NCBI GenBank assembly: GCA_043811915.1
Contig: JBDRMS010000005.1
Coordinates: 41,300-105,299 of the forward strand
Source: a bacterium
GTDB taxonomy: Bacteria; Patescibacteriota; Andersenbacteria; UBA10190
Length of the DNA stretch: 64,000 nucleotides
Direction: 5' to 3'
Shown: positions 1 to 64,000 of the stretch, in pieces
Numbering within the stretch: position 1 is the first letter of the stretch
Layout: the number at the start of each line of letters is the position of its first letter
Program-made: the position numbers and the translations under genes
The notes under the pieces: model-generated
What the model was told of the DNA's origin: nothing
What the model saw: the letters and a program-made list of their open reading frames with translations, nothing else
Databases searched by the model: none

Positions 1-79
1 TTTACCTGCTAGCTTTATATACCTTGGGAGAAATTAAGCCCGCCGACCGTGCTCGTTTAGCCCGTCTCCGCCCTAAACT

Positions 80-643
80 ATGAAAATCGAAGTATTAATA
101 ATTATTGGCATTGTTGCAGTTCTGATAATAATTTTTATACCGCAGGTAAGCACCGGAGAGCGTGATGTTGCCGTCATAGAAAACATTCACGGCATACCCT
201 TTGCCCGCCGGAACAACAGTCAAATAATCACCGAAAAATTAGCTCATGCGGATATATACCTGAAAAATTCACCACTGGCCAAAAAAATTACTCTTACGAT
301 TACTCTCACTCCCCACAACACCAACTTAATCCGAGTCGGCATCCGTGAAAATGCGTTTTGGTTAAGCTATGCTAAGCATGAACTTTATCACTCGGCCGGG
401 GAGGAAACTACAATAACCCGCACCGTCACCATTCCCTTAACCGATAAAATCATTGATAGCAACGGTTCCGTTGATCTTATGTTTTTTACTTCCACCGACT
501 GGACCACAGAATACGAAGGCACATCAGATACCACGTACTGGGAATTAAATAGCATTGACGCCGAAGTGAGCCTTGCTCGCCCCACCAGAGTTGAACTTAA
601 AAACTATCTAAGAAGTAAATTAACCAATGAAAAGCCTGCCTAG
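80..643 (+). CDS. hypothetical protein with N-terminal signal-anchor/TM helix
   Basis: Complete ORF with a hydrophobic N-terminus (IIIGIVAVLIIIFIP). No family motif recognised. Confidence 0.4.
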   Translation: MKIEVLIIIGIVAVLIIIFIPQVSTGERDVAVIENIHGIPFARRNNSQIITEKLAHADIYLKNSPLAKKITLTITLTPHNTNLIRVGIRENAFWLSYAKHELYHSAGEETTITRTVTIPLTDKIIDSNGSVDLMFFTSTDWTTEYEGTSDTTYWELNSIDAEVSLARPTRVELKNYLRSKLTNEKPA

Positions 644-1985
644 AAAAACCCGCTTCTTAATTATTATTGTCCTTGTTGTTGTCGGCTCCTTTTTAATGTC
701 CGTAAAATCAGACCGCTTGTTTATTACCCTGACCACTACTCCAGGTGCAGACAACGGCATTGTGCTAAACAGTGAAAGCACTTACCAACAAACATTTATT
801 GCTACCCGATCCAGTATTACCCGTTTGGGACTATACTTCGTACCGTTGGTGGAAGATATTCCCCATGACAATATTACTTTACGTATTAGCAAAGGTGATC
901 AGCAGCTGGTTGAGCACACCATATCAACTGCTGTTATTGATGGAGAGAACTTCACCCAGGTTCGTTTTTCCAGTCCCCTGGCCGTCACTCATGGCGACCA
1001 GGTTACCGTTGATATCTCCGTTCCTCCTTCATTGAGCAAATCCTTGCGCCTGCAACAGCGCCAACCAGATGAAACATTTTCTACAGATAACGTTGAGTTA
1101 AAAGTGGACGGCCAGGTCCAGGTAGCCCCCGCCGCTTACCAGGTTTATTACCAGTGGCGTCCCTATCTAGCCTTACAGCTAGGCGGGTTGCTTCTTATTT
1201 TAGCCGCCCTTTTGCTTATTCGCAGTAACTCGGCCACATTACCTCTATATGTTCTGGGGTCATCTGTCCTGTTTATTGCTCCAGCTTTAGTTCGCGGCAA
1301 CGTGCCCCTGATAACATTTATCTACGCTGTCCTGGCTCTGGCCAGCATGACCATGCTATTGCGTGAGCGCAAAGTATCGCTTTTATCCGCTCTCCTGGGC
1401 GGGCATGTCTTTGCTTTCACTACCTGGCTGCCCCTACACGCCATGGCTGGCCGAGAATATTACGCTCTATTCGCTTTGTTTCCTTTGTTACTTTCCATCC
1501 GCCGGCGTAAATTATTCCCCGCCATTCTTCTAGCCGCCATCATTATATTATTTCTTGGTTCCTGGCATTCAGTCCTCTCTATGCCCAGCGGGCACGCTAA
1601 TTTTCGCGACATCTTTCTCGACCCAAACCAGATACCAGACAGCCAAAAAGTCCCCGGTTATACCTGGGATCATTTCGGCAGCTATGTTGGCATTCCTGCC
1701 TTAATCCTGGCTCTGATCGGCCTTGCCTGGCAAGGTAAGCGTTGCAAGTTAATTGTCCTGATAGGTTTATTGGGGCTGTTTGCTCCACCGCATTTCATCA
1801 TTCTAACCACTTTCGCTCTAGCCTATTTTGCCGCCTTTGGTTTACACGGCTTAAGGCTTTATTTGCAACCAGCTCACCACGCCAAAGACAAGATTGTTGC
1901 CACGGTAATTTTTCTCATTTTCCTGATCACCCTTCTCGATTTATGGCAGGTCGCCGCCTTTACCATCGAACATAAATTACTGTGA
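627..1985 (+). CDS. hypothetical polytopic membrane protein (N-terminal extracytoplasmic beta-rich domain plus at least 6 TM helices)
   Basis: 452-aa ORF. Its start overlaps the upstream ORF end and its end overlaps the murJ-like start (ATGA-type coupling). The C-terminal two thirds are strongly hydrophobic. Confidence 0.5.
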   Translation: MKSLPRKTRFLIIIVLVVVGSFLMSVKSDRLFITLTTTPGADNGIVLNSESTYQQTFIATRSSITRLGLYFVPLVEDIPHDNITLRISKGDQQLVEHTISTAVIDGENFTQVRFSSPLAVTHGDQVTVDISVPPSLSKSLRLQQRQPDETFSTDNVELKVDGQVQVAPAAYQVYYQWRPYLALQLGGLLLILAALLLIRSNSATLPLYVLGSSVLFIAPALVRGNVPLITFIYAVLALASMTMLLRERKVSLLSALLGGHVFAFTTWLPLHAMAGREYYALFALFPLLLSIRRRKLFPAILLAAIIILFLGSWHSVLSMPSGHANFRDIFLDPNQIPDSQKVPGYTWDHFGSYVGIPALILALIGLAWQGKRCKLIVLIGLLGLFAPPHFIILTTFALAYFAAFGLHGLRLYLQPAHHAKDKIVATVIFLIFLITLLDLWQVAAFTIEHKLL

Positions 1986-3538
1986 AGTCAGAATTTCAGC
2001 AGACAGCCGCATCGGCCAGCCTGATTGGTATCACCGCCTTCGGCGGCGCGCTTATTGGCTTTATCCTCCAGCTTCTCGTCGCCTATTATTTTGGCGCCTC
2101 CGCACAAACCGATGCCTACTTTATGGCCCTCTCCTCATCGGAACTCCTTTCCAAACTCCTCTTAGGTGGCTCAATTACAGCAGTTTTTCTGCCTATGTTT
2201 GTTCAACGTCTAACCCGGGGACAAAAACAGCAAGCCTGGCACTTAGCCCTCAACCTATTTCACTTAACCGCCGCCGCTTTTATTATCCTCATTTTTCTGC
2301 TGGGTATTTTTGCTGAACCATTTATCCACTTCATCGCTCCCGGATTTGATGCTACAACGTCCGCTCTGACTATTAAGCTTCTGCGCGTACTTCTGCCTGC
2401 CTTCCTTTTTCTATACCTGGTTGAGCTGACCACCGCCATGCTTCATGCCCTAAAGCAATTTGCCATTCCTGCCCTATTGCGCCTTATCGCTCCTGCTACA
2501 TCAATTATTGTTATCCTCCTATTGGTAAAAACCATTGGCATTTTTGCTCTGGCTCTTGGCACCGTTATCAGCTCCGTCCTTCAATTAAGTTTCCTGTTGT
2601 GGGGACTGCGCCGCCAGGGACTTTCCTATCGCCTCGTCTTTAAGCCACTAGATCCAGCCATCAAACGCCTGCTTATTCTCGTTTATCCGTTCATAATGTC
2701 CGTGCTGGTGACGGGAGGCGCTGGCATCGTTTATCGTGTCCTGGTGTCCGAGCTCACCCCGGGCAGTCTGGCCGCTCTTAAATTCGCCGAGAAAATTACC
2801 CAGCTCCTGACTATAATTTTTCTCACCTCCGTTACTATGGTTATCTACCCCACCCTGTCTGCCAAAGCCGCCCGCCGCGACTTTGTCGGCGTCCGCCGCA
2901 CTATAGCGGGCGCTATCAGGTTAATTACTTTCACCACCATTCCCATTATTGTTGGCGTAATCATCCTTCGCCAGCCGCTAATTTCCTTTCTGTATCAGCG
3001 TGGCTCATTCAGCGCCGAGGACGCCGCTATGACCAGCCTCGCCCTGCTCTTCTTAAGCTTAGGGCTACCCGTGAACGGCGTGGGCTCCGTGCTCGGCCAC
3101 GCCACCCTGGCCTTACAGGAAACTCGCGCTTCTGTAGCCGTAAGCATCGCCTCCCAAGCCGTTGCTATAGCGCTGTTTGTTTTGTTAGTTCCTCCCCTGG
3201 CCCACGCCGGGCTGGCGCTCGCCTCCTCCCTGGTTCCCTTAAGCATCGCCTTACTATACTTCCTGTATCTCACCCGCTTTATCCCTAACCTGAAAATAAT
3301 TTTCTGGCACAGCACCTACCTGAAAATTGCCGCCCTGGCCCTGGCTCTGGCCGCCGTCGTTACTATCGCTTTACCCCCAAGCCGCAACCTAACCAGTATT
3401 CACCAGCTCTCCTTATTCCTGCAGTTGTTGGTTCCAACTCTGGCCGGCGCCGCCGTCTACTTCACCGGTGCCTACTTATGGAAAATACCCGAAATGCATG
3501 AACTCACCGGCATCCTCCGCCGCAAAATAAACCTGTAA
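1982..3538 (+). CDS. murJ: MurJ/MviN-family lipid II (or polysaccharide) flippase
   Basis: 518 aa with about 14 predicted TM helices. The N-terminal motif GASAQTDAYFMALSSSELLSKLLLGGSITAVFLPMF matches the MurJ pattern (G-x-x-x-x-TDAFF-VA-x-x-PNLLRR-x-F-x-EGA-x-S-x-AFVP). Confidence 0.75.
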   Translation: MKSEFQQTAASASLIGITAFGGALIGFILQLLVAYYFGASAQTDAYFMALSSSELLSKLLLGGSITAVFLPMFVQRLTRGQKQQAWHLALNLFHLTAAAFIILIFLLGIFAEPFIHFIAPGFDATTSALTIKLLRVLLPAFLFLYLVELTTAMLHALKQFAIPALLRLIAPATSIIVILLLVKTIGIFALALGTVISSVLQLSFLLWGLRRQGLSYRLVFKPLDPAIKRLLILVYPFIMSVLVTGGAGIVYRVLVSELTPGSLAALKFAEKITQLLTIIFLTSVTMVIYPTLSAKAARRDFVGVRRTIAGAIRLITFTTIPIIVGVIILRQPLISFLYQRGSFSAEDAAMTSLALLFLSLGLPVNGVGSVLGHATLALQETRASVAVSIASQAVAIALFVLLVPPLAHAGLALASSLVPLSIALLYFLYLTRFIPNLKIIFWHSTYLKIAALALALAAVVTIALPPSRNLTSIHQLSLFLQLLVPTLAGAAVYFTGAYLWKIPEMHELTGILRRKINL

Positions 3539-3596
3539 AATACAAGCCCTAGAAGCTGTGTCGCGGCCATTCAAGCCCCCGCTGTTTAAACTATTC

Positions 3597-3797
3597 TCAC
3601 CCCTTAAATCTCTTGTCAATTTCAATAACTTTATTTTCAATTTCCTTTAGTCGCTTTTGTAGCTTACTGGCCAGCTCCAGGCCGCGTTCAAATTGCGGCA
3701 GATCTTTTTCTAAATCCAGCTCGCGTGACTCAAAATCCGCCACAATTTTTTCCAGCTCCTCATATCCCCTGGAAAAATTAAATTTATTTCCGCTCAT
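3597..3797 (-). CDS. xseB: exodeoxyribonuclease VII small subunit
   Basis: 66 aa. FEELEKIV..LE-x-xL-x-LE-x-SL-x-xFERG-x-xL-x-xC-x-xL matches the XseB signature. It overlaps the xseA stop by 4 nt. Confidence 0.85.
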   Translation of the reverse strand: MSGNKFNFSRGYEELEKIVADFESRELDLEKDLPQFERGLELASKLQKRLKEIENKVIEIDKRFKG

Positions 3798-4915
3798 AAA
3801 TTATTTCTACTTGTTTTAATTACAGATGAATTAACTAATCCCTCGCTCAACTGTGTTGTTATTGTATCCTTAATTGTTATTTTAGTTACATCCTTAAGTA
3901 TCTTCCCGTCAGCTCCGCGCGTAATACTATAGCCCCTTTTCAGTGTTTGTTGCGGCGATAGCGAGCCCAACATACGCTGCAGTTGAATTATTTTTTGTTG
4001 GGTAGTTTGTAAGCGATTCCTTAAAGTATAACTAACAATTTTAACTGCTCCCTCAATAGCTGCACCTCGCGTTTTTATCTGGTCGATTAGAGCATTAGCC
4101 AATCCCTTATGCATTCCTTCAACTTCCCGTTTAATTTCCTCGCGCGATCGCACCAGTAGCTCAGCCGCGTTGCTGGGAGTGGAAGCCCTTACATCCGCCG
4201 CCAATTCAGCCAATGTTATATCCCTCTCGTGTCCCACCCCGACAATAATGGGAGTTCGCGATGACGCCACAGCCCGCACTACAGACTCATCATTAAAGGC
4301 CTGCAAATCCTCCAAACTCCCTCCGCCGCGCACCAACACGATCGCGTCCAGATTATTAAGGCCGGCATTGGCGGTCTTGAGGGCTTCAATAATTTGGCGG
4401 GGGGCGTCTTCGCCTTGCACTTGCGTATGAATAAATGAAATCGTCAAGCCTCCCATGCGAGCCTGCAGCACTTTCAAAAAATCTGCGTAGGCCGCCGCCT
4501 CGCGAGATGTAATCAGTGCGACGTGTCGGGGAAATCGCGGCAATATCCGTTTTCGCTCGGCTGCAAACATACCCTCGGCCATTAATTTTTTTCTCAACAA
4601 TTCAAACGCGCGTTTGAGCGACCCCTCGCCGGCCGCCTGCACTGACTTTAAATTAAAACTGAACCCCCATTTTTGTGTCAGTCTTGGTCTGCCCGTCACC
4701 TGCACCATCATGCCATTTTCAATTTCCGTCTTCAGGTCCCAAACTGTCATAAAACATCGGACATTGCTTTCTTTGTCTTTCAATGTAAACCGTACCCACT
4801 TATTTCCGCTGATATTAAACTCATCTACCTCCCCCTCTACCATCACCCCGTCAAAAACAATTAAATCATCATCAACAGCGCTGACAAATTCTGTCACCGA
4901 AAGCGCCTTATTCAT
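3794..4915 (-). CDS. xseA: exodeoxyribonuclease VII large subunit
   Basis: 373 aa with an N-terminal OB-fold region and the motif 'LITS-x-x-AAA-x-xD ... DAIVL-x-RGGGS-x-EDL-x-xFN-x-E-x-x-VRAV ... IGHE-x-D-x-TL-x-E-x-xAD-x-RA-x-TPS-x-AAE' typical of XseA. Confidence 0.9.
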   Translation of the reverse strand: MNKALSVTEFVSAVDDDLIVFDGVMVEGEVDEFNISGNKWVRFTLKDKESNVRCFMTVWDLKTEIENGMMVQVTGRPRLTQKWGFSFNLKSVQAAGEGSLKRAFELLRKKLMAEGMFAAERKRILPRFPRHVALITSREAAAYADFLKVLQARMGGLTISFIHTQVQGEDAPRQIIEALKTANAGLNNLDAIVLVRGGGSLEDLQAFNDESVVRAVASSRTPIIVGVGHERDITLAELAADVRASTPSNAAELLVRSREEIKREVEGMHKGLANALIDQIKTRGAAIEGAVKIVSYTLRNRLQTTQQKIIQLQRMLGSLSPQQTLKRGYSITRGADGKILKDVTKITIKDTITTQLSEGLVNSSVIKTSRNNL

Positions 4916-4919
4916 CCCC

Positions 4920-5180
4920 CTATTCCTCCCGGTATGAAGAAAGCCAGTCCATCAGCTTTTTTCTATGCTTATTGATAGTCCATTCACAACCCTCTTTGAA
5001 TAGCGAGGGGTACAAAGTTTGAAATTTTTCTAATGTCTTAAGCGTGGCGCGGGGAAAAGCGTCAGGAATATTTTTGTTGTAATACTCAACAAAAACTTTA
5101 GTAGGTGTCCCTACCAAATTAACATCCACCTCATTAGCTTCTTTTTTGTTCACCAACACACTATACCACACAGGAGACAC
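4920..5180 (-). CDS. hypothetical protein, first gene of the xseA-xseB transcription unit
   Basis: 86-aa ORF ending 4 nt before the xseA start. No recognised motif. Confidence 0.3.
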   Translation of the reverse strand: MSPVWYSVLVNKKEANEVDVNLVGTPTKVFVEYYNKNIPDAFPRATLKTLEKFQTLYPSLFKEGCEWTINKHRKKLMDWLSSYREE

Positions 5181-5210
5181 AAATTCAAGGCCCCGTAGAT
5201 AATAAAAAAT

Positions 5211-5245
5211 CCAGCAGTAGCGTTCAATCTGCTGGAGGAAAAGAC
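5211..5245 (-). terminator. putative intrinsic terminator on the minus strand
   Basis: Perfect 7-bp stem CCAGCAG/CTGCTGG (5221-5227 and 5239-5245) with an 11-nt loop. On the minus strand it is followed immediately by ATTTTTTATT. Confidence 0.35.
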
Positions 5246-5456
5246 ACGCGGCAGTAAATCAAGAAGCGGCTTAGGCGCATCGACAGCCAGCCTGGCAGAA
5301 ATTGAAGCCCAGCTAAAAACAGCCAATCGTTGGGCTGTGCTAAGAAGCCTCAAAGAAGTTCTTTTCCTGGGGCTAATTATTCTCCTGCTGCCTTTGGCCT
5401 ACGCGGGCTGGAAGGCGAATAAAGAAAAAGCCCGGGGGCGGCTTTAAAACAAAAAC

Positions 5457-5720
5457 TTAATGCATCATTTTTAAAAAGTCTGTGCACCCGGGGCACTTCT
5501 CCGTCAACTTCATCTCCGAGGTTGTCTCCCCACCAGGGTTACTGTAAAACACAGCACCACAGTAATAACACTCATGTTCTACTAAACCCCTCGTCCTAAT
5601 CCCTGGTTGTCTCTCAGCGGCTCTTTGCTCCTGCTCCTTCGTGTCTTTTCTTTCACGCAAAAGACAGAAAACAATGCCAACTATGAGCAACAACATCCCG
5701 CTTCCTGCTATCCATTCCAT
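5457..5720 (-). CDS. small membrane-anchored protein with a CxxC...CxxC zinc-ribbon-like C-terminus
   Basis: 87 aa with an N-terminal TM helix, followed by ECYYCG...(17)...CPGC. Confidence 0.35.
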   Translation of the reverse strand: MEWIAGSGMLLLIVGIVFCLLRERKDTKEQEQRAAERQPGIRTRGLVEHECYYCGAVFYSNPGGETTSEMKLTEKCPGCTDFLKMMH

Positions 5721-5881
5721 TATGCCATCTCCTCGAAAACATCTGTCTGTCAGTGTACAAATCCATCCCCACTATTCTCCTTTACTCCCCCCTTGTCAAC
5801 AACGCAGCCAGGCGTCCGGGCCTGTTTGCCCCACGAAGCTTTAGCGAAGTGGGGACCTCATTAACCCCATTAATCTATTTA

Positions 5882-6169
5882 TTAAGTATAAGTAAGATAG
5901 TTATTCGATAATCTGATAACCTCATCCGAAGCATATAGTGGCGCATGTGTATACAACTCTTCCATAAATCTGTTTTGCTTATCTCTATCTTCCCACCCAT
6001 CAAAAAAACCAATTAAATTCTCAAGAAAGATTTTATATTGAGTTTCCTTTCTTTCTGCTATTCTCCGTTGAGTTTCCCTCTTAACCTCAAATAAATGATT
6101 GATGTAAGCTCCAATAATGCCACCCAGCCCAAATAAAGACAAAATTGATAAAATGATTTCAGTGCTCAT
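5882..6169 (-). CDS. hypothetical small membrane protein
   Basis: 95 aa with an N-terminal TM helix (IILSILSLFGLGGIIGAYI). Confidence 0.3.
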   Translation of the reverse strand: MSTEIILSILSLFGLGGIIGAYINHLFEVKRETQRRIAERKETQYKIFLENLIGFFDGWEDRDKQNRFMEELYTHAPLYASDEVIRLSNNYLTYT

Positions 6170-6176
6170 AAATTTA

Positions 6177-6365
6177 CTATGGCCTATATTGCTTCAGGGT
6201 AGTTTGCCTTATCCTCTCTTTAACTTCCTCCGGCCATTTTAACCCCTTGTTCCAAGCCGGCTTGCCTTTTCTGGCCCTTGAAATATTCTCTTTATGCTTT
6301 TTTGTCAGCTTTTTATTTTTATTCCAGGGAATGCGCGCTTTGAATTTGAAGTTTTGATCAGTCAT
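6177..6365 (-). CDS. stand-alone NUMOD3-motif DNA-binding protein (homing-endonuclease-type DNA-binding module)
   Basis: 62 aa with two NUMOD3-like repeats: KKHKENISRARKGK and LKWPEEVKERIRQT (pattern H-x-E-x-x-IS-x-A-x-KGK). No nuclease domain is encoded. Confidence 0.5.
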   Translation of the reverse strand: MTDQNFKFKARIPWNKNKKLTKKHKENISRARKGKPAWNKGLKWPEEVKERIRQTTLKQYRP

Positions 6366-6431
6366 ATATTTAAGTTAAGTATTAGGTATTGATGTAGCAC
6401 TACATCCTATACTACTACATAAAAAATCCTG

Positions 6432-6920
6432 TCAAGATTTGTTTTTGTAATTATCCTTCACCTCCACCGCGTCCAGCCCAAGCTCGCAAAAAATCTCCTC
6501 GTATTTTTTTCGAGCCTCATCAATTTTTGTCACTCGCTCCATGCCATCCATTTTTTGTACCGATTTCTCTCCGTATTCTCGCACCACATCCCGCCAGGCG
6601 AGACGATGAATCAGCTCATCCCAGAAAGTCTCGTCGTCGTACTCTTGCCGCAAGCTCTCCACGTCCGTTAATCCTTCAAACTGGCGTGTGGGAAAGAAAC
6701 GACCCTCATTCATAAGCTCATCATCAACATACTTCGAAAATCCAAATTTCTTGGCGTGCGAGAAAATATAATCTTCAATTTCTTCATATTCCTTCTTCCT
6801 GCCTTCTACCCTATAGGCATTCGCCATCCAGTTACCCAGATAGACAGCTTTCAACAACGCCAAGAACTGCTCCTTGGTAAGTTCAATAGTTCTCTTTTTG
6901 TTCTTGACAATGTTTGACAT
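6432..6920 (-). CDS. hypothetical protein, acidic (E/D-rich) and cytoplasmic
   Basis: 162-aa ORF with no recognisable motif. It lies in the hsdM-proximal islet. Confidence 0.4.
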   Translation of the reverse strand: MSNIVKNKKRTIELTKEQFLALLKAVYLGNWMANAYRVEGRKKEYEEIEDYIFSHAKKFGFSKYVDDELMNEGRFFPTRQFEGLTDVESLRQEYDDETFWDELIHRLAWRDVVREYGEKSVQKMDGMERVTKIDEARKKYEEIFCELGLDAVEVKDNYKNKS

Positions 6921-6994
6921 ACACGTACAATGTAAATAGCCCTCGGGTGCCTCACCGCCGTATCCATTCGGCGCGCATAAGCACCCGGGCTTTT

Positions 6995-7441
6995 TTATGG
7001 CAAAGATAATCGCTTAATTTCTCCATAGGTTAAAACACGATTAGCCTTTCTTTTACCCCTCAAAACCTGAAAACATACATTGTGAGCCGATGAGCTCTTG
7101 CCGATTTCACTAATCTCAAAAGGGGGCACCACCCCATCACCGCGACTCCACATTTCTAAAAACATACTAACAAAAGCACGTTCTTTGCCCGCGTACTCCC
7201 TGTCAAGTCTAATACTCAACTTATCACCCACGCCCGCGTACCTAAGTAACAAAACCACACCTGCCATAAAAACGCGGTATCGGAAAAGCTTAGGTCTGCC
7301 AATCAGGCGAAAATCTTCCTGTAATTTTCTCTTCACCCTGCTCGGCAAAACTACAACATACTGAATATCATTGGACAATCCTATAATTGTGTCTCTGCTC
7401 ATTTGTTCAATTTTTATCGATTGGTCTACTTCAACTCTCAT
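6995..7441 (-). CDS. hypothetical protein translationally coupled to hsdM
   Basis: 148 aa. Its start overlaps the hsdM stop by 4 nt. It has no HsdS-like conserved segments that I can recognise. Confidence 0.4.
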   Translation of the reverse strand: MRVEVDQSIKIEQMSRDTIIGLSNDIQYVVVLPSRVKRKLQEDFRLIGRPKLFRYRVFMAGVVLLLRYAGVGDKLSIRLDREYAGKERAFVSMFLEMWSRGDGVVPPFEISEIGKSSSAHNVCFQVLRGKRKANRVLTYGEIKRLSLP

Positions 7442-8985
7442 AACAACATATCCAAATCATCAACAATTCTTTTCTCTAACTTCCTTCCCTCTTTGAATAA
7501 ATCTCCCAACTCTCCCTTAAATCGCTTCATCTTTTTCTCAAACGGCTCGCCATCGTCATCGTCTTTATCTTCCGTACCAACGTAGCGGCCAGGGTTAAGC
7601 GAATAGCCGGCTTCGCGAACCTCATCAAGTGTTGCCATCTTACACAACCCTTTCACGTCTTCATATTTTTTTGCTCCTTTCTCGACTCGATAGCTGCGCA
7701 CAATGCCGGCAATCTGCTCTATCTGCTCATCCGTCCAATCCCTATGCGCCCGATCAACTTGCCGATAAATATTCCGCGCGTCGATAAACAAAATTTTATC
7801 TTTGCGATCTGCCTTCTTCCCCTTATCCAAAAACCACAACGTAACCGACAACGGCACATTGTAAAACATGTTCGGACCAACAGCCACCATAACATCAATT
7901 ACACCGTCTTCGATAATCTTCTTGCGAATTTCTTTCTCACTATGCCCAGCGTCGCTAGTAGCATTAGACATCACGAACCCGGCCCGGCCCTTGTCTTTCA
8001 AAGAAGCTAGAAAATGCTGAATCCAAATATAGTTGCCGTTATCTGCCCGCGGCACCCCGTACGCAAACCGCGGATCATCCTTAATCCGCCCCATGTCAAT
8101 TCCTTTCACATTGAACGGGGGATTAGCCATGGTGAAATCAAACTTGCCCAGGCTGCGATGCAAATCCTCATAATACGTATTGCCCTGCTTTATATCACCC
8201 GACAGCCCATGAATTGCCAGGTTCATCTTGGCAATGCGAATAGTCTGCTCCGTCTTCTCCTGCCCATACAGTGATATCTCCCGAGACGCTTTTGTTTTTT
8301 TACCATTTTCCAGATGTCGTTTAACAAACTCGTGCGACTGCACAAACATACCGCCCGACCCACAAGCCGGGTCATAAATCTTGCCGTGATATGGCTCAAT
8401 AACCTCAACAATCAGCTTAACAATCGAAGTAGGCGTAAAAAACTCCCCGCCTCGTGACCCATCAGCCAACGCAAACTTACCCAGGAAATATTCATAAATC
8501 CTACCGAACGCGTCACCCTCAATGCCATCGGGAATCTGATTAAAGTTTTTTAGCAACGTAATTAACGTATTGTTATCCAGCTGGTTATAATTATTCGGCA
8601 ACACCCCGGCCAATTCCTTGTTTTCCTCCTCAATCATCTTCATAGCCTCATTCACTGCCTTGCCAACATCAGTTCCTTCAGGAAGAGATATTAAATGTGA
8701 AAAATGTGCTTCATCAGGAATATACAAAACTCCTCGCGCTTGATAATTAGTCGCCGTCACCGGCCGCTGCCGCCGCGTCTTGCGCTTTTCTCTCTCTTTT
8801 TCTATCTCTTCCCTCGCTGTCACAAACCGTACATCGGCGAATTTCAAGAAAATCAAACCTAAAACCGGCTCGGCAAACTCATTCAGCCGCAGCGGCGACT
8901 CCGCCCTCATCTTTCCCGCCGCTTCCCACAATCGACTCTCCAGTGATTTTTGCTGCTTTTCTTTTTTTGTTTTTGCTTTAGCCAT
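7438..8985 (-). CDS. hsdM: type I restriction-modification system N6-adenine DNA methyltransferase subunit
   Basis: 515 aa. Features are an HsdM_N-like start (LWEAAGKMR), the AdoMet motif DPACGSGGMF, and the catalytic NPPF (FTMANPPFN). No hsdR or hsdS is present in the window. Confidence 0.85.
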   Translation of the reverse strand: MAKAKTKKEKQQKSLESRLWEAAGKMRAESPLRLNEFAEPVLGLIFLKFADVRFVTAREEIEKEREKRKTRRQRPVTATNYQARGVLYIPDEAHFSHLISLPEGTDVGKAVNEAMKMIEEENKELAGVLPNNYNQLDNNTLITLLKNFNQIPDGIEGDAFGRIYEYFLGKFALADGSRGGEFFTPTSIVKLIVEVIEPYHGKIYDPACGSGGMFVQSHEFVKRHLENGKKTKASREISLYGQEKTEQTIRIAKMNLAIHGLSGDIKQGNTYYEDLHRSLGKFDFTMANPPFNVKGIDMGRIKDDPRFAYGVPRADNGNYIWIQHFLASLKDKGRAGFVMSNATSDAGHSEKEIRKKIIEDGVIDVMVAVGPNMFYNVPLSVTLWFLDKGKKADRKDKILFIDARNIYRQVDRAHRDWTDEQIEQIAGIVRSYRVEKGAKKYEDVKGLCKMATLDEVREAGYSLNPGRYVGTEDKDDDDGEPFEKKMKRFKGELGDLFKEGRKLEKRIVDDLDMLL

Positions 8986-9001
8986 AATAACTATCTCCTA
9001 A

Positions 9002-9405
9002 GACTCAATCCTCTCCACCGCCAGCAACTGTTCCAACGAAGTCCTGACTTGCCTCAAATCATTCTCCGTCAACGCTGGATTCAACATCCACAACTGCTTC
9101 GGCCGATTAAACGACCTCCCTTCCTAGTCCACATCAATCGTACCCGCTTTTATGATCAACGGCATACCATCACGCTTAGCAAACGAACTCAAAACACCAC
9201 TAATCTCACGCCCACTCAAAGAAACAATCTCACCCAAGTCATCTGAATTAAACAAACCCTTCTTTTTTGAGCGCATCAACACCATGTGTGACAAAATTTT
9301 CATCGCCACCCGCGAATAATCCCCAAAGTATCCTATATCATATCTACTACCACCACTCATACGGTCGTAGTATATCGCGTCCGCGTAGTGGAAATCAACA
9401 CTCAC
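9002..9405 (-). pseudogene. possible disrupted gene: a 93-codon ORF followed in-frame by TAG and 41 more sense codons
   Basis: The minus-strand frame reads ...KAGTIDVD-TAG-EGRSFNRPKQLWMLNPALTENDLRQVRTSLEQLLAVERIES-TAG. The second stop ends 14 nt before the hsdM start. Confidence 0.2.
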
Positions 9406-9650
9406 CTATACACCCCTTGCCGCTGCCCGACACGGATAACCAAAACCAGCAGCAACTTTCTTTTGGTATAAATTATTCGGTAAGATCCAACTCGTATCGA
9501 ATAGTAGCCTCTGTAATCACCACGCAGCTTTTTGCCCCTGTATGGATCCTCCCCAATAAACACCAACGCCGCGTCAATCCGCCGTTGATGTTTCCTGGGT
9601 ATTTTTTCGAGATCTCTTTTTGCGCTTCTTGTTAACTCTACGCGATGCAT
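9402..9650 (-). CDS. relE: RelE/ParE-family type II toxin
   Basis: MHRVELTRSAKRDLEKI ... RVGSYRIIY ... VIRVGQRQGVY gives the RelE/ParE core. The start is taken at the internal Met (MHRV) instead of the longest ORF. Confidence 0.7.
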   Translation of the reverse strand: MHRVELTRSAKRDLEKIPRKHQRRIDAALVFIGEDPYRGKKLRGDYRGYYSIRVGSYRIIYTKRKLLLVLVIRVGQRQGVYR

Positions 9651-9954
9651 AAACTTCCTTTCCTTTGTCGGCCAGCACATAGCCATGCTCGGCCAGGATG
9701 TCTTCCAAGGAAACTGTTTTCCCTTGCCTTAAATCCTTCTCTGCTTCTTCAACGTCCTTATCTAAATCAGGAAATTGATTCATAACTTCAATAGTCTCCT
9801 GCCAGGATTCAAACTCCTCGGCCGATAGCATAACCACTTTCGCCCGACCCTTCTCGGTCAAAATATAAATAGTCCCTGGTTTTTGCACCTCCTTAGCCAG
9901 GTCGAAAATTCGCTTGCGGGCCTCTGTAAGGGATATGGTATTTCTTGAGTCCAT
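9574..9954 (-). CDS. Phd/YefM-family antitoxin with a Lys/Arg-rich C-terminal tail
   Basis: MDSRNTISLTEARKRIFDLAKEV...YILTEKGRAKVVMLSAEEFESWQETIE is a typical Phd/YefM N-terminus. It lies immediately upstream of relE, with an unusually long overlap of about 77 nt. Confidence 0.55.
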   Translation of the reverse strand: MDSRNTISLTEARKRIFDLAKEVQKPGTIYILTEKGRAKVVMLSAEEFESWQETIEVMNQFPDLDKDVEEAEKDLRQGKTVSLEDILAEHGYVLADKGKEVYASRRVNKKRKKRSRKNTQETSTAD

Positions 9955-9998
9955 AAGATTTTCTTTTAGGATATGTACATTATAACGTACGTTACAAA

Positions 9999-10703
9999 TC
10001 AAAGCAACCCATTCTCCTTAAAACTATACACCCGCGTCTTGCTAAAAATGACATGGTCCAGCAGCTGAATGCCCATTAACTTCCCTGCTTCAACCAGACG
10101 CTTAGTCACCACAATATCCGCCTCGCTTGGGCATGGATCCCCCGACGGGTGATTATGCGCCACCGCGATATGCGTCGCGTTCCGGCGGATAGCCGCGTCA
10201 AACGTCTCTCTGGGGTGCACCAGGTTAGCGTTCACTGTTCCCACCGCTATCCTGTCCACCCCCAACACCCTGTTCCGGTTATCAAACGACACCACAAAAA
10301 AGTTTTCCTTCTTATAATTCCCCACCAGGGGACTAACCACGGCAAAAACATCCTGGGCTGAAGTTACCGCTTTGCTTTTATTCCTATTCTCTTTTCCGCT
10401 CACGTCCTCCTTAACCACCCGCCGCGCTATTTCCAGGCATGCTTTCAATTGCAACGCCTTAGCCGGCCCCAGCCCCGTCACCTCCTGCAACTGTTCCAGT
10501 GAAGCATCTACCACGCCGCGCAAAGACCCGAAGCGGGACAAAAGTTCCTGCGCCAGGTGTATTACCGACTGGCCCGCTACCCCGCGCCCCAGCACCACGG
10601 CCAGCAGCTCCTGCGCCGACACCGCGTCCGGCCCCAATCGCTTAAGCCGCTCCCGCGGCCGCTCCTCCGCCGGCATATCCCTTACCGTAAACGACCCCGC
10701 CAT
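9999..10703 (-). CDS. radC: RadC-family JAB/MPN domain protein
   Basis: Helix-hairpin-helix region (ELLAVVLGRG...LGPAKALQLKA) plus the JAB motif HNHPSGDPCPSEAD. The start is set at MAGSFTVRDMPAEERPRERL. Confidence 0.85.
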   Translation of the reverse strand: MAGSFTVRDMPAEERPRERLKRLGPDAVSAQELLAVVLGRGVAGQSVIHLAQELLSRFGSLRGVVDASLEQLQEVTGLGPAKALQLKACLEIARRVVKEDVSGKENRNKSKAVTSAQDVFAVVSPLVGNYKKENFFVVSFDNRNRVLGVDRIAVGTVNANLVHPRETFDAAIRRNATHIAVAHNHPSGDPCPSEADIVVTKRLVEAGKLMGIQLLDHVIFSKTRVYSFKENGLL

Positions 10704-10806
10704 ATACTCTCTATTGTACCAGCTCCCATAGACGGCGGCACGCCATACTTGCCAAAGCAGGAGTTTTGGATTATCCATAACATTCACGTTAAAGTTTCCT
10801 ATATAT

Positions 10807-11898
10807 ATGAACTTCGCCGTTATTGAATATACTAGCAAGTCAGGGCAGGTCTGGCGACACAGACCCGGTCAGCCTAATTACTTGCAAGACCCGGCCAAAG
10901 TGATTGATCCTACCAGCTTTGGCTGCTACGTTTCGGCCCTGGCCGGAGAGCATATACCTCTTACAAAGCTGATCGGAACCGGCAGCTTGCTCAAAAGAAT
11001 CATTAAGAAATTGACCGGCTCCTGGCCGCAAAATTACTCACTCGAATATTTAAGAAAGTTCGATTGTCTCATAGTTGTCCACCAAATCAGCAACGCCCAC
11101 GAGGTCACCGCCTTTGTTGAGCGTCTGAAGCGGGAACTGCCCCGCCTCTTTATTTTCGGTGTGCCCACCCAGCCTTATGGCATATTAAAACCGCACCTGG
11201 AAAAGAACGACCGGGCCAGGCATAACTTTGTGGAATACATGAACGCCTGCGACGTCTTTCTCACGGTAGTAAAAGACACAAAATCGTGGTATGAATCTTT
11301 GACGACTACGCCGGTAGAATATTTACCCCAGATATATCCTGCCCACTTCGCTGCTAAATTTTTCAAAGCCCAACAACAAAAAGATAAAGTACTGTTCGTC
11401 GCTGGCGTAACCTCCCGCCCCGAAATTATAAGAGGACTTAGAGTAGCCCGAGCCTTACAAAAAGAATTTCCCGATTATATTATCCAGGTTACCCGGATTC
11501 CCGGCATCGACATGAACCTTTCAGAATTGGCCGGCGCGAATTATGAAGTTTTGCCCTTCCAGCAGTGGCGTCAGCATTTACCCGAGCTGGCTAAAAAGAT
11601 GCTCGTTATTAATACCGACTACACTTTAACCCGCGGCCGTGTGCAGGTGGACTGTGCCGCCGTCGGCACTCCCAGCCTGGGCGCCAACTCCGACGGGCAA
11701 ACCGACTTATATCCACTTCTTGCCTCAAGACCAGAAACATCAGTCGAAGAGCTTGTTAGTTTGGGACAAAAACTACTCACCGACGAAACTTACTATCAGC
11801 AAACAGTCCAAACAGCCCAGCACAAACTGCAAAAATACGATTACGAAGAATCAGCCGTCCGCCTTCAACTATTAGTCAAGTCATATAGAAAAATATGA
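10807..11898 (+). CDS. putative glycosyltransferase (GT-B-like), first gene of the glycan locus
   Basis: 363 aa. The call rests only on its position heading a run of GT genes and on a Rossmann-like second half; no diagnostic motif was found. Confidence 0.3.
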   Translation: MNFAVIEYTSKSGQVWRHRPGQPNYLQDPAKVIDPTSFGCYVSALAGEHIPLTKLIGTGSLLKRIIKKLTGSWPQNYSLEYLRKFDCLIVVHQISNAHEVTAFVERLKRELPRLFIFGVPTQPYGILKPHLEKNDRARHNFVEYMNACDVFLTVVKDTKSWYESLTTTPVEYLPQIYPAHFAAKFFKAQQQKDKVLFVAGVTSRPEIIRGLRVARALQKEFPDYIIQVTRIPGIDMNLSELAGANYEVLPFQQWRQHLPELAKKMLVINTDYTLTRGRVQVDCAAVGTPSLGANSDGQTDLYPLLASRPETSVEELVSLGQKLLTDETYYQQTVQTAQHKLQKYDYEESAVRLQLLVKSYRKI

Positions 11899-12914
11899 AG
11901 CGCTTTCTCATTAGACACCTGGGAAATATGGGAGATATGGTCTTCTTTATCCCCCCCGTGCTGGCCACATTAAAAAAACACTACCCCGGCTGCCATATAA
12001 CTTTTGTCACTGTCTGGGGTTTCAAAGATAAAAAAGGGCAGTGGGGGAAAAGAGACCAGGGTGGCTTCTCCATCCACCTCATAATGACCAACCCTCATCT
12101 TGATCAACTCGTTCACTACCACGACACCAAGCTGTCACTGGATGGCAAAATATGCCGCGAGGATGGTCAAAGTTTTCCCACCTGGAACAAAAAATACTAT
12201 GACCAACAAAAAAACTCTGGCCGGTATGATCAGGTTTTCGAGCTGGATTTTGGCTTGAAGGTTGACGATAATCCTATTCAGCGCATGTATGAAACTATTG
12301 GCTTGCCTAATGAGACCCTCACTGATTATAAAATTTACTTTACGGACCGGGACCTGGCAGCAGCCCAGGCCGTTATTGATGACGCCCCTCGCCCGCGCAT
12401 AGTCCTCCTCGAAGGACTGGCCAGTACCACCACCCGCGGATGGGATCCCGGAAAAATACCAGCTCTCGAGCAAGCCATCAAAGAAGTATATCAGGTTGAT
12501 CCTATCTGGTTCGGCGGCAACTATATTCCGGATTACCAGGGGCGTTCTCTTTCTTTACGTGAAAACATTGCCACTTTGTCTTATTGTGATGCTGGCATCG
12601 GGGTTATGTCAGGCCCCATCCATTTTGCTGCCGCCGCCGACCTCCCCACCCTCACTTTATATTGCGACCACCCCATACATCGTGCTGCACCCGCCTATTT
12701 TCTCGGGAAAAAACACCGCACTTTACTCGGTCCTTCCACCCGGCCCTACCAGTTGCTTAAGAACGAGCAGCCAGCCATTGCCCTAACGCCCGCCGAGATC
12801 TCGCGTCAGCAATTCAAAAGTTGGAATCAGCCTGGTCGCCAGACCACCAAAACATGTCTGTCAGTAATTACCGTAGACGAAATCATGCTAGTCTTAAAAG
12901 AAATGTTATCGTAA
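11895..12914 (+). CDS. GT9 heptosyltransferase-family glycosyltransferase
   Basis: The N-terminus LIRHLGNMGDMVFFIPPVLATLKKHYPGCHITFVT matches the RfaF/WaaC-type motif (I-x-x-S-x-x-GD-x-x-x-x-P-x-x-x-x-LK-x-x-YP-x-A-x-I). The C-terminal segment is DAGIGVMSGPIHFAAA. Confidence 0.7.
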   Translation: MKRFLIRHLGNMGDMVFFIPPVLATLKKHYPGCHITFVTVWGFKDKKGQWGKRDQGGFSIHLIMTNPHLDQLVHYHDTKLSLDGKICREDGQSFPTWNKKYYDQQKNSGRYDQVFELDFGLKVDDNPIQRMYETIGLPNETLTDYKIYFTDRDLAAAQAVIDDAPRPRIVLLEGLASTTTRGWDPGKIPALEQAIKEVYQVDPIWFGGNYIPDYQGRSLSLRENIATLSYCDAGIGVMSGPIHFAAAADLPTLTLYCDHPIHRAAPAYFLGKKHRTLLGPSTRPYQLLKNEQPAIALTPAEISRQQFKSWNQPGRQTTKTCLSVITVDEIMLVLKEMLS

Positions 12915-12916
12915 TT

Positions 12917-13621
12917 ATGAATTCTCCCTGGGTAGTCATTCCCACTTACAATGAAAAAGGCAATATCGAACGCATGATTTCTTCCCTTTTCAGCCAAGGG
13001 GTCAACAATCTGTCGGTCCTTATTGTCGACGATAATTCCCCCGACGGAACAGGTGGCATAGTTCGTCGCCTGCAAGCAAGCTATCCCAACCTCCATCTGG
13101 AAATTCGGGCTAAGAAATCCGGTCTGGGGCGAGCTTATATTCACGGCTTCCGCTATGCGCTTGATCACGATGCTACTAATGTAGTCCAAATGGACGCCGA
13201 TTTCTCTCATGATCCCAAGGATGTTCCCCGCTTATTACAACAATTAGACCAATATGACGTTGTCATTGGCTCCCGTTACTCCCACGGCATCAGTGTTATC
13301 AACTGGCCCTTAAGCCGCTTACTATTAAGTACCGCCGCCAACTATTACGCCCGTCTGGTTACCGGCCTGCCGTACAAAGATGTCACCGGTGGTTTCCGTG
13401 CCTGGCGTGCCTCCTCCCTTGCCGCTATAAAACCGGAAAAGGTCAAGGCCGACGGCTATGGTTTTCAGATTGTTATGACCCACCGCGCCTGGCGACTAAA
13501 GCTTTCTTTTTCAGAAATCCCCATCATTTTTACCGAACGCCGTGAGGGTCAATCTAAAATGAGTAAATCCATAATGTGGGAAGCATTTTGGTTAGTATGG
13601 AAACTAAGACTTTTTGGTTAG
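12917..13621 (+). CDS. GT2 polyprenyl-phosphate glycosyltransferase (DPM1/CsbB/GtrB-like)
   Basis: WVVIPTYNEKGNIERMI ... LIVDDNSPDGT ... QMDADFSHDP ... VIGSRY is the canonical dolichyl/undecaprenyl-phosphate sugar synthase pattern. The start is at the internal Met right after the upstream stop. Confidence 0.85.
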   Translation: MNSPWVVIPTYNEKGNIERMISSLFSQGVNNLSVLIVDDNSPDGTGGIVRRLQASYPNLHLEIRAKKSGLGRAYIHGFRYALDHDATNVVQMDADFSHDPKDVPRLLQQLDQYDVVIGSRYSHGISVINWPLSRLLLSTAANYYARLVTGLPYKDVTGGFRAWRASSLAAIKPEKVKADGYGFQIVMTHRAWRLKLSFSEIPIIFTERREGQSKMSKSIMWEAFWLVWKLRLFG

Positions 13622-15774
13622 GACTCCTAGTACTTGTCCTCGTCTTTACATTCTATCCCCTTTGGCAGGGTAAATTTTATGCCGTCGGCGATATGCGCGA
13701 CGTCTTCATCCCTCTGGAAACTTTCTTTCGTCAGGAAATGCTTGCCTTTCGTCTTCCCTCCTGGAATCCGGACATCGCCTGGGGTTTTCCTGTTATTGCC
13801 TCCGCCCAAATTGGCTTTTTCTACCCACCCTTGCTTCTTCTTCGCCTTTTTCCTCCCTGGTTGTACATTCCTCTTATCCTGCTAGGTCACTTGGCTGCTT
13901 TGGCCATTGGCACATTTTTCTTCTTTCGTGCCCTTAAAATTACTCACGCGGGCTCTTATTTTGGCAGCATAAACTACACTCTGGGCAGCTTTATAATTCA
14001 GCATCTTTCTCACCTCAACATAATCATTACCACTGCCTGGCTCCCCTGGCAGCTTCTTGCTGTCCACAAAATAACTGCCAGGCCCAGGCTTGCTATCAGA
14101 CAGATTATTATACTGTCCCTCGTATTCGGGCTTCCTTTCCTGGCCGGGCAATTACAAATACCGGCCATGATGGCTATCGTATCCGCCGCTTACTTCTTTT
14201 ATCTTCGTTTTCAACAGCGCAAAAATATTTTTCGTCCCGTCCTTCTCCTGCTGTTGATTGCGGCGCTTTCCTTTCTTATTGCTGCCGCTCAACTTCTGCC
14301 CACTCTTGAGCTAATCACGCAGTCCTCTCGTGGACCCTCTGGCGACTTTGATATCCAGCAAGCCAACCAATATAGTTTTCCTCTTTATCACCTCCCCACG
14401 TTGATCTGGCCGCGTTTTTATGGGAATGACAGCACTTATTGGGGCGCCCGTCTGCAAGTCGAACAAGGCATATTTATCGGGTCAATCCCCCTAATACTTG
14501 CCCTATGGTTTATTGTTACAAGAATTAGCCGGCATATAAATCGATTCTGGCTTTTTCTTCTAATCATTTCTTTTTTTCTCGCCCTAGGCTCCCTTTCCCC
14601 ATTCAGACTTCTCGGCCTTGAGCCTTCCTTGTGGGTTTTTTCCGCCCCCGCCCGGTGGCTACTCTTCACAACCTTTTCTCTGTCCTTGTTTGCAGCTCGG
14701 GGGCTCGACCTGGCGCCAAAACACACGTGCTCGCTTAGACGTTTTGCTTTTTTTGGCGCCATTATTATTACTGCCATTGCCTTAATCGGCACGCTTGTCT
14801 TATTCACTGCCGACGACTCGCTTCTTAAAAATCTGGCCGCTAATGCCTTTTGGGGTAATCTTAATCGCCTCCCGGACTACTATACAGAGAAACTCAACAG
14901 TCTTATTAACAGCGCCCGCTCCAGTTCCTTTTCCCTGGCCGCGCCGGCTGCCGCTCTCCCCGTAATATTTTTAAGTGCTCTCCCCTTTATTCTTACCAGA
15001 CGACGCTGTTTGCCCGTTATACTTGCTATCACTACTGTCGAACTTGTCATTATCGCTGCCACAACCATCCCCGCCACCAGTTGGAATAATATACTTACAC
15101 CGCCCGATACCATCGCCGCTCTTCCCGCTGTCGTACTGGAAAAACAGGCTCGCATTTTTTCTTTCCGCCCGCCCGGCGACACCGGGCAATATTTCAGCAA
15201 CCCGGAAACCAGGCCCGACGCTAAAACGCGTGCCCAGCTCCGAACATTGCTTACGCCGCTAAGCCATGCCATCTATCACCTTCCCGGTATTGAGTGGCCG
15301 GCTTCTCTTCACCTGGCCTATCATGCTGACGTGCTTGATAGCATCCGCAGTTCTGACAGCCAGTGGCTTAAAGACGTAAACCGCGCTGAGCAATTGAACA
15401 TTGGCGCCGTACTCGTGCCCGCAAATGATGGCGTTAGCATCTACCAACTGTCCCCTGCCCCCCGCGCTTCCACCCAAGGCGCCAGTACATATCAGACCAT
15501 CAGTCCTACGCACACCAGGATATCAGTGGATGTGCCCGCCGACGCCGCTCTGACCATTCGCGACAGTTACTACCCTGGCTGGCGCGCCTATATAGACGAC
15601 GTCCGTACCCCTATCGCCCAAGCCGACGCAATCTTTCGTCAGTTAGCCATCCCTGCCGGCCGCCACCAGGTTGACATGTACTATCGCCCCCTGGCCCTGT
15701 ACCTCGGTCTGGTTTTATCGGCCCTGACTATTACCTTTTCCGCTGTGGTTATATTAAAGTCAGAACGAATATGA
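13597..15774 (+). CDS. YfhO-like GT-C-type polytopic membrane glycosyltransferase
   Basis: About 725 aa with roughly 12-14 N-terminal TM helices, a large C-terminal extracytoplasmic domain and a final TM helix. It lies directly downstream of a CsbB-like GT2, which is the classic CsbB-YfhO arrangement. Confidence 0.55.
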   Translation: METKTFWLGLLVLVLVFTFYPLWQGKFYAVGDMRDVFIPLETFFRQEMLAFRLPSWNPDIAWGFPVIASAQIGFFYPPLLLLRLFPPWLYIPLILLGHLAALAIGTFFFFRALKITHAGSYFGSINYTLGSFIIQHLSHLNIIITTAWLPWQLLAVHKITARPRLAIRQIIILSLVFGLPFLAGQLQIPAMMAIVSAAYFFYLRFQQRKNIFRPVLLLLLIAALSFLIAAAQLLPTLELITQSSRGPSGDFDIQQANQYSFPLYHLPTLIWPRFYGNDSTYWGARLQVEQGIFIGSIPLILALWFIVTRISRHINRFWLFLLIISFFLALGSLSPFRLLGLEPSLWVFSAPARWLLFTTFSLSLFAARGLDLAPKHTCSLRRFAFFGAIIITAIALIGTLVLFTADDSLLKNLAANAFWGNLNRLPDYYTEKLNSLINSARSSSFSLAAPAAALPVIFLSALPFILTRRRCLPVILAITTVELVIIAATTIPATSWNNILTPPDTIAALPAVVLEKQARIFSFRPPGDTGQYFSNPETRPDAKTRAQLRTLLTPLSHAIYHLPGIEWPASLHLAYHADVLDSIRSSDSQWLKDVNRAEQLNIGAVLVPANDGVSIYQLSPAPRASTQGASTYQTISPTHTRISVDVPADAALTIRDSYYPGWRAYIDDVRTPIAQADAIFRQLAIPAGRHQVDMYYRPLALYLGLVLSALTITFSAVVILKSERI

Positions 15775-16958
15775 AGCTGCTTTTTTCCGCCTTCACCGGC
15801 TATAACTTAAGAGAACTACTGCTGCCGCTTACTCCCCTCATTAACCAGGACAAGAATATCAATGAAGTTATCGTTGTCAGTCCGGCCGCTCCCTACCGCG
15901 ATCAGCTGTTCGCTTATCTCCCCGCTAAATACAGGTTTTTAACCGATCAACCCGGCGTTAGCGGCTACAAAAAATTATTATCTGACCACCAACCAGATTG
16001 CGTCGTTACCCCAACTCCCGGCCTGGAAGAAAAAGACATTCCTCTACTGCAAGCAGCCAGGCAAATCGGCATCCCCACCGTTACTTTCATAGCCAGCTGG
16101 GACAATGTATATAAATTAGCCAGGCGCATAAAAATTAGAAAATATAAACAACAATACGCCGTTGCTGATCACTTTGCTGTCTGGAACGCCATGAATAAGA
16201 AACATCTTCTTAACATCGTCCCGCGCCTCGCGCCACAGCAGATAACAGTCACCGGTGCCCCCCGCCTCGACTTCCTGTCCGACCCGGTCAAAATTCCCAG
16301 TCGGGAAACTTTGCTGCAGCGTCTGAAAATTCCTGATGACGGGAAAAAGTTAATCCATGTAGCTTCCACGGAACTATATCCCAGCGACTACATCATCAAA
16401 GCCATCGCTGACCGTGGCGACTGTCACATTCTGTTGTCAGTCCACCCGGGAGGAAATATTACCTTCCACCGCCGTTATGCGGAGCCCTACCGCGCTTTCG
16501 TTCGCTATTCATTTGGCCGCCGCCGGCATTCCCCTGTGCCGGAGTTTACTTATAACCCCACCCTGGATGATCTTCGCCTGCACGCTGCCCTATTTCTTCA
16601 TAGTGATCTCCTTATTAATCATTCTTCCACCGTTACCATTGAATCTTTGCTGGCTGACACACCTGTTATTAATGTCAAATATGGCAAACCCCTGGACTGG
16701 TGGCGCTGGCACCGCTCTATGGTTTACCGGGATTTCAATCAGCACGCCAGAATTATTATCGATTCCGGCGCCACCGCCGTTGTCCATTCTCGCCGCGAGC
16801 TCATTAATGCCGTAGCCGCCAATCTGCAGGATCCGGCCATGCATCAAGCTGCCCGCCGCGCCCTGGCTATCAAAATGGTCACCATTACCGACGGCACCGC
16901 CGGCCGGAGACTACTTGACCTCATCAAAAATGTTGCCGACTATAAAGGTACACCATGA
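15771..16958 (+). CDS. putative GT-B-fold transferase (TagB/TagF- or capsule-biosynthesis-like)
   Basis: 395 aa with a two-Rossmann-like layout and a His-rich segment HILLSVHPGGNITFH. The assignment is tentative. Confidence 0.3.
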   Translation: MKLLFSAFTGYNLRELLLPLTPLINQDKNINEVIVVSPAAPYRDQLFAYLPAKYRFLTDQPGVSGYKKLLSDHQPDCVVTPTPGLEEKDIPLLQAARQIGIPTVTFIASWDNVYKLARRIKIRKYKQQYAVADHFAVWNAMNKKHLLNIVPRLAPQQITVTGAPRLDFLSDPVKIPSRETLLQRLKIPDDGKKLIHVASTELYPSDYIIKAIADRGDCHILLSVHPGGNITFHRRYAEPYRAFVRYSFGRRRHSPVPEFTYNPTLDDLRLHAALFLHSDLLINHSSTVTIESLLADTPVINVKYGKPLDWWRWHRSMVYRDFNQHARIIIDSGATAVVHSRRELINAVAANLQDPAMHQAARRALAIKMVTITDGTAGRRLLDLIKNVADYKGTP

Positions 16959-17821
16959 CTTTCCATTGCATTGCCTTCCCCGTTCAGATACAAACCGTCA
17001 ACTTTTTAAGAGCTGCCTGTATTAAGCGTAAAATTGATTTTAATTTAATCAATCCCGCGGCAGTTGATTACACCAATACCAGCAACATCCCGATGGCCGG
17101 TGATATCCTTTATCGTGCACCCACCGTACAATCTAACAGTAAAGATGCCGGGGTTGTTGAAGGATTTCTGCTCCACGACCAGGTTACAACTTTCTATCAC
17201 TCATATCAGCGTGCTCTCTGTCGCTTCGTCAGCTCTTTTGTAGTTCACCAGAAAGCCAATCTGCCCATTCCCAAAACCATTCCCCGCCTTAGTTGCAACC
17301 GGAAACTGCTCAAAAAATATGTCGACTATGTCGGCGGTTTTCCCGTCATTATCAAAGCCACCGGCGGCAGCCACGGCATCGGCGTTATGAAAGTAGACTC
17401 TATGGAGTCACTTTTTTCCATTGTCGACTATCTGCACCAGAGTCACCAGCACATAATTATGCGGCAATTTATTGATGTCGCAACATCCGCCCGCCTCATT
17501 GTTCTAGGCAACCAGATAGTCTCCAGCATAGAATATGCCGCTCCCGACGATGACTTTCGCTCCAATGTGGGAATTTTTCCTATCGTGAAAGCCAAGGAAT
17601 TCCCTCCGGAAATTCAAAAACTGGCCATCGAAGCCACGCAGCTATTAGGTGTTGATTTTGGTGGCGTCGACATTTTAATCGACAATGAAAGTAAGCCCTT
17701 CATCACCGAAGTCAACTTTCCCTGTAACTTCGCCCGCGCCCAAAAAACTACCGGCATTGATATTGCCGGTCTGATGGTTGACTTTCTTGTTCAGAAATCT
17801 AAACGGTCGACTGGTGACTAA
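16955..17821 (+). CDS. ATP-grasp domain ligase (RimK-like)
   Basis: The ATP-grasp motifs are VIIKATGGSHGIGVMKV, LIVLGNQIVSSIEY and GVDFGGVDIL...ITEVNFPCNF. Confidence 0.7.
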   Translation: MTFHCIAFPVQIQTVNFLRAACIKRKIDFNLINPAAVDYTNTSNIPMAGDILYRAPTVQSNSKDAGVVEGFLLHDQVTTFYHSYQRALCRFVSSFVVHQKANLPIPKTIPRLSCNRKLLKKYVDYVGGFPVIIKATGGSHGIGVMKVDSMESLFSIVDYLHQSHQHIIMRQFIDVATSARLIVLGNQIVSSIEYAAPDDDFRSNVGIFPIVKAKEFPPEIQKLAIEATQLLGVDFGGVDILIDNESKPFITEVNFPCNFARAQKTTGIDIAGLMVDFLVQKSKRSTGD

Positions 17822-18473
17822 ACGAGGTGTTGTAACATTTGTTTTTGACGACGGCTATGAACGTGTTTACCAAAACGCCCTACCCCTGCTTAATAAATAC
17901 AACATGCCGGCTGTATTCGCCGTTTCTCTTGATGCCCCCAAATTAACCAGGGGAAAAGAGTTCAGAAAAATAAGGCCCTGGCAGGGCTGGCTGCCCCTTC
18001 GTCACCAGGGTCACGAAATAGCCTCCCACACCGTCACTCATCCCGACTTGACTAAAATCGATGCCGCCCGGCTTGACCATGAGCTGCAACAATCAGCCCG
18101 GTTACTCAATACCACTACTCTCGTTTATCCAGGCGGTGCATTTAATGATGATGTAGTGCGAGCAGCCAGCAAATATTACACTGCCGCCCGCACTATCAAA
18201 AAAGGGCTGGAATCCCTGCCGCCCCGGGATGCTCTACGCCTCAAGGTTAAGAAAAACTATTCACGTAACAACTTCTCCGTTTTAAAAGCTAATCTTCGTG
18301 TCTTATGGGCTTATCTCACCAATTCCTGGATCATCGAAACCTTCCACATGATCGACGATGATGATCAACAGATGGTACACACTGTTAAAACAAGCGATTT
18401 CTCTAATCACCTAGCTTTTGTCAGCCGTCTTCCCATTCAAGTTAAAACCATCTGCGACTGTCTCGGGAAATAA
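17778..18473 (+). CDS. polysaccharide deacetylase (CE4/NodB homology domain)
   Basis: The NodB motifs are TFVFDDGY, HTVTHPDL and LVYPGG. The 5' end overlaps the preceding gene, so the true start may be a non-ATG codon. Confidence 0.7.
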   Translation: MTFLFRNLNGRLVTKRGVVTFVFDDGYERVYQNALPLLNKYNMPAVFAVSLDAPKLTRGKEFRKIRPWQGWLPLRHQGHEIASHTVTHPDLTKIDAARLDHELQQSARLLNTTTLVYPGGAFNDDVVRAASKYYTAARTIKKGLESLPPRDALRLKVKKNYSRNNFSVLKANLRVLWAYLTNSWIIETFHMIDDDDQQMVHTVKTSDFSNHLAFVSRLPIQVKTICDCLGK

Positions 18474-19409
18474 CATATCAACAATATCTCGGGCCGGGTT
18501 GCGTTTATCCCCTCGCGTTGGTTGCAAATGAAGTGTCAAATCAGGAGCCGAATTCAGTTCAATAATCCTGCCGATAGATGATTTTATATCAGGTGTTATG
18601 CAGTCAATCCCCACTACTGAAGCATCAAAAAGTTCAGCCACCCTCATCGCTTCAGATTTGATTGTCTCGCCAATTGTGTTCGTTATATCAACCACGGTAC
18701 CTCCTAAATGAGCGTTTACCGCCGCAGCCAGCACAACCTGGCGTCCCTTTTCCGGCACGCTTTCCAAATCCAAACCCTGTTTACTTAATATCTCGCTCAC
18801 CATCTCTCCCAATTTGACCCGGCGGCCAGCCGGCGCCGAATCATTTTTACTTTTTATCAGTTGTTCAACGTTACTCACGCCATCACTCGCCACTCCCGCC
18901 GCGAAACGCTGTACCGCATACACAATTCTTTTATCCAGTACTAGTAGTCGCATTTCCTGCCCGTCAACATGTTCCTGGCACACAACTCTTCGTTCGCCCG
19001 CACTACTCTTTTGCTCTCTGGCAAATTTCACGGCTCGAGCTACCTGGCCAGGCGTAGTTATGTTCGGAGTAACACCGTTGCCTTGTACTCCGCAAACCGG
19101 TTTGATTACAATTTTTCTGTGCTTTTCAAGAAACCTTAAAATCATATTCAAATCATCAGTATAAAGAGTAGCCGGCACCGGAAAGCCCAGCTGTTCAAGC
19201 ATATTTATAGCCAAAGCCTTGTTCGAGAAAATTTTGTAAGTAACACTGCCAGACTTATTAGAACAGCTTTGACAAACAAGTTCCCGGTGTCCATTCAGCT
19301 CCAATACCGCAATGTTTCGGTTTATATCCTCCATTGTTGTGGCCTTTATGCCACGCCGACAAGCCTCTTTGACAATAATTTCAGTATGTGCACTAATACC
19401 ATTCTGCAT
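18411..19409 (-). CDS. ATP-grasp domain ligase (cyanophycin-synthetase or D-Ala-D-Ala-ligase-like)
   Basis: The ATP-grasp segments are KIVIKPVCGVQGNGV, RVVCQEHVDGQEMRLLVLDKRIV and GIDCITPDI...IIELNSAPDL. Confidence 0.6.
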   Translation of the reverse strand: MQNGISAHTEIIVKEACRRGIKATTMEDINRNIAVLELNGHRELVCQSCSNKSGSVTYKIFSNKALAINMLEQLGFPVPATLYTDDLNMILRFLEKHRKIVIKPVCGVQGNGVTPNITTPGQVARAVKFAREQKSSAGERRVVCQEHVDGQEMRLLVLDKRIVYAVQRFAAGVASDGVSNVEQLIKSKNDSAPAGRRVKLGEMVSEILSKQGLDLESVPEKGRQVVLAAAVNAHLGGTVVDITNTIGETIKSEAMRVAELFDASVVGIDCITPDIKSSIGRIIELNSAPDLTLHLQPTRGDKRNPARDIVDMLFPETVADGFNLNGKTADKS

Positions 19410-19452
19410 AAAAGACTATTAAGATTCATTAAAGTACCACTACTCACCACCT

Positions 19453-20241
19453 TTGTCACTTATTATGTCGATTTCCGCCATAATTATCACTAAAAACGAG
19501 GCTCGCAACATTGCCCGCTGTTTGCGCAGCCTTAGCTTTACCGATGAACAAATCGTTGTTGATTCCTTCAGCCGTGATAGAACCATTCAATTGGCCAACG
19601 ACCTTGGCGCCTTGGTATTCAGTAAAGCATGGTCCGGCTACGGCCCGCAAAAAAACTACGGACGGGAACAGGCTGGGGACGACTGGGTACTTTCTATAGA
19701 CGCCGACGAAGAAGTAACACCAAAGTTAAGAAAAGAAATTATTGCCGCTGCCGGCCATGGCAACAAAAATTTTTACTGGTTGCGCATAGTCACAATTTTC
19801 CTTGGTCACCCGCTCAAGCATCTATACGGCCACAACATGCGCCTTTTCAGAAAAGACAGCGGCCAATGGACAAATTCATGCGTCCACGAACAAGTTATCA
19901 ATAAACAGGGTCAATTAATAAAGTTACATGACCGAAATTCCGCCGTTCTCAAGTCTCCGCTTCTTCATCACTCACACACAACTATAAACTCCTATCTCAA
20001 AAAGATGCACCGCTACACAACGCTGGACGCCCAACAAATGCACAAAACCGGTCGCCATCGCTCCGGCCGGCCGGTCCAACCCGCTTTTTATCTGCCTTAT
20101 TACTTGTGCCTCCGGCAATTCATCAAGCTATACTTCTACCGCCGCGGCTTGTTAGACGGCTACGCCGGCTTCATCTGGTGCGTTTTGTCAGCCTACTACG
20201 AATATGAAATGGCTAAAAAATACTTGAAACTATGCGCATAG
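19453..20241 (+). CDS. GT2 glycosyltransferase (WaaE/KdtX-like)
   Basis: ISAIIITKNEARNIARCL ... VVDSFSRDRT ... SIDADEEV is the pattern of the LPS-core-type GT2 family. Confidence 0.8.
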   Translation: MSLIMSISAIIITKNEARNIARCLRSLSFTDEQIVVDSFSRDRTIQLANDLGALVFSKAWSGYGPQKNYGREQAGDDWVLSIDADEEVTPKLRKEIIAAAGHGNKNFYWLRIVTIFLGHPLKHLYGHNMRLFRKDSGQWTNSCVHEQVINKQGQLIKLHDRNSAVLKSPLLHHSHTTINSYLKKMHRYTTLDAQQMHKTGRHRSGRPVQPAFYLPYYLCLRQFIKLYFYRRGLLDGYAGFIWCVLSAYYEYEMAKKYLKLCA

Positions 20242-21386
20242 TTCACAATTGCTTGCGTTATCCACCAGCTACCGGCGGGGTAGAAACATATGTTCAGGAA
20301 TTAGTTGAGCGCACCAGAAGTCTGGACGCTAATCGTGACGTGCGTGTTCTCACTAGTAAGTTGCGCACCCATCACCCCATCTCCGAACTAACTCCCGAAC
20401 TCCTGATCGCTGACCCCATGTATGTTCAACGCCTTCACCACCTGCGCACTCCTTTCTTCGCCTATCCCCGGCTCCAGGCCTTGCCATATTATTTAAATCA
20501 TCACGAGCCTGACATTATTCATGGGCACAGCTTTTGGTATCAACCCGCCGACACCGCAGCCCGTTTTGCCCAAAAACACAATATTCCATTCATTTTTCAC
20601 CCCTATTACTACCAGCATGGTGTCCGTCAAAAAGCCGGCTGGCAGCTGTACAAACGCACTATTGGTAAAAACACATTTGCTGCCGCTAACATTGTTGTTG
20701 TCATCTCGCCCTATGAGCAGTTGTTAATCGAAAAAGCTGGCTTTCCCGTTAAACGATTTGAACTTATCCCTCCCGGTATTGATTTACTCTCTTTCCAAAC
20801 CAGTCACGATAATCCCTTTGCCAAACGAAACATCACTGGCCCCACCCTTCTCTCTGTCGGCCGTATTGCTCATGATAAAGGATTCGACGATGTCGTAGCT
20901 CTTCTCCCCGTTCTCATCAAACAATTTCCTGCTCTGCAATATGCCATAGTCGGCGAAGATTTTGGTGCCAAAGAAAAACTTATCAGTGAGGCTCAAAAAC
21001 TCGGTGTTAAAGAACGCGTCCACTTCCTTGGTAAATTGCCGCAAAGTGAACTTATTGGCGCCTATCAGCATGCCATAGCCTTGGTTCACCCCAGTTACTA
21101 TGAGGCATTCGGCATTGTCATGGCTGAAAGCCTGGCAGCCGGAAATCCCATTGTCGCTCGCAATATAGCCGCCATACCCTTTGTCGTCCCTCATCAAAAA
21201 GCTGGCCTGCTGTTTAATAATAAACAGGAACTTCTTTATTCACTCACCAGCATCCTGTCTGATCGGGATCTACGAAAGAAATTAGCCAGTCAGGGTTTTA
21301 GGCATGTTCAACAAAACTTTACCTGGGACAAGTCAATAAAAAAACTGATTGCTTTGTACCAGGAATTTAGTACTAGCAATCAGTGA
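20232..21386 (+). CDS. GT4 glycosyltransferase
   Basis: The C-terminal E-x7-E region is PSYYEAFGIVMAESLAAGNPIVARNIAAIPFVV. Confidence 0.8.
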   Translation: MRIVHNCLRYPPATGGVETYVQELVERTRSLDANRDVRVLTSKLRTHHPISELTPELLIADPMYVQRLHHLRTPFFAYPRLQALPYYLNHHEPDIIHGHSFWYQPADTAARFAQKHNIPFIFHPYYYQHGVRQKAGWQLYKRTIGKNTFAAANIVVVISPYEQLLIEKAGFPVKRFELIPPGIDLLSFQTSHDNPFAKRNITGPTLLSVGRIAHDKGFDDVVALLPVLIKQFPALQYAIVGEDFGAKEKLISEAQKLGVKERVHFLGKLPQSELIGAYQHAIALVHPSYYEAFGIVMAESLAAGNPIVARNIAAIPFVVPHQKAGLLFNNKQELLYSLTSILSDRDLRKKLASQGFRHVQQNFTWDKSIKKLIALYQEFSTSNQ

Positions 21387-21811
21387 AGAAGCATAACTAG
21401 CGGCTCAACGCATTTGTTTGTTCCAGCCAGATGTTTGTATACCTCATCCATCATTGGCTGCCCGTCATGATGAACAATAACCTGTCCATTATCACCAACC
21501 AAGTGCTGCAGTCCATGATAATCATCATACCGGGCTACCAGAAATGCGATTTTTGGCTCCGGCCTAACATGAATCAGCATTGAAGCCAATCTTTTCATCT
21601 CCGGTGTGTCCGGTGGAAACACGTCGTCCAGCATCACACCATCCATTAGTCCTCTATTCTTCATATATTCCATCAAATCTTCAGGCTCAAGCGCCACCAC
21701 TTCGCAACCCAGTCCACATAGTTTGTCTGCCCAATCATGTCTTGCCTCGCAATTCGACGTTCTTGTTATGATAACAACAACACGTCGTCTTTCTCTGTCG
21801 TCTGGGAACAT
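21380..21811 (-). CDS. hypothetical protein, possibly receiver/flavodoxin-like; the only antisense gene in this stretch
   Basis: 143 aa. The alternating beta-alpha pattern (RVVVIITR...CEVVAL...MLDDVFPPDTPEM...IAFLVARYDD) loosely resembles a CheY-like fold but lacks its conserved acidic pocket. Confidence 0.35.
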   Translation of the reverse strand: MFPDDRERRRVVVIITRTSNCEARHDWADKLCGLGCEVVALEPEDLMEYMKNRGLMDGVMLDDVFPPDTPEMKRLASMLIHVRPEPKIAFLVARYDDYHGLQHLVGDNGQVIVHHDGQPMMDEVYKHLAGTNKCVEPLVMLLH

Positions 21812-21827
21812 TTTTTCGCTCCTTCAG

Positions 21828-21855
21828 TTGACAAAAGAACTGCCCTGTCTACAGT
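21828..21855 (+). promoter_or_regulatory. candidate sigma70-type promoter for the downstream GT9 gene
   Basis: TTGACA (21828-21833), a 16-nt spacer, then TACAGT (21850-21855). The first ATG is at 21863, so the transcript may be leaderless or have a very short leader. Confidence 0.3.
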
Positions 21856-21862
21856 AGAGCCT

Positions 21863-22894
21863 ATGGTTAGTAATATGTCAAATACCCCGAAACGGGTTCT
21901 TTTGCTGTCTTTATCCGGCATAGGCAATTTTCTCATGCAATCTCCCATTTGGCAGACGCTAAAGAAAAATCACCCGGACTGGGAAATAACTACGTGGGTC
22001 GCACCCCGTGGCACCAAACAACTGGCCGAAATAGATCCCGGCATAGACTGCATCATTGAAGCGCCAATCAAAAATTCAATTTTCGGACATCTCAACACTC
22101 TAAAATATCTGCGCCGTCACCATTTTGACATCGGCATAGTACTCTCCCCCGGCCAGCTCATCAAAAGTGCCGCTTATTTATTTCTCGCTGGCATTCCCAG
22201 ACGCATCGGGCATGCCTACCCGCTTTTTAACAATCCTCACAGTAAGCTTTTTCTCACAGACACTATCGATGAAAACGATAGCCTCCACGACATCGAACAA
22301 AATCTGCGGCTGCTAACACTAGTCGCGCCGGGATTGAAGAGGCGCGGCTTTTACCGGCTACCAGCCCCTAAAAAAACTCCATATAACGTTATATCGACTA
22401 ATCGCAGACTTGTCGGCTTTCATCCTGGTTCAGCCCCGCCCTTTCTCTGGAAACGCTGGCCGGCAGCCAACTTTGCCGCCGTCGGGCAAAGTCTAATTAA
22501 TAACCACAACGCACACATTCTTATCTTCGGCGGCCCTGATGAAGCCAAACTTCAAAAGGAATTAAAAACCAGGCTAGGCCAGCATAGCACAGTTATTAGT
22601 ACCAGCCTGTTAGCAACGGCTGCTCTGATGCGGCGCTGCCGGCTTGTTTTATCTAATGACTCCGGACTAATGCACCTGGCCGCCGCCAGCGGCGTCCCCA
22701 CCTTTGGCCTGTTCGGCCCCACCGACGAAAAACATACCGGTCCTCGCGGACCTAAATCATATGTAATTCGTGCACCAAGCACCAAACCGGTTTATGACAC
22801 GGAGAAAAACTACTATTTAGGCCCAAGGCCTCATCCCACCATAACGGCCATTACCCCCGAACAAGTTCTTGATAAAATTCTTCGTGTTGTGTAG
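21863..22894 (+). CDS. GT9 heptosyltransferase-family glycosyltransferase
   Basis: RVLLLSLSGIGNFLMQSPIWQTLKKNHPDWEITTWV matches the heptosyltransferase N-terminus. The C-terminal segment is SNDSGLMHLAAASGVPTFGLFGPTD. The start is at an internal Met downstream of the promoter-like element. Confidence 0.7.
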   Translation: MVSNMSNTPKRVLLLSLSGIGNFLMQSPIWQTLKKNHPDWEITTWVAPRGTKQLAEIDPGIDCIIEAPIKNSIFGHLNTLKYLRRHHFDIGIVLSPGQLIKSAAYLFLAGIPRRIGHAYPLFNNPHSKLFLTDTIDENDSLHDIEQNLRLLTLVAPGLKRRGFYRLPAPKKTPYNVISTNRRLVGFHPGSAPPFLWKRWPAANFAAVGQSLINNHNAHILIFGGPDEAKLQKELKTRLGQHSTVISTSLLATAALMRRCRLVLSNDSGLMHLAAASGVPTFGLFGPTDEKHTGPRGPKSYVIRAPSTKPVYDTEKNYYLGPRPHPTITAITPEQVLDKILRVV

Positions 22895-24092
22895 CCACGG
22901 TTTCCATATTCAAGCGTCTCGCCACCCAGGTGCGGGCCGCTTTTTGCATTTCACGCTTACTCAAATCCGGCATCGTCAGCGCCTCGCTTAATTTTTCAGC
23001 TAATTCGGCAACCGAGCCTCGCTCAAATAAAAGTCCAGTTATTTTGTCTTCAATTATCTCCCTTGGGCCTCCTGCATTGGCTGCCACTACAATTTTTCCT
23101 CTGGCAGAGGCTTCCGCCACCGTGCGCCCGAACGGCTCTATCCAAATATGCGGCGCCACCACTATATCAGACCGGTCATATATCAGTTGCATTCTGTCCC
23201 AGGGAACCCTGGCGACAAACTTTACCCGATACTGCAACCCCCAATTTTCAACCATCCGTTCATATTCGGCTCGCTGTGCTCCATCACCAACAATCTTCAA
23301 TTGAACATTTGGCAACGCCGAAGCCACTATTTTCCACGCTTCAAGCAACAACCCGACTCCCTTGTACATTTCTACCCTTCCCACGTACAAAACTGTCCCC
23401 TTTATGCCTTTACTTACCGGCTCCGACAAATATCGTTCCGCCACCGGGTTATATATAACTTTTGTTTTTACTTTTTCCAGATCTTGTAGCCGGGCGATTT
23501 CTTTCTGTTGTGCCCGGGAAATAAAAATTTGTGCCGGGAACTTTCTGAACGCCATTTTTCGATAACCGATATTAAACTTGTATTGCCAAATCCGAGCCAG
23601 CTTTCTGGGCAGCTTCGCCTCTTTTACCCGATGAGACCGCAACACATCACGCCAGCTACAGGTGCATCTACTGCCATCATAAAGAATATTATTTGTCGTT
23701 CCGCAAACCTGGGCATAATCTCGAGCCGTTGCAACAAGCAACGGCGAAGACCCGCCGAAGCCTTTAGCGAAGGCGGGCAACTCAGATAACGCTAATGCAC
23801 TCTTATAATCATGGGCGTGAATAACATCATACTGCGAAACATCACCAATCTCTTTTGCCAATACTTTGGCAACCTTTCGGCTATGCCGACGTTCCAGCAA
23901 GGGCTTAGCCGTCATCGGTATGGCCAGGCGAATCACCGGCACCCCGTCCACTTCCTTCAGCCCGGCCCCGCTGGAAATAATAGTAATGTCATGTCCGCGC
24001 CTTCTCAAACCTCGCGCAATCAAATGCGTCGACACTTCTCCCCCGCCCTTGGTCAGTGGCGGGTACAGAGCCGATACAAACAGAATCTTCAT
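22851..24092 (-). CDS. GT4 glycosyltransferase
   Basis: N-terminus MKILFVSALYPPLTKGGGE. C-terminus EPFGRTVAEASARGKIVVAANAGGPREII. Confidence 0.85.
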   Translation of the reverse strand: MKILFVSALYPPLTKGGGEVSTHLIARGLRRRGHDITIISSGAGLKEVDGVPVIRLAIPMTAKPLLERRHSRKVAKVLAKEIGDVSQYDVIHAHDYKSALALSELPAFAKGFGGSSPLLVATARDYAQVCGTTNNILYDGSRCTCSWRDVLRSHRVKEAKLPRKLARIWQYKFNIGYRKMAFRKFPAQIFISRAQQKEIARLQDLEKVKTKVIYNPVAERYLSEPVSKGIKGTVLYVGRVEMYKGVGLLLEAWKIVASALPNVQLKIVGDGAQRAEYERMVENWGLQYRVKFVARVPWDRMQLIYDRSDIVVAPHIWIEPFGRTVAEASARGKIVVAANAGGPREIIEDKITGLLFERGSVAELAEKLSEALTMPDLSKREMQKAARTWVARRLNMETVATQHEEFYQELVRG

Positions 24093-25225
24093 ATTAATTC
24101 TCTATAAACGCTCTTCACTTTATCAGCCGCTACATCCCACGAAAACTGCTTCGCCCGCTCCAGACCTTTTAACTGCAGGCTACTCGCGAAATTACTGTCT
24201 TCAAGGATTTTTTGGGTACTCACAGCCATGCCATCAATATCATCCGGGTTATGCTTCAGAGCAGCATCACCCACCACTTCCGGTAACGACGTGGCATTCG
24301 AACACACCACTGGCGTGCCGGCGGCAAAAGCCTGCAGCGGCGGCAAGCCAAAACCTTCAAACCTTGAAGGATAAATTAAAACATCGGCCAGGTTATACAA
24401 CTCATTCAGACGCTCATCAGACACGTTGCCTACAAAACGAACCGCCACCCGCAGTTTTAAGTCATCAATTTCTTTCAGTAATTGCTCTCGCCCCGCGGCA
24501 ATTCCAGGCTCCCCGACTTTCACAAATACAAGCTCTGGTATTTGTTCTTGTATTTTGGAAAAAGTCCTTATCGCTCCCACTACGTTTTTCCGCGGATGAT
24601 CAGAACCGATATATAAAATTACTTTTGCCTCATCCTGAAGCTTTAGTTCCTGCTTCAGGCTATGCGCCGCCACCGTTTGCATAAAGTTGTCTATTAAGTG
24701 AAACTCACCGCCCACACCATTTAAAACAACTGTGATGCGCTCTGCTGGCAGCTCATAAAAATCTTTCAATGTCTGCGCTGTATACTCCGAAACTGCAATT
24801 ATATGACTAGCGCGTTTTATGCCGTTATACAAATACTTGTTAATTAAATAAGCACTTTTAGTCTGTGGATCAAGTAATTCAATGACATCATGCACCGTCA
24901 CTACACTTGGAATACTGCCATCAACCAAGAAACTTAACGTCTGATTAGTTAGATGAATAATATCATAACTTTCTTTTTTTATCTCATTTTTTATTGTTTG
25001 TCCAAGCCGCACCCACCCCACAGTTTTTTTACCCAGTACTCCCGGCCATCTGGTAAAAACAGCGACTTGCCCGCCATTTTTTTTCACCGTCATCTCCTTT
25101 CCATCCATGTCAAACACATCCAGCTCAACACCACTTTGCGCCTTCAGCCGCCCGGCAATATTAACCGCCCGATGCCCCACCCCGGAATCATCTTTAGTAT
25201 TTATTATATAAGCTATTCTCATCAC
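24089..25225 (-). CDS. GT4 glycosyltransferase
   Basis: C-terminus EGFGLPPLQAFAAGTPVVCSNATSLPEVV. It overlaps its neighbours by 4 nt at each end. Confidence 0.85.
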   Translation of the reverse strand: MMRIAYIINTKDDSGVGHRAVNIAGRLKAQSGVELDVFDMDGKEMTVKKNGGQVAVFTRWPGVLGKKTVGWVRLGQTIKNEIKKESYDIIHLTNQTLSFLVDGSIPSVVTVHDVIELLDPQTKSAYLINKYLYNGIKRASHIIAVSEYTAQTLKDFYELPAERITVVLNGVGGEFHLIDNFMQTVAAHSLKQELKLQDEAKVILYIGSDHPRKNVVGAIRTFSKIQEQIPELVFVKVGEPGIAAGREQLLKEIDDLKLRVAVRFVGNVSDERLNELYNLADVLIYPSRFEGFGLPPLQAFAAGTPVVCSNATSLPEVVGDAALKHNPDDIDGMAVSTQKILEDSNFASSLQLKGLERAKQFSWDVAADKVKSVYRELI

Positions 25226-26286
25226 ACCTGTTTATACACCGCCGCTGTCTTTTCCGCCACCTCCTGCCAGGAAAATTGCCTGACGCGCGCCAGGCCCGTC
25301 TGTCTCATCTGTTTTCGCTTAGTCTGATCATTCAACACAGACAACATTTTTGCTGCCAGCGACTCTTCAAATTCAACATCTCGTGTCCGGGCTGGCAGGC
25401 TGTCCGTGCTAAACGGCACCACTTCTCCTGCCCGCCCAACCACTTCCGGCAATGCCCCGCCGTCACTAACAATCACCGGCGTGCCGCAGGCCATCGCCTC
25501 TTGCGGCGGGAAACCCCAGCCTTCGTAAATGGATGGCCAGACAAATAATTGAGCTCCGCTATACAACACCGGCAAATCATTGTCCTCCACAAAATCCAAT
25601 ATCTTCACCCGTCCCTGCATACTCTGCCCCTCAACCTCTCTTATGATATTTTTATAATCACTATCACGTCTGCCGGCAATTACCAGCTGATGCGGCACAT
25701 CATTCGCCATTCTAGCAAAGGCTCGAATCAGCAATGGCACATTTTTTCTGGACTCTAGTGTGCCGACAAATAAAACGTACGGCTTCTTTTGCTGTCCTCC
25801 GTCCAAGGTTAGCCTGAAGTGTTCCGTATCCACAGCCAACGGCGTCACCGTAATCCTATCTTCATGCACACCAAACGCGTGAATAATGTCTTCTTTACTG
25901 GTTTCAGAAATTGTAATTATTTGGTCGTTTTTATCGGCCGCCCGCTGCAATGCCCGCGGCCAATACAGCCGGCGTGTCAGCGTCTGTCCAGCCGGATAAA
26001 GCAGGGGAATAATATCGAAAATAGTTACCACCGTGGGTGCCATCTTTCTTTTTGGTACATCAGCCTTGGTAAAGTGCACCACGTCAGGCTTAAGCTTTTG
26101 TATAATCCGGGGCATTTGCCACTGTAGCCACAACGGCAGCAGCAGCTCATGCCGCGGCTTATCACTTATTACTATATATTCATTTCCGCTGTCCAGGCCC
26201 GGCAAATGTCTAATCAACTGCTCCGTGTATGTTTTAATTCCCCCTCCTCTGGCTTTGAGCGCCCTGGCTTCAATTGCTATCTTCAT
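25222..26286 (-). CDS. GT4 glycosyltransferase
   Basis: C-terminus EGWGFPPQEAMACGTPVIVSDGGALPEVV. Confidence 0.85.
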   Translation of the reverse strand: MKIAIEARALKARGGGIKTYTEQLIRHLPGLDSGNEYIVISDKPRHELLLPLWLQWQMPRIIQKLKPDVVHFTKADVPKRKMAPTVVTIFDIIPLLYPAGQTLTRRLYWPRALQRAADKNDQIITISETSKEDIIHAFGVHEDRITVTPLAVDTEHFRLTLDGGQQKKPYVLFVGTLESRKNVPLLIRAFARMANDVPHQLVIAGRRDSDYKNIIREVEGQSMQGRVKILDFVEDNDLPVLYSGAQLFVWPSIYEGWGFPPQEAMACGTPVIVSDGGALPEVVGRAGEVVPFSTDSLPARTRDVEFEESLAAKMLSVLNDQTKRKQMRQTGLARVRQFSWQEVAEKTAAVYKQV

Positions 26287-27427
26287 AATCTCTTACCGCT
26301 CGTATTAATACCTCCTCAAATTTTTTCGCCGTTTTTCCCAGATAAAATTCTTTTACTTTTTCTTTATTATTACTGCTCATTCTGGCTCGCAATTCACTAT
26401 CCTGCAGTAATCGCTCTACCGATGCCTTGAATTTACCCACGTCTCCGACCGGCACCAATAAAGCATTCTCGCCTTCCTGCAAAAAATCCCGTTGGCCGCC
26501 TCTATTTGTCGCCACAATTGGCAAGCCTGCTTCCATCGCCTCCAAAAAAACAATGCCAAAGCCCTCATGTTCGCTGGCCGACACGTAGCCTTGAGCCACT
26601 CGCAATAGTTGTTGCTTAGGCTCTTCTTCCAAATATCCCATCATATGCACTCGGCCTGCCAACCCCAGACTGGTAATTTTATTTTTTAAATCATTTGCCA
26701 TCGGGCCGGAGCCGACAATGGCCAGATGAGCCTCGGGTATTTCCTGCCAAACGGCCAGTAACGTCTCATAACTCTTGCGCGGTATCAATCGGCCAATCGA
26801 CACAAAAAGCGGCATCCCCCTGGGAAGATCTAAGACAGACCAGCCGGCCGGTGTCACTTGAGGCGGTAGCAGCCCAATATGCGTTACCACTATCGGTTTT
26901 TTTACTCCATGTATCTCTTGAGCTCGCTTTTTTGTATCCTCTGATATGGCAGTGCACACCTCTGCCTTTGCGGATATCAGACGAATCAACCAGCGCAACC
27001 ACCAATGCCGATGAGGAGACACCCCCTTACTGGGATCAAACAAGTCGCCACCAATGAAGCTCAACACAAACGGTACGCCGGTCCAGTACGCCAGGATACT
27101 TGCCGGTAAGCCAGAAGGCACTACAAACTGTGCATTAATAACGTCAAATCTAGTTTGTTTACTCAGACGCCAACCTCTAAACAGTGCCGCTGGTACAAAG
27201 GTAATTAAAGATACAAGGGAAGCCGTTGGTAAACTCGTCCGGCCTACCACCCGTACACGATGAACACTAACATCGTTTAACACTTCTTTATCTTTCAGCC
27301 CCTCATATCCGGTAGTTATCACGTGTACGTCATGTCTTTTTGCCAGAGTTTCCGCCAGCTGCTTCGTCGCTACCCCGCCCCCTCCTCCCAGCGGCGGATA
27401 TTCAAAATTAATGATCAGTATCTTCAT
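26270..27427 (-). CDS. GT4 glycosyltransferase
   Basis: N-terminus MKILIINFEYPPLGGGGGV. C-terminus EGFGIVFLEAMEAGLPIVATNRGGQRDFL. Confidence 0.85.
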   Translation of the reverse strand: MKILIINFEYPPLGGGGGVATKQLAETLAKRHDVHVITTGYEGLKDKEVLNDVSVHRVRVVGRTSLPTASLVSLITFVPAALFRGWRLSKQTRFDVINAQFVVPSGLPASILAYWTGVPFVLSFIGGDLFDPSKGVSPHRHWWLRWLIRLISAKAEVCTAISEDTKKRAQEIHGVKKPIVVTHIGLLPPQVTPAGWSVLDLPRGMPLFVSIGRLIPRKSYETLLAVWQEIPEAHLAIVGSGPMANDLKNKITSLGLAGRVHMMGYLEEEPKQQLLRVAQGYVSASEHEGFGIVFLEAMEAGLPIVATNRGGQRDFLQEGENALLVPVGDVGKFKASVERLLQDSELRARMSSNNKEKVKEFYLGKTAKKFEEVLIRAVRDYEDSN

Positions 27428-29478
27428 GGCACTTGCATCTCCGGGTTTTGAAGAATAACCTTATCATCTAAAAGATTTTCAAAGCTAATCGTAGCTTCAC
27501 CAGGAGGCAATACAATCATGAGAGTTTCTCTCTGCCCCCCCCTGCTGCTATATCGAACAATCTCCGTCCCTGCTCGCTTGATCGACATATTACCGTGGGA
27601 TTCCGGAGCAAAACTAAAAGACAAAGTTACTTTTTTCTCCTCCTGCGTCACGTTATACAAAGTAACCGAAGCGTCATGATTAATCTCCGCGAACACGCTG
27701 TCGCGCCTGGCATCGAAGCCAACGTTTTGCCATCTTTCATCACGGGACAAAAATACCCCATCGCTTTTTTGCTCCATATTCTCAATGGTATACAATAATG
27801 CGTCGCTATATTCTCTTGCCTTCAGACCCATTAGGTCTTCCAGTAAGTGCCTCACCGCTTTCTGCTGTACTTGCGATAACGAATCAGTGTGCACTAAAAT
27901 GTTTGGTGCATCTAAAAAATTAAGCACGTCCGGCAATGTTTCATCAAGGTCCTGATCAAAGAACTCCTGGCGATTTTCCTGTAAGGCAGTCGTCCGTAGA
28001 TATAACAGTTGCCGCAATGCCGGTAAGGTGTGCACTTGCGCAAAACTGTCAGGCATTTCGGCGCGCTCCAGCGCAATATTGCCCAGCACTTTTTTACCAT
28101 GACTGCTGGACGCATAAAGCGCGCGGGAAGCCGCCGTATAATTTGTGGCAGCTGGTATTTCTATCAGCCCACTACCCGCAGATTCTCTTACAGCTTTATA
28201 TACTTCAGGCAGCTGTGTTGATTGCAGGGGCATAGGCATAAATAAAAATTCCAGCAACAGCAGCGAAGCAACAGCTATAGTGCCCTTCCTGCGGCGCAGC
28301 TGCGCCGCCAACACCCCTCCCAATAAAACCGCACCCGTGAGACCCACCATGACACTGGCCCTGGCCACTGCTCTAACAGCGCTAAATACAGGCCAGCCGT
28401 CTACTACGGCATACGGCAAGGGTAAGTTCATAACTCTACCTAATATATGCAAGCGCGGCCCTAGGCTTATCAGCAAAAAGAATATAGCTACCACCAGCCA
28501 AAATCTTTTTTGCTTGGCCGGAATTGCTTTATGCAGAAATAAAACCAGCAGCAGTGGCACTAAGCCTAGGTAGTGTGTTGCCTCCGTTACGTTGCCAGTG
28601 AAGCTAGTTGTAAACAAAGCACCCGCCGCCTTTCCCCAAATTGTGTGAAAGCTAGCCGGCACCAGATACGAGAACAAATCGGCCGAAAAACGAACCGTCT
28701 GTTCTTGACCTAACTCCAGACCACCGTCAGGCTGTGCGGATAATTTTATCGTCGGTAAATATGGTAATACCACGAAGAACAAAAGCAATACCGCCAGCAC
28801 TGCGACATACTTATTCCCTTGCTTCTTCAACCAAAAACTTCTCACCCTTTTCCAGTAAAATAAAATCCACAGTCCCACAAACAACATCAACCACAGCATG
28901 TAGTGATGCTCCGACCAGGCCTGCACCGTCAGCAAAGCCGCTAGTATCAGCGTCTTCCAGATATTGGGCCTTTTCACCCAGACAAACAACGTCAGTATAA
29001 TCAACGGCAGCCACTGCGCTTGCATAGCGCCAAAATGTCCATAGGAATGCGCCACATGATATGGTAAGAACATGTAATACATCCCCGCCAGAAAGGCAGG
29101 CGCCTCACGTCTAAACAAATAACGTACCAACAAGTACATGTCGAAGCCGGACAGAACAAATGAAGTTAGCCAGATTATGTTATACGCCAGTGGCTGTCCG
29201 AATAAAACGTGCACTCCCATCCAGGGCCAGACTGATAGATTTACCAGCCGTGGCTCCCCCCCGCCAAAAAAATCATCACCCGGTGAATTTAACTCCGCTT
29301 TTGAGTCGAACCGCCACATCGTTTGCCACGGGTCCCCCCCACTGCCCGCTAAATGTGCCCTTAATGACATGCATAGCGGCAGGCTCATTAAAAGCGCCAG
29401 AATCAAATATCCCCCCAATATAACCAGGCATCTTTTATAACACCGATCCATAGCTGTAGTATGTAAACTATCACACAA
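27424..29478 (-). CDS. large polytopic membrane protein, putative GT-C-fold glycosyltransferase
   Basis: 684 aa. About 10-12 N-terminal TM helices rich in aromatic residues are followed by a roughly 250-aa soluble C-terminal domain. It heads a run of four GT4 genes. Confidence 0.45.
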   Translation of the reverse strand: MCDSLHTTAMDRCYKRCLVILGGYLILALLMSLPLCMSLRAHLAGSGGDPWQTMWRFDSKAELNSPGDDFFGGGEPRLVNLSVWPWMGVHVLFGQPLAYNIIWLTSFVLSGFDMYLLVRYLFRREAPAFLAGMYYMFLPYHVAHSYGHFGAMQAQWLPLIILTLFVWVKRPNIWKTLILAALLTVQAWSEHHYMLWLMLFVGLWILFYWKRVRSFWLKKQGNKYVAVLAVLLLFFVVLPYLPTIKLSAQPDGGLELGQEQTVRFSADLFSYLVPASFHTIWGKAAGALFTTSFTGNVTEATHYLGLVPLLLVLFLHKAIPAKQKRFWLVVAIFFLLISLGPRLHILGRVMNLPLPYAVVDGWPVFSAVRAVARASVMVGLTGAVLLGGVLAAQLRRRKGTIAVASLLLLEFLFMPMPLQSTQLPEVYKAVRESAGSGLIEIPAATNYTAASRALYASSSHGKKVLGNIALERAEMPDSFAQVHTLPALRQLLYLRTTALQENRQEFFDQDLDETLPDVLNFLDAPNILVHTDSLSQVQQKAVRHLLEDLMGLKAREYSDALLYTIENMEQKSDGVFLSRDERWQNVGFDARRDSVFAEINHDASVTLYNVTQEEKKVTLSFSFAPESHGNMSIKRAGTEIVRYSSRGGQRETLMIVLPPGEATISFENLLDDKVILQNPEMQVP

Positions 29479-29550
29479 AAAAGGACAACATTAATCGATT
29501 TTGCTTATAGCCGGATTAAGCAATATCCCCGCCTTTCTAGTGCTTTTAGC

Positions 29551-30345
29551 TTGCTTCGTAACAAACCGGTTATTTCCCTGGATTATGCCGTCAACCCCCA
29601 ATCTCGTTACGGTTACGGCAAGCCCCCTCACCCCCAGCTTCACTCTATAATCAACGCCGGGCATCATCGCTACTTAAAGGAACTTAGTAAACTATTGCGG
29701 CATAAACAGTCCTTGCACAATATCTCAACTCCGCTGTGGCATAACGATTTTCTCCCCGCTCTCGATGCCGCCACCCTGTACAGTTTCACCGCCCAACTTA
29801 AACCAAACCAATATTTTGAAGTCGGCTCCGGCACATCAACCCGCTTTGTCAGACAGGCCATCAACGACCAAAGTCTGCCCGCAAAAATCACTTCTATCGA
29901 CCCTCAACCCCGCGCCGACATAGACCAGCTTTGTCATCACGTTATCCGCCAGGCGCTAGAAAAAACAAATCTAACCATCTTCAATCAATTAGATAAAAAC
30001 GACATTCTTTTTATCGACAATTCCCACCAGTCGTTTCAAAACTCCGATGTCACTGTTTTCTTTCTCGATATCCTGCCGAACCTTAAACCGGGTGTTCTGG
30101 TTGGCATTCATGATATTCTCCTGCCTGATGATTATCCCCCTTCTTACGCACAAAACTATTATTCCGAACAATATCTCCTGGCCTGTTGGCTGCTGGGCGG
30201 CGCCAAAAACATTAACATCGTTTTGCCCAATTGGTTTTGCAGTCAGGATCTGGAATTATCCAGCATCATAAAAACTCTCTTCTCCCATCCCAATTTTCAA
30301 AGCGTCGACACTCACGGCAGCATCTTTTGGTTCAGAAAAACATAG
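29551..30345 (+). CDS. putative class I SAM-dependent methyltransferase (Methyltransf_24 or macrocin-O-MT-like)
   Basis: YFEVGSGTSTRFVRQA (E-x-G-x-x-x-G-x-ST) and ILFIDNSH resemble the O-methyltransferase family 3 core. Confidence 0.45.
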   Translation: MLRNKPVISLDYAVNPQSRYGYGKPPHPQLHSIINAGHHRYLKELSKLLRHKQSLHNISTPLWHNDFLPALDAATLYSFTAQLKPNQYFEVGSGTSTRFVRQAINDQSLPAKITSIDPQPRADIDQLCHHVIRQALEKTNLTIFNQLDKNDILFIDNSHQSFQNSDVTVFFLDILPNLKPGVLVGIHDILLPDDYPPSYAQNYYSEQYLLACWLLGGAKNINIVLPNWFCSQDLELSSIIKTLFSHPNFQSVDTHGSIFWFRKT

Positions 30346-30391
30346 ATACCAATATTCACCGTCCATACGCCGCCTAACAGCATTTTCAACC

Positions 30392-31375
30392 CTAAGGGTT
30401 GGAAAACATATGTATGGCGATGTGCTCGCGCAAACGGATTATTATATCGTCCAGGGTCAGGCTTGGTTTGAAGCCGATTAGCTTTTGCAGCTTGGAAATA
30501 TCCGGCACGCGTTTTGTCACGTCCTCGAACCCCTGCTTAAACGCCTCCTCATAAGGCACATAAACTTTTTCTGAACGGCTGCCCGTTAGCTCAATCACCC
30601 TGTCCGCCAGTTCATCAATAGTTACGCTATTTGTACTCCCCACGTTGTATACCTCGCCATTTGCCTGATCACTTTCCATTAACTGGTGTAATGCTCCCAC
30701 CACATCACTAACGTGGCAAAAACACCGCGATTGCTGGCCGTCACCATGAATAGTCAGAGGGTTTCCCGCTATGGCCTGTTTAACAAATGTCGGCAGCACC
30801 ATGCCGTAGTGCGAACTCTGTCTCTCTCCCGTCGTATTAAACAAACGAACTACAGTTACCGGCAGTTCCCTCTCAATGTGATAGGCAAAAGCCATGTATT
30901 CATCCAGTGCCTTGGAACAGGCGTACGACCAGCGTCCTTTTGTTGTCGGGCCCATAGCCAGGTCATCTTCTTCAGAGAATACTTCCCGGCATCCTCGCCC
31001 ATAGACCTCTGACGTGGATGTTAGCAGCACCTTTTTACCCAACTCACTGGCCACCGCCAGCACCGCTTCCCCGCCTCTAACATTATTTTCAATTGACTCT
31101 ACCAGCTCTTCCACCACCAGCTTCACTCCAACTGAAGCCGCCAGATGATACACCACATCAACTCTTTGGATTAGTTGTGCCAGTAAGTTGCGGTCCGTAA
31201 CACTGCCGTGAACAAAGTCGAGATGCGCATTAGATCTTAAGTGTGAAATATTCCCCAGCGACCCTGTGGATAAGTTGTCAAGTATATATACAATGTTCCC
31301 GTTTTGCAGTAAATGTTCGGCTAAGTGGGAACCAATAAATCCTGCCCCTCCCGTAATTAATACTCTAGTTCCCAT
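30392..31375 (-). CDS. NAD-dependent epimerase/dehydratase (extended SDR)
   Basis: N-terminal VLITGGAGFIGSHL, catalytic YACSKALDEY (Y-x-x-x-K), and NTTGERQ. Confidence 0.85.
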   Translation of the reverse strand: MGTRVLITGGAGFIGSHLAEHLLQNGNIVYILDNLSTGSLGNISHLRSNAHLDFVHGSVTDRNLLAQLIQRVDVVYHLAASVGVKLVVEELVESIENNVRGGEAVLAVASELGKKVLLTSTSEVYGRGCREVFSEEDDLAMGPTTKGRWSYACSKALDEYMAFAYHIERELPVTVVRLFNTTGERQSSHYGMVLPTFVKQAIAGNPLTIHGDGQQSRCFCHVSDVVGALHQLMESDQANGEVYNVGSTNSVTIDELADRVIELTGSRSEKVYVPYEEAFKQGFEDVTKRVPDISKLQKLIGFKPSLTLDDIIIRLREHIAIHMFSNP

Positions 31376-31751
31376 GGTTCTTTTTATTTGCAGCTATTTC
31401 AGTTCGCAGCAGCGCATATTCCTGCGCCAGTTCCCTGTAACGCTGGTCGTGTTTCGAAACTAACACCGAAAAATGAATAGACAGTAAGAATAAACCGCCT
31501 ATTAGAATGAGGAATAATGCCGCTGGCGAATAGTAAATACCCACACTGCGAGCGAAGACATCAAGTAAACCGGCCAGAGCTGAAAACGTCACCATAGCCA
31601 ACCCTACCAGAAACCAGATAATGGAATATCCTTCTTTAAGCTTTTCATTCCGGATCAGATTAATAATCACTGCCAGCAGCAGCACACTTCCCACCACAGC
31701 CAGTATTTGAACACGCGGCGGAATGGAGCCGGATAAAATTTCAGGAAACAT
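31365..31751 (-). CDS. DUF2304-family small membrane protein (GtrA-like partner of polyprenyl-phosphate GT2)
   Basis: 128 aa with 3-4 TM helices, NLIRNEKLKEGYSIIWFLVGL, and a C-terminal coiled tail. It is immediately downstream of a GtrB-like GT2. Confidence 0.55.
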   Translation of the reverse strand: MFPEILSGSIPPRVQILAVVGSVLLLAVIINLIRNEKLKEGYSIIWFLVGLAMVTFSALAGLLDVFARSVGIYYSPAALFLILIGGLFLLSIHFSVLVSKHDQRYRELAQEYALLRTEIAANKKNHGN

Positions 31752-32460
31752 TACTCCGCTTTACTTTTAAACTACTCACCAGAATAGCAATTGCGTTCGA
31801 CACCACAAAATAAGCCGCCCGAGAAGTGACATCACTATTGCCTACTACCGATTTCCCCGCCTGACGGCGAGACATTGTCGTTGGTACTTCATCTATGGAA
31901 AACCCGGCATTCAACAACATAACAATCGATTCCGGCTCCGGGAAATCGGTCGGGTAGCGACGGGACAAAAATTCCAGCGCCCGACGATTATACGCCCGGT
32001 ACCCCGACGTGGAATCGTAAATCCTTTCCCCCGTCACCAATTTAATTAATAACGAAAACAGTCTAATTCCAATAAGCCGAAGCCAGGAAGAATGGTAAGT
32101 TGTATTGGTCACAAAACGACTACCGATTACCATATCCAGATTGTCGCTCAAAAGCTTGTCAACCAGCATTGGAATATATACCGGGTCGTGCTGTCCATCC
32201 GCATCTACTTCTACCGCCACATCATATCCCCGCCGATAAGCATATTTCAGGCCGGTTTGCACCGCGCCCCCAATACCCAAGTTAAATGGTAAACTCAAGA
32301 CCCGCGCCCCGGCCAACTCGGCTTGCTGCTGTGTTTTATCACTAGACCCATCATTGATTACAACCACCTCTGTCCCCGGGGCGTTTTCTTTTACCTTCTC
32401 AACAACCCCCCGCACCGAATCAGCTTCATTATACGCCGGCATGATAACACACACTCTCAT
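31741..32460 (-). CDS. GT2 polyprenyl-phosphate glycosyltransferase (GtrB/DPM1-like)
   Basis: VCVIMPAYNEADSV ... VVINDGSSDKT ... VEVDADGQHDP ... VIGSRF. Confidence 0.85.
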   Translation of the reverse strand: MRVCVIMPAYNEADSVRGVVEKVKENAPGTEVVVINDGSSDKTQQQAELAGARVLSLPFNLGIGGAVQTGLKYAYRRGYDVAVEVDADGQHDPVYIPMLVDKLLSDNLDMVIGSRFVTNTTYHSSWLRLIGIRLFSLLIKLVTGERIYDSTSGYRAYNRRALEFLSRRYPTDFPEPESIVMLLNAGFSIDEVPTTMSRRQAGKSVVGNSDVTSRAAYFVVSNAIAILVSSLKVKRSNVS

Positions 32461-32471
32461 CTAGATATACT

Positions 32472-33590
32472 ATGATACTCTTGATAGCTATGCCAATGAA
32501 AATAGCCATCTTTAATTACAGCAGCTCCGGGCTTTTTCATTACGCCTCCTGCCTGGTTAACACCTTGGCCCGAACAACAGATGCAAAAATTCTTTTTCTA
32601 ACTTCCAGCTACAATAATCTCGACTTAATAGAGCCACATCCCCGGGTTAGGATTTTAGCCCAGAAAGTTCCTCACCACCTGCCAGGCTTCTTTCGCTGGC
32701 TGGCCAACCCCAGGGAACAGCTGTGCATTTTTAGAGCCATCCGTAAGTTCGATCCAGACGTTATCCACATCACTGACTCTCATGCCGTATATGTCCCTCA
32801 CCAGTGGTGGTTAAAACGCTACCGCATCATCTTCACTCAACATGATCCCGTCTCCCATCAAGGTGACGTATACCGTTTTTCTTCTCGCATTATTCATCAT
32901 ACTCAACAAAGATTAGCTCATCGCATTGTGGCTCACGGAGAATTTATCAAAAAAACTCTCATTGAAAAAAAAGGCGTTACACCCGATAAAATATTCATCA
33001 TTCCCCACGGAGATTACTCTTTTTATCTTCGCTGGCGTAAAAAAGATATCCGGCCAGTGCCCAATTCGGTCTTGTTTTTCGGCCGCATTGTCGACTATAA
33101 AGGCCTCGACACTCTTCTGGAAAGCCTGATTCAACTGCAAAATCAGTCGATTCCCGTATCTCTTATTTTAGCCGGCAACGGCAACCTTACCAAATATCAG
33201 TCTCTACTCAAACAAGTAAAAAACAAGATAATTGATAATCGAACCATTCCTGACTCTGAAGTTATTAAATATTTTCAAATGAGCACAATATTGGCTTTGC
33301 CGTATCGTGAAGCCAGCCAATCCGGCATTATATCTATAGCCATGCCGGCTGGTTTACCTATAATTGCCACAAAAGTAGGCTCCTTGTCCGAAATACTGGC
33401 CGATAGAAAAAATAGTCTGCTGGTTGAGCCCAACAATCCATCAGCTTTGGCTAAAGCTATAAAACAACTTTTACAGGATAAGCATTTGCGTGAATCATTA
33501 GTCGCGGGTGCCCGACAAACCGTATCTGAAAAAACTTCCTGGCCCATTTGCGCCCGACAGTATTATCAGCTCTACCAATCAGTTCTATGA
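32472..33590 (+). CDS. GT4 glycosyltransferase
   Basis: FFGRIVDYKGLDTLLES ... REASQSGIISIAMPAGLPIIATKVGSLSEIL. Confidence 0.8.
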   Translation: MILLIAMPMKIAIFNYSSSGLFHYASCLVNTLARTTDAKILFLTSSYNNLDLIEPHPRVRILAQKVPHHLPGFFRWLANPREQLCIFRAIRKFDPDVIHITDSHAVYVPHQWWLKRYRIIFTQHDPVSHQGDVYRFSSRIIHHTQQRLAHRIVAHGEFIKKTLIEKKGVTPDKIFIIPHGDYSFYLRWRKKDIRPVPNSVLFFGRIVDYKGLDTLLESLIQLQNQSIPVSLILAGNGNLTKYQSLLKQVKNKIIDNRTIPDSEVIKYFQMSTILALPYREASQSGIISIAMPAGLPIIATKVGSLSEILADRKNSLLVEPNNPSALAKAIKQLLQDKHLRESLVAGARQTVSEKTSWPICARQYYQLYQSVL

Positions 33591-34264
33591 ACAAGGTTGT
33601 TATCGTTATTCCGGCCTTCAACGAAGCCAAGGTTATTGGGCAAGTCATAAAAGATATTCGCTCGAAGGGATTTGCCGGCATTATTGTGGTCGATGACGGT
33701 TCAACTGACAAAACCACCCCGGTTGCCACACAAGCTGGTGCCATAGTCGTTACTCACCGCTTCAATCGTGGCAAGGGAGCAGCAATTAAAACTGGTTTAG
33801 AGGCAGCCAAGTTACTATCAGCCGGTATTATAGTTACCATAGATGGCGACGGACAGCACGCGGCCAGCGATATACCAGCTCTTGTCCAGCCAATTATTGA
33901 CGGCCGCTGCCAGGTGGTTTTGGGTAACAGGCTGCATTCCTGTTCCTCCATGCCCAAACAAAAAATTATCCAGAACATTGTCGGTAACGCCGTCACTTTC
34001 CTTCTGCACCGCCAATGGGTAACCGACAGCCAATCAGGTTTTCGCGCCTACTCCCGCCTCGCTGCAGAGCTCATTAATACCCAGGCCGACTTCTACGATT
34101 ACGACAGTGAAGTTATCCGCGAAATACGCCGGCACCGCATCAGTTTCCAGGAAGTTCCCGTTGCAGTCCACTACACACCCTACTCACAATCAAAGTCACA
34201 CAAGCAAACTCTGGCTAATGGTGTAAAAACAGTCTATCGTATGATTTGGCATTTGATTTCTTAG
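33590..34264 (+). CDS. GT2 polyprenyl-phosphate glycosyltransferase (GtrB/DPM1-like)
   Basis: VVIVIPAFNEAKVI ... IVVDDGSTDKT ... VTIDGDGQHAASD. The start is the internal Met overlapping the upstream stop. Confidence 0.85.
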   Translation, partial: NKVVIVIPAFNEAKVIGQVIKDIRSKGFAGIIVVDDGSTDKTTPVATQAGAIVVTHRFNRGKGAAIKTGLEAAKLLSAGIIVTIDGDGQHAASDIPALVQPIIDGRCQVVLGNRLHSCSSMPKQKIIQNIVGNAVTFLLHRQWVTDSQSGFRAYSRLAAELINTQADFYDYDSEVIREIRRHRISFQEVPVAVHYTPYSQSKSHKQTLANGVKTVYRMIWHLIS

Positions 34265-34632
34265 CCATGATCATATTTAATCTACAGTTATATCAATTCG
34301 TCATCGCGGCTCTTTGTCTTGTCATGATCGGCTTCAGTATTGAACGATTTATCAGAGGAGATAAAAATCAAACCATCCTTAAATTACTGGTGCGCATACT
34401 GGTCTGGGGTGGCATGTTAACTATTACCCTATCTCCCCGGATCATTTATTTCCTGGCCCGTTTCGTCGGCTTGGAGGGCGAGATAAATGCTGTCATCCTG
34501 ACAGGCTTTTTACTCACTTTTCTCATGATTTTTAAACTACTTTCTGTCATTGAGCGTATTGAGTATCAAATAACCTTGCTTACTCGCCGGGAAGCACTTA
34601 AAAATATCAAAGCGCCTAAGACGAAAAAATGA
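34246..34632 (+). CDS. DUF2304-family small membrane protein
   Basis: 128 aa with the same architecture as 31365..31751. It lies between a GtrB-like GT2 and a large polytopic membrane protein. Confidence 0.55.
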   Translation: MAFDFLAMIIFNLQLYQFVIAALCLVMIGFSIERFIRGDKNQTILKLLVRILVWGGMLTITLSPRIIYFLARFVGLEGEINAVILTGFLLTFLMIFKLLSVIERIEYQITLLTRREALKNIKAPKTKK

Positions 34633-36287
34633 CAAAATTCAGCGCGTGGGAACAACTAAACCTCGCCGCCATTCTAGTCATCCTGGGTTTTCCTGTCCTG
34701 CTACTTCTTGAAATTACGATTACTCGCCAGCTGCATCCAGCTCTTGTTTTAATAAATCTCGCCGCCGCCTCCCTCTTCTTTTTGATTTTTATCTACCAGC
34801 GCAGCTCCGCCAAAGAAGGCCTGGACCGCATCCCCGTCTTTCCTCTCCTGTGCATTTTTTTTCTACAACTGATCATTATTACTGCCATATTTTCTGCCTA
34901 CTTGGCCCTGTCCGATGTTGATCCTTACCACTGGATAAAAGAATACAATCAAAACTTCAACACCGGCCCGCTTAATAAACTGCCCCAGCGATCGCTTTTT
35001 CATACTCTAATATATACTCTCGATCAAATTCCTGGCATCAGAGCCGAGATCATATTTAAATATATTATCCCCCTGCTATCACTGCTTTGCCTAATCCCGG
35101 CCTGGCTGGTAGCCCGGCGATTCCGCCGGCCAACGCACCAGATACTTTGGCTCCTGGTCCCTCTCCTTAGCCCCTCGCTTATCATCCACTCTCAAATGGG
35201 TACACCCCAGGCTGTACTTCTCGTTCTGACAATATTTTTCGTTTTCCTGCTCATATATTCCCGCTTAACCCAAAACAGGTTTTGGCATTACCTGGCCGGT
35301 GCCATTATGCTCCTGGCTATCCCCATTCACGGCTTGGCTCTACTCATGTTTACTAGCTGGCTTGTCGCCACCGCCTGGCGTCACTCCAAGCACAATTATA
35401 TCCTCCTTCTTTTACTGCCCATCGCCATACTGGCCGCGCCATATCTTAAAGCCTATCTTCCTCAAGTATTTAGCGACATTCACCTTAATTTATCCTTCCC
35501 TGCGACATTCACCACTATCGACAACGTACCCAACGGCTGGCCTGGGCTAACCGGCCTCATCCAATACTATGCTTTCTATTTGGGATTAGTCGTGCCAGTC
35601 ATTTTGCTCATCAACATCTTTCTTTTCTTCAAACACGCCGGCTATCGCCGTCAAATTACACAACTAATAGATAACAGCTCTACTTTAACTCTTGTCATTA
35701 TGTTCGCCGGCTTTTTCTCAATCGCCGAAGTTTTGCCTCGCTTCTTCAACATTGTTATTCTGCCCGATCGCGCCTGGCTGTTTGCCGATCTAGCAGCCAC
35801 GGTGTTCTTTTTACCCCTGTTCCAGTACCGGTCTGACAAAAATAAATTCCTGTCTTTCCTGCTTATATTGTTTTTCATCATCAACATCGGCGGCGCCCTG
35901 TACATCAACAATCTTAAAAAGAATCTTTTGCCCGATTACGCTGTTAATGCCGCACTTTGGCTTAACAGCAACCTTCCCGCCAACAGTGCGGTTATGCTAA
36001 ATCGCAAACCTGAATATCTTGACCTCTATACGGCGAGGATCTCTCTAATCCAACTGCCCGATGATTTTTTCTGTCTTGGGTCGGACGACATAGTTGCTTT
36101 TTCACAGCAGGAACCAACCCTCTACCTCCTTTTCTTAAAGCCAAACACCTCAAGTCCATATCTTCAGCGTCCCTGGCACGAACCACTAGACACGCAGTGC
36201 AGTAAACCTGGCCCTGGCAACGAACTCGGTCGCTTCCAGCAAATATATAATGACGGCGGCCAGGCCATAATCTGGAAAATACTATGA
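34629..36287 (+). CDS. polytopic membrane protein, putative GT-C-fold glycosyltransferase completing a three-component module
   Basis: 552 aa. About 11 TM helices are followed by a roughly 130-aa C-terminal soluble domain. Together with the upstream GT2 and DUF2304 genes this reproduces the GtrA/GtrB/Gtr(type) arrangement. Confidence 0.45.
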   Translation: MTKFSAWEQLNLAAILVILGFPVLLLLEITITRQLHPALVLINLAAASLFFLIFIYQRSSAKEGLDRIPVFPLLCIFFLQLIIITAIFSAYLALSDVDPYHWIKEYNQNFNTGPLNKLPQRSLFHTLIYTLDQIPGIRAEIIFKYIIPLLSLLCLIPAWLVARRFRRPTHQILWLLVPLLSPSLIIHSQMGTPQAVLLVLTIFFVFLLIYSRLTQNRFWHYLAGAIMLLAIPIHGLALLMFTSWLVATAWRHSKHNYILLLLLPIAILAAPYLKAYLPQVFSDIHLNLSFPATFTTIDNVPNGWPGLTGLIQYYAFYLGLVVPVILLINIFLFFKHAGYRRQITQLIDNSSTLTLVIMFAGFFSIAEVLPRFFNIVILPDRAWLFADLAATVFFLPLFQYRSDKNKFLSFLLILFFIINIGGALYINNLKKNLLPDYAVNAALWLNSNLPANSAVMLNRKPEYLDLYTARISLIQLPDDFFCLGSDDIVAFSQQEPTLYLLFLKPNTSSPYLQRPWHEPLDTQCSKPGPGNELGRFQQIYNDGGQAIIWKIL

Positions 36288-37498
36288 AATTATTAATCTT
36301 TTCACCTTATTATCCCCCTCACATAGGCGGCCTTCAGAGTCATGCCGAGCAATTTAATCAGCACATGTCAAAAACCGGAGCTTACATCACAGTTTTTACC
36401 AGTCAGCTGCCCCGCTCCGCTCCCACCAGCGAAAATAAAAATAGAGTAACAATAATCCGCTTTCCCGCCTGGGAAATAATTCCCAACTACCCTCTGCCGA
36501 AGTTCTGGCAACCTGCTTTCTGGCTTGAGTGGCAACAACTAAAAAAGCAACGTTTTGACATTGTCATCTCTCGCACCCGCTTCTTTTCCACTTCCCTGTT
36601 CGCATTGATCTACGCCAAGTGGGACAATATCCCCTGGCTGCACATAGAGCACGGTTCAGATTTTGTCAGCCTGGCCAACCCCGTCACCAGGCTAACAGCT
36701 CATATTTATGACTACACTTTGGGTCGCTTAATTCTCCATCTGGCCGACCAGGTTGTTGCCAACTCCAAGTCCTCCGCCGACTTTGTCAAACGACTTTCTG
36801 GCCGTACTGCCGCAGTCATCTACCGTGGTGTCAATCAGGACGCAATCATAAATACAGCCCCGGATCAAAACATTAAGAACATCCACAAAAATAAAATTAT
36901 TATTACTTTTATTGGCCGGCTCATCGATGGCAAAGGCGTCGACGATCTTCTGCGAGCCCTTAAGATAGTATCAACTCCGCAAACATCACCAGCCATTTCG
37001 GTGTTGATGGAGAAACACCAAGGGTTGAGGAGGCGCGATTTTCACTGCCTCATTATTGGCGACGGTTCCAAACGCGAATCTCTCAACAAACTAGCCAGGC
37101 AGTTAGGCATCAGCAAACGCATTACTTTTCTCGGCCAGCAAGGGTTCAGTCAATCAGTATCTATTTTAAAAACCTCTGACATTTTTATAAACCCCAGCCA
37201 CACCGAAGGTTTGCCCACTTCCGTCATCGAAGCCGCCTTATGCAAGACTGCTATTATCGCCACTAATGTCGGCGGCACTCCGGAAATCGTCACCAATAAC
37301 ACAAGCGCCTACCTCGTCCAACCAAAACACCCAAGTATTTTGGCAGACAGATTAATTGATCTTATTCAGAATCCCGCCAAGCGTCAGCTCCTGTCAGAAC
37401 ACGCCTACCGAGAAGTAATAAACAAATTTTCCTGGCCGGCCAGCACCGCCGCCTACAACAAAATCCTTAAACATCTCATTCAAACACCAGGTGTTTGA
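36284..37498 (+). CDS. GT4 glycosyltransferase; C-terminal codons and stop supplied by a REP element
   Basis: SHTEGLPTSVIEAALCKTAIIATNVGGTPEIV. The last 8 codons and the stop (HLIQTPGV-TGA) lie inside the 23-nt REP palindrome. Confidence 0.8.
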   Translation: MKLLIFSPYYPPHIGGLQSHAEQFNQHMSKTGAYITVFTSQLPRSAPTSENKNRVTIIRFPAWEIIPNYPLPKFWQPAFWLEWQQLKKQRFDIVISRTRFFSTSLFALIYAKWDNIPWLHIEHGSDFVSLANPVTRLTAHIYDYTLGRLILHLADQVVANSKSSADFVKRLSGRTAAVIYRGVNQDAIINTAPDQNIKNIHKNKIIITFIGRLIDGKGVDDLLRALKIVSTPQTSPAISVLMEKHQGLRRRDFHCLIIGDGSKRESLNKLARQLGISKRITFLGQQGFSQSVSILKTSDIFINPSHTEGLPTSVIEAALCKTAIIATNVGGTPEIVTNNTSAYLVQPKHPSILADRLIDLIQNPAKRQLLSEHAYREVINKFSWPASTAAYNKILKHLIQTPGV

Positions 37499-37500
37499 AT
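37478..37500. repeat. REP-like palindromic element ATTCAAACACCAGGTGTTTGAAT (copy 1)
   Basis: 23-nt near-perfect palindrome with a 9-bp stem and CCAGG loop. It is identical to the copy at 38847..38869. Confidence 0.8.
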
Positions 37501-37664
37501 TGCAACTAAAAGCCACGTAGCTGCAATATTCTACATATAGCTGCTCTATTTTCTACAACAAGTCACTTGACGTCCCTCCCCCTTCTGGTACACAAAAGTA
37601 GTTCCCTTCCCAATTAACCCCCTTTTTTTCTCGACCAGTGCCAAAAAAGCACGGCGGACAAATC

Positions 37665-38069
37665 ATGCCCAAAAGCATAAAACCAGATCCTAGCTTCGCC
37701 GAATGCGAAAAAGTAAAGTGTCCAAAGTGTGGTGGCCCAAATCACGCGTTTTTTGATTGATGTTGTCACTGCGGCTATTCTTTTCGTCGAGATCACTTCA
37801 TCGAAGAGGAAGAAACAAACGAGGGTACGATCGTTCGCCATGGTCACTTTAGTACTATAACCGGAGAAAAGAAAGTGGCTGCGGATGGGCTCTTCTCCTG
37901 TTTACAGTTGGAATTACATTGGCCATCAGCAAAGTACTCTCAATGTAGTGGCTTTGAATCCGGAAGCGAGCGGATCAACATTATCATCCATCCACAACTT
38001 TTGCGCGAATGGGTGATAGTTAGATCGTTCTATTTAACCGCCACCATCACCCAGGCGGTTTTTTTCTGA
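37665..38069 (+). pseudogene. zinc-ribbon-like ORF interrupted by an in-frame TGA (pseudogene or readthrough candidate)
   Basis: One frame reads MPKSIKPDPSFAECEKVKCPKCGGPNHAFFD-TGA-CCHCGYSFRRDHFIEEEE.... The 4-Cys ribbon (CPKC...CCHC) is split by the stop at 37758-37760. Confidence 0.3.
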
Positions 38070-38160
38070 GCCTGTCGAAGAGCTACCTCACACTACACTC
38101 ACTATTTATTTGTCATTCCCCTTCTTGAGGTTTTTCTACTTTCTGGGAGCTACGAGACTT

Positions 38161-38817
38161 CTAGGCGTCGTCCTCAAGAAGTAAGTGCTTAATTTCCGCC
38201 AGCTCGCGTGCATAATCAGCATGATCAGAAACAAACGCCCTGTATTCGCCCGGCGGCATCATGCTTCGTATAAGCCCCGTGTGACATCTATGATATTTCG
38301 ATTTCCACCCGATATATTCCGACAGCGAGGACCACTCATAAATAAAAGGGTCTTTAGTCATACCTACTACATAGGGGTTGAGATGAATATATCGACTAAC
38401 ATGCAACAGTTGTTCATCTCCATCCACAGCAACCGCCCGAAAGGGACCAGCAAATAGTGGGCCAGTTCGTTTATGGCGAATGTTAAAGTACCGTGCATAA
38501 CTATTAAGCAATCGCTGGAGATAAGCTGACGTCCCACAATCATAATTTTCTTTGAGTAACAGATGAACATGATTCGTCATTAAGCAATAACACAAGAGGT
38601 CAACTGGCCCTGTGCTAACATCCGTCTTTTGCTGTTCCTGCTTAAGTCGCTTTGCAGTTGAATAACTCTGAGTAATTCCACGGGGTAAGCAATGAATTAT
38701 CAAAGCCAGAAACCGCTCCCTATCCTCATCGTCAATAAAAATCTTGCGCTGCCCAACACTACGCGCACAAACATGATACACTTCACCTGGTGCAAAATCT
38801 ACATACCGATACCCCAT
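38161..38817 (-). CDS. REP-associated tyrosine transposase (RAYT, IS200/IS605-like Y1 HUH transposase)
   Basis: The N-terminal RAYT signature is GEVYHVCARSVGQRKIFIDDEDRERFLALI (G-x-YH[VI]-x-x-R ... IF-x-D-x-ED ... FL-x-L). The HUH motif is MTNHVHLLL. The catalytic Tyr context is LLHVSRYIHLNPY. Confidence 0.8.
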   Translation of the reverse strand: MGYRYVDFAPGEVYHVCARSVGQRKIFIDDEDRERFLALIIHCLPRGITQSYSTAKRLKQEQQKTDVSTGPVDLLCYCLMTNHVHLLLKENYDCGTSAYLQRLLNSYARYFNIRHKRTGPLFAGPFRAVAVDGDEQLLHVSRYIHLNPYVVGMTKDPFIYEWSSLSEYIGWKSKYHRCHTGLIRSMMPPGEYRAFVSDHADYARELAEIKHLLLEDDA

Positions 38818-38846
38818 ATCTTCAGTCTACAACCTAGATAAAGGCA

Positions 38847-38869
38847 ATTCAAACACCAGGTGTTTGAAT
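38847..38869. repeat. REP-like palindromic element ATTCAAACACCAGGTGTTTGAAT (copy 2)
   Basis: Exact copy of the 37478..37500 sequence, 30 nt upstream of the RAYT start and 40 nt upstream of asnB. Confidence 0.8.
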
Positions 38870-38909
38870 AATGTTTTACGCCTGGCACTTTTCACTTTAA
38901 GCTTTACTC

Positions 38910-40799
38910 ATGTGTGGGATAGCCGGAAAGATCAGTTTTAGCAATCGGCCAGTTCAGGAGTGCGATATTAAGCGCATGACGGATGTCCTGGCTCACCGCG
39001 GCCCGGACGACCAGGGTATTTATGTCTCTCCCAACCAAAACATCGGGCTTGGCCACCGGCGGCTCTCGATTATTGATTTGTCTAAACAGGGCCACCAACC
39101 CATGCCTTACCTGAATCGTTACTGGATTACTTACAACGGCGAAATCTATAACTACCAGGTTAAACGTAAGCTGTTAGAAAAACAGGGCTACTCTTTCAGA
39201 TCCCAAACTGACACCGAAGTCATTCTTGCCTTGTACGACAAGTTTGGTATCGATTGTCTACAACACCTGCGCGGGATGTTTGCGTTTGCCATTTATGACC
39301 AAAAAACTAATCAACTGTTCTGCGCTCGTGATCGCCTGGGACAAAAACCATTTAAATATTATAGCGACAGTCGTGTTTTTATTTTTGCCTCCGAACTCAA
39401 GGCTATTCTAACCCAAAGCGAATATCACAAAGAACCGGATTATTTAGCCATTCACCACTACCTCACTCTTCAATACACCCCTGCCCCCTACACCGGCTTT
39501 AAGGATATAAAAAAACTGGAGCCAGCCCACTACTTAATTGTCGATCTCAACACCGGCAAAATTACTAACCAGCCATACTGGCAACTTAATTTCTCTAATA
39601 AGTTAAACCTGTCCGAGCAGCAATGGTGCAACGCTATCATGGAAAAATTGGATGAAGCCACGCGTCTGCGCCTGGTTTCCGACGTGCCTTTGGGCGCTTT
39701 TCTATCCGGCGGCATAGACTCCAGCGCCATTGTCGGCTTCATGAGCCGCCACACCGCCAGGCCCGTCAAAACATTTTCTATCGGCTTTAAAGAACAAGCC
39801 TACAATGAACTGCCCTTTGCCCAAGCAGTCGCCGATCATTTTCATACCGACCACACCAACTTTATTGTCGAACCTCAAGCTCTCGATATTCTCCCCCCTC
39901 TGGTTAAGCAATACGAAGAACCCTACGCCGACAGTAGCGCCCTGCCAACCTACATCGTAAGCAAATTAACCCGCCAGCACGTTACCGTGGCACTGAATGG
40001 CGACGGGGGAGATGAAAACTTTGGTGGGTATTCCCGTTACAGTATCCAGAAATTCGCCTTACTTTATGAGAAATTTCGCTGGCTTAATGCTGTCATAGCC
40101 TTACCCATCAGTAAATTGGCGGTCGATAAAATACATAATACATTTTTTCAACGCGCTCATCGTTTCTCTGCCACCATACCACAAGACTATACGCATCGTT
40201 ATGTTAATTATGTTTGTTACTTTACCAATGAAGCTAAACGCCAGCTCTACGACCCAACCATGCTTAAAAAAGTATGGTCCTATGACTCGTACAACATTGT
40301 AGCCAATCAGTTTCGTCGAGCGCAAGCTGCCGACAAACTGGATCAGACCATGTACGCCGACATAAAAACTATTTTAGTTGATGATTTTCTTACCAAGTGG
40401 GATATTGCCTCCATGGCCGTATCACTGGAAGCCCGCTCCCCCTTTCTTGATCATAAGTTCATGGAGCTGGCCGCCAAAATACCGAGCCGCCTTAAAATAA
40501 AAGGCGCCAACGATCGTAAATATATTTTTAAAAAGGCTCTGGCCGGCTTTTTACCACCCGACATTATTAATCGTCCCAAGCGGGGTTTCCAGGTACCTCT
40601 CGATATGTGGTTTAAAGGCAAGCTCGGCGTTTTTGCTCAAGACACCCTGCTTTCCAAAAGGGCACTTAACAGAAACCTTTTTAATCAGTCAGTCGTAGCC
40701 GATATTTTGCACACTCACCAGCGCACCAACATAAATAACTCCACCTATATTTGGTCATTACTCACCCTTGAGTTATGGTTCAGACAATACTTCGACTAA
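38910..40799 (+). CDS. asnB: asparagine synthetase (glutamine-hydrolysing) / WbpS-like amidotransferase
   Basis: N-terminal MCGIAGKIS (Cys2 Ntn amidotransferase), the PP-loop SGGIDSS, and a length of 629 aa. Confidence 0.85.
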   Translation: MCGIAGKISFSNRPVQECDIKRMTDVLAHRGPDDQGIYVSPNQNIGLGHRRLSIIDLSKQGHQPMPYLNRYWITYNGEIYNYQVKRKLLEKQGYSFRSQTDTEVILALYDKFGIDCLQHLRGMFAFAIYDQKTNQLFCARDRLGQKPFKYYSDSRVFIFASELKAILTQSEYHKEPDYLAIHHYLTLQYTPAPYTGFKDIKKLEPAHYLIVDLNTGKITNQPYWQLNFSNKLNLSEQQWCNAIMEKLDEATRLRLVSDVPLGAFLSGGIDSSAIVGFMSRHTARPVKTFSIGFKEQAYNELPFAQAVADHFHTDHTNFIVEPQALDILPPLVKQYEEPYADSSALPTYIVSKLTRQHVTVALNGDGGDENFGGYSRYSIQKFALLYEKFRWLNAVIALPISKLAVDKIHNTFFQRAHRFSATIPQDYTHRYVNYVCYFTNEAKRQLYDPTMLKKVWSYDSYNIVANQFRRAQAADKLDQTMYADIKTILVDDFLTKWDIASMAVSLEARSPFLDHKFMELAAKIPSRLKIKGANDRKYIFKKALAGFLPPDIINRPKRGFQVPLDMWFKGKLGVFAQDTLLSKRALNRNLFNQSVVADILHTHQRTNINNSTYIWSLLTLELWFRQYFD

Positions 40800-40806
40800 T
40801 AAAATC

Positions 40807-41868
40807 ATGCGTCACCAGCACCTTGAATACCTAACCGACCCTGCCACCGGCCAGCCGCTTACTCTGACCATATATGATCAGCAAGGGCCCCACATCATCT
40901 CCGGCCTGCTTGCCAGTCCCTCCCACCGCTATCCCATCATCGATGGTATTCCCCGTCTGACACCACAAAGCCAATTAAAAAAAGATGCTGCTTTTAACAC
41001 CCATCAGAAAAAGACAGCCGACAGTTTCTCTTATGAATGGAACAATATTTATCAGGAAAACGAATTCGAAAAACAAAACTTTCTCCACTTTTTAGGCCCC
41101 TTTATCAAGGCGTGTAATTTAAAAGACAAAAAAATATTAGATGCCGGTTGCGGCTCCGGTCGTTTCGCCAAACAGGCCGCCCTATGTGGCGCCGAAGTAG
41201 TTATCGCCACCGATGTCGGTGAGTCCCCCCGTGCTGCCTACAAACTTACTCAACATTTGTCCAACGTATGCATTATTCAAGCAGATCTGTACCACATGCC
41301 CGTTGTCAATTTTGCCGATCTGACATTTTCCATTGGCGTTCTACATCACCTGCCAGAACCCCAAAAAGGGTTTACTAAACTCACCGTCACCGTTAAGCCA
41401 GGCGGACAATACCTAATTTGGGTATATAACAGACGCAATAATTTCCGGGCGGTTTACGTTTTCGAGTCTATTCGTAAAATTACCCGCCACATTCCCAAAT
41501 CAATTCTATATAAACTGTGTTACCTGCCAGGTGCCGCCGTCCACAGCATCAACTACGTCACTCACTTCTTCAACAAAGTCGGCGCCAGCCGATTAGCTAA
41601 AAAAATCCCTTTCTCCTACTACGCCAACTTTCCTTATCGTATGAAATTAAATGATGCTTTCGATGTGCTTGCCACCCCTAAAAGCAACTACTACTATACT
41701 GAGGAGATAGAAAACTGGTTTAAAGAAGCGAGGCTGCAAAACGTTCAAACTTATGAACACCCGGAAGCCGGCATCACGGCCGTTGGCTCACTTGAGCAGA
41801 CGAGCGATAAATTTGAGCATGTCAGCCAGCTGCACCACGTCTCGGTTGCCAATAATTTGCGTAGCTAA
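40807..41868 (+). CDS. class I SAM-dependent methyltransferase with an N-terminal Trm112-like domain
   Basis: The N-terminus LEYLTDPATGQPLTL...YPIIDGIPRL is the Trm112/DUF343-like fold. Motif I is ILDAGCGSGRFAKQAA. Confidence 0.6.
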   Translation: MRHQHLEYLTDPATGQPLTLTIYDQQGPHIISGLLASPSHRYPIIDGIPRLTPQSQLKKDAAFNTHQKKTADSFSYEWNNIYQENEFEKQNFLHFLGPFIKACNLKDKKILDAGCGSGRFAKQAALCGAEVVIATDVGESPRAAYKLTQHLSNVCIIQADLYHMPVVNFADLTFSIGVLHHLPEPQKGFTKLTVTVKPGGQYLIWVYNRRNNFRAVYVFESIRKITRHIPKSILYKLCYLPGAAVHSINYVTHFFNKVGASRLAKKIPFSYYANFPYRMKLNDAFDVLATPKSNYYYTEEIENWFKEARLQNVQTYEHPEAGITAVGSLEQTSDKFEHVSQLHHVSVANNLRS

Positions 41869-43317
41869 GGAACCCGCCACATTTCCCACAAAAGGTACTA
41901 GCTCTGTCGGCACATCCGCCGCATAAACTGGTGCCGCAAATGCAAAAAAAGCATCCCCGGCTCCCACTGCATCCACCACATGAGGAGCAAAAGCTGGCGT
42001 TTCCATAAAACCGTCCTGTCGCGACAACGCTAATGATCCGTCACCTCCTCGTGTGGTCACAATTAAATCACATCCCATTTCCTGCTGCACCTGTCTTGCC
42101 ACCTTTCTTAGGTCACTTTCTTTATCATGGGTGGCATAACGCAACTCCACTTCGTCCACACAGACAAAGTCTGCGCGTGGATATTTTGTTACCAGGTTAA
42201 AGCCGGCATTAGCACCATTGGTCTGCACATTTAGCGCCAGCTTCTTTGCCTGGCGACAAATCGTTCGGATTATTTTATCTGTTATAAAACCGTGGCCAAA
42301 ATCATTAACCACCACCACATCATAATCACCGACTGAATTTCGCAAATATTCGATTATGCCTCCTTCCACATCTTTATCGACTTGGCTATCCTGCATATAG
42401 TAAATCTCAAATAACTTCAGATTTCGGCTATCACTGACATAACGACGCTTAACAGTTGTGCCTGCTCCGCTACGATAAAAAAACTTCGGTTTAACTCCTC
42501 CGGCTAACTGTTTTATAATAAAGTGCCGCCAGGAATCTTTTCTTCCCAGCAAAGTAGCAAGCGCCACCTGCCGACACACGCTCGACACATGATTAGCTGT
42601 AGCCAGAGCTCCGCCGGCAAATGATTCATCCTTTAAATATCGATTGACGATTAGTGGCTCCTTGCCCGATTTACCCATCTGCGCACAGTAATCATACTGG
42701 TCAATAATCGCGTCCCCGACCACGAGCACCTTCAGCTTCTTCGCCGCATCCAGCGCTTCAACAATATCATTGTAGGAATACTTTTTTTTCAGTGACTTTA
42801 GGTATCGCCGCGTCTTTAAGGGATAAACATCAAGATGGTCATTAATTAATTGGGAAGAGCTAAAAACAATATCATTAGTAAAGACCAGTCGCCCGCCATT
42901 TGCCCTAACTGCTCTTTCTTCATCAATAATTTTTCCCGTCACATCATCTTTAGCCTTCCGGTAGTCCTGCCCCTTCACATAGACATTACTCTTCAGCTTT
43001 TTCAACGACTCCACCGCCGTCGGCGCCGACACAATAGACACATAATCAACCACTGCCAACGCCGCTATCGCTTCCGCCCGCAAATCTTCACTAAACAACG
43101 GCCTCCCCGGACCCTTCCTCACATATCTATCAGCCGTCAACGTCACCACTAAAACATCGCCCTCTTTTTTGGCCGCCTCAAAATGACGAATATGTCCCGG
43201 ATGAACCAGGTCAAAAACCCCGTGACACTGTACTATTATTTTACCTTGACTCTTTAACTTAGCGACAATCAACGCCAGATCATCAAGCTCTTTCACTTTC
43301 ATGTCCCCCGTTGCCAT
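41788..43317 (-). CDS. hldE: bifunctional heptose-7-phosphate kinase / heptose-1-phosphate nucleotidyltransferase (HldE/RfaE-like) with inverted domain order
   Basis: The N-terminal cytidylyltransferase-like domain has VQCHGVFDLVHPGHIRHFEAAKKEGDVLVVTLTADRYV (HxGH). The C-terminal PfkB kinase domain has VLVVGDAIIDQY ... DAVGAGDAF. E. coli HldE has the opposite order. Confidence 0.75.
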   Translation of the reverse strand: MATGDMKVKELDDLALIVAKLKSQGKIIVQCHGVFDLVHPGHIRHFEAAKKEGDVLVVTLTADRYVRKGPGRPLFSEDLRAEAIAALAVVDYVSIVSAPTAVESLKKLKSNVYVKGQDYRKAKDDVTGKIIDEERAVRANGGRLVFTNDIVFSSSQLINDHLDVYPLKTRRYLKSLKKKYSYNDIVEALDAAKKLKVLVVGDAIIDQYDYCAQMGKSGKEPLIVNRYLKDESFAGGALATANHVSSVCRQVALATLLGRKDSWRHFIIKQLAGGVKPKFFYRSGAGTTVKRRYVSDSRNLKLFEIYYMQDSQVDKDVEGGIIEYLRNSVGDYDVVVVNDFGHGFITDKIIRTICRQAKKLALNVQTNGANAGFNLVTKYPRADFVCVDEVELRYATHDKESDLRKVARQVQQEMGCDLIVTTRGGDGSLALSRQDGFMETPAFAPHVVDAVGAGDAFFAFAAPVYAADVPTELVPFVGNVAGSLATQIIGNRDVVQLADMLKFIARLLK

Positions 43318-43318
43318 A

Positions 43319-44650
43319 TCAACAAATTGTATGAGTAAACCTCTTTTTCCACCAGCTTATTACCCCACCCAAATACACAAAGGCAATGAAAAATGACATG
43401 GCAGGAGCAAATATGCCAAACCTGCCCACCAGCCAATAAATACTAATCAAGTAAACAGTACCTGCCACCAACCCATTTAAACCAATAAATCTTACGCCCT
43501 TTGCGCCCGTGCTGGCAATAAACCACCAGTAAGTCTGCCAGACAAAAAACAACATAGCGTACACGCTCATGCAAAGTATTAGGCGCCAGGAAAACATATA
43601 AGCGCCCCCTAACAACCTCAAACTAATTGCCCCGCCAATTATCGTCAGCAAAACTGCCGGTATAAAACCTACTCCAATCAGCCGTTCCAGTTTTTTTAAT
43701 ACGGCTAGCTTATCTTCATGCCGCGACACCATAGGAAAAAATACATTAATAAACACGTAGCTCAACTGCGCCGCCACCTGCACAGACACGTAATAGTAAG
43801 CCGCGTACACACCCAGGCTGGCCTGTCCCAACATCCTCTCAATCAGAAATTTATCTCCTCCCACTAGCAACAACCCGGCCACAGCGCCAACCATGCCAAA
43901 GCGTATGTAACGCCAAAGGTCCAGCGCCACCTCGCCCTGCCAATACTGCCAGCCTATCAATCTTCCCGCCCCGCCTGCCGTTATATACGACAAAATAATT
44001 ACCACCGCCCCTGCCATCGTCGCCACTACAAACAACGCATAGCCGCCGCCCGACAGCCAATACATTATCACAAATCCCAGTAATATAATAACCGCCTCAA
44101 ACGTCCTAGCCTCGGCCTGAAATCTAAATTTACCCTCCCCTCTAATTACACCATCAAAAAACATTCTAAACGCCAGTGCTAAAGCCAGAGCCGTCGCCGC
44201 TCTTAAAACGCCACTATCTATATCAAATATTGCTGACAGTGTTCCAGCTCCAGCAAAAACAAGCATCGATACCAGTACAGTGGCGCTCGCCATCACTAAA
44301 AAACCAGAAGATACCATGCGACGCTTGGTCGTTAAATGTTTTATATTTATAGCTACACTTCGCATGACAGCTACATCCATGCCTAACAACATCGGAATAA
44401 TCAACAGCTGCGACACGGCCAGCGCCAAGGCAAATAAACCAAATTGCTTCGGTCCAAGCAGCCTTCCCACCAGTAACAAAGTACCAAACAAAATTGCATT
44501 AGCCGACGTCAGCCCCACAAATGAAAATGACAGTTGTTTTAAAAACTGCCTCATGTAAATACTCATGTCATAACCAAACAGCCTTGCGTGACTGGCCATG
44601 ATAAACTTCTTTCCCCAGACCAACATCACTTCGAAAGCAAACTCAACCAC
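43319..44650 (-). CDS. Wzx-type polysaccharide flippase (MOP/PST family)
   Basis: About 12-14 TM helices and an N-terminal FVGLTSANAILFGTLLLVGRLLGPKQFGLFALALAV typical of O-antigen/teichoic-acid translocases. Confidence 0.7.
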   Translation of the reverse strand: MVEFAFEVMLVWGKKFIMASHARLFGYDMSIYMRQFLKQLSFSFVGLTSANAILFGTLLLVGRLLGPKQFGLFALALAVSQLLIIPMLLGMDVAVMRSVAINIKHLTTKRRMVSSGFLVMASATVLVSMLVFAGAGTLSAIFDIDSGVLRAATALALALAFRMFFDGVIRGEGKFRFQAEARTFEAVIILLGFVIMYWLSGGGYALFVVATMAGAVVIILSYITAGGAGRLIGWQYWQGEVALDLWRYIRFGMVGAVAGLLLVGGDKFLIERMLGQASLGVYAAYYYVSVQVAAQLSYVFINVFFPMVSRHEDKLAVLKKLERLIGVGFIPAVLLTIIGGAISLRLLGGAYMFSWRLILCMSVYAMLFFVWQTYWWFIASTGAKGVRFIGLNGLVAGTVYLISIYWLVGRFGIFAPAMSFFIAFVYLGGVISWWKKRFTHTIC

Positions 44651-45567
44651 CAGCGCCGCCAGCGCCGTAGTGCCTCACTCTGTGCCATTCTCATCACCAG
44701 CCCGTGACCCAGCCACGACAACAAGTATTGTTCTAAAACTATTAATTTATAACCACGCTGCCAGCGCCGCACATGTTGCTCTGGAAAATAATTCTTGAAC
44801 TCCCGTGATCTCATTAATTCTCCCGCCCTATTAATAATTTTCCACATCTCCATCGGCCGCCGTGAAGTACTGTGCGAAAGACTATCCGGCGATATTACCC
44901 AGGTCATAAAAGGCCTCGGCACATAGCACACCCCATATCGCAACCCGATTGCTCGCGCCGCAAATGAATCGCACCACGAACCAAGCTTCAGCCTGAAACC
45001 ACCAACCTCCATCAGCGCACTTTTTCGAAAAATTGTTGATCCGACAAATGACTGCCCCGCCACCTCTGACTCCAGGCACTCTTTTCGATATTGATCAGGA
45101 CCGGCATAAAGTGCCTTATTCCATTTATTTACTTTTATTGTGTATAATTTTTCTCCATCAGTACTTACGGCCTTTATCTCGCCGAAAATCATCCCGGCTT
45201 CCGGATACCGCTCCGCCCAGTCCATCGCTTCGGCAAAAAAATAAGAAGGGATATAATCATCAGCCGCACCAAAATATACATATTCTCCCTTAAGCCACGC
45301 CATCACTCCTCCCAGCACAACCTGCACCCCCCTATTCTTCCTGTAAACTATCAATTTAAGCCACGCATACTTTTTAGCATAGCCCCGCACTATCCTGACA
45401 CTGTCATCAGTTGACCCGTCATCCACTATAATCAATTCATCAGGCAACCTGCTCTGGCTGGCTACTGCTTCAATCGCCCGGCCTATACAATGTCCGTGAT
45501 TGTAATTAGAAATAAATACCGACAGTGTCAGCTTTTTAGAATTCAATAATAATTCTTCCCGCATCAC
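44626..45567 (-). CDS. GT2 glycosyltransferase
   Basis: LSVFISNYNHGHCIGRAIEAVASQ ... LIIVDDGSTDDS ... YFGAADDY. Confidence 0.7.
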   Translation of the reverse strand: MMREELLLNSKKLTLSVFISNYNHGHCIGRAIEAVASQSRLPDELIIVDDGSTDDSVRIVRGYAKKYAWLKLIVYRKNRGVQVVLGGVMAWLKGEYVYFGAADDYIPSYFFAEAMDWAERYPEAGMIFGEIKAVSTDGEKLYTIKVNKWNKALYAGPDQYRKECLESEVAGQSFVGSTIFRKSALMEVGGFRLKLGSWCDSFAARAIGLRYGVCYVPRPFMTWVISPDSLSHSTSRRPMEMWKIINRAGELMRSREFKNYFPEQHVRRWQRGYKLIVLEQYLLSWLGHGLVMRMAQSEALRRWRRWWLSLLSK

Positions 45568-46537
45568 CCCTGTCTAATTCTTTTAAAGCTGCATTAATTT
45601 TGTCTAACGAATATCTGTGAGTTATCAGCTTTTTCAGAGGCAATTTGCCAGACATATATTGTCTGGCATAGTAAGGGAAATCCTTATCCGGCACCGTCTC
45701 TCCACCCCAGGTGCCGATTATTCGTTTGCCGCATATTAAACTATACGGATCAATTTTTATTTTTGTCCCAAGCTTGGGATGCCCCGCTATTACCAGCGTG
45801 CCAGTGTTATTCAAAGCCTCAAATGCCTGCTCCATGACCTCTGAAAGACCCGTCGCTTCTACGGCGTAATCCAAGTCAGCTATTTTTCCCTGCCCTGCCT
45901 TTTTTACTTCTGTCGCCCCCAGTTTTTTTGCCCAGGCAAGCTTCTTCTTAGATATATCAACCGCTATAACATCTTTACACCCAATCTGTCTGGCCGCCAT
46001 TACTGCACTAGCTCCAATCCCTCCTACGCCAAATATAGCCAATCGAGATCCTTTTTTTGCCCGTAACGAATGTCGCACCATGCCGGCGCCTGTGGCCACC
46101 GCGCAACCAATTATGGCTGCTACATCAGCCGGCACTTTTCTACTAACTTTTGTCACCCTGTTTTCCGCCACCACGGCGTACTGCGAAAATACAGCTGCGC
46201 CGCCCGAATTTACTATTTTTCCTTTCCATTCATACAGACCTCCCGGCGCATCCATACCACTGCCTTTAATCCATGAGACTACCACGTAATCGCCGCGTTT
46301 TACTTTTTCTACCCCACCGCCTACTTTAACCACATTTGCCGAACCTTCATGGCCCAGCAAGTGGGGTAAATATGGATCCTTGCCCCGCCAGCCATTAATT
46401 TCACTCAATTGAGAGCGACACAACCCGGCCGCCTTCATTTTAACTAAAACCTGTCCCCGCCGCAGTTTTGGCACCACAACCTCATCCACAACCAATGACT
46501 GCTTAATCATCACTAAAATTGCTGCTCTGGTTTTCAC
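45536..46537 (-). CDS. zinc-dependent medium-chain dehydrogenase/reductase (sorbitol or threonine-DH-like)
   Basis: GLCRSQL ... GHEGSANVV ... GDYVVV, the NAD-binding GVGGIGASAVMAARQIG, and AVDISKKKL. Confidence 0.8.
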   Translation of the reverse strand: MKTRAAILVMIKQSLVVDEVVVPKLRRGQVLVKMKAAGLCRSQLSEINGWRGKDPYLPHLLGHEGSANVVKVGGGVEKVKRGDYVVVSWIKGSGMDAPGGLYEWKGKIVNSGGAAVFSQYAVVAENRVTKVSRKVPADVAAIIGCAVATGAGMVRHSLRAKKGSRLAIFGVGGIGASAVMAARQIGCKDVIAVDISKKKLAWAKKLGATEVKKAGQGKIADLDYAVEATGLSEVMEQAFEALNNTGTLVIAGHPKLGTKIKIDPYSLICGKRIIGTWGGETVPDKDFPYYARQYMSGKLPLKKLITHRYSLDKINAALKELDRGDAGRIIIEF

Positions 46538-47190
46538 GGAATAAACCAGTAGTAGTCTCCTGTGTAGCCAACCTCCTTAAATAGTTGCTCCCACTCTGCC
46601 ACAGACATATACGTCAGCGCTGTCAGATTCCACATATCCATTCTTTTTTTCTCCTCCGGCGTTCTGTAGGCATCCATTGTTACAAATGCGTCCTCCCTCG
46701 TCACCCGCATAATCTCTCGCAATGCTTGTTTGCACTCGTCGATGGCAAGGTTATGCACCGTGTTTATCGAGATAACCAGGTCGAACGAATTATCCTCGAA
46801 CGGCAGCTTCCTGGCGTTAGCCACCTGCACATGCCCCTTCATGTCCTCTATAGTGTTGTCTATGCCGTATTGCGATATATCTATTCCCTTAACCGTAATA
46901 CCAGGAATCAACTCAGCAAAATCGTGCATCATAAAACCTTTGCCACACCCCACATCCAGCAAACTGCTTTCTTTTGTTAACCCGTATTTCTTCTGAAAAG
47001 CCGGTACTACCGGCTGCCAGAATCGTGCCTGATAGCTAAACCCCCCGTACCCATGGCGCCTATCGCCATCAAAATAATCTTTGTCAAATCTTCGTCCAAC
47101 TCTCCGATCTTCTTCCGTTTTAGCCGCCGCCCGCTCATCCAAATTACGCTTGGTTTTTGGGTAATCCGCCATTAAATCTATCTCTGCCAT
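46534..47190 (-). CDS. class I SAM-dependent methyltransferase
   Basis: Motif I is LLDVGCGKGFMMHDF. It is coupled by 4 nt to the dehydrogenase gene. Confidence 0.75.
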   Translation of the reverse strand: MAEIDLMADYPKTKRNLDERAAAKTEEDRRVGRRFDKDYFDGDRRHGYGGFSYQARFWQPVVPAFQKKYGLTKESSLLDVGCGKGFMMHDFAELIPGITVKGIDISQYGIDNTIEDMKGHVQVANARKLPFEDNSFDLVISINTVHNLAIDECKQALREIMRVTREDAFVTMDAYRTPEEKKRMDMWNLTALTYMSVAEWEQLFKEVGYTGDYYWFIP

Positions 47191-47193
47191 AGC

Positions 47194-48999
47194 CTAATGT
47201 TGCACTTTCTCCGCAGAAACATCAAGAGAAACATCAAGCGGTTCCACAATCATGTTTTCTATTAATTCTCTCCGCGGCAGCAGCGGTTCAGAATCTTCCA
47301 GCGGCCGGCCGAATTTCACTTGCGGTAGCACCCGGTGAGATATATCAACCTTCACCACACAAAACGTCGGGCCGGGATTCTCCAAACAAGCACCTATCGC
47401 TTTTTGCAGCATATCATTCTTCTCTACGACCACCGTTTTAAAGCCGAACGCCCGGGCAATTTTTCCCCAATCTGGAAATGACAGTCCGCTGGCAACGGAT
47501 GACGCCTCATACTTTGAATTCAGCCATTGATCCTGTGTCTGTTGAATCATGCCATAGCCCTGATTGTCCAATACAAATATCTTAATCGGCGCTTTGTGCC
47601 GTATCACCGTGGCCAGCTCCTGCATATTCATCATTAGGCTGCCATCACCCGTCACACAAATGACAGGGGACTTGCTTCCCGCTAAACTAACACCCATCGC
47701 CGCCGGCAGCGCCCAGCCCATCGCCGTGTAGTTAAAGTCATGCCACAGCCGTTGATTCTTCTTAAACTCAAACCCCTGCATCATCCAAGCCACCGTACAT
47801 CCCGTATCGACAACCAGTTTTTCTCCTTCCCGGCACCGCTTTGATAATTCTTTAACAAAAACATAAGGATTAACTTTCTTCTCGTCGTAATATTCAGGCG
47901 CACATACCGGATATCGTTCTTTCCAATTGCTTATTCTGTTCCGCCAGGCCGCGTAATTTATACCGGCAGGTTTGGGCAGCATCTCGTTCAACGACATTAA
48001 AAATTTCTTTGCTTCAGCCTTTATCAGCAAGTCCGCCTTCATTCCATAATAGTCATATTTCCCTAATTCATTGTTATCCACGTCTACCACAATTTTTTTT
48101 GCCCCCCGTGCAAATGTATCCATCCCCCCCGTGGCTCGCGTGTCCAATCGACAACCAATAGATAATACCAAGTCAGCGTTTTGCACCGCAAAATTTCCGT
48201 ACCGCGTCCCGTGCGTGCCAAAAGTGCCAATTAAGTTTGGGTTGCTCGCCGGCAACAAGTCCGCCACCGCCCACGTCAACGCCACCGGTATTTTTATTTT
48301 TTCTATCAACTGCGCCGCCTGGTCTTCCGCCTGCGCCAGTCTCACTCCCCACCCCAAGATCATCACCGGCCGCTCCGCTTTTTCTATTAATAACACACTC
48401 TTTCGCAAATCCTGCACATCAACTACTGCCGGCACCTCCGCCTTAGGTTTATACAACTTTAACTTCTTGGGATCTATCATCTTACGCTGCAAATCATCCG
48501 GTATATCAATAAGCACCGGTCCCGGCCGATCCTGTTTGGCTATATATGCCGCCTTGTCCAACTCATACCCAATCATATATGGATCAGTAATTTTCACGGC
48601 ATACTTTGTCACCGGCCGAAAAATATCCACCGTATCCGTTTCCTGAAAGCCCATCTGTCTCACTCCTGTGTGTTCCCTAAACCGAAAAGTAGCCACCTGC
48701 CCGGTTAAAAACATAACTGGTACTGAATCGTAATAAGCGCCGGCCGCCCCTGTTAACATGTTCGTCGACCCGGGCCCACTAGTGCCAATGCTTACGCCCA
48801 GTCCCCCGCTGGCTCTGGCGTAAGCATCAGCCGCGAAAGCGCCGGCCTGCTCGTGGGCCGGACATACATATTCAATGCCTTTTGTTTTAGCAATACCATC
48901 AATCAGGTGCAGCGACGCGCCTCCGGTTATAGCAAAAACGTGCCCGACCTCCGCCTTTTTTAACCATTCTGCGACATATTCTGCCAATTTCACGACCAT
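47194..48999 (-). CDS. ThDP-dependent acetolactate-synthase-like enzyme (YerE-type candidate)
   Basis: N-terminal Pyr domain VGHVFAITGGASLHLIDG...CPAHEQAGAFAADAYAR...GTSGPGSTNMLTGAAGAY. C-terminal PP domain GDGSLMMN. Length 601 aa. Confidence 0.8.
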   Translation of the reverse strand: MVVKLAEYVAEWLKKAEVGHVFAITGGASLHLIDGIAKTKGIEYVCPAHEQAGAFAADAYARASGGLGVSIGTSGPGSTNMLTGAAGAYYDSVPVMFLTGQVATFRFREHTGVRQMGFQETDTVDIFRPVTKYAVKITDPYMIGYELDKAAYIAKQDRPGPVLIDIPDDLQRKMIDPKKLKLYKPKAEVPAVVDVQDLRKSVLLIEKAERPVMILGWGVRLAQAEDQAAQLIEKIKIPVALTWAVADLLPASNPNLIGTFGTHGTRYGNFAVQNADLVLSIGCRLDTRATGGMDTFARGAKKIVVDVDNNELGKYDYYGMKADLLIKAEAKKFLMSLNEMLPKPAGINYAAWRNRISNWKERYPVCAPEYYDEKKVNPYVFVKELSKRCREGEKLVVDTGCTVAWMMQGFEFKKNQRLWHDFNYTAMGWALPAAMGVSLAGSKSPVICVTGDGSLMMNMQELATVIRHKAPIKIFVLDNQGYGMIQQTQDQWLNSKYEASSVASGLSFPDWGKIARAFGFKTVVVEKNDMLQKAIGACLENPGPTFCVVKVDISHRVLPQVKFGRPLEDSEPLLPRRELIENMIVEPLDVSLDVSAEKVQH

Positions 49000-49853
49000 G
49001 GCATAGCCGACTTAAGAGATATAAACAATGTTCCGTCGTGATATGAATACGGCATTTCAGATACCGCGCCAACCCGCCCCCAGTTAATCTTTTGCGAGTA
49101 CATATTAACTCCCAATTCCCTTAAATGCTCGAATATAGTTCTGGCTTTCTCCTCGCTGCCAATTTCAACCAGCATATCCGTGTTTTGCCACTGCTCCAAA
49201 GTTGTCGCCAACAAGGCTTTATCCTCGTGTCCTTCAATATCCAGTTTTACCAGGTCGGCCCAATCCATAATTTCGCTTATCGGTGCCGTCCTGACATCAA
49301 TATAATTTAATTCTCCGTAAGGATCCGGCTTGCCCCCTTTTATATGACTTCCGGTGGTATTACCTAACACCCGGATAAATTCAGCCTTCCCTGCTTTGTC
49401 GGACACGGCCACCGGCCTGATCTCAACATTGGCACAGTTGTTAAGCTTTAAACGCCTTTCAATTTCAGTCACGTGTTCCAGGTCAGGCTCATAAGCCCTT
49501 ACCTCATAATCGCATCGGCTCAACACAAGCGAATGCAGCCCAATGTTAGCCCCTGCGTCCACTACTTTTCGATATCTTTTTCTGTTATGCCAGTAAAAAC
49601 TGAAGATGATTATTTCCTCAATATCAAACAAGTCAACGGAATCAATTGCTCCCATTTTGTGATAAGGAAAAATAAGTTTGCCAAACGGAGCAAAATCTCT
49701 TTTTATCCCCGTTACAGCAGAAAATTTTCCCGCTGCCTCTTTTCTGGCCAGAGCCCGCCAACTATTATGCAGCTCCGTTCCAGGTGCATGCTGCGAGCTC
49801 AAATAGGGCAGTGTCGTTATTAGTTCGGTTAATGTCGCCGGCTTCTGCCTCAC
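48990..49853 (-). CDS. FkbM-family methyltransferase
   Basis: VVDAGANIGLHSLVLS ... AYEP ... the FkbM core. Confidence 0.7.
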   Translation of the reverse strand: MRQKPATLTELITTLPYLSSQHAPGTELHNSWRALARKEAAGKFSAVTGIKRDFAPFGKLIFPYHKMGAIDSVDLFDIEEIIIFSFYWHNRKRYRKVVDAGANIGLHSLVLSRCDYEVRAYEPDLEHVTEIERRLKLNNCANVEIRPVAVSDKAGKAEFIRVLGNTTGSHIKGGKPDPYGELNYIDVRTAPISEIMDWADLVKLDIEGHEDKALLATTLEQWQNTDMLVEIGSEEKARTIFEHLRELGVNMYSQKINWGRVGAVSEMPYSYHDGTLFISLKSAMPWS

Positions 49854-49870
49854 ATCCTTATCTTATATTA

Positions 49871-50647
49871 TTAATTGCCATACCTACGCAGCTTATACAT
49901 ATTTCTGTCCTCTGCCAAAACTCTGTTAAGCCTGTCACTGCCCCAGTCATCACAAGCTGCGCTTATATTTCTTCCTCCCACTTCTTCTCTTGGCGACCGT
50001 GCCACCCAGTCGATGCAATCTAATACCTTATTTATGGGTGTCATCTCGCCTCCAGATAACATTTCCTTTGTCCGCTGCAGGTTGTCCCCCGCCCGCTCTC
50101 CCGCCCGCAAAGTTTCCTTATGAATTTTTGTTTTCACCCAGCCCGGCCCGATCACCGTAAAGCAGACATCGTTCATTTCCGCATCCAGCAGCTCCGCCAT
50201 TTTTATCAAGGCGATCTTCGACACCGTGTAAGCCGAGTAATTAATCGGCGCATTATTGACACCGCCCCCGGCAAACCATAACACCGTTGGACCGGTCGCC
50301 GTGGTCTTGGCTCTCACCGGCAGCAAGCCATGCACCAAGCGCATCTGTCTGACAAAGTTTATTAATACAGACCGCTCCCACTCATTTATATCGTTATCTG
50401 AAAATTTACCGATCGGCTCCAGGCTGCCGGGGCACATAACCAGTATCTCCCAACCTTTCCCTGTCTTCTGTAATTTCTCTGCCGCCTTGTCCACGCTAAC
50501 CGCGTCAGACAAATCACATCTGACATAGTCCGATTTTCCCAAAGACGTGCCCAGCACTTCAACCCCTTTTTTCATCCAGCGTTTCGCCAGCGCAGACCCT
50601 ATATCACTATCAATGCCGGCGATTACAGCCTTACGCAGCGTGAACAT
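49871..50647 (-). CDS. short-chain dehydrogenase/reductase (SDR)
   Basis: AVIAGIDSDIGSALAKR (T/G-G-x-x-x-GIG-like), YTVSKIALIKM (Y-x-x-x-K). Confidence 0.65.
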   Translation of the reverse strand: MFTLRKAVIAGIDSDIGSALAKRWMKKGVEVLGTSLGKSDYVRCDLSDAVSVDKAAEKLQKTGKGWEILVMCPGSLEPIGKFSDNDINEWERSVLINFVRQMRLVHGLLPVRAKTTATGPTVLWFAGGGVNNAPINYSAYTVSKIALIKMAELLDAEMNDVCFTVIGPGWVKTKIHKETLRAGERAGDNLQRTKEMLSGGEMTPINKVLDCIDWVARSPREEVGGRNISAACDDWGSDRLNRVLAEDRNMYKLRRYGN

Positions 50648-51626
50648 ATTCCAGCGACTGTTTCTTTATCTCCACCCAGTTTTCTTCTACCCAATCAATT
50701 GCTTCCGTAAGCCCCTGTGTCAGTAAAATCTCCGGCTGCCAGTTAAATTCACCCCTGGCCTTGCTCGAATCCAGCATATAGGCGTCGTCGTGTCCCATCC
50801 GCGCCCCCGCCTCTTCGGTCACCTTGCTAAAATCATAGCCCGTTATATCACAAATCTGCTTTACCAAATCTCTGATTCTAATAGTATCGTCCGGGGACAC
50901 ATGATAAACCTCGCCAGGTAGTCCCTTAAACATGCCCTCAACGTAAGCCCTGGCTACATCCCGCACGTGAATAAAAGATCGCACTGCTGTTCCACCTCCG
51001 TGTAATTGCAAGGTTTTACCTAGCTTTAAGTAAATAGCGGTTCGAGGAACAATTTTAAAAAGCTGCTGCCCCGCCCCGTAAACATTGCTGGCCCGCATAT
51101 AAACTACGGGGAAATGATAATTTTTATAGAAAGTGTTCAGCAGCAAATCAAAAGCCGCTTTAGACGCCGCGTACGGTGTAGATGGATTCAGCGGCGCCGT
51201 CTCATCAATCTTGCCCGTTACTGACCCATAAACCTCCGGCGTTGAAATTTGCGTGAATTTCTTCAGGCTCGGCAATTGCCGCAAAAAATCCGCCAACTCC
51301 GTCAGCGCCGTAACATTAGTCTGCATCCACTGCACCGGATTATCCCAACTCTGCGCCACTTCGCTCAAGGCTGCCAGGTTCATCACATAATCGGGTTGTT
51401 CTGATGCTAACACTACTTTCAAGGCGTCCATGTCCTTATTTATATCCGCCTTGAAAAAACGAAAGCTGGATAGATCGCGCTTAACATACGGCAGAAACAT
51501 CTCTGGCTTTTCCTCTCGATCAATTCCTAATACTTGATGCTTCCCCGCCGCCAGCAGTTCATCCACCACATAAGCCCCTGTAAACGAATTACACCCGATA
51601 ATAGCCACCTTGTGCATACAAACCAT
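50631..51626 (-). CDS. NAD-dependent sugar-nucleotide 4,6-dehydratase/epimerase (RmlB-like)
   Basis: VAIIGCNSFTGAYVVDEL, YAASKAAFDLLLNTF (Y-x-x-x-K), ASNVYGAGQ. Confidence 0.8.
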   Translation of the reverse strand: MVCMHKVAIIGCNSFTGAYVVDELLAAGKHQVLGIDREEKPEMFLPYVKRDLSSFRFFKADINKDMDALKVVLASEQPDYVMNLAALSEVAQSWDNPVQWMQTNVTALTELADFLRQLPSLKKFTQISTPEVYGSVTGKIDETAPLNPSTPYAASKAAFDLLLNTFYKNYHFPVVYMRASNVYGAGQQLFKIVPRTAIYLKLGKTLQLHGGGTAVRSFIHVRDVARAYVEGMFKGLPGEVYHVSPDDTIRIRDLVKQICDITGYDFSKVTEEAGARMGHDDAYMLDSSKARGEFNWQPEILLTQGLTEAIDWVEENWVEIKKQSLEYVHAA

Positions 51627-51646
51627 CTTATGATATCCTTTTCAGC

Positions 51647-52540
51647 TTGTACACTTCACACCAAATAATGGAGAATAAAAACATGAAGAACGTTCTGGAA
51701 ACACTTGAAGAAGCATGTCGAGCTGCAGGTAAAATTTCTCTGCCTCGGCAAGGTAATGTTGAAATCGCCGTTGTCAAGAGTGCGGGTGACTATGCCACCA
51801 CTTCCGATATCGACGCCGGCACCACTATGACAGCGATAATCAATGAGCAACTGCCCGACATTCCCATCGTCCCCGAGGAAAACAAGACCGACCAAGTAGA
51901 TGAGCAGTTCTGGGCCGAACGCCAAGCCATGCTCGACAACGGCACCTTCATCCTAATGGACGACCTTGACGCCACCGTCCGCTACCGCCACGGCGGCGAA
52001 GACTGGGGACACATACTTGGCCTAGTACAAAACAACGTCCTCACCCACTGTGCCATGTTCATGCCCGCCCGCGACGTCATGGTGTTAGCCGAACTCGACA
52101 AAGGTTGCTTCGTCAACGGCACGCAGGTACGTCTCAACCCAGACCTCAAGGTCCAGGACTCCCTACTGTGCATGACAGTCCACAAAGACGTTGACCTCGC
52201 CTTCCACCGCGACGTGGTTACCCCCATCGTCTACAGTGTTGGACCCGGCGGCTATGTCTGTTTTAACTCTAACATCGGCGGCGTGGTCAGATTGGTACAG
52301 GGCGAGCTGGGCGGTTTCATCGGCTGTGGCCACAACTGGGACTTTGTCGGTGCTCTGGCTGTTCAGGAGGCCAGCGGAATTGCCCTCTCACCCACTGGTC
52401 AGGAGCTGAATTGGAACAAAATCCCCATGGTCATGGTCGCCGCTGCCAACCGCCAAATTGCCAATGCTATGCTCGCCCACACTAGAGCCTACCTGCACTA
52501 CCAAGAACACTTCTGGGGCAACCCCAAATTTCAAAGCTGA
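51647..52540 (+). CDS. inositol-monophosphatase-family sugar-phosphate phosphatase (CysQ/SuhB-like)
   Basis: FILMDDLDATVRYRHG resembles the DPIDGT metal motif. WDFVGALAVQEASG resembles the WD-x-AAG motif. Confidence 0.6.
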   Translation: MYTSHQIMENKNMKNVLETLEEACRAAGKISLPRQGNVEIAVVKSAGDYATTSDIDAGTTMTAIINEQLPDIPIVPEENKTDQVDEQFWAERQAMLDNGTFILMDDLDATVRYRHGGEDWGHILGLVQNNVLTHCAMFMPARDVMVLAELDKGCFVNGTQVRLNPDLKVQDSLLCMTVHKDVDLAFHRDVVTPIVYSVGPGGYVCFNSNIGGVVRLVQGELGGFIGCGHNWDFVGALAVQEASGIALSPTGQELNWNKIPMVMVAAANRQIANAMLAHTRAYLHYQEHFWGNPKFQS

Positions 52541-52564
52541 ATTCTCTTGAGCTTTTACCTCACC

Positions 52565-52595
52565 CCGGCCGCCCATCCCGCGACCGGTTTTTTTT
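52565..52595 (+). terminator. intrinsic terminator after the phosphatase gene
   Basis: GC-rich stem CCGGCCGC/GCGACCGG (one mismatch) with a 7-nt loop, followed by TTTTTTTT. Confidence 0.6.
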
Positions 52596-52680
52596 GACAA
52601 ATACTCCAAAATACTCAACACTAAACAGCCGTTCGTTGACAAACAAATAACCTCGTTCCTTTAGAAAAGGAGTGCGTTCA

Positions 52681-53904
52681 ATGGCATTCAATGCCTGGTA
52701 CCAACCCAACTGTCACGCCGAGCGTTTTGTCTTCGTTGGCTGCGTGCACAAGACCGATGCCAACATTCTTTCCCGCCTGGCCCAGGTCACCGCCAACCCG
52801 CCAGACTATCTGATTTTCACCGGCGACGTCACTGGTTCCGAAGAGCTGGAAGAGTTCAAACGTCTATTCTACAATCACGTCTACAACAGAGCCCGCCGCG
52901 AACTCGGCATCGGCACCTCCGCCGAGCAGAACATCACCTACGCCGAACTACTAGGCTATGTCGGCCACGACCCACCCAGCCCCGACCACACACTAGCCGA
53001 CGGCTACCGCGATTTGATGCACTACCAGTTGCGTCTTGAAGGCTTAAGCTCAACTGAAGCAGACAAACGTGTATCAACCCTAGAAAGCAACGAAATTGCC
53101 TACGGCATTCACCACATCGCCCGCGATTTCGAGTACTACGGCCCCTGGGTCAAAACTCTACCAGAAGCAGTCCGCCGCGGTGTGGTAGCCACCCTCAAGC
53201 AGGACGCCGAGAAGCTGGTCGCCGCCATCAAACCTATGCAGGACGCCGGCACCAAAATAATCATGGTCGGCGGCAATTGGGACGACGCGGGGAACACAGC
53301 CGACAACATGATCGGCGAGGGTATCGAAGTATTCGACACTATCCCATTCTTTCGCGAACACGGCATCGAGTTCTTTGACCAGATTGGATACCAAGTCACC
53401 AAACGAACCATCCTGGTGATCCTGCCGTACTGGGAATTACAAAACTTCACAGAAAAAAGCAGCACTAGGCTCGAGCATGCTATAGCTACAGCCGACAGGG
53501 AAAAACCCGGCAAAACTATTATCACTGTCGCTCACGGAGCACCTACTTGGCAAGTCCACAACCCCAACGCCGTTGACGAACCCACCGGAGACCGAAAGAC
53601 CATCATTGACACACTCGGCAGGCTCCTGGCCAGAATCGAGCCGGACGAAGTTATTCACGGACATGAGCACAACCCACTGAAGAGCAGCGTTGAAAACCCT
53701 CTTCCGCTCAACACCCACTACATATTGCAGACCGACGATGGCAAAACTCATCTTGTTGAAAATCGAAAACACTTCGGTCGGCCCGGCCAAATCATCGGCT
53801 CATACATTCCGTTCCAGCAATTTGGCATGTTGAACATTCCCCTGAAAACTGACTCCCGCCCCCGGCTGTTCAGCGGCGACCGAGAACCCGTCCACGTCTT
53901 TTGA
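52681..53904 (+). CDS. calcineurin-like metallophosphoesterase
   Basis: FVGCVHK (D/G-x-H), FTGDVTGS (GD-x-x), MVGGNWDD (GN[HW]D), and HGHEH. A strong Shine-Dalgarno (AAAGGAG) sits 7 nt upstream of the ATG at 52681. Confidence 0.65.
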   Translation: MAFNAWYQPNCHAERFVFVGCVHKTDANILSRLAQVTANPPDYLIFTGDVTGSEELEEFKRLFYNHVYNRARRELGIGTSAEQNITYAELLGYVGHDPPSPDHTLADGYRDLMHYQLRLEGLSSTEADKRVSTLESNEIAYGIHHIARDFEYYGPWVKTLPEAVRRGVVATLKQDAEKLVAAIKPMQDAGTKIIMVGGNWDDAGNTADNMIGEGIEVFDTIPFFREHGIEFFDQIGYQVTKRTILVILPYWELQNFTEKSSTRLEHAIATADREKPGKTIITVAHGAPTWQVHNPNAVDEPTGDRKTIIDTLGRLLARIEPDEVIHGHEHNPLKSSVENPLPLNTHYILQTDDGKTHLVENRKHFGRPGQIIGSYIPFQQFGMLNIPLKTDSRPRLFSGDREPVHVF

Positions 53905-53910
53905 ACCCTC

Positions 53911-53945
53911 AAACTCTGGCAGTCTTAACTCCCAGAGTTTTTTTA
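53911..53945. terminator. bidirectional terminator-like hairpin between convergent genes
   Basis: AAACTCTGG and CCAGAGTTT form a 9-bp stem followed by TTTTTT. The hairpin overlaps the stop codon of the E1-beta gene. Confidence 0.5.
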
Positions 53946-54992
53946 AAACGGCCCGGTGAACGACTTATCCGGCACGTCGTGCGGCACCGCATTTTTCGCC
54001 TCCGCATTCTGCCAGCGTCTCCCTGACACCGCCTCCACTATCGTCCGATATGTCGGGTAATATTCCTTCGTCAGCGCCGGCGAAGACGGCGTCGGCATAT
54101 CCAGCAAGGCAATGCGCTGCGGCACTCTCTTTAACGATGCAAACATTTTCTCCGTTACCCGCGCTATAATTTCTCCGGCCGCCCCTCCCGTCTGCCAGCT
54201 CGAGTCGACTACTACGAGCCTGCCCGTCTTTTTCACCGAGGAAAAAATCATCTCGTCGTCCAGCGGCTTAATCGTCCTTAAATCAATTAAATCAACACCA
54301 ATTCCCTGATCTTTGAGTATTCGGGCTGCTCGCAATGCTTCAACTGTCATGTAAGAGCTGGCCACTATAGTCACATCACCGCCCTCATTAACAACTTTCG
54401 CCTTCCCCAGCGGCACTTGATATCTCCCCTCCGGCACCCTGCCCGAAAGCCCATGAATCCACCGGTGCTCCAGAAAAATCACCGGGTTATTGTCTTCAAT
54501 ACTGGCTAGCAGCAACCCTTTGGCATCATACGCCGTAGCCGGCATTACCACTTTCAAGCCCGGTATATGGGCAAACAACGCCTGTAAATTCTGTGAATGC
54601 TGCGCCCCTTGACCCCAACCACGTCCAATAATCATCCTGATAACCAATGGCACCGAAGACACCCCGCCAAACATAAAGTGCCACTTGGCCGCATTATTAA
54701 TAATCTGCTCCAGCGCATACAAAGAAAAATCTACCCGCTGATGCGTCATGATCGGCCGCAAACCTTTTAGCGCCGCCCCAATACACATGCCGGTAACAGC
54801 ATTTTCCGATACCGGCATGTCCATTACTCGTTTCTCCCCGTACTTTTCTTTCAAGCCCAGAGTGGTACCAAATATGCCCTTAGGGTCCGGCGTTCCTTCG
54901 CCAATAATAAACACTCTGTCATCAGCTGCCATGGCCTGGTCCATCGCCTCCCTAATCGCCTCCGCACATGTTATTTCCCGCTCACGGAGCAT
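53943..54992 (-). CDS. ThDP-dependent dehydrogenase E1 beta subunit (transketolase-like C-terminal half; AcoB/PdhB-like)
   Basis: N-terminal REAIREAMDQAM..DDRVFIIGE and the transketolase Pyr-domain motifs MDMPVSENAVTGMCIGAALKGLRPI. Length 349 aa. Confidence 0.85.
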   Translation of the reverse strand: MLREREITCAEAIREAMDQAMAADDRVFIIGEGTPDPKGIFGTTLGLKEKYGEKRVMDMPVSENAVTGMCIGAALKGLRPIMTHQRVDFSLYALEQIINNAAKWHFMFGGVSSVPLVIRMIIGRGWGQGAQHSQNLQALFAHIPGLKVVMPATAYDAKGLLLASIEDNNPVIFLEHRWIHGLSGRVPEGRYQVPLGKAKVVNEGGDVTIVASSYMTVEALRAARILKDQGIGVDLIDLRTIKPLDDEMIFSSVKKTGRLVVVDSSWQTGGAAGEIIARVTEKMFASLKRVPQRIALLDMPTPSSPALTKEYYPTYRTIVEAVSGRRWQNAEAKNAVPHDVPDKSFTGPF

Positions 54993-56007
54993 ATACGTCT
55001 TCTTCTAAAAGAGAGTCTTCCTCTGGAAACGGACTTTCTTTGGCAAACTCGACAGCCTTGTCAATCTCTTCATTGATTATTTTTTCCATATTAGCCAGCC
55101 CGAGACCACCCGTGCCCTTAAGCTTATTTAGCGGGTCTTTCTTCTTCCACGCCAAAAACTCCTCTTCTGTCCGATACCCTAAGTCATTGTCATAATTTGG
55201 TCCGCAGTGTTCACGCCAGCGGTAAGTTGCCAATTCCATAAACACGGGCCCTTTACCTCCTATAACATGCTGGCGTGCTTCCCGCGCCATGCCATACACT
55301 GCCACGGCATCATTTCCATCCCCGGCAAATACCCGCAAGCCATGCGCCGAAGCTATCCCCGTCAGCTCCCTCTTTGGCTGCCGCTCTTCAAGAGGAGTGT
55401 AAACCGAGTACAGATTGTTTTCGCACACATAAATAATTGGCAGTTTATGCAACACGGAAAAATTCATGCACTCATGCCACACTCCTTCTTCTGTTGCTCC
55501 CTCGCCCATAAAGACAACGGTGATGTATTGTTTGTCCTCTAGTTTTGCCGCCCAAGCCACACCCGTGGCTACAGGCACAATATTTGTCACAATTGGTGTT
55601 GAACCCAAAAAATTCACTGCTTGATCAATTAAATGCATGGACCCTCCTCTTCCCTGGCAGCAACCCGTGGCCTTGCCATAAATTTCCGCCAGCATTCTTT
55701 TTAAATCCCCGCCCTTAGCCAAATAATGTCCGTGCGCCCGATGCCCGCTCATCACCACATCCTCCGGTTCCAAAGCCTCACACACTCCCGCGGCACACGC
55801 CTCCTGCCCAATACACAAATGCACCGGGCATCTCATCTCCTGTTCGGAGTAAAGTTCTGCAATTCGTTCTTCAACTAAACGAATCCGGAGAACACTGTAA
55901 AGAAGTCGACGGGTGGCGCCGGGCGGGGGCCCCCCGCCGCGCGCCCGCAGCCGATGCGAGGACGCGCGGTGGGAGTGAAGACCGGCGACAGGACCCGTTG
56001 ACTTCAT
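54982..56007 (-). CDS. ThDP-dependent dehydrogenase E1 alpha subunit (AcoA/PdhA-like) with an anomalous GC-rich N-terminal extension
   Basis: IRLVEERIAELYSEQEMRCPVHLCIGQEA and the ThDP-binding GDGATEEGVWHECMNFS. The first roughly 34 codons (MKSTGPVAGLHSHRASSHRLRARGGGPPPGATRR) are encoded by an approximately 80%-GC patch. Confidence 0.75.
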   Translation of the reverse strand: MKSTGPVAGLHSHRASSHRLRARGGGPPPGATRRLLYSVLRIRLVEERIAELYSEQEMRCPVHLCIGQEACAAGVCEALEPEDVVMSGHRAHGHYLAKGGDLKRMLAEIYGKATGCCQGRGGSMHLIDQAVNFLGSTPIVTNIVPVATGVAWAAKLEDKQYITVVFMGEGATEEGVWHECMNFSVLHKLPIIYVCENNLYSVYTPLEERQPKRELTGIASAHGLRVFAGDGNDAVAVYGMAREARQHVIGGKGPVFMELATYRWREHCGPNYDNDLGYRTEEEFLAWKKKDPLNKLKGTGGLGLANMEKIINEEIDKAVEFAKESPFPEEDSLLEEDVYAP

Positions 56008-57020
56008 ACCAATGCCTCCGCAGCCAACGACTGCATCATTTTGATATTAAAATACTTAGCATCATCCAGAGAATTTGGTATTTTACCCGCCTTGAATGCC
56101 ATCACCAAATCCGCCACCGCGTCTTCGATATTTCTCTTCGGCTCAAAGCCCAGCACCCGTTTTATTTTTTCTGATGAAATATGATACGAACGTACATCAT
56201 CCGACTTTGTAGTTTTAATTTCCATTTTTCCCAGCTCCGGCATCAGCTTCATCACCACTCGCCGCACTATTTCCGCTAATTCGGCCACCGTATAATTCTG
56301 ATAGCCGGCGTTGAACGCCTGCCCGGCAATTTTTTCTTTCGGTGCAGTCAACAGCTGCACATACAAATCCGTAATATCCTCGATATGAATATTCGGCCGC
56401 ATTTGTTTGCCGCCAAAAACCGTAATTATCTTATTATTCACGGCATGATTCGTTAAAATATTCACAGTTAGATCAAGTCGCATCCGGGGCGAATATCCGC
56501 ACACCGTAGCCGGACGAATCGATACCACCGTGAAATCATCTGTCTGCTCCTCCCACATAATATCTTCACACATGCTTTTAAAGCGATTGTAATCCGTAAT
56601 CGGCACATGAGGATGCTCTTCAGTCACGTTCAGTTTGTCGCTTATTCCGTAAACGCTGGAGCTGGCCGCAAAAATAAAACGTTTCACCCCGTGCTCTTTA
56701 CATTGCCGGATCAAAGGACGAAAAGCGTCATAATTTATGGACCGGCCAAGCTTCGGGTCCAACTCCACACTAGGATCATTGGAAATACAGGCCAAGTGAA
56801 TCACGGCTTGCACGCCCGGCAACAAACTGTCCACTAACTTACCGTCCCTAATATCTCCCTTTACCTCTCGTAAATTCGGATGCCCTTCCAACACATCATC
56901 CCCATATATATACCAATCTAATACTGTCACCTTATATCCTGCCCGCAGCAATTTTGGTACTAGTACAGCCCCCTTATACCCCGCCCCGCCCGTTACCAAC
57001 ACATTCGACATTTCTTTCAT
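56004..57020 (-). CDS. NAD-dependent epimerase/dehydratase (extended SDR)
   Basis: N-terminal VLVTGGAGYKGAVLVPKL and the layout typical of CDP/UDP-sugar epimerases. Confidence 0.8.
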   Translation of the reverse strand: MKEMSNVLVTGGAGYKGAVLVPKLLRAGYKVTVLDWYIYGDDVLEGHPNLREVKGDIRDGKLVDSLLPGVQAVIHLACISNDPSVELDPKLGRSINYDAFRPLIRQCKEHGVKRFIFAASSSVYGISDKLNVTEEHPHVPITDYNRFKSMCEDIMWEEQTDDFTVVSIRPATVCGYSPRMRLDLTVNILTNHAVNNKIITVFGGKQMRPNIHIEDITDLYVQLLTAPKEKIAGQAFNAGYQNYTVAELAEIVRRVVMKLMPELGKMEIKTTKSDDVRSYHISSEKIKRVLGFEPKRNIEDAVADLVMAFKAGKIPNSLDDAKYFNIKMMQSLAAEALV

Positions 57021-57085
57021 CCCGTCATTCTAACCTTAATTTACACCTTGTACCAAATCGCCCGCTCTTGGTACGGTAATCTGAC

Positions 57086-59008
57086 ATGCTTTCATCCATA
57101 TCCATAATAATACCCACTTACAACCGAGCTAATTACCTGAAAACACTAATTAACCAGCTTCTAACCCAATCACAGCCTCCTCATGAAATCATCATCGTCG
57201 ACGACCATTCAACGGATAACACAGTTAATTATCTAAAAAACCTCACTCGGCAATCTCCGCGCGTTAAATACATACTCAACCAGGGCCATCATCAAAGAGA
57301 CGCAAAAAAGACCGGGCTAAAATATGCCACCGGAGAATATATTGGCTTTTTCGACGACGATGCCGAAATCGAAGACAACGACTTTCTAGCCAGGCTTATC
57401 CCCCATCTCAACCCCGGACGCGTCATTCAAGCCAAAGTTATTCTCGAACAAATGGGCCGGGTAAATCGCCCCGACATAACCTGGAAAGATATTCTAGCCA
57501 CCCGTCCTTTCCCCATCCTGGAACTTGTCACCTCAAACTTTAACTGCGGCACAAAACGCCGAACTATTTTTCCTCTAATCGAATGGGGTAACTTCTGGCA
57601 TCACTCTCTCAAAGACTACTTTATTGACGACAACCTCATCAAAGACGGCTACGGCGAAAGCTACAGTGCATCCCTCAAGCTATACCGCGCCGGCGTCAAG
57701 CTCTTAATTGAACCCTCGCTCGTTATTCGTCATATTGGCGCTCCCACCGGCGGCTCACACAAATTCAACAAAAAAAACATGCTGCGCGATTTCACTAAAT
57801 TTCACTACGGCTACTTCTACAACATGATTTATCTGCATCGCCGCTTTTTTTCCCGCTGGGTTTGGCTGTGGTTGCCATTTTTCGTCCTCAAATCTCTCAT
57901 CGCTCTGACTATAAACTGGAACTTAAAAGGGTGGTATGAATATGCATATAAACCAATCGCGGCGGCCGGGAAAACCCCGGAGGTCGCCATACCCAAGCTG
58001 TTTGTCTGGCAAGGCGCCTTCCGTGGCGGCGCCGAATACATCACTTTATCTGCCGCCAAACACTTCTCTCGACAAGGCCTCGACGTCACCCTTGGCGTCT
58101 ACAAGAAAAATCCTTCAATGCCAATCAAACAAATAGTTTTCCCAGAATATAAACTAATCCCCCAGTCTTTTCGTTCTTTTATTAACTCACTTAATTTCCG
58201 CCTCCGCTACGCCAAAAACTTCTCCGCCGTCTATGCCCACACTTTGGGCGCCTGGAAAACCAAAAACAATAAAGTTTTCATCCACGACGCCGCCGACCTG
58301 GACGATAAGCTATCCCAAACTGTCAGCTTCTGGCAAAAACTAGCTTATCGCCTCTGGCGTTTTCTTTATTTTCACCTCTCCCTCAAACCTGCCACCGCTA
58401 TCTTCTCCGCCACACCCGAATTCTCCTCTTATCTGCGCCGCCACGGCCTTGGTTCCAAACACATTGCCCCCAGTGGTTCTTTCTACAACGATCGCATCCA
58501 CCGTTACATCAAACGTACTCTGCCCATCAGACCAATAAAGCTTATCTTTATTGGCGATTACCATTCTCCTGCTAAAAATTTTTCACTAGTCAAAAAAATA
58601 TTCTATAAAAATAATGATTACTTTGTCACTATCACCGGCGGCAACCAGCCATATTGCGATGCCAACTTCAACTACCCGGGCTGGCTTAGTCCAGAAGAGC
58701 TTCAAGCTGCCTTAGCTAAATCGCACATTTTTTTTATGCCCTCCACGTCCGAAGGCTTTTCCATCGCTTTACTCGAAGCCCTGGCCACTGGTATTCCCTG
58801 CCTCGTCAACCAAAGCGTCATTCCTTCACCTCTAAAAACTGTCAGTAATATAGTCCCATATCAATCAGTCAGTGAAGTTCTGCCCAAAATCAATACCACT
58901 ATAAATAATTATTCCCACTACAACATCTTTGACCCTCGTCTCAAACAATTTGCAGAAGAAACCGTCCTCCGAAAAGAATGCAATATAATTAAAAGATACG
59001 TCGTCTAA
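57086..59008 (+). CDS. bifunctional glycosyltransferase (N-terminal GT2 fused to C-terminal GT4-like domain)
   Basis: N-terminus ISIIIPTYNRANYL ... IIIVDDHSTDNT ... FFDDDAE. C-terminus FMPSTSEGFSIALLEALATGIPCLVN (E-x7-E). Length 640 aa. Confidence 0.7.
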   Translation: MLSSISIIIPTYNRANYLKTLINQLLTQSQPPHEIIIVDDHSTDNTVNYLKNLTRQSPRVKYILNQGHHQRDAKKTGLKYATGEYIGFFDDDAEIEDNDFLARLIPHLNPGRVIQAKVILEQMGRVNRPDITWKDILATRPFPILELVTSNFNCGTKRRTIFPLIEWGNFWHHSLKDYFIDDNLIKDGYGESYSASLKLYRAGVKLLIEPSLVIRHIGAPTGGSHKFNKKNMLRDFTKFHYGYFYNMIYLHRRFFSRWVWLWLPFFVLKSLIALTINWNLKGWYEYAYKPIAAAGKTPEVAIPKLFVWQGAFRGGAEYITLSAAKHFSRQGLDVTLGVYKKNPSMPIKQIVFPEYKLIPQSFRSFINSLNFRLRYAKNFSAVYAHTLGAWKTKNNKVFIHDAADLDDKLSQTVSFWQKLAYRLWRFLYFHLSLKPATAIFSATPEFSSYLRRHGLGSKHIAPSGSFYNDRIHRYIKRTLPIRPIKLIFIGDYHSPAKNFSLVKKIFYKNNDYFVTITGGNQPYCDANFNYPGWLSPEELQAALAKSHIFFMPSTSEGFSIALLEALATGIPCLVNQSVIPSPLKTVSNIVPYQSVSEVLPKINTTINNYSHYNIFDPRLKQFAEETVLRKECNIIKRYVV

Positions 59009-59010
59009 CA

Positions 59011-59039
59011 GCTATTCAAACCTCCGAGGTTTGAATAGC
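59011..59039. repeat. REP-related palindrome GCTATTCAAACCTCCGAGGTTTGAATAGC between convergent stop codons
   Basis: Perfect 14-nt arms. It shares the ATTCAAAC...GTTTGAAT arms with the RAYT-flanking REPs and sits 2 nt after one stop codon and 4 nt before the other. Confidence 0.65.
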
Positions 59040-59043
59040 TCTG

Positions 59044-59850
59044 TTAGCGCCGGTGCCAGGCGCTCAGGTGATAGAACGTTGTTTTGGGCAATAAGTTAAC
59101 TAATAACTCCCTTAAATAAACCGGCAAGTTAAACCAAAAACCAGGATATTTATTGCGATATTGATAAGCAATTTTTAAAAAAGACAAAAACTGCCGCATG
59201 TTTTTTTTCGAAGTCACGCCACGCGGGTTTACTCTCTGTTGTATATAGACATCCGGCAAGTTTGCCAGCTGATATTTCAAACCAATTCGCAGCCACAATT
59301 CAAAATCCTGGGCATAGCAATATTGCTCATCATACAATCCCACTCTATCCAATGCCGATTTGCGGATTAATACACTGGAGTGAGGAAATTGATTACGTTC
59401 CATCATGTGCCGCCTGATTGTTTTATTTTCAGTCTCATAATACAACCGGTACAGTTCCCTGCCATCAGCATCTATCACAATATTCTGCACGCCACACACT
59501 CCGATATTGTCATTCTCCTGCATATATAGCACTTGTTTTACCAGCTTGTCTTTATCTACCCACACGTCATCGTCATCAATCCGCGCAATATATTCACCAC
59601 GCGCTAATCTAATACCGCGATTAAGAGATTTTGTTAGCCCTAATCTCCTCTCATTGCGTACAATTCGGATTCGTTGATCACTAAAGCCGGCAACAATATC
59701 CACCGCCTTGTCAGTCGAAGCATCATCAACAACGATCAACTCAAAATTTCCGTAAGTTTGTTTTAGAACGCTGCTTACCGCCTCACTAACAAATCGCGAC
59801 CCGTTGCGGGTCGCCATAACAACCGAAACTAGAGGTTCTCCTTGTACCAT
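59044..59850 (-). CDS. GT2 glycosyltransferase
   Basis: VSVVMATRNGSRFV ... LIVVDDASTDK ... ARIDDDDVW. Confidence 0.8.
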   Translation of the reverse strand: MVQGEPLVSVVMATRNGSRFVSEAVSSVLKQTYGNFELIVVDDASTDKAVDIVAGFSDQRIRIVRNERRLGLTKSLNRGIRLARGEYIARIDDDDVWVDKDKLVKQVLYMQENDNIGVCGVQNIVIDADGRELYRLYYETENKTIRRHMMERNQFPHSSVLIRKSALDRVGLYDEQYCYAQDFELWLRIGLKYQLANLPDVYIQQRVNPRGVTSKKNMRQFLSFLKIAYQYRNKYPGFWFNLPVYLRELLVNLLPKTTFYHLSAWHRR

Positions 59851-60767
59851 TCAATAGACTTCTTAAGCCCTTCCGCAAATGAAACATCCGGCTTGTAATC
59901 GAAGTCTCGCTCGGCCTTACTGATGTCAGCGTATGTCTTTAGCACATCACCGGCTCGTTTGCCAGTCCGGTTCGGCTTTATCGAAACGCCTAGTAGTTTT
60001 TGCAGCAAACCATACAAATCGTTAATCGAAATATTCTCGCCATTGCCCACATTGTAAGCCTCTCCCAACTTAACCCGCTCGCCTCGTGCCGCTTTCAAAT
60101 TCGCCTGCACCACATTGTCCACATAAGTAAAGTCCCGGCTCTGCCTGCCATGCCAGTGAATGTCTGGCGCTTCGCCATTCCGCAAGGCTTTCACATAAAT
60201 CGGAATCACCGCCGAATACTTCGACTCCGGACTTTGGTACGGTCCAAACACATTGAAGTAACGCAAGGACACCGTCTCTAGTCCATACAAATCGTAAAAA
60301 AGTCTGCCATAATGCTCCCCGGCCATTTTACACAAAGCATAGGGAGACTCTGGATGCAAAGGCATAGGCTCAACTTGCCGCGGTTCTTTTATGTTGCCGT
60401 ACACCGAGGAGGAAGAAGCCGACACCACCCGCTTCACCCCACTATCTCTGGCCGCCAGCAAAACATTCAAAGTGCCGGTTATGTTATTATCATTCGTCGC
60501 CCGCGGATCATCCACCGACCGCTCCACCGCTCTTAACGCCGCCTGGTGCAGCACATAATCCACTCCGCGGCACGCCCTTTTCACCACATCCAACTTCCTA
60601 ATATCACCTCTGATAAACTTTATATCTTCTCTAATATCCTTTAAGTTCTTGATACTGCCCGTCGATAAATTATCCAACACCGCCACATCCTGCCTCCGCC
60701 GCACCAGCTCTCTGGCTATATTACAGCCGATAAATCCCGCCCCGCCTGTAATTAAATACTTTGCCAT
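59829..60767 (-). CDS. NAD-dependent UDP-sugar 4-epimerase (WbpP/Gne-like)
   Basis: YLITGGAGFIGCNIAREL, YALCKMAGEHY (Y-x-x-x-K), and RYFNVFGPYQ. Confidence 0.85.
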   Translation of the reverse strand: MAKYLITGGAGFIGCNIARELVRRRQDVAVLDNLSTGSIKNLKDIREDIKFIRGDIRKLDVVKRACRGVDYVLHQAALRAVERSVDDPRATNDNNITGTLNVLLAARDSGVKRVVSASSSSVYGNIKEPRQVEPMPLHPESPYALCKMAGEHYGRLFYDLYGLETVSLRYFNVFGPYQSPESKYSAVIPIYVKALRNGEAPDIHWHGRQSRDFTYVDNVVQANLKAARGERVKLGEAYNVGNGENISINDLYGLLQKLLGVSIKPNRTGKRAGDVLKTYADISKAERDFDYKPDVSFAEGLKKSIEWYKENL

Positions 60768-60816
60768 AGGTACTGCCTCATACTACGGTTAACACATACA
60801 AAGTCAACTATCTACC

Positions 60817-61788
60817 ATGAAGATACTAATTCCTTATTGTTCAGGCAACGCTGGCGGCCCCACGGTATTTGTTACCGCTCTAACCCAGCACCTGCAAAAT
60901 CAGGGATACAAAGTCATCAGTCACTTCTCACCTTCATTTGACGTCTTACTCGTCATCGCCGAATGTCCGCTTTTGCCGGTCCTCTGCGCCAAACTTCTTC
61001 GCAAACGCATAGTACAAAGGTTGGATGGCGTTTACCACGCCGCCTTACCCGGTGCAACCAAATATCTTTATCCACTTAAAAACCTGCGCATGCAAATAAT
61101 TCACAATTTCCTGGCCGACCACGTTATCTATCAAAGCCGGTTTTCCAAATACTCATGTCAAACCATGCTAGGCAAACGCACTAAAAACACGTCGATAATC
61201 TACAACGGTGTAGCGGCCGGGAAAACCCTTGGCTTTGACAGAAAAAAGCCAAGGGTTGAGGAGGCCGCCGCGAATCTAGTAACCTATGCCTCTTTCCGCC
61301 GCCCCGACCAAATCGAGCCAATTCTAGAATCAGTCAAATGTCTCACTACCCCCTATCATCTCCATATTTACGGCCCCCACACTAAAAACCTGGTCAACAT
61401 CTTCAACTCACTCAAAAATAATCCCCATATCACTTATTATGGAGCCCAAAATCACAGCAAGCTATTATCTCTCATACCACAGCATGATATTTTCCTGTTC
61501 TCCGACCAGTCCGCCTGCCCCAACGCTGTCCTGGAAGCTTTAGCTGCCGGCCTACCCGTGGTAGCTTTCAACCGCGGCAGTATACCCGAACTTATCCAGC
61601 CCGGCGCAAGCGGTGAAATAATCAACTATCCATTTACCTCACAAAACTATACCCAATTTGCCCAAGCTATTCAGAAAACATTCAGCAATCTATCTGACTA
61701 TCAGACCGCGGCCCGGCAACGCGCCCGGATTAACTATGACGTAACCAACACATGTTTGAAGTATGAAAAGATATTACGACAAAAATAA
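60817..61788 (+). CDS. GT4-like (GT-B) glycosyltransferase
   Basis: C-terminus FLFSDQSACPNAVLEALAAGLPVVAFNRGSIPELI. Confidence 0.6.
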   Translation: MKILIPYCSGNAGGPTVFVTALTQHLQNQGYKVISHFSPSFDVLLVIAECPLLPVLCAKLLRKRIVQRLDGVYHAALPGATKYLYPLKNLRMQIIHNFLADHVIYQSRFSKYSCQTMLGKRTKNTSIIYNGVAAGKTLGFDRKKPRVEEAAANLVTYASFRRPDQIEPILESVKCLTTPYHLHIYGPHTKNLVNIFNSLKNNPHITYYGAQNHSKLLSLIPQHDIFLFSDQSACPNAVLEALAAGLPVVAFNRGSIPELIQPGASGEIINYPFTSQNYTQFAQAIQKTFSNLSDYQTAARQRARINYDVTNTCLKYEKILRQK

Positions 61789-62569
61789 ACAGCGGTTAGT
61801 ATTTATACGAGAGCATGCTACCCCCTCTTTCTGGGACAAGCACTGGTCCGCACCCAACCTAAAAGCTCACATCGAACAAGCCGGCCAGGAAAAGTTTTTT
61901 ACCGGGATAACAAAACGCTTTTTAGAACCTAAAGAATCAACCAGAATTCTTGAAGGCGGTTGTGGCCAGGGACACATTGTCTACGCCCTCGCCCATGCCG
62001 GCTATGACGCCTATGGCGTAGACTACGCCAAACAAACCGTCGATAGGATTAACCAGGCCATTCCCGAACTGCAAATTTTTCCCGGCGACGTAACACAACT
62101 AGACTTTCCCGATAATTATTTTGATGGCTACTGGTCGCTCGGTGTTATCGAGCATAACTTCACCGGCTACGATTCTATTATCAACGAAATGCAGCGCGTC
62201 ATCAGACCAGGCGGCTACTTATTTATAACCTTCCCGCACTTGTCCTGGCTACGTAAAACAAAAGCACTACTAGGTGCTTATCCGGCCCCCAACAACACCG
62301 ACCAAGAACCAAACAACTTCTATCAATTCGCTTTTAACTACCATGATGTTCAGCGCAATCTAGAACAACTCGGCTTTATTATAAAACTTCACCGGCCAAT
62401 CGATGGGCTAACAGGACTGCGTGGCGAAATTTCTATCCTTCGACCACTCTTACAAACAATCAGCCGTGGAACTTCCTTTCCTCTCCGTCATCTTAAGGCC
62501 GCCATCACCGAACTAGCCGCCCCTGTCAGCGGCCATATTATGCTACAAGTACTGCAAAAGAAGTCATGA
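61763..62569 (+). CDS. class I SAM-dependent methyltransferase
   Basis: Motif I is ILEGGCGQGHIVYALAHAGYDAYGVD. Confidence 0.7.
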   Translation: MKRYYDKNKQRLVFIREHATPSFWDKHWSAPNLKAHIEQAGQEKFFTGITKRFLEPKESTRILEGGCGQGHIVYALAHAGYDAYGVDYAKQTVDRINQAIPELQIFPGDVTQLDFPDNYFDGYWSLGVIEHNFTGYDSIINEMQRVIRPGGYLFITFPHLSWLRKTKALLGAYPAPNNTDQEPNNFYQFAFNYHDVQRNLEQLGFIIKLHRPIDGLTGLRGEISILRPLLQTISRGTSFPLRHLKAAITELAAPVSGHIMLQVLQKKS

Positions 62570-63240
62570 GAAAATATATCCTCATTACTCTCCTGCGCCT
62601 GGACAATTTCCTGCGCCGCTGGATTACCTATTTCTCTCTCGAACAGGGCGTACATCCCAAGCATCGTCTTACTCAATATCATCAGTTCTTCCTCGATAAC
62701 ATTTTCCCCACGGACTCCGTCCTCGACGTCGGCTGCGGCCTGGGCCTACTGGCCTGCGACATCGCCGCCAAAGCTAAACACGTAACCGGCATCGACCTCA
62801 ACAAAGATTATCTCTCCCAGGCCCATCGCCTCCAAAACATCGACTTTATCCACGGCGATGCCACGACTTTCGATTTCAAGAAAAACTTCGATGTGCTAAT
62901 TCTAAGCAACACACTTGAGCATATAAAAAACAGAGTCGACTTTCTAAAAAAACTTACTCCTCACGCAAAAAAATTTCTTGTCCGCGTCCCCATGATCAAT
63001 CGCGACTGGCTTGTCCTGCTTAAAAAAGAACTCGGCGTGGAGTATCGCCTGGACCCCACTCATTACATTGAATACACCGAGGAAATTTTCCGTCGGGAGC
63101 TTGCCGCCGCCGGCCTGGAAATAACTAAACTATCCGTCCGCTTCGGCGAAATCTATTGCTGTGCCCAGCCTAATACTGTTTTTCACAGTACCTCTCATCC
63201 ACTTGCTCTTCCTCACTATCCCACCAAATCCAATAACTAG
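62566..63240 (+). CDS. class I SAM-dependent methyltransferase
   Basis: Motif I is VLDVGCGLGLLACDIAAKAKHVTGIDL. It is coupled by 4 nt to the previous methyltransferase. Confidence 0.7.
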   Translation: MRKYILITLLRLDNFLRRWITYFSLEQGVHPKHRLTQYHQFFLDNIFPTDSVLDVGCGLGLLACDIAAKAKHVTGIDLNKDYLSQAHRLQNIDFIHGDATTFDFKKNFDVLILSNTLEHIKNRVDFLKKLTPHAKKFLVRVPMINRDWLVLLKKELGVEYRLDPTHYIEYTEEIFRRELAAAGLEITKLSVRFGEIYCCAQPNTVFHSTSHPLALPHYPTKSNN

Positions 63241-63583
63241 GACACGCCTTATCTATCTCTAACTCCAAAAACCTGGTACCCAAAAGCCTTGCCCCGAGGC
63301 CAAGCGGCGTCAATAAGCCATAAAAAACAACAGTCAAAATAAGTCTTGTCATCACCCAGCCAAGCGCCGCTGCCATCAACATCCACACGCGATAAAAACC
63401 AGCCAGCGCCTCCGGCTTAGCCTGCGCCAACAACAAAACGGCAACTCCCGATGCCCCTGCCAAAACAAAATATCTTTGTCCGCTCGTATAAAATCGCCAC
63501 CCTCCCCACACCAACAGCAAACACCCAACCAAGTACCCAAACCGACGCACGGGCATCAATCCAACGGGTATTCTTCTTTCCAT
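63170..63583 (-). CDS. small membrane protein, SxtJ-like partner of the carbamoyltransferase
   Basis: 137 aa with 3-4 TM helices, immediately downstream of and overlapping the carbamoyltransferase gene. Confidence 0.4.
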   Translation of the reverse strand: MERRIPVGLMPVRRFGYLVGCLLLVWGGWRFYTSGQRYFVLAGASGVAVLLLAQAKPEALAGFYRVWMLMAAALGWVMTRLILTVVFYGLLTPLGLGARLLGTRFLELEIDKACPSYWIWWDSEEEQVDERYCEKQY

Positions 63584-64000
63584 ACCTCATCCTTCAAAGA
63601 GGGACCCTGTTCACCCTTATCCAATAAATAATTTCCCATCACCAGATAATCCATGTCGGTGCGCATAAAGCATCGATATGCATCGTCCGGCGTACACACT
63701 ATAGGCTCCCCCCTCACATTAAAAGACGTATTTATAATCACCGGACAACCAAACCTCTCCCCAAATTTTTTTATCAAACTATGAAAGAGAGGATTAGTGT
63801 CAATTCCAACGCTCTGCACCCGGGCTGAATAATCCACATGCGTAACCGCCGGAATATCGGAACGCTTAACCCTCAATCTGTCTATACCCCGCCTTTGCCC
63901 GGCCCCGGGACTCAACACCCTGTGTTCATTTTTTACCATAGCCGTCAAAAGCATATATGGGCTGGGCCGATCTATCGTAAAATATTCTGCCGCCTCCTCC
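63556..64000 (-). CDS. NodU/CmcH-family O-carbamoyltransferase, C-terminal part only (5' end beyond window)
   Basis: SPYMLLTA ... IPAVTHVDYSARVQSV ... CPVIINTSFNVRGEPIVCTPDDAYRCF is the conserved carbamoyltransferase C-terminal domain. The open frame continues to the window edge with no stop. Confidence 0.75.
   Translation of the reverse strand, partial: EEAAEYFTIDRPSPYMLLTAMVKNEHRVLSPGAGQRRGIDRLRVKRSDIPAVTHVDYSARVQSVGIDTNPLFHSLIKKFGERFGCPVIINTSFNVRGEPIVCTPDDAYRCFMRTDMDYLVMGNYLLDKGEQGPSLKDEVWKEEYPLD

Follow-up and report, generated by a model that had tools for sequence, protein, structure and literature searches.

An intact hsdM gene in what is probably a truncated type I restriction-modification island

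Introduction

What is left of a type I restriction-modification (R-M) system when hsdM is found without hsdS and hsdR, and could the genes that follow it form a system of their own? A type I methylase acts as an M2S1 complex in which HsdS is needed for DNA recognition, HsdM itself lacking a domain for this task. The question is raised by a 64-kb stretch of DNA from an Andersenbacteria genome, referred to here as the window, in which an hsdM gene is followed by a set of small open reading frames (ORFs). A sequence-only reading of the window gave the coordinates of all of these ORFs correctly and offered two interpretations, namely a degraded R-M or homing-endonuclease remnant, or a non-canonical methyltransferase-based defence or epigenetic module. 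From a comparison with related loci, we consider it likely that what remains here is the hsdM-side stump of a type I R-M island. The anatomy of the locus, the comparison with its relatives and the folds described below are results of computational tools. The features of the locus, in the order of transcription, are:

9999..10838, minus strand: radC, encoding a RadC-like JAB domain and UPF0758_N (Pfam RadC, E 8e-41)
9574..10002, minus strand: gene for a Phd/YefM-type antitoxin, between radC and hsdM (Pfam PhdYeFM_antitox, PF02604, E 3e-13)
9402..9686, minus strand: gene for a ParE/RelE-superfamily toxin (Pfam ParE_toxin, PF05016, E 1.4e-12); the listed ORF overlaps the end of the Phd ORF
9124..9405, minus strand: 93-aa ORF from the ORF list, its start overlapping the ParE stop by 4 nt
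7438..8985, minus strand: hsdM, intact, encoding a type I methyltransferase subunit of 515 aa (Pfam HsdM_N and N6_Mtase, PADLOC MTase_I)
6995..7441, minus strand: ORF148, basic (pI 10.2), with a predicted RNase HII-like fold, in the guest slot directly after hsdM
6938..6991, minus strand: stable RNA hairpin predicted by RNA folding, directly after the ORF148 stop
6432..6920, minus strand: ORF162, helical and mildly acidic, whose family recurs as a passenger in type I R-M operons
6177..6365, minus strand: 62-aa basic ORF (pI 11) with two NUMOD3-type repeats (Pfam NUMOD3)
4920..6169, minus strand: three small low-GC ORFs of 95, 87 and 86 aa from the ORF list

Results

The window encodes HsdM without HsdS or HsdR

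The hsdM product carries the domains and the AdoMet and catalytic motifs that define a type I HsdM. Its Pfam matches are HsdM_N (E 4e-20) and N6_Mtase (E 2e-96), its PADLOC match is MTase_I (E 3e-198), the motif DPACGSG is found at residue 205 and NPPF at residue 288, and phrog_2713 matches over the full length of the protein (E 9e-131). The NCBIfam equivalog TIGR00497 scores 120.7 bits, which is below its curated cut-off of 242.75 bits, and the window HsdM belongs to a different subfamily. Two other methylase identities were rejected. The score against the MADS MAD2 model NF047738 is 48.9 bits as compared to a cut-off of 720 bits, with a PADLOC mad2 match (E 7e-38) far weaker than that to MTase_I, and the scores against BREX methylases fall far below their cut-offs.

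When HsdS and HsdR proteins of related loci were used as tblastn queries against the 64-kb window, the best match had an E value of 0.005, HsdR queries returned no match, and no remnant or fragment of hsdS or hsdR was detected. This bears out the earlier statement that hsdM has neither partner in the window. The 10 kb past the left end of the window hold only glycosyltransferase and polysaccharide-synthesis genes and no hsdS or hsdR, such that the absence covers ∼74 kb around hsdM. The largest ORF in the window encodes a 732-aa YfhO-family protein, and no gene at the locus qualifies as hsdR. A check of the two ORFs after hsdM for the fold of an HsdS target-recognition domain, which the sequence-only reading had proposed, came out negative, ORF148 being modeled with an RNase H-like fold and ORF162 as a helical bundle without a match. 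Since HsdS is required for DNA recognition, methylation by HsdM should be impossible from this locus alone. No deletion scar was found at the locus, the 64 kb contain no tRNA genes, and no convincing flanking repeats surround the island.

Upstream of hsdM, the Pfam matches place a toxin-antitoxin pair and RadC where they had been described. The antitoxin and the toxin lie on adjacent, overlapping ORFs, as is the case for type II ParE/RelE-Phd systems, and the 93-aa ORF that follows them matches no family of Pfam, PADLOC or NCBIfam. The window radC falls in the same blastp cluster as the RadC genes located upstream of hsdM in related loci.

Related loci have a common layout that is incomplete in the window

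The comparison set consists of 80 metagenomic loci with HsdM relatives that are 35-78% identical. Downstream of hsdM, hsdS is present in all 47 loci with at least 2.5 kb of downstream DNA and hsdR in all 26 with at least 7 kb. A RadC gene lies directly upstream of hsdM in 25/48 loci, and RadC is part of a conserved island layout and more than a flanking gene. The HsdM proteins of complete operons that share the radC-hsdM layout are 63-78% identical to the window HsdM. Between hsdM and hsdS, 37 of the 65 loci with HsdS carry guests, from one to three in number and 64-491 aa in size, in keeping with the unrelated genes already documented within type I operons (PMC11411939; bioRxiv 10.1101/2024.01.29.577857). 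A -4 (ATGA) junction after hsdM precedes at least nine unrelated downstream gene clusters, and the ATGA overlap is the usual junction of hsdM with any following gene in this clade.

The window locus matches this layout but is missing hsdS and hsdR, which is why we favor its reading as a stump; of the options raised earlier, the degraded R-M remnant is thus the one that the relatives back. The ancestral island would have read radC, hsdM, zero to three small unrelated guests, hsdS, in some cases a further guest, and hsdR. Loss of hsdS and hsdR would have left radC, an inserted Phd/ParE pair, an intact hsdM and two guests, the first being the RNase H-like ORF148 joined to hsdM by ATGA and the second ORF162, followed by several small low-GC ORFs, one of them for a lone NUMOD3 peptide, that reach to xseA. 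Because neither a scar nor an hsdS or hsdR fragment was found, we infer the loss from the comparison only.

The state of HsdM itself bears on what happened after the loss. The protein retains 171 of 176 clade-invariant residues (positions at least 97% conserved in the set of relatives), a degree of conservation that does not look like that of a long-dead relic. Together with the catalytic motifs, this suggests that HsdM was recently orphaned or is served by an HsdS encoded elsewhere in the genome. A stronger version of the latter, in which HsdM is fully active and hsdS, perhaps with hsdR, simply resides elsewhere in the same genome, strikes us as unlikely, though it is the most credible of the alternatives. 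Besides the conserved residues and both catalytic motifs, it is favored by the alignment of HsdM with HsdS-paired relatives to residue 511-515, so that the C-terminal region is retained. Against it, every one of the 47 informative relatives has its hsdS no more than a few kb downstream of hsdM, and none is present in the ∼74 kb surveyed here. A point that weighs against the stump reading itself is that the window HsdM is an outlier relative to its nearest clade: it is 73-75% identical to the members of a tight group that are 89-93% identical among themselves. Given an identity of only ∼74%, the closest HsdM lineage might have a different organization.

The segment before xseA contains a lone NUMOD3 ORF

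The three ORFs of 95, 87 and 86 aa occupy the space of the relatives' hsdS and hsdR, up to xseA (3794-4915). They have a GC content of 0.33-0.47 as compared to 0.477 for the window. None of the three shows similarity to HsdS or HsdR, and only ORF86 has a relative among the fetched loci (L040).

The 62-aa ORF had been described as consisting of two NUMOD3 repeats, and it does pass the Pfam NUMOD3 model, if narrowly (22.5 bits, cut-off 20.4, E 1e-4), with W-N-K-type repeats at residues 14 and 38. A search among 5.8 billion proteins returned only the self-match; elsewhere, a phage homing endonuclease is matched weakly (E 0.07). Neither the ORF nor its neighbors encode a GIY-YIG or HNH nuclease domain, and it is bounded by ORF162 and ORF95. 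The two basic repeats resemble the NUMOD3 modules of I-TevI-type GIY-YIG and HNH homing endonucleases, whereas the short length and the lack of a nuclease domain and of homologs set the ORF apart from them.

One could picture a NUMOD3 endonuclease that entered or replaced hsdS and hsdR and then decayed to its DNA-binding tail. NUMOD3 is otherwise typical of homing endonucleases according to the Pfam family description, the ORF is located where hsdS would start after ORF162, and both the phage endonuclease match and the low GC of the segment are compatible with such an origin. However, the vicinity holds neither a GIY-YIG or HNH remnant nor a fragment of hsdS, and the ORF has no relatives and a Pfam score barely above threshold. 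We regard this scenario, and with it the homing-endonuclease remnant of the sequence-only reading, as improbable.

ORF148 has a predicted RNase H-like fold and relatives that were found away from hsdM

The ATG of ORF148 lies inside the sequence TTATGA, giving the 4-nt overlap with the hsdM stop that had been noted before. Its model shows a five-stranded mixed sheet with the order beta1-2-3-alpha-beta4-alpha-beta5-alpha, which places it in the RNase H-like superfamily with a predicted fold like that of RNase HII. In an alignment of 52 diverse members, D6, E12, E82 and H120 show no variation and D80 and Q7 hardly any, although D6 is sometimes Asn within the close family. The invariant acidic and His residues stand at positions typical of RNase H-like active sites and could be those of a carboxylate (DEDD/DDE-type) metal-binding site. 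ORF148 differs from RNase HII and HIII in its length of only 148 aa and its identity of 9-13%. A further difference lies in the residue after the first Asp, which is a near-invariant Gln here but in RNase HII is the Glu of the DEDD motif. By sequence the protein does not belong to the RNase HII family proper: none of the 52 members has a match in Pfam, and among PDB sequences there was none below E 0.1. The family is widespread, comprises ∼150-aa proteins in ∼1000 clusters at 50% identity and is without a Pfam model.

Several identities for ORF148 were tried and set aside. The confident RNase H-like model is at odds with a half-HsdS or target-recognition domain. DUF3800 was compared with ORF148 because it fills the slot directly after hsdM in two related loci (L012 and L020), and hhalign returned a probability of 0.2%. 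A conserved two-gene module was likewise rejected, as the small neighbors of ORF148 relatives in six contexts share no similarity. ORF148 matches no PADLOC defense model.

Directly after the ORF148 stop, a 91-nt stretch (6915-7005) folds at -35 kcal/mol with a z-score of -2.3 relative to shuffled sequences and has UAUUU after the main stem. This hairpin is possibly a terminator that closes an hsdM-ORF148 transcription unit.

The 4-nt overlap and the hairpin, both suggestive of a two-gene transcript, could be taken to mean that ORF148 is translationally coupled to HsdM and makes up with it, either as a pair or together with ORF162, a self-contained methylase-plus-nuclease system for defense or epigenetic control that dispenses with HsdS and HsdR, and the basic ORF148 with its invariant acidic and His residues at positions of the active-site type would suit the nuclease. 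In the fullest form of this idea, HsdM, ORF148 and ORF162 are a minimal system in which the role of effector passes from HsdR to the RNase H-like protein; in a weaker form, ORF162 is a dedicated and so far overlooked accessory factor that serves type I R-M enzymes across Patescibacteria and other phyla. The genomic contexts speak strongly against a joint HsdM-ORF148 system. A profile search of 88 other hsdM-carrying loci turned up no ORF148 relative. The relatives adjoin UvrA, UvrB/RuvA, FemAB, toxin-antitoxin genes or a phage-type primase, and hsdM is absent from five independent contexts and from one viral contig. The single relative in IMG/VR lies beside a D5-type primase-helicase. The ATGA junction is generic for genes after hsdM in the clade, and HsdM is established to carry no domain for DNA recognition itself. 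That hsdM and ORF148 were not found together at any other locus largely refutes the self-contained system and argues strongly against its minimal form, and we hold both forms of the idea to be very improbable. The non-canonical methyltransferase module of the sequence-only reading finds no support on these grounds, and also because the ORF162 family travels with complete operons.

ORF162 belongs to a recurrent passenger family of type I operons

The description of ORF162 as acidic holds in sign only, the protein being mildly acidic with a pI of 5.3 and 34 Asp and Glu versus 29 Lys and Arg. Its AlphaFold2 model has a pLDDT of 86 and no meaningful match in the PDB or among viral structures. At least 95 homologs were found, none in IMG/VR, and the family has no Pfam model and no match to a PADLOC defense model. 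Of 41 species-level genome loci, seven have a member between hsdM and hsdS, as does L012, and five more have one beside a YgjP-like peptidase. They recur on the same strand in unrelated genomes, as expected of a gene embedded in type I R-M operons, and often end 3-4 nt ahead of hsdS. The guests that share operons with ORF162 homologs include DUF3800, NYN, Bro-N, AntA, RhuM, a reverse transcriptase and a weak match to LPD3. A Fic gene adjoins an ORF162 homolog at a locus where no hsd genes were detected.

The arrangement is reproduced in a second assembly

An absence of hsdS and hsdR caused by assembly or binning, through a chimeric join behind hsdM or behind the guests, is very improbable: one contig from another sequencing run (L003) does start only 53 nt upstream of ORF148, which puts a break inside the 3′ end of hsdM there, but this second assembly reproduces the stretch from ORF148 to xseA with identical proteins, and an 89-kb contig from another run covers the whole region.

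Discussion

The window locus resembles the canonical hsdM-hsdS-hsdR operon of the EcoKI type in the domain architecture and catalytic motifs of HsdM. It differs in the absence of hsdS and hsdR, such that the multi-subunit enzyme (M2S1, R2M2S1) cannot be assembled from it. The lack of a cognate nuclease at the locus is shared with the solitary methyltransferases Dam and CcrM; these, however, are single chains with their own DNA-recognition domain, whereas HsdM depends on a separate HsdS. ORF148 and ORF162 are on the same strand and directly after hsdM, an arrangement reminiscent of genes embedded in type I systems such as PrrC in EcoprrI, TgvAB in Vibrio cholerae VPI-2 and the "guilt-by-embedding" candidates of Payne et al. 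2024 (PMC11411939; bioRxiv 10.1101/2024.01.29.577857). In contrast to those cases, the system that surrounds them is incomplete and neither has a PADLOC defense match. By analogy with the embedded cargo of other type I operons, the two guests probably work on their own, apart from HsdM.

As a stump, the locus itself would represent ordinary R-M decay in a small genome, with no new mechanism shown. It does point to two protein families without a Pfam model, those of ORF148 and ORF162, which are reasonable candidates for a "guilt-by-embedding" screen. Across the clade, the hsdM stop codon provides a fixed, in-phase ATGA junction for many passengers, which bears on the exchange of embedded defense genes.

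Gene order of the hsdM locus

The hsdM locus lies in a run of minus-strand genes, 4900-10840, that closes at xseA/xseB. From radC onward, the run reads as follows:

9999-10838, minus, radC
9574-10002, minus, Phd antitoxin
9402-9686, minus, ParE/RelE-family toxin
9124-9405, minus, 93-aa ORF
7438-8985, minus, hsdM (Pfam HsdM_N and N6_Mtase, PADLOC MTase_I)
6995-7441, minus, ORF148, sharing its first 4 nt with the end of hsdM
6432-6920, minus, ORF162
6177-6365, minus, NUMOD3 ORF, 62 aa (Pfam NUMOD3)
downstream of the NUMOD3 ORF, minus, three small ORFs of 95, 87, and 86 aa

The Phd and ParE/RelE pair reported beside the islet by the sequence-only reading is present, with both genes between radC and hsdM. 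As listed, the Phd ORF (142 aa, TTG start) shares ∼110 nt with the ParE ORF. Since the last 4 nt of the ParE ORF also belong to the 93-aa ORF, the toxin-antitoxin unit (9124-10002) may consist of three genes.

HsdM and its missing partners

HsdM matches the PADLOC MTase_I model with an E-value of 3e-198, also matches Pfam HsdM_N and N6_Mtase, and contains both the DPACGSG and NPPF motifs. Identity as a MADS or BREX methylase was considered and rejected, with scores far under the cut-offs. The earlier observation that hsdM has no hsdS or hsdR in the window was borne out, as tblastn of the 64-kb window gave a best E-value of 0.005 for HsdS and HsdR queries taken from related loci. Only cell-envelope genes are present in the 10 kb to the left of the window. 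HsdM itself is a type I methylase family member within a locus that does not qualify as a type I system, since HsdS and HsdR were looked for and neither was found.

The window HsdM is 73-75% identical to its nearest clade, the members of which are 89-93% identical among themselves. Of 176 positions with 97% or higher conservation across the 31 other HsdM sequences in the alignment, it retains 171, and the five departures (N29E, D80N, I195V, V249I, and A343T) are mostly conservative. Judged by this conservation pattern, HsdM does not resemble an old pseudogene; it was either orphaned recently or is still partnered with an HsdS encoded elsewhere.

Layout of related hsdM islands

A metagenome-contig scan yielded 80 loci whose HsdM is related to that of the window (35-78% identity); ORFs were called at these loci and clustered. 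HsdS is present in 47 of 47 loci having at least 2.5 kb downstream of hsdM, and HsdR in 26 of 26 having at least 7 kb. A RadC gene is located directly upstream of hsdM in 25 of the 48 loci with enough upstream sequence, often with a Fic gene farther upstream and, several genes beyond Fic on the opposite strand, a large serine recombinase (L067, L083, L096, L099, L102, and L107). The upstream recombinase and frequent Fic gene suggest that the radC-hsdMSR unit as a whole is a mobile island. RadC, previously described as a flank, belongs to the island layout.

One to three small guest genes (64-491 aa) separate hsdM from hsdS in 37 of 65 HsdS-bearing loci. Clustering splits these guests into many unrelated groups, among them NYN-domain proteins and several families without a Pfam match, and the hsdS-hsdR interval repeatedly holds an AAA_14/DUF4143 ATPase. 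The start codon of ORF148 does lie within ...TTATGA, giving the 4-nt overlap noted earlier, but this is the generic hsdM-guest junction of the clade rather than a special coupling. The same ATGA overlap is found in most related loci regardless of the next gene (L061-L110; e.g., L063 8001-9527, L068, and L085), and the genes that follow it belong to at least nine unrelated clusters. The ATGA at the hsdM stop resembles a constant in-phase joint at which cassettes could be exchanged.

The most economical explanation is that the locus derives from a type I R-M island with the layout radC-hsdM-guest-hsdS-guest-hsdR and now lacks hsdS and hsdR, which agrees with the degraded R-M remnant proposed from the sequence. 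The two genes would have been lost from an ancestral island of this layout, and the toxin-antitoxin pair would have been gained between radC and hsdM. R-M loci that are truncated, subunits left orphaned, and cargo embedded in operons are all familiar from earlier work. A less likely rival, a split system in which hsdS would be encoded elsewhere in the genome, is compatible with the intact HsdM. Because a type I methylase requires HsdS for DNA recognition (established knowledge, restated in PMC11411939), the locus by itself cannot methylate or restrict. As a remnant island, it would carry ORF148 and ORF162 as guests that probably act on their own, by analogy with the type I-embedded TgvAB and PrrC, for which independent action was shown (PMC11411939; bioRxiv 10.1101/2024.01.29.577857).

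ORF162

ORF162 had been called acidic, which is correct only in a mild sense (pI 5.3). Homologues number at least 95 and are 145-170 aa long, and the length of 162 aa is the likelier one for ORF162 because alignments with them start upstream of the gene caller's later start. One homologue, P0073, lies in an operon with a full set of hsd genes, in the order hsdM - DUF3800 - ORF165 - two small genes - hsdS - two genes - hsdR. A genome scan with one genome per species gave 41 loci from Patescibacteria and also Syntrophorhabdaceae, other Deltaproteobacteria, Aminicenantes, Bacillota, Bacteroidetes, and Elusimicrobia. In seven of the 41, the gene closely follows hsdM and precedes hsdS/hsdR, and in three of these seven its end is 3-4 nt ahead of hsdS. 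Five more loci, with no hsd genes detected, place it within 1.3 kb of a YgjP-like metallopeptidase gene (PF01863), a gene also located after hsdR in three of the complete type I operons (loci with the metallopeptidase: L024, L027, L028, L026, L035, L039, L041, and L045). RadC is near the homologue at two loci, and the remaining loci share no common neighbor. ORF162-bearing operons also host DUF3800, NYN, Bro-N, AntA, RhuM, and reverse transcriptase guests, as well as one whose weak match to LPD3 falls short of the Pfam cut-off; at L030, with no hsd genes detected, a Fic gene is just upstream of the ORF162 homologue. Based on these positions in or near type I operons and islands, the ORF162 family is a passenger that type I R-M and related islands carry repeatedly.

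The NUMOD3 ORF

The two NUMOD3 repeats read earlier in the 62-aa ORF were recovered by Pfam, barely over the cut-off (22.5 versus 20.4 bits). Among 5.8 billion proteins, the only match is the identical NCBI entry, and among phage proteins the top match is to a homing endonuclease (E 0.07, 28 residues). No nuclease domain is attached or adjacent. The ORF may be a homing-endonuclease relic or a chance small ORF, and a homing-endonuclease scar is a weak explanation for the locus. Its position is exactly the hsdS start site of ORF162-carrying operons, which is suggestive but proves nothing.

ORF148

ORF148 is basic (pI 10.2) and has 32 close homologues of ∼148 aa, the few with source names being Patescibacteria-type MAGs. 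A profile search expanded the family to ∼1000 clusters at 50% identity, nearly all single-domain and ∼150 aa, with no Pfam match for its members and no PDB sequence match. The AlphaFold2 model, RNase HII-like in fold, is confident (pLDDT 93.4). Across 52 diverse members, D6, S8, E12, K37, E82, and H120 are invariant and Q7, D80, and Y83 nearly so. D6 on strand 1, D80/E82 at the end of strand 4, and H120 in the helix after strand 5 appear to match the usual RNase H-type catalytic positions, and ORF148 is probably a nucleic-acid-cleaving protein. A hairpin of -35 kcal/mol 3' of its stop may end an hsdM-ORF148 transcript.

Homologues occur after uvrA, between uvrB and ruvA, after femAB, and among AbiEii/PIN/NYN/HEPN toxin-antitoxin genes. 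On one IMG/VR contig (L142 679-3909), the homologue directly follows a D5-type primase-helicase and a zinc-ribbon primase gene; also nearby is a fusion of a DNA methylase with an Mrr-like nuclease domain. At L004 (7240-7542, minus), a 100-aa ORF starting MYIFLDESGNF, possibly a truncated DUF3800-type gene judging by this motif, is encoded ∼460 nt upstream of a homologue of ORF148 and on the other strand from it.

No homologue adjoins hsdM in any of the contexts examined, the 88 other hsdM-carrying loci, all searched with a profile, contain no copy, and there is no conserved small partner gene. For these reasons, ORF148 is a free-standing protein that fills the hsdM guest slot here incidentally. 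The same lack of co-occurrence contradicts a new module of HsdM with the RNase H-like ORF148, and with it the non-canonical methyltransferase-based module suggested earlier. Novelty is limited to the identity of the two cargo families, ORF148 and ORF162, both without a Pfam or PADLOC model.

Small ORFs and flanks

Homologues of the small ORFs are nearly all from Patescibacteria. ORF87 (5457-5720), which has no family match, combines an N-terminal hydrophobic segment with CxxC...CxxC, resembling a membrane-anchored zinc ribbon. ORF86 (4920-5180) has a homologue on a Saccharibacteria contig (L040 531-953, E 1e-17), where a homologue of ORF162 is ∼2.3 kb away; this is the second time that the two small genes are found together. 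The proteins from ORF148 to xseA are identical in a second assembly from another sequencing run; this agreement indicates that the gene arrangement is real and contradicts an assembly artefact.

No tRNA genes are present in the whole 64 kb. The island is flanked (10807-19400 and the 10 kb left of the window, L141) by two large glycosyltransferase/YfhO/MurJ-type flippase/ATP-grasp clusters. GC skew is strongly negative in all 1-kb bins of 1-64000 (-0.10 to -0.39, mean ∼-0.24) with genes on both strands, far exceeding that expected of a typical bacterial genome.

What the first reader, a model, noticed from the sequence alone, without database searches (positions are those of the whole stretch)
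10807..64000. Glycan-assembly supercluster of more than 53 kb with about 20 glycosyltransferases
From 10.8 kb to the window edge nearly every gene is a glycosyltransferase or a sugar-tailoring enzyme.
- Glycosyltransferases: about 10 GT4-like, 6 GT2 and 2 GT9 genes, plus one GT2-GT4 fusion.
- Membrane and export components: three large GT-C/YfhO-like membrane transferases, two DUF2304 proteins and a Wzx flippase.
- Donor supply and tailoring: HldE, AsnB, 7 methyltransferases, 5 SDR/epimerases, 3 ThDP enzymes, 2 ATP-grasp ligases, a deacetylase and a carbamoyltransferase.
Genes are packed with 4-nt ATGA overlaps, which indicates long translationally coupled operons. The size and enzyme diversity suggest a complex, heavily decorated envelope glycan, methylated, carbamoylated and possibly C-branched and amino-acylated. 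It is unlikely to be a standard O-antigen. I cannot assign a product from sequence alone.
Basis: partly seen in the sequence, partly recalled or inferred. Interest (0 to 1): 0.65.

Follow-up and report, generated by a model that had tools for sequence, protein, structure and literature searches.

The report
Giant surface-glycan gene island, CPR bacterium
A tiny-genome, uncultivated bacterium of the Candidate Phyla Radiation devotes more than 60 kb to building a heavily decorated cell-surface sugar structure; the machinery follows a known design but is unusually large, and about 25 kb of it is conserved across that bacterial lineage.

Summary
Between 10.8 and 64 kb, 45 of 51 ORFs match glycan-assembly, sugar-tailoring or related small-molecule enzyme families (Pfam/NCBIfam or predicted fold). 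I count 21 glycosyltransferases: 8 GT4, 6 GT2, one GT2-GT4 fusion, 2 GT9, one TagB/F-like and 3 GT-C.

New points:
- **Organism.** It is a Patescibacteria/CPR bacterium near Candidatus Andersenbacteria, so LPS or O-antigen is unlikely.
- **Two parts.** About 12.8-37.5 kb is a core that is colinear in at least 10 Andersenbacteria-type contigs at 41-63% amino-acid identity. The 38-74 kb arm appears variable.
- **Sugar cassette.** The arm holds a cassette also found in Nomurabacteria and Elusimicrobia. It combines heptose-type activation, a 4,6-dehydratase, a YerE-like ThDP enzyme, E1αβ, methyltransferases and reductases.
- **Extent.** The island continues at least 9 kb past the window edge, and more glycan genes lie upstream.
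- **Assembly.** It is not chimeric.

Corrections: there are 18 strand blocks, not long operons. "HldE" has reversed domain order and scores below threshold. There are 6 methyltransferases, not 7. The product, primer and acceptor remain unknown. This is a large new member of a known kind of locus.

The parts
80..3538 (+). Tail of a second, upstream glycan block: a 187-aa ORF, a 452-aa protein with 9 predicted TM segments and no family, and MurJ-family flippase. It lies outside the finding's coordinates.
   Evidence: Pfam MurJ 220 bits. TM prediction. The upstream context L111 holds GT2, GT4, GT2, GT4, a 679-aa multi-TM protein and a Wzx-like gene directly before these ORFs.
10807..11898 (+). 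363-aa ORF of unknown family, the first gene of the block.
   Evidence: No Pfam, NCBIfam or PDB match. ATGA overlap with the next gene.
11895..12914 (+). GT9-like protein (marginal match).
   Evidence: PF01075 26.5 bits against a cut-off of 22, over 48 residues.
12821..13621 (+). GT2 of the polyprenyl-monophosphate-sugar synthase class (AglJ/PpgS-like).
   Evidence: PF00535 105.5 bits. Best NCBIfam matches are AglJ and PpgS, both below cut-off. A homologue is present in L091.
13576..15774 (+). YfhO-family GT-C membrane glycosyltransferase.
   Evidence: PF09586 68.8 bits against a cut-off of 28.5. About 11 TM segments.
15771..16958 (+). TagB/F-like GT-B transferase. The donor could be CDP-glycerol or a CMP-sugar.
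   Evidence: Glyphos_transf 27.3 bits against 22.1. BFO_1060 family 64 bits, below its cut-off of 200. Colinear orthologues at 42-46% identity in relatives.
16955..17821 (+). RimK-type ATP-grasp amino-acid ligase.
   Evidence: PF08443 99.8 bits. RimK family 112 bits. No orthologue detected in the relatives whose fetched flank covers this position, except a fragment in L090.
17778..18473 (+). Polysaccharide deacetylase.
   Evidence: PF01522 71.5 bits. Conserved in relatives.
18411..19409 (-). ATP-grasp ligase resembling the cyanophycin-synthetase and GshAB ATP-grasp module.
   Evidence: TIGR02068 197 bits, below cut-off. No orthologue detected in the relatives' fetched flanks.
19453..20241 (+). 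GT2 (chain-extending type).
   Evidence: PF00535 60.7 bits. Core orthologues at 47-62% identity.
20232..21386 (+). GT4.
   Evidence: PF00534 111 bits. Orthologues at 53-60% identity.
21380..21811 (-). 143-aa ORF of unknown function.
   Evidence: No family. A 35% homologue sits at the same position in L085.
21737..22894 (+). GT9 (heptosyltransferase family).
   Evidence: PF01075 111.8 bits. Heptosyltransferase II 127 bits against a cut-off of 134.6. Orthologues at 44-56% identity.
22851..27427 (-). Four tandem GT4 genes (22851-24092, 24089-25225, 25222-26286, 26270-27427).
   Evidence: PF00534 108-129 bits each. Colinear orthologues at 41-63% identity in at least 10 loci.
27424..29478 (-). GT-C fold membrane glycosyltransferase of a family without a Pfam match, with a CBM35-like C-terminal beta-sandwich. 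It heads the GT4 operon.
29551..30345 (+). Methyltransferase (Methyltransf_24).
   Evidence: A 60% orthologue in L090.
30392..31375 (-). NDP-sugar epimerase/dehydratase (SDR).
   Evidence: PF16363 193.6 bits.
31365..31751 (-). DUF2304 small membrane protein (GacJ/Rv3632 family).
   Evidence: PF10066 91.5 bits. Role of the family from bioRxiv 10.1101/180810.
31741..32460 (-). GT2, PpgS/GacI-class polyprenyl-phosphate-sugar synthase.
   Evidence: PF00535 100 bits. Best NCBIfam match PpgS at 111 bits, below cut-off.
32472..33590 (+). GT4.
   Evidence: PF00534 87 bits.
33548..34264 (+). GT2, PpgS/GacI-class synthase.
   Evidence: PF00535 86 bits. PpgS 154 bits and AglJ 134 bits, both below cut-off. 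Orthologues at 52-58% identity lie next to the 684-aa GT-C in most relatives.
34246..34632 (+). DUF2304 (GacJ-type partner).
   Evidence: PF10066 50.5 bits. Orthologues at 49-54% identity.
34629..36287 (+). 552-aa GT-C fold membrane protein.
36284..37498 (+). GT4.
   Evidence: PF00534 123.6 bits. Orthologues at 37-47% identity.
38161..38817 (-). IS200/Y1-transposase-like gene. It marks the junction between the core and the variable arm and follows a 660-bp non-coding gap.
   Evidence: PF01797 29.9 bits. ORF map of the gap.
38910..40799 (+). AsnB-type glutamine amidotransferase.
   Evidence: PF00733 337 bits. TIGR01536 488 bits, above its cut-off of 267. Best match is the EPS-associated amidotransferase TIGR03108 at 606 bits.
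40768..41868 (+). SAM methyltransferase.
41788..43317 (-). Nucleotidyltransferase-sugar kinase fusion (HldE-like, with the domain order reversed).
   Evidence: CTP_transf_like at residues 32-120 and PfkB at 196-490. HldE 153 bits against a cut-off of 521. Heptose-7-phosphate kinase 4e84 is the best PDB hit. The same fusion occurs in L108, and it is split into two genes in L107 and L110.
43319..44650 (-). Wzx-type flippase.
   Evidence: Polysacc_synt_3 46.9 bits and Polysacc_synt 46.5 bits. About 10 TM segments.
44626..45567 (-). GT2.
   Evidence: PF00535 71 bits.
45536..46537 (-). Zn-dependent alcohol dehydrogenase (cassette member).
   Evidence: Orthologues at 47-49% identity in L107 and L108.
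46534..47190 (-). SAM methyltransferase (cassette member).
   Evidence: Orthologues at 53-56% identity. ThDP-methyltransferase fusions exist elsewhere.
47194..48999 (-). YerE-like ThDP carboligase (ALS superfamily).
   Evidence: Three TPP domains. Below the ALS equivalog cut-off, 425 against 538 bits. Best PDB hit is 8rph JanthE at 336 bits, which PMC12188165 describes as YerE-like. Homologues at 56-61% identity occur in many phyla.
48990..49853 (-). FkbM-family methyltransferase (cassette member).
   Evidence: A 50% orthologue in L108.
49871..50647 (-). SDR ketoreductase. A YerF-like role is inferred.
   Evidence: A 46% orthologue in L107.
50631..51626 (-). NDP-sugar 4,6-dehydratase-like SDR.
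   Evidence: PF16363 168.8 bits. dTDP-glucose 4,6-dehydratase 204 bits, below its cut-off of 365. Orthologues at 41-51% identity.
51647..52540 (+). IMPase-family phosphatase. A GmhB-like step is inferred.
   Evidence: PF00459 64 bits. An Inositol_P-family gene sits in the equivalent place in L109.
52672..53904 (+). Metallophosphoesterase-like protein.
   Evidence: PF00149 37 bits. Proteins of about 405 aa (no Pfam hit) occupy the equivalent place in L109; homology to this gene was not tested.
53943..56007 (-). E1-beta (53943-54992) and E1-alpha (54982-56007) ThDP pair, with no E2 or E3 gene.
   Evidence: NCBIfam PDH E1 subunits. Orthologues at 53-59% identity in L107 and L108. The class is known as sugar C2-branching alpha-KADH2 (PMC12247030).
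56004..57020 (-). NDP-sugar epimerase/reductase (cassette member).
   Evidence: Orthologues at 42-49% identity.
57086..59008 (+). GT2-GT4 fusion glycosyltransferase.
   Evidence: PF00535 104 bits at the N-terminus and PF00534 43 bits at the C-terminus.
59044..59850 (-). GT2 (EpsE/TuaG-like).
59829..60767 (-). NDP-sugar epimerase (TviC-like).
   Evidence: 240 bits, below cut-off.
60817..61788 (+). GT4.
   Evidence: PF00534 59.7 bits.
61763..63240 (+). Two SAM methyltransferases (61763-62569 and 62566-63240).
63170..63583 (-). SxtJ-family small membrane protein.
   Evidence: PF19588 31.5 bits.
63556..64000 (-). Carbamoyltransferase (NodU/CmcH type), cut by the window edge.
   Evidence: Carbam_trans_C 119.7 bits. 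The continuation is in L082.

Best explanation
The region is a composite cell-envelope glycan biosynthesis island of an uncultivated Patescibacteria (CPR) bacterium related to Candidatus Andersenbacteria.

**Conserved core (about 12.8-37.5 kb)**
- About ten soluble transferases (six GT4, one GT9, GT2s and a TagB/F-like GT-B enzyme) are inferred to build an oligosaccharide or short polymer on a polyprenyl carrier at the cytoplasmic face.
- A deacetylase is inferred to unmask an amino sugar.
- Three PpgS/GacI-class GT2 enzymes, two with DUF2304 (GacJ-type) activator subunits, are inferred to make polyprenyl-monophosphate sugars.
- After flipping, three GT-C membrane transferases would use these donors to add residues, or to transfer the glycan, on the outer face. 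The three are one YfhO-family protein and two proteins without a Pfam match.

**Variable arm (38 kb to at least 74 kb)**
- It supplies and attaches rare sugars, using a Wzx flippase and further GT2 and GT4 enzymes.
- It contains a roughly ten-gene cassette with this inferred sequence: a sugar phosphate is activated in the manner of the nucleotide-heptose pathway (kinase-nucleotidyltransferase fusion plus an IMPase-type phosphatase), 4,6-dehydrated, C-branched by a YerE-like ThDP enzyme and an E1-alpha/beta pair, then reduced and methylated.
- Amidation (AsnB), carbamoylation and, in this strain, amino-acid ligation (two ATP-grasp enzymes) add further decoration.

**Shown versus inferred**
- Shown: gene families, GT-C folds, synteny, conservation, taxonomy and integrity of the assembly.
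- Inferred: every substrate, the order of steps, and the acceptor. The acceptor could be a wall-linked polymer, a lipid-anchored glycan, or an S-layer or pilin protein.
For: **Gene content**
- Pfam and NCBIfam assignments for 45 of 51 ORFs.

**GT-C folds**
- The two proteins without a Pfam match are GT-C by fold.
- Each has a conserved acidic motif after TM1.

**Polyprenyl-phosphate-sugar supply**
- GT2 genes 12821, 31741 and 33548 best match PpgS, AglJ and dolichyl-phosphate hexose transferases.
- They lie next to DUF2304 and GT-C genes.
- GacI/GacJ/GacL and PpgS/Rv3632 are the experimentally characterised precedents. The multi-component glycosylation model is reviewed in PMC8035078.

**Taxonomy**
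- The best XseA relatives and all named homologues of the 684-aa protein are Andersenbacteria or Patescibacteria.

**Core conservation**
- Colinear orthologues at 41-63% identity occur in L083, L085, L086, L089-L093, L098 and L099.
- This is similar to XseA divergence of 52-60%.

**Cassette**
- Orthologues at 37-61% identity in the same combination occur in Nomurabacteria, Elusimicrobia and two other contigs. Those versions have SIS and HAD genes that complete a heptose-type activation route.
- JanthE, a YerE-like enzyme, is the best solved relative of the ALS-like protein.
- YerE-type and alpha-KADH2-type enzymes are known to branch sugars.

**Extent and integrity**
-.
Against: - No initiating phosphoglycosyltransferase, Wzy or WaaL, ABC exporter, LCP ligase or GtrA-type flippase was found in the window or in 19 kb of flanks. 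Priming, export of the core product and anchoring are therefore unexplained.
- None of the tailoring enzymes tested reaches an NCBIfam equivalog cut-off, so no sugar can be named.
- The SIS isomerase seen in the cassette in L107, L108 and L110 is absent here.
- Eighteen strand blocks and three to five GT-C modules fit several products at least as well as one.
- Variability of the right arm rests on few, distant relatives: it has no counterpart in the relatives' fetched flanks, and those flanks extend only 10 kb.
- The JanthE score (336 bits) exceeds the plant AHAS score (305 bits) only modestly.
Confidence: 0.75

Rival explanations
1. The island is several independent glycoconjugate pathways that happen to lie side by side, for example protein O-glycosylation, a wall polysaccharide and a glycolipid. 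On this view it is not one 'supercluster' making one product.
For: - There are 18 strand blocks.
- There are three separate polyprenyl-phosphate-sugar synthase and GT-C modules, plus a further one or two upstream.
- The core is conserved on its own, whereas the right arm has no counterpart in the relatives' fetched flanks and its cassette moves between phyla.
- An IS200-like gene and a 660-bp gap separate the two halves.
- Non-glycan genes at 3.5-10.8 kb split off the upstream block.
Against: - Only one Wzx lies inside 10.8-64 kb, and the core itself has no exporter. This suggests the halves share export machinery.
- Conserved-plus-variable layouts are described for streptococcal, enterococcal and lactococcal wall-polysaccharide loci, which make one polymer with variable decoration (my own knowledge; the glycosylation mechanism is reviewed in PMC8035078).
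- Sequence alone cannot settle the question.
Confidence: 0.4
2. The region is an LPS core/O-antigen region of a diderm bacterium, with GT9 heptosyltransferases, HldE and Wzx.
For: GT9 x2, an HldE-like gene and a Wzx gene are present. GT9 21737 scores just under the heptosyltransferase II cut-off, 127 against 134.6 bits.
Against: - The lineage is CPR, and lipid A/LPS genes are reported absent from CPR genomes (PMC5220378).
- No Lpx, Kds, WaaL, Wzy or Wzz gene occurs in 83 kb.
- The HldE-like protein has reversed domain order and scores 153 against 521 bits.
- YfhO and GacI/J-type modules have mostly been characterised in monoderm bacteria.
Confidence: 0.03
3. The region is a biosynthetic cluster for a glycosylated secondary metabolite (an antibiotic-type oligosaccharide). 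The branched, methylated, carbamoylated sugars would decorate a small-molecule aglycone.
For: E1-alpha/beta (alpha-KADH2) sugar-branching enzymes are so far known from antibiotic pathways (PMC12247030). FkbM-type methyltransferases, a carbamoyltransferase and SxtJ are typical of natural-product clusters.
Against: - No PKS, NRPS, terpene or other aglycone genes are present.
- Three GT-C enzymes, polyprenyl-phosphate-sugar synthases, Wzx and MurJ indicate assembly on a membrane carrier.
- The 21 glycosyltransferases far exceed known glycoside clusters.
- The core is conserved across a whole lineage.
- YerE-like enzymes act in LPS and other surface sugars.
Confidence: 0.04
4. The region is an assembly chimera joining unrelated contigs.
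For: One independent assembly breaks at about 48.07-48.10 kb and another at about 37.5 kb.
Against: - The break at 48.1 kb lies inside an intact 601-aa ORF that aligns end to end with its family.
- The same full-length protein is in the NCBI MAG on a 124,471-bp contig.
- The two Logan contigs overlap there by about 30 bp.
- GC skew is uniformly strongly negative across the whole window and the upstream flank.
- The core order is reproduced in at least 10 unrelated metagenomes.
Confidence: 0.02

Closest known systems
Streptococcal group A carbohydrate locus (gacA-L: GacI/GacJ/GacK/GacL), with the related enterococcal EPA and lactococcal cwps loci
   Same: - A cytoplasmic GT2 forms a polyprenyl-phosphate sugar with help from a DUF2304 membrane subunit.
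- A Wzx-type flippase is present.
- A GT-C enzyme adds the sugar outside the membrane.
- The locus has a conserved backbone part and a variable decoration part.
   Different: - There is no rhamnose pathway, rhamnosyltransferase set or ABC exporter.
- The GT4 and GT9 array has no counterpart there.
- Two of the GT-C enzymes are not PMT_2 or YfhO by Pfam.
- There are three to five such modules rather than one.
- The host is a CPR bacterium.
- No sequence-level orthology was shown.
CsbB/YfhO(/GtcA) teichoic-acid glycosylation systems of Bacillus, Listeria and Staphylococcus
   Same: Adjacent GT2 (12821) and YfhO-family GT-C (13576). The 684-aa protein is a distant YfhO-like relative (BLASTP E = 7e-4 at equivalent positions, and NCBI names one distant homologue 'YfhO family').
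   Different: - No GtrA/GtcA flippase was found.
- No teichoic-acid backbone genes (TagO/A/D/GH, LtaS) were found.
- The GT2 genes lack the CsbB-type C-terminal TM pair and instead pair with DUF2304.
Mycobacterial PpgS/Rv3632 polyprenyl-phosphate-GalNAc synthase with a GT-C partner, and the general lipomannan/lipoarabinomannan logic (cytosolic GT4 enzymes, then GT-C enzymes outside)
   Same: PpgS is the best NCBIfam match of 31741 and 33548 (for 12821 it ranks second, after AglJ). Two of these GT2 genes have a DUF2304 partner gene. Many GT4 genes are combined with several GT-C enzymes. AftD and AftA are among the best structural matches.
   Different: Scores are well below the PpgS equivalog cut-off (52-154 bits against 370). 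There are no arabinan or mannan genes, and the phylum is different.
Yersiniose pathway (YerE/YerF) and alpha-KADH2 (E1-alpha/beta) sugar C-branching enzymes
   Same: An ALS-superfamily ThDP enzyme closest to the YerE-like JanthE lies next to a 4,6-dehydratase and a ketoreductase. A stand-alone E1-alpha/beta pair sits in a sugar context.
   Different: - Both ThDP systems occur together in one cassette.
- Activation looks heptose-type (PfkB kinase plus a CTP_transf-like domain) rather than CDP-glucose-type.
- No 3-deoxygenation genes were recognised.
- The product is unknown.
Nucleotide-heptose pathway (GmhA, HldE, GmhB, HldD) with GT9 heptosyltransferases
   Same: Kinase and nucleotidyltransferase domains most similar to RfaE/HldE domains I and II. 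A phosphatase and epimerases lie nearby. GT9 transferases are present. The related cassettes in L107, L108 and L110 carry an SIS isomerase.
   Different: - The domain order is reversed.
- Scores are far below the equivalog cut-offs.
- The phosphatase is IMPase-family, not HAD.
- No SIS/GmhA gene lies in the window.
- The organism has no LPS context.
Oligosaccharyltransferases STT3/AglB/PglB
   Different: No WWDYG motif is present. About 10% sequence identity. Equally good matches to ArnT, PMT, Aft and ALG enzymes.

Membership tests
GT-C fold glycosyltransferases (for 27424-29478 and 34629-36287) | Multi-pass N-terminal membrane domain whose fold superposes on solved GT-C enzymes | tested here: met
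GT-C fold glycosyltransferases (for 27424-29478 and 34629-36287) | Conserved acidic residue(s) in the first extracytoplasmic loop | tested here: met
   Invariant GGD-PWQ directly after TM1 in 40 sequences. Invariant D98/W102 within DVDPYHW in 20 sequences. The loop topology is inferred from hydropathy and the models.
GT-C fold glycosyltransferases (for 27424-29478 and 34629-36287) | Use of a polyprenyl-phosphate-linked sugar donor | not testable with these tools
   Only context supports this: PpgS-class GT2 and DUF2304 genes are adjacent here and in relatives.
Pfam YfhO (PF09586) | Score above the Pfam gathering threshold | tested here: met
   13576-15774 scores 68.8 bits against 28.5. By contrast, 27424-29478 has no hit even at E = 1 and shows only BLASTP E = 7e-4 to the window's YfhO protein.
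STT3/AglB/PglB oligosaccharyltransferases | WWDYG motif in the C-terminal domain | tested here: not met
   No WWD-type motif occurs in any of the three GT-C proteins.
GacI/GacJ (PpgS/Rv3632) polyprenyl-phosphate-sugar synthase pairs | GT2 of the PpgS/GacI class | tested here: inconclusive
   PpgS is the best NCBIfam hit for 31741 and 33548 (111 and 154 bits) and second to AglJ for 12821 (52 bits), but all are below the cut-off of 370.
GacI/GacJ (PpgS/Rv3632) polyprenyl-phosphate-sugar synthase pairs | Adjacent DUF2304 small membrane protein | tested here: met
   PF10066 scores 91.5 and 50.5 bits, and each gene overlaps or abuts its GT2 partner. 12821 has no DUF2304 partner.
GacI/GacJ (PpgS/Rv3632) polyprenyl-phosphate-sugar synthase pairs | Stimulation of synthase activity by the small subunit | not testable with these tools
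   This is known for GacJ and Rv3632 only.
HldE (bifunctional heptose kinase/adenylyltransferase) | N-terminal PfkB kinase followed by a C-terminal nucleotidyltransferase | tested here: not met
   The order is reversed: CTP_transf_like at 32-120, PfkB at 196-490.
HldE (bifunctional heptose kinase/adenylyltransferase) | NCBIfam equivalog score | tested here: not met
   153 bits against 521. The domain models score 126 against 345 and 100 against 181.5.
HldE (bifunctional heptose kinase/adenylyltransferase) | Companion GmhA (SIS) isomerase and a phosphatase | tested here: inconclusive
   No SIS gene lies in the window or in L082. An IMPase-family phosphatase is adjacent. SIS and HAD genes are present in the related cassettes L107, L108 and L110.
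YerE-like sugar-branching ThDP enzymes | ALS-superfamily three-domain ThDP enzyme that is not a biosynthetic ALS | tested here: met
   Three TPP domains. 425 bits against the ALS equivalog cut-off of 538. No ALS small-subunit gene lies nearby.
YerE-like sugar-branching ThDP enzymes | Closest characterised relative is a YerE-type enzyme | tested here: inconclusive
   JanthE (8rph) is the best PDB hit at 336 bits, against 305 for plant AHAS. No phylogeny was made.
YerE-like sugar-branching ThDP enzymes | Clustered with an NDP-sugar 4,6-dehydratase and a ketoreductase | tested here: met
   50631 (dehydratase-like) and 49871 (SDR) lie in the same co-directional run. Orthologues of both lie next to the ThDP gene in L107, and like-annotated (Pfam) neighbours do so in L109 and L110; in L108 only the dehydratase orthologue was detected.
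Wzx/Wzy-dependent O-antigen or capsule pathway | Wzx flippase | tested here: met
   Polysacc_synt and Polysacc_synt_3 above cut-off.
Wzx/Wzy-dependent O-antigen or capsule pathway | Initiating phosphoglycosyltransferase, Wzy polymerase and chain-length regulator in the locus | tested here: not met
   No Bac_transf, Glycos_transf_4, Wzy_C or Wzz hit in any ORF of the window, L082 or L111. The 452-aa 9-TM protein at 627-1985 is an untested Wzy candidate.
Wall teichoic acid (Tag/Tar) pathway | TagB/F glycerophosphotransferase together with TagO, TagA, TagD and TagGH | tested here: not met
   Only a weak Glyphos_transf hit (27.3 bits against 22.1) in 15771. None of the other Tag genes is present.

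The most novel reading that the evidence does not exclude
The roughly 25-kb conserved core may be the biosynthetic locus of the principal, lineage-defining envelope glycoconjugate of Andersenbacteria. In that reading, a CPR-centred GT-C family acts as the en-bloc transferase or polymerase, a functional analogue of an oligosaccharyltransferase or O-antigen ligase. That family has more than 1,000 representative clusters, and none of the members tested has a Pfam match. The variable arm would make a so far undescribed heptose-derived sugar carrying two ThDP-installed carbon branches. If so, this would give the first concrete molecular handle on the unknown CPR cell envelope and on host or phage recognition.
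Probability: 0.25. Interest if true: 0.7.

Novelty: new member of a known kind. Interest (0 to 1): 0.5.

Why it matters
- **Scale.** This one locus holds as many glycosyltransferases (at least 21, and 23-29 with the flanks) as the whole genome of a described Parcubacterium (20). If the genome is near the phylum average of 0.92 Mb, the locus would be about 6-9% of it.
- **Target genes.** A core conserved across Andersenbacteria-type genomes identifies candidate genes for the lineage's main surface glycan. That glycan is the probable interface for host attachment and phage adsorption.
- **New enzyme assignments.** The work assigns a GT-C fold to two protein families that have no Pfam match.
- **A mobile sugar cassette.** It also delineates a cross-phylum cassette that probably makes a new branched sugar.

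Tried and rejected
- **Exact look-up of the 684-aa ORF.** It failed from its TTG start because the recorded gene starts 24 codons later.
- **Anchoring on XseA.** The aim was to find syntenic genomes. Eighty relatives were fetched and none carries the cluster next to XseA.
- **tRNA and Rfam scans.** Nothing found.
- **Repeat search.** One 31-nt pair only.
- **PDB sequence searches.** Nothing for the 363-aa first gene or the 452-aa 9-TM protein.
- **BLASTP of the 363-aa protein against both GT9 proteins.** No similarity, so it is not counted as a glycosyltransferase.
- **Low-threshold Pfam scan of all unassigned ORFs.** Nothing usable.
- **Foldseek against AFDB.** The library was unavailable.
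- **Oligosaccharyltransferase membership.** Rejected for lack of WWDYG.
- **LPS, natural-product and chimera readings.** Rejected; see the rival explanations.
- **Biosynthetic acetolactate synthase reading of 47194.** Rejected. The score is below the equivalog cut-off, there is no small-subunit gene, the gene sits in a sugar cassette, and fusions to methyltransferases occur elsewhere.

Full report
**1. The observation**

The window has 61 non-nested ORFs of at least 100 aa. I scanned all of them against Pfam, and 30 against NCBIfam.

From 10,807 to 64,000 there are 51 ORFs that fill about 99% of the sequence. Forty-three match glycan-assembly, sugar-tailoring or related small-molecule enzyme families above Pfam gathering scores, and two more (27424, 34629) are assigned by predicted fold, giving 45. 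One further ORF matches an IS200-like transposase family. Five have no assignment above a cut-off: 10807, 21380 and 29551 aside, see the parts list for each gene.
- Eight GT4, six GT2, one GT2-GT4 fusion and two GT9 (one marginal).
- One YfhO protein, two DUF2304 proteins and a Wzx-type flippase.
- An AsnB-type amidotransferase.
- Six methyltransferases and five SDR epimerase/dehydratases.
- Three ThDP polypeptides: one ALS-like protein and an E1-alpha/beta pair.
- Two ATP-grasp ligases, a polysaccharide deacetylase and the C-terminus of a carbamoyltransferase.

- A TagB/F-like GT-B enzyme (15771).
- A Zn-dependent alcohol dehydrogenase.
- An IMPase-family phosphatase.
- A metallophosphoesterase.
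- SxtJ.
- An IS200-like gene.

Eleven of 33 same-strand junctions are 4-nt overlaps (9 ATGA, 2 GTGA). The region is nevertheless cut into 18 strand blocks, and the longest co-directional run is nine genes. "Long translationally coupled operons" is therefore an overstatement.

**2. The membrane transferases**

Only 13576 is YfhO by Pfam.

*The 684-aa protein (27424-29478).*
- It has no Pfam hit even at E = 1.
- It has more than 120 full-length homologues at 42-57% identity.
- A 40-sequence alignment shows an invariant GGD-PWQ motif directly after the first transmembrane helix.
- The AlphaFold model has pLDDT 89.7 and pTM 0.86.

*The 552-aa protein (34629-36287).*
- The model has pLDDT 86.2.
- It has an invariant DVDPYHW motif in the first loop.

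*Family placement.*
- Neither protein has the WWDYG motif of STT3/AglB/PglB. They are GT-C enzymes but not oligosaccharyltransferase family members.
- A profile of the 684-aa family finds 1,051 representative clusters at E ≤ 1e-30 and 10,745 at E ≤ 1e-3 among 1.84 billion proteins.
- Ten of the distant relatives have no Pfam hit.
- The named ones are CPR bacteria, and NCBI calls one of them "YfhO family protein".
- In a Kerfeldbacteria genome, such a relative again sits among GT4, GT2, Wzx and PMT_2 genes.

**3. Donor supply for the GT-C enzymes**

Three of the GT2 genes (12821, 31741, 33548) best match polyprenyl-monophosphate-sugar synthases: PpgS, AglJ, dolichyl-phosphate hexose transferase and ArnC. 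All are below equivalog cut-offs. The other GT2 genes look like ordinary chain-extending enzymes.

Two of the three synthase-like genes are followed by DUF2304 genes.
- DUF2304 is the family of GacJ. GacJ forms a complex with the GlcNAc-P-undecaprenol synthase GacI and raises its activity.
- The same family includes Rv3632, the partner of PpgS (bioRxiv 10.1101/180810).
- The general scheme is a GT-A synthase, with or without a small membrane subunit, then a flippase, then a GT-C enzyme. It is reviewed in PMC8035078.

The window thus contains three such modules.

**4. Organism**

- The nearest relatives of the housekeeping XseA protein in one genome per GTDB species are all Patescibacteria. The best is 75% identical, and named Andersenbacteria MAGs are 52-59% identical.
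- Every named homologue of the 684-aa protein is Andersenbacteria or Patescibacteria.
- NCBI places these under Patescibacteria group > Parcubacteria group > Candidatus Anderseniibacteriota.
- The source appears to be an NCBI MAG labelled only "bacterium", with locus tags ABIH36 and a contig of 124,471 bp.
- Genomes of this phylum average 0.92 Mb (PMC13293708).
- One described Parcubacterium has 20 glycosyltransferases in its entire genome and no LPS genes. Its authors state that the CPR envelope is not understood (PMC5220378).

**5. Conserved core and variable arm**

I used the 684-aa family to fetch contexts from a named Andersenbacteria genome (L083) and from metagenomes (L085-L104).

*The core order.* A tblastn map shows one colinear order at 41-63% amino-acid identity in L083, L085, L086, L089-L093, L098 and L099:
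- The GT-C gene followed by four GT4 genes.
- Converging on them: GT9, GT4, GT2, deacetylase and the TagB/F-like gene. A GT2 12821 homologue follows where the flank reaches that far.

*The other side of the GT-C gene.* One of two arrangements lies there, transcribed divergently:
- In most loci: PpgS-like GT2, DUF2304, GT4 and a 34629-like membrane protein.
- In L090 and L094: the paralogous GT2, DUF2304 and epimerase trio.

The window has both arrangements.

*Inheritance.* The identity level matches that of XseA, which fits vertical inheritance. No orthologue of either ATP-grasp ligase was detected in the relatives whose fetched flank covers their position, apart from a fragment in L090.

*The right arm.* Right of the IS200-like gene (38.2 kb) I found no orthologous context in these flanks, apart from an AsnB gene in L091. 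Those flanks reach only 10 kb, so the variability of this arm is not firmly established.

**6. A sugar cassette found in other phyla**

*The ALS-like ThDP protein (47194).*
- It is not a biosynthetic ALS: 425 bits against a cut-off of 538.
- Its best solved relative is JanthE, 8rph, at 336 bits. PMC12188165 describes JanthE as YerE-like.
- Its homologues are 56-61% identical in Nomurabacteria, Nitrospirota, Saganbacteria, Omnitrophota, Chlamydiae, Elusimicrobia and Pirellulales.
- Some homologues are fused to a methyltransferase domain.

*Contexts in four other contigs* (L107 Nomurabacteria, L108 Elusimicrobia, L109, L110). tblastn against L107 and L108 finds orthologues at 37-61% identity of ten window genes; for L109 and L110 the same combination is seen in the Pfam gene calls only. 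The ten genes are:
- The kinase and nucleotidyltransferase, fused in the same reversed order in L108.
- The 4,6-dehydratase-like SDR.
- An SDR reductase.
- The YerE-like enzyme.
- E1-alpha and E1-beta.
- An epimerase.
- A SAM methyltransferase.
- An FkbM methyltransferase.
- A Zn-dependent alcohol dehydrogenase.

L107, L108 and L110 also carry an SIS (GmhA-like) isomerase, and L107 and L110 a HAD phosphatase. Together with the kinase and nucleotidyltransferase these make the four activities of the nucleotide-heptose route. L109 carries an IMPase-family phosphatase in the same place as the window.

*Background.* YerE-type enzymes branch LPS sugars. E1-alpha/beta "alpha-KADH2" enzymes branch antibiotic sugars with C2 units (PMC9306805 and PMC12247030).

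*Inference.* The cassette makes an NDP-activated, dehydrated, C-branched, reduced and methylated higher sugar. The window has no SIS gene, so the entry substrate here is uncertain.

**7. Extent and integrity**

- L082 is 100% identical to window 52,566-64,000.
- It continues 9.2 kb further with the rest of the carbamoyltransferase (split into 459-aa and 122-aa ORFs), a GDSL-like protein, DUF5989, a GT4, a VTC-CotH-DUF4956 triad, another GT4 and a methyltransferase.
- Upstream of the window, L111 shows GT2, GT4, a 589-aa 10-TM protein, a PpgS-like GT2, GT4, a 679-aa multi-TM protein and a Wzx-like gene. These run into window ORFs 80-3538, which are a 187-aa ORF, a 452-aa 9-TM protein and MurJ.
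- Glycan genes therefore cover at least 76 kb of a span of at least 83 kb on a contig of about 124 kb. The only interruption is 3.5-10.8 kb, which holds XseAB, small ORFs, an orphan HsdM, a Phd antitoxin and RadC.
- Independent Logan assemblies agree at 100% identity.
- Their breaks fall in a non-coding gap at 37.5 kb and inside the intact ThDP gene at 48.1 kb. Neither is a sign of chimerism.
- GC skew is uniformly and strongly negative.

**8. What remains unexplained**

- No initiating phosphoglycosyltransferase, Wzy or WaaL, ABC exporter, LCP ligase or GtrA-type flippase was found in 83 kb.
- The acceptor and the number of products cannot be read from sequence.
- None of the tailoring enzymes tested reaches an equivalog threshold, so no sugar can be named.

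**9. Verdict**

The locus works like the multi-component wall-glycan systems of Gram-positive bacteria and mycobacteria, combined with a mobile rare-sugar cassette. It is a new and very large member of that kind rather than a new kind.

Its interest lies in four things:
- The host lineage is CPR.
- The core is conserved across that lineage.
- Two GT-C families without a Pfam match are now assigned a fold.
- The cassette carries two ThDP systems.

Noticed in passing
window 1-64000 (also L111 1-10000): GC skew is very strong and negative throughout (-0.15 to -0.33 per 2 kb). It is -0.21 over plus-strand genes and -0.26 over minus-strand genes, so it follows the replication strand rather than transcription. 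Relatives range from about 0.02 to 0.27 in absolute value.
   Followed up: partly
L111 1-10000 and window 80-3538: A second glycan block lies upstream of the window: GT2, GT4, a 589-aa 10-TM protein, a PpgS-like GT2, GT4, a 679-aa multi-TM protein with 'DPVDFY' after TM1, and a Wzx-like gene. It ends in window ORFs 80-643, 627-1985 and MurJ.
   Followed up: partly
window 627-1985 (+): A 452-aa protein with about 9 TM segments lies between a Wzx-like gene and MurJ and overlaps MurJ by 4 nt. It has no Pfam, NCBIfam or PDB match. It is a candidate Wzy-type polymerase or ligase, but this is untested.
   Followed up: partly
window 37499-38817: A 660-bp non-coding gap contains a 40-aa zinc-ribbon-like ORF (37638-37760) and lies next to an IS200/Y1-transposase-like gene (38161-38817). 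One independent assembly breaks here. It marks the border between the conserved core and the variable arm.
   Followed up: partly
window 3794-10838: An island of non-glycan genes sits between the two glycan blocks. It holds XseA/XseB, several small ORFs, an HsdM methylase with no recognisable HsdR or intact HsdS, a Phd/YefM antitoxin and RadC.
   Followed up: no
L082 10605-14068 (window 63170 to about 66630): A carbamoyltransferase lies next to SxtJ, and DUF5989, another small membrane protein, lies about 1.5 kb away beyond a GDSL-like gene. The carbamoyltransferase is interrupted: a 459-aa ORF and a 122-aa N-terminal ORF are about 90 nt apart. This may be a frameshift or a pseudogene.
   Followed up: partly
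L082 15045-18994: A VTC domain protein, an 872-aa CotH kinase-like protein and a DUF4956 protein form a triad embedded among GT4 genes just past the window edge.
   Followed up: no
P0153, P0221 (homologues of window 47194-48999): Some YerE-like ThDP homologues in other metagenomes are fused to a SAM methyltransferase domain (844 and 825 aa). This mirrors the adjacency of 47194 and 46534 here and suggests coupled branching and methylation.
   Followed up: no
window about 48070-48100: The Logan assembly of SRR27458547 splits into two contigs (89,289 and 34,990 bp) that overlap by about 30 bp inside the intact ThDP gene. This may reflect strain-level variation at the cassette.
   Followed up: partly
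window 52000-56000: GC content rises to 0.52-0.54 over the metallophosphoesterase and E1-alpha/beta genes, against about 0.46-0.49 elsewhere. This fits a separate origin for part of the cassette.
   Followed up: no

Follow-up and report, generated by a model that had tools for sequence, protein, structure and literature searches.

Three probable GT2 and GT-C membrane glycosylation systems in a glycan-biosynthesis island of a CPR bacterium

Results

A DPM1/Ppm1-type GT2 is encoded beside a YfhO-family membrane protein

The window, meaning the whole 64,000-nt stretch that was analyzed (contig JBDRMS010000005.1, assembly GCA_043811915.1), comes from an uncultured, ultra-small CPR bacterium (Candidatus Andersenbacteria-like) and not from a Firmicute; all coordinates are positions in this window. 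It carries three sets of genes that link a small GT2 to a large membrane protein, and linkage within the sets takes the form of genes that overlap or abut. Many GT4, GT9 and GT2 genes, a deacetylase gene and genes for sugar-modifying enzymes flank the sets, and the island holds at least four further GT2 genes of other types.

An earlier note, made by reading the DNA alone, had described set 1 as a GT2 gene followed directly by a YfhO-like polytopic protein of about 725 aa, and the open reading frames are as given there. The GT2 gene (12917..13621, + strand) begins with ATG and encodes 234 aa with a Pfam Glycos_transf_2 match (E 2.6e-30). Its best PDB match is P. furiosus DPMS (PfDPMS, 5mlz; E 1e-27), where residues 6-230 align with residues 27-246. 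The similarity is full-length, including the region past the catalytic domain, and the 'MDAD' motif is identical between the two proteins, with DAD at residues 93-95. CsbB/GtrB-type GT2s carry two C-terminal transmembrane helices in a protein of ~310-340 aa; DPM1 and the Ppm1 catalytic domain are TM-less. Hydropathy reveals no hydrophobic or TM segment anywhere in the 234 aa, and GtrB structures (5ekp) are absent from the PDB matches at E<=1e-3. Of the description 'DPM1/CsbB-like', only the first part is therefore retained, and the protein is predicted to be a polyprenyl-phosphate hexose synthase of the DPM1/Ppm1 type that works like CsbB, yet is not a CsbB/GtrB-type protein. GenBank holds the same sequences for this set, where PGAP names the GT2 'polyprenol monophosphomannose synthase' (MFH1353926.1) and a 'YfhO family protein' is 100% identical to the 725-aa protein. 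The GT2 passed no NCBIfam equivalog model from which a donor such as GDP-mannose could be assigned.

The transferase gene of set 1 (13597..15774, + strand, ATG start, 725 aa) overlaps the GT2 gene by 25 nt. PF09586, the family that the earlier note expected here, matches two stretches of the protein above cut-off (68.9 bits vs 28.5, E 4.2e-19) and is precomputed on nearly all of 120 homologs; the only NCBIfam match is PgfM1, a weak one (20.9 bits). Inspection of the Kyte-Doolittle profile reveals ~10-12 hydrophobic segments within residues 1-494 and a terminal one at 698-723. Between this membrane module and the terminal TM, residues 495-697 form a hydrophilic stretch that is predicted to be an ectodomain, if the domains lie on the sides of the membrane that we infer. 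Right after TM1, conservation across 38 homologs is at least 90% for D32 and D35 of 'GDMRD' and complete for E41. Pfam membership, together with homology to the modelled 675-aa family described below, lends indirect support to a predicted GT-C fold.

Conserved synteny links these two genes well beyond the window. When related loci were searched by tblastn with the window proteins, 22 of the 27 that have upstream flank, all in CPR (Candidatus Andersenbacteria-like) genomes, showed the GT2 upstream of the YfhO gene; in most the GT2 is directly upstream, and in L001 and L010 it is 2-3 kb off. The five YfhO-family loci with no GT2 are L016, L017, L020, L024 and L028. The adjacency of GT2 and YfhO genes is not chance.

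Synteny also assigns two upstream genes (10807..12914, + strand) to the operon, joined by a 4-nt overlap and a 2-nt gap to their neighbors and conserved in order in ~22 loci. One encodes a 363-aa protein with zero family matches, and the other a 339-aa GT9-like protein with a weak Glyco_transf_9 match (26.5 bits). Downstream, 15771..16958 (+ strand) encodes a 395-aa GT-B-like 'surface carbohydrate biosynthesis' protein; this gene follows YfhO in almost every related locus. A TagF-like identity, suggested by a weak Pfam Glyphos_transf match confined to the C-terminus (27.3 bits), was dropped when NCBIfam pointed to a BFO_1060/TIGR04396-type protein (BFO_1060 family GT, 64 bits; TIGR04396, 40 bits; both under cut-off). 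In relatives, MurJ heads a conserved MurJ-unk363-GT9like-GT2-YfhO operon (L002, L006, L008-L014, L018, L019, L023, L025-L027, L029, L031, L033). The MurJ-family flippase gene of the window (1982..3538, + strand, Pfam MurJ E 4.8e-65) stands ~7 kb of other genes away from the set 1 operon.

Two further sets pair a GT2 with a DUF2304 membrane protein

The same logic had been noted twice more in the window, and both of these sets are real; each also has a separate DUF2304 ORF that the earlier reader missed. A reading of the stretches 31365..32460 and 33590..34632 as single CsbB-like GT2s with C-terminal TM segments was rejected: each comprises two ORFs in different frames, which GenBank and relatives annotate separately.

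Set 2 lies on the - strand. Its putative donor synthase, a PpgS/GacI/AglJ-like GT2 of 239 aa with the motif DAD (31741..32460, Pfam GT2 E 1.4e-28), scores 110.8 bits for PpgS and 91.6 bits for AglJ in NCBIfam, both under cut-off (PpgS equivalog cut-off 370). Immediately downstream, with an 11-nt overlap, is a DUF2304 gene of the GacJ/Rv3632 type (31365..31751; PF10066, E 4.9e-26, 91.5 bits vs 25.5), and the three hydrophobic segments of its product correspond to 3 TM helices. Co-operonic with both is an SDR nucleotide-sugar epimerase/dehydratase (30392..31375, - strand; Pfam GDP_Man_Dehyd and Epimerase), whose NCBIfam similarities to LegB, UDP-xylose synthase and ArnA-like proteins are all under cut-off. 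It would probably make the nucleotide sugar for the set 2 GT2.

The set 2 transferase gene opens an operon that also contains four GT4 genes. Its ORF had been given as 27424..29478 (684 aa); the start is most likely ATG 29451, giving 27424..29451 (- strand) and the 675 aa of the GenBank record. At least 90% of homologs share this Met. Homology connects the 675-aa family, as a distant relative, with the YfhO-like family, and its predicted model has a GT-C membrane fold followed by a C-terminal CBM35/CBM6-like beta-sandwich. D49 is invariant (38 sequences). Of 15 loci, 13 have a GT2 plus DUF2304 pair adjoining the 675-aa gene; the GT2-DUF2304 pairing is conserved in L004, L005 and L036-L047, and in L043 the order GT2-DUF2304-SDR-GT-C is contiguous and co-directional. 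One 675-aa homolog (that of L003) has no such pair nearby, and neither has L042. PMT/PMT_2 genes occur near the homologous island in L003.

Set 3 lies on the + strand. Its putative donor synthase is a PpgS/AglJ-like GT2 of 225 aa (33587..34264, Pfam GT2 E 3.2e-24). The start, previously placed at 33590, is corrected to ATG 33587, which forms an ATGA overlap with the stop of the upstream GT4 gene and is confirmed by GenBank. This GT2 has a DGD motif, shares 30% identity with that of set 2, and scores 153.8 bits for PpgS and 133.9 bits for AglJ, again under cut-off (370 for the PpgS equivalog). The second DUF2304 gene (34246..34632; PF10066, E 2.8e-13, 50.5 bits vs 25.5) follows immediately with a 19-nt overlap, and similarity between the two DUF2304 proteins is undetectable by BLASTP. 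Next is the set 3 transferase (34629..36287, + strand), a 552-aa protein with a GT-C membrane fold from a family that has no Pfam model and for which public data contain ~385 clusters at 50% identity. The GT2-DUF2304-GT-C-GT4 arrangement is retained down to 32% identity. D98, part of 'DVD', does not vary among 20 sequences, nor does the corresponding residue among 30 more distant ones.

The small GT2s resemble polyprenyl-phosphate glycosyltransferases

For all three GT2s the best matches are polyprenyl-phosphate glycosyltransferases (PfDPMS, ArnC, PpgS, AglJ). PfDPMS is the best solved relative of each (E 1e-27, 5e-13 and 1e-6 for sets 1, 2 and 3), followed in the PDB search by ArnC and, for set 2, also by GtrB; the top NCBIfam similarities are PpgS, AglJ and Dol-P-hexose transferase. 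Since the equivalog scores are all far below cut-off, sugar specificity is not assignable from sequence, and the PpgS scores of sets 2 and 3 mean that their sugar need not be GalNAc or GlcNAc. The DxD motif is retained in all three proteins. QXXRW, previously counted in the core of these enzymes, is a feature of processive GT2s and not of the polyprenyl-phosphate sugar synthase class.

Another reading makes the small GT2s ordinary cytoplasmic transferases that elongate a lipid-linked oligosaccharide and that lie beside GT-C genes only because a small genome packs its glycan genes densely. Although the sub-threshold equivalog scores and the additional GT2 genes of the island are compatible with this, we consider it highly improbable. 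The DPMS similarity of set 1 extends past the catalytic domain, and two of the GT2s have a dedicated DUF2304 partner, a pairing known only for Und-P-sugar synthases. Moreover, many genomes keep the GT2-to-GT-C adjacency at protein identities of 40-45% although the neighboring genes differ (tblastn synteny of related loci).

Family and fold evidence places the three large membrane proteins among GT-C enzymes rather than transporters

The evidence supports the assignment of all three large membrane proteins as GT-C enzymes, not transporters; the opposite outcome envisaged in the earlier note, transporter-like proteins beside GT2s devoid of DXD, is not what was found. Pfam YfhO matches only one of the three (13597..15774). 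The conserved D32/D35 (725 aa), D49 (675 aa) and D98 (552 aa) each sit directly past the entry TM helix, and positive-inside reasoning would place the D49 and D98 loops on the extracytoplasmic side. With the three families as queries, neither sequence nor profile searches of the PDB gave a meaningful match, and no YfhO-type structure was detectable by sequence. Pfam scans of family members gave scattered weak matches (PMT_2, DUF6798, DUF1616). Comparison of the 552-aa family with the YfhO-like and 675-aa families by hhalign was not significant; a deeper alignment reached 28% probability over a shared 'FPxxYxNxD...W' stretch, a hint only.

Foldseek places the 552-aa model closest to the oligosaccharyltransferases STT3 and PglB; the model resembles OST, DPY19 and PMT enzymes and has a small alpha/beta C-terminal domain like that of AglB. 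An OST (STT3/AglB/PglB) identity was rejected on the absence of WWDxG: the protein has no WW or WxD, and the family alignment has no conserved motif of that kind.

Such OST likeness would suit GT-Cs that act as polymerases, ligases or oligosaccharyl-transferases, moving a polyprenyl-diphosphate-linked glycan onto peptidoglycan, lipid or protein after its synthesis by the flanking GT4/GT9/GT2 enzymes and flipping by Wzx or MurJ, the small GT2s doing another step. It would also suit the three or four GT4 genes that in related loci always come after the 675-aa gene in the same operon, and MurJ at the start of the set 1 operon in relatives. However, every GT-C has a GT2 of the polyprenyl-phosphate-sugar-synthase type in close and widespread linkage, the 552-aa family has no WWDxG, and characterized YfhO enzymes take C55-P-monosaccharide donors (PMC5836110, PMC8035078). 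We regard this alternative as improbable.

Discussion

Proposed pathway and acceptors

With good confidence, we interpret the three sets as multi-component transmembrane glycosylation systems within a ~50 kb glycan-biosynthesis island of a CPR (Candidatus Andersenbacteria-like) genome. This reading is carried by the assigned families and folds, by acidic residues conserved in the first loop past the entry helix, by operon structure and by synteny shared with relatives; the lipid carrier, flipping, direction of transfer, sugars and acceptors are, for all three sets, put forward as predictions. First, the small GT2 would move one sugar from a nucleotide sugar to a polyprenyl (undecaprenyl-type) monophosphate at the cytoplasmic face, assisted in sets 2 and 3 by the three-helix DUF2304 subunit, much as GacJ stimulates GacI and Rv3632 stimulates PpgS (10.1101/180810). 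The polyprenyl-P-sugar would then be flipped to the outer leaflet, and finally the polytopic GT-C (13597..15774, 27424..29451 or 34629..36287) would hand the sugar on to an extracytoplasmic acceptor.

Candidates for the flipping step are MurJ and a Wzx-like (Polysacc_synt) protein (43319..44650, - strand; Pfam Polysacc_synt_3 and Polysacc_synt, E ~1e-12), which may flip lipid-linked sugars or repeat units; neither gene is adjacent to the GT2/GT-C sets. In streptococci, the Wzx-family protein GacK is the proposed GlcNAc-P-Und flippase (10.1101/180810). The window has no GtrA/GtcA-type flippase, and no small four-helix GtrA-like ORF was found among its unassigned ORFs.

Three distinct extracytoplasmic steps had been proposed from the three sets. 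The sets themselves stand, and the step count is an extrapolation: most relatives hold a single GT2 plus DUF2304 pair located between two GT-C genes, so distinct donors may be fewer than GT-Cs in those genomes.

The teichoic acid acceptor proposed by analogy with Firmicutes cannot be carried over, since the host is a CPR bacterium, and nothing in the window points to teichoic acid. To our knowledge, Andersenbacteria-type CPR have no known teichoic acids or outer membrane. The most likely acceptor would be the surface glycan that the many flanking GT4/GT9/GT2 enzymes make. A glycan is favored by the CBM35-like ectodomain found on the 675-aa enzyme. Surface proteins are possible acceptors. The systems could operate as proposed and modify Ser/Thr-rich regions, pilins or S-layer proteins rather than polysaccharide, in parallel with S. 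mutans Pgf (PgfS and YfhO-like PgfM1/M2) and actinobacterial Ppm1/PMT O-mannosylation. Consistent with this are the weak PgfM1 match of the YfhO-like protein, the DPM1/Ppm1-type GT2 of set 1, the resemblance of the 552-aa model to protein-acting enzymes and the PMT/PMT_2 genes at L003. We nevertheless judge protein acceptors rather unlikely, because the sets are embedded among glycosyltransferase, deacetylase and sugar-modifying genes, the CBM35/CBM6-like module suggests a glycan, and no candidate acceptor protein gene is linked to the sets.

Comparison with known systems

The closest counterpart of set 1 is CsbB/YfhO (with GtcA), which serves GlcNAc glycosylation of lipoteichoic and wall teichoic acids in Bacillus subtilis, Staphylococcus aureus and Listeria (PMC5836110; reviewed in PMC8035078). 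Shared features are a GT2 of the polyprenyl-P-sugar-making type encoded beside a Pfam YfhO-family GT-C, and a large predicted C-terminal ectodomain with a terminal TM helix on that GT-C, whose Pfam match is moderate. In contrast to CsbB, the set 1 GT2 is DPM1/Ppm1-like and has no C-terminal TM helices, the window has no GtrA/GtcA gene, and the CPR host gives no evidence of teichoic acids, the TagF-like neighbor being better described as BFO_1060/TIGR04396-like. Like DPM1 and the Ppm1 catalytic domain, the set 1 GT2 is TM-less; it matches PfDPMS through the catalytic domain and the following helices but lacks the four C-terminal TM helices of that enzyme. Its partner is YfhO-type rather than a PMT-type GT-C, and mannose is no more than a putative substrate.

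Sets 2 and 3 are organized like GacI/GacJ/GacK/GacL of S. pyogenes and PpgS/Rv3632 of M. tuberculosis, with a ~225-240-aa GT2 followed by DUF2304 (10.1101/180810), a GT-C in the same locus and a Wzx-family gene in the island. They differ in that neither GT-C shares the PMT_2 type of GacL: set 2 has the distant YfhO relative that bears a CBM35-like module, and set 3 a member of a family with no Pfam model. An SDR enzyme is added to the set 2 operon. Similarity to ArnA/ArnC/ArnT (lipid A aminoarabinose) is at the family level only; the formyltransferase, aminotransferase and deformylase genes are absent, and the organism has no lipid A.

Implications for the CPR envelope

The three sets are new members of an already known type of multi-component transmembrane glycosylation system and are fairly ordinary; for B. 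subtilis and L. lactis, too, three such pairs per genome have been described (PMC8035078). A literature search for Patescibacteria and YfhO found no paper. The mechanism is textbook; rather than a new principle, the sets offer improved annotation and candidate targets for biochemical work. Systems of this lipid-phosphate-sugar/GT-C decoration kind set phage receptors and antigenicity in Gram-positive bacteria.

CPR/Patescibacteria live attached to other microbes, and Andersenbacteria-type genomes measure ~1 Mb. We know of almost nothing established by experiment about the CPR/Patescibacteria cell envelope. We tentatively raise the possibility that Andersenbacteria-type CPR keep a conserved, lineage-specific, three-lane extracytoplasmic glycosylation machinery that acts on an undescribed CPR surface glycopolymer or glycoprotein, possibly for host-cell attachment. 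This machinery would include two GT-C families with no Pfam or NCBIfam model: the divergent YfhO relative with its CBM35-like ectodomain, and a second, OST-like family of 552 aa that may combine OST-like architecture without WWDxG with supply from a GacI/GacJ-type synthase. Both have so far been annotated only as 'hypothetical protein' and now have a predicted fold and a likely role. The interest lies chiefly in these two families and in CPR envelope biology, where a single lineage is seen to give over a large and conserved island of genes to its surface glycans.

Set 1 joins a DPM1/Ppm1-type synthase to a YfhO-like protein

The gene pair flagged in the earlier note (set 1) is confirmed. Its first reading frame runs from an ATG at 12917 to 13621 and encodes 234 aa; the second runs from an ATG at 13597 to 15774 and encodes 725 aa, with 25 nt shared between the two genes. 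By Pfam the shorter product is a GT2 (E 2.6e-30); it had been described as both CsbB-like and DPM1-like. GT2s of the CsbB/GtrB type carry two C-terminal TM helices. A search for hydrophobic segments found none in the 234 residues, so the enzyme is of the DPM1/Ppm1 and not of the CsbB/GtrB type, and only the DPM1 half of the description stands. Among solved structures, the top relative by far is the Pyrococcus furiosus dolichol-phosphate mannose synthase (5mlz, E 1e-27), which aligns with residues 6-230 and has an identical metal-binding 'MDAD' motif; ArnC-type Und-P-sugar synthases follow at ~1e-7, and GtrB was not matched. PGAP names the protein 'polyprenol monophosphomannose synthase'.

The 725-aa protein matches PF09586 (YfhO) as predicted, at 68.9 bits versus a cut-off of 28.5. 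It is polytopic, with a ~200-aa hydrophilic stretch preceding the final TM helix. Directly after the first TM helix, where GT-C enzymes hold their catalytic acidic residues (PMC8035078), lies a 'GDMRD...E' motif (D32, D35, E41) that is conserved across 38 homologs, D32 and D35 at 90% or more and E41 without exception.

Both genes belong to an abutting run on the + strand (10807..11898, 11895..12914, 12917..13621, 13597..15774, 15771..16958, 16955..17821 and 17778..18473) that looks like one translationally coupled operon. Among related loci compared with the window proteins by tblastn, 22 of the 27 that have upstream flank place the GT2 upstream of YfhO, mostly as its immediate neighbour; in loci L001 and L010 the distance is 2-3 kb. 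The usual order in relatives is MurJ - 363-aa unknown - GT9-like - GT2 - YfhO - 395-aa GT-B-like - (ATP-grasp) - deacetylase - GT2 - GT4 - GT9, and it persists at only 40-60% protein identity. Five YfhO loci have neither the GT2 nor anything else of the island, and their YfhO is probably a paralog.

Two ATP-grasp ligases flank the polysaccharide deacetylase (17778..18473) within the operon region (16955..19409), one RimK-like and present in only some relatives (16955..17821, +), the other resembling the ATP-grasp part of cyanophycin synthetase (18411..19409, -). The glycan may carry amino-acid modifications. Between MurJ and the operon, 7438..10838 (-) encodes the type I restriction-modification methylase HsdM (7438..8985, -), a Phd/YefM antitoxin (9574..10002, -) and RadC (9999..10838, -). 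Since the 363-aa gene directly follows MurJ in most relatives, insertion of a ~7-kb defence/mobile segment is suggested. Directly upstream of MurJ lies a 452-aa membrane protein (627..1985, +) with no family match, laid out as an N-terminal TM helix, a ~150-aa hydrophilic domain and about six or seven TM helices; MurJ in locus L002 is likewise preceded by a gene of similar size.

Sets 2 and 3 contain DUF2304 proteins and two further GT-C families

The stretches 31365..32460 and 33590..34632 had been read as GT2s. Each does contain one (set 2, 31741..32460, -, 239 aa; set 3, 33587..34264, +, 225 aa), together with a separate DUF2304 ORF (31365..31751, - and 34246..34632, +) encoding 128 aa with three hydrophobic helices. 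DUF2304 is the family of GacJ, a binding partner of the GlcNAc-P-Und synthase GacI that increases its activity; the mycobacterial homolog Rv3632 stimulates PpgS (10.1101/180810). PpgS is also the top NCBIfam match for both GT2s, below the equivalog cut-off, and their closest solved relatives are PfDPMS and ArnC, with GtrB in addition for set 2. Identity between the two GT2s is only 30%, and BLASTP shows no similarity between the two DUF2304 proteins; the synthase pairs are anciently diverged paralogs whose donors probably differ. The SDR of set 2 (30392..31375, -) is UDP-xylose-synthase/LegB/ArnA-like, pointing to a modified nucleotide sugar supplied in an Arn-like way. The set 2 GT2 (-) and the GT4 at 32472..33590 (+) diverge from start codons only 11 bp apart (32460..32472), so both promoters must lie within coding sequence.

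The 675-aa GT-C of set 2 (27424..29451, -), whose start was placed from a conserved Met and from the GenBank entry, matches nothing in Pfam or NCBIfam. Profile-profile comparison connects its family to the YfhO-like family (96% probability, E 1.7e-9, 262 columns), and an invariant D49 ('GGDPWQ') follows the entry helix. The 552-aa GT-C of set 3 (34629..36287, +) belongs to a sharply bounded family of about 385 clusters at 50% identity, covered by no Pfam model, in which most members are about 700 aa and an invariant D98 ('DVDPYHW') follows the entry helix. Absence of WWDxG rules out an OST.

Synteny supports the pairing of GT2+DUF2304 with a GT-C in both sets. The set 3 order GT2-DUF2304-GT-C-GT4 is retained in L004 and L005. 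The set 2 order GT2-DUF2304-SDR-GT-C is contiguous and co-directional in L043 and is interrupted by a methyltransferase gene in the window, L035 and L004. Of 15 loci having flank, 13 show a GT2+DUF2304 pair no more than about 4 kb from the 675-aa gene; most of these have a single pair between the two GT-C genes, and the window and L004 have two pairs. At L003 (1..6311) the pair is missing, and the genes flanking the 675-aa homolog are two PMT/PMT_2-type GT-Cs and one 762-aa unknown. Genomes this small can hold at least five GT-C genes.

The sets occupy a glycan-synthesis island of a CPR bacterium

Glycan-synthesis genes are densely packed on both strands from 10.8 to 37.5 kb. Nearly all homologs of the three large membrane proteins stem from MAGs that carry the label Candidatus Andersenbacteria, Patescibacteria or 'bacterium', and GenBank holds the exact proteins on a 124-kb MAG contig; the host is therefore a CPR bacterium and not a Firmicute.

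Several neighbouring genes also concern sugars. An HldE-like bifunctional kinase/nucleotidyltransferase (PfkB + CTP_transf_like; 41788..43317, -) co-occurs with GT9 'heptosyltransferase'-family genes (21737..22894, + and 11895..12914, +), hinting at a heptose-containing surface glycan; LPS production is not expected in this organism. A run at 44626..51626 (-) and 53943..57020 (-) comprises a GT2, a Zn-dependent dehydrogenase, two methyltransferases (one FkbM-type), a thiamine-diphosphate enzyme, an SDR and a 4,6-dehydratase, after which come E1 alpha/beta (transketolase-like) subunits and one more epimerase; together they point to a product sugar that is branched or unusual in another way. At 57086..59008 (+) a 640-aa fusion joins an N-terminal GT2 domain to a C-terminal GT4 (Glycos_transf_1) domain. 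In the window-edge region 63170..63954 (-), an SxtJ-like small membrane protein gene (Pfam SxtJ, 31.5 bits) adjoins an ORF whose translation resembles the C-terminal portion of a NodU/CmcH-type carbamoyltransferase.

An IS200-like Y1 transposase (38161..38817, -; Pfam Y1_Tnp, 29.9 bits) lies between a GT4 (36284..37498) and an asparagine-synthase-like gene (38910..40799), and is likely an insertion, as syntenic loci L004 and L005 lack it at that position. Strand asymmetry is extreme: GC skew over 1..64000 (+ strand) is -0.238 (G 11629, C 18881). Its sign is the same in genes of the + strand (mean -0.20) and - strand (mean -0.26), and thus independent of transcription direction. Values in related Andersenbacteria loci lie between about 0 and |0.3-0.4|, and their signs fit the same genomic strand being C-rich.

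A model for glycosylation outside the membrane

With their observed family and fold assignments, motifs and linkage, the three sets are best read as fitting the established scheme of multi-component transmembrane glycosylation (PMC8035078). A polyprenyl-P-sugar would be made on the cytoplasmic face and flipped to the outer leaflet, and the GT-C would then catalyse sugar transfer outside the membrane. The carrier lipid, flippase, sugars and acceptors are what we infer. Candidate flippases are a Wzx-like protein (43319..44650) and MurJ (1982..3538); no GtrA-type gene was seen in the window.

The most likely acceptor is a glycan built by the flanking GT4/GT9/GT2 enzymes, with which the CBM-like module of the 675-aa enzyme agrees; modification of proteins, in a Pgf-like or PMT-like manner, is a less likely alternative. 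Teichoic acid, the acceptor for this kind of pair in Firmicutes, is not supported: only a weak Glyphos_transf match had hinted at it, and the protein concerned is better described as BFO_1060/TIGR04396-like.

Set 1 would work like CsbB/YfhO, except that its synthase is of the DPM1/Ppm1 type, and sets 2 and 3 like GacI/GacJ/GacL or PpgS/Rv3632, although the GT-C families differ. Three such pairs per genome are already known from B. subtilis and L. lactis (PMC8035078), and the GenBank names for set 1 are already correct. A search of the available literature collection found no paper linking Patescibacteria and YfhO. The present analysis adds that two 'hypothetical' families are GT-Cs, that the synthases of sets 2 and 3 have DUF2304 subunits, and that the operon context is conserved in CPR bacteria.
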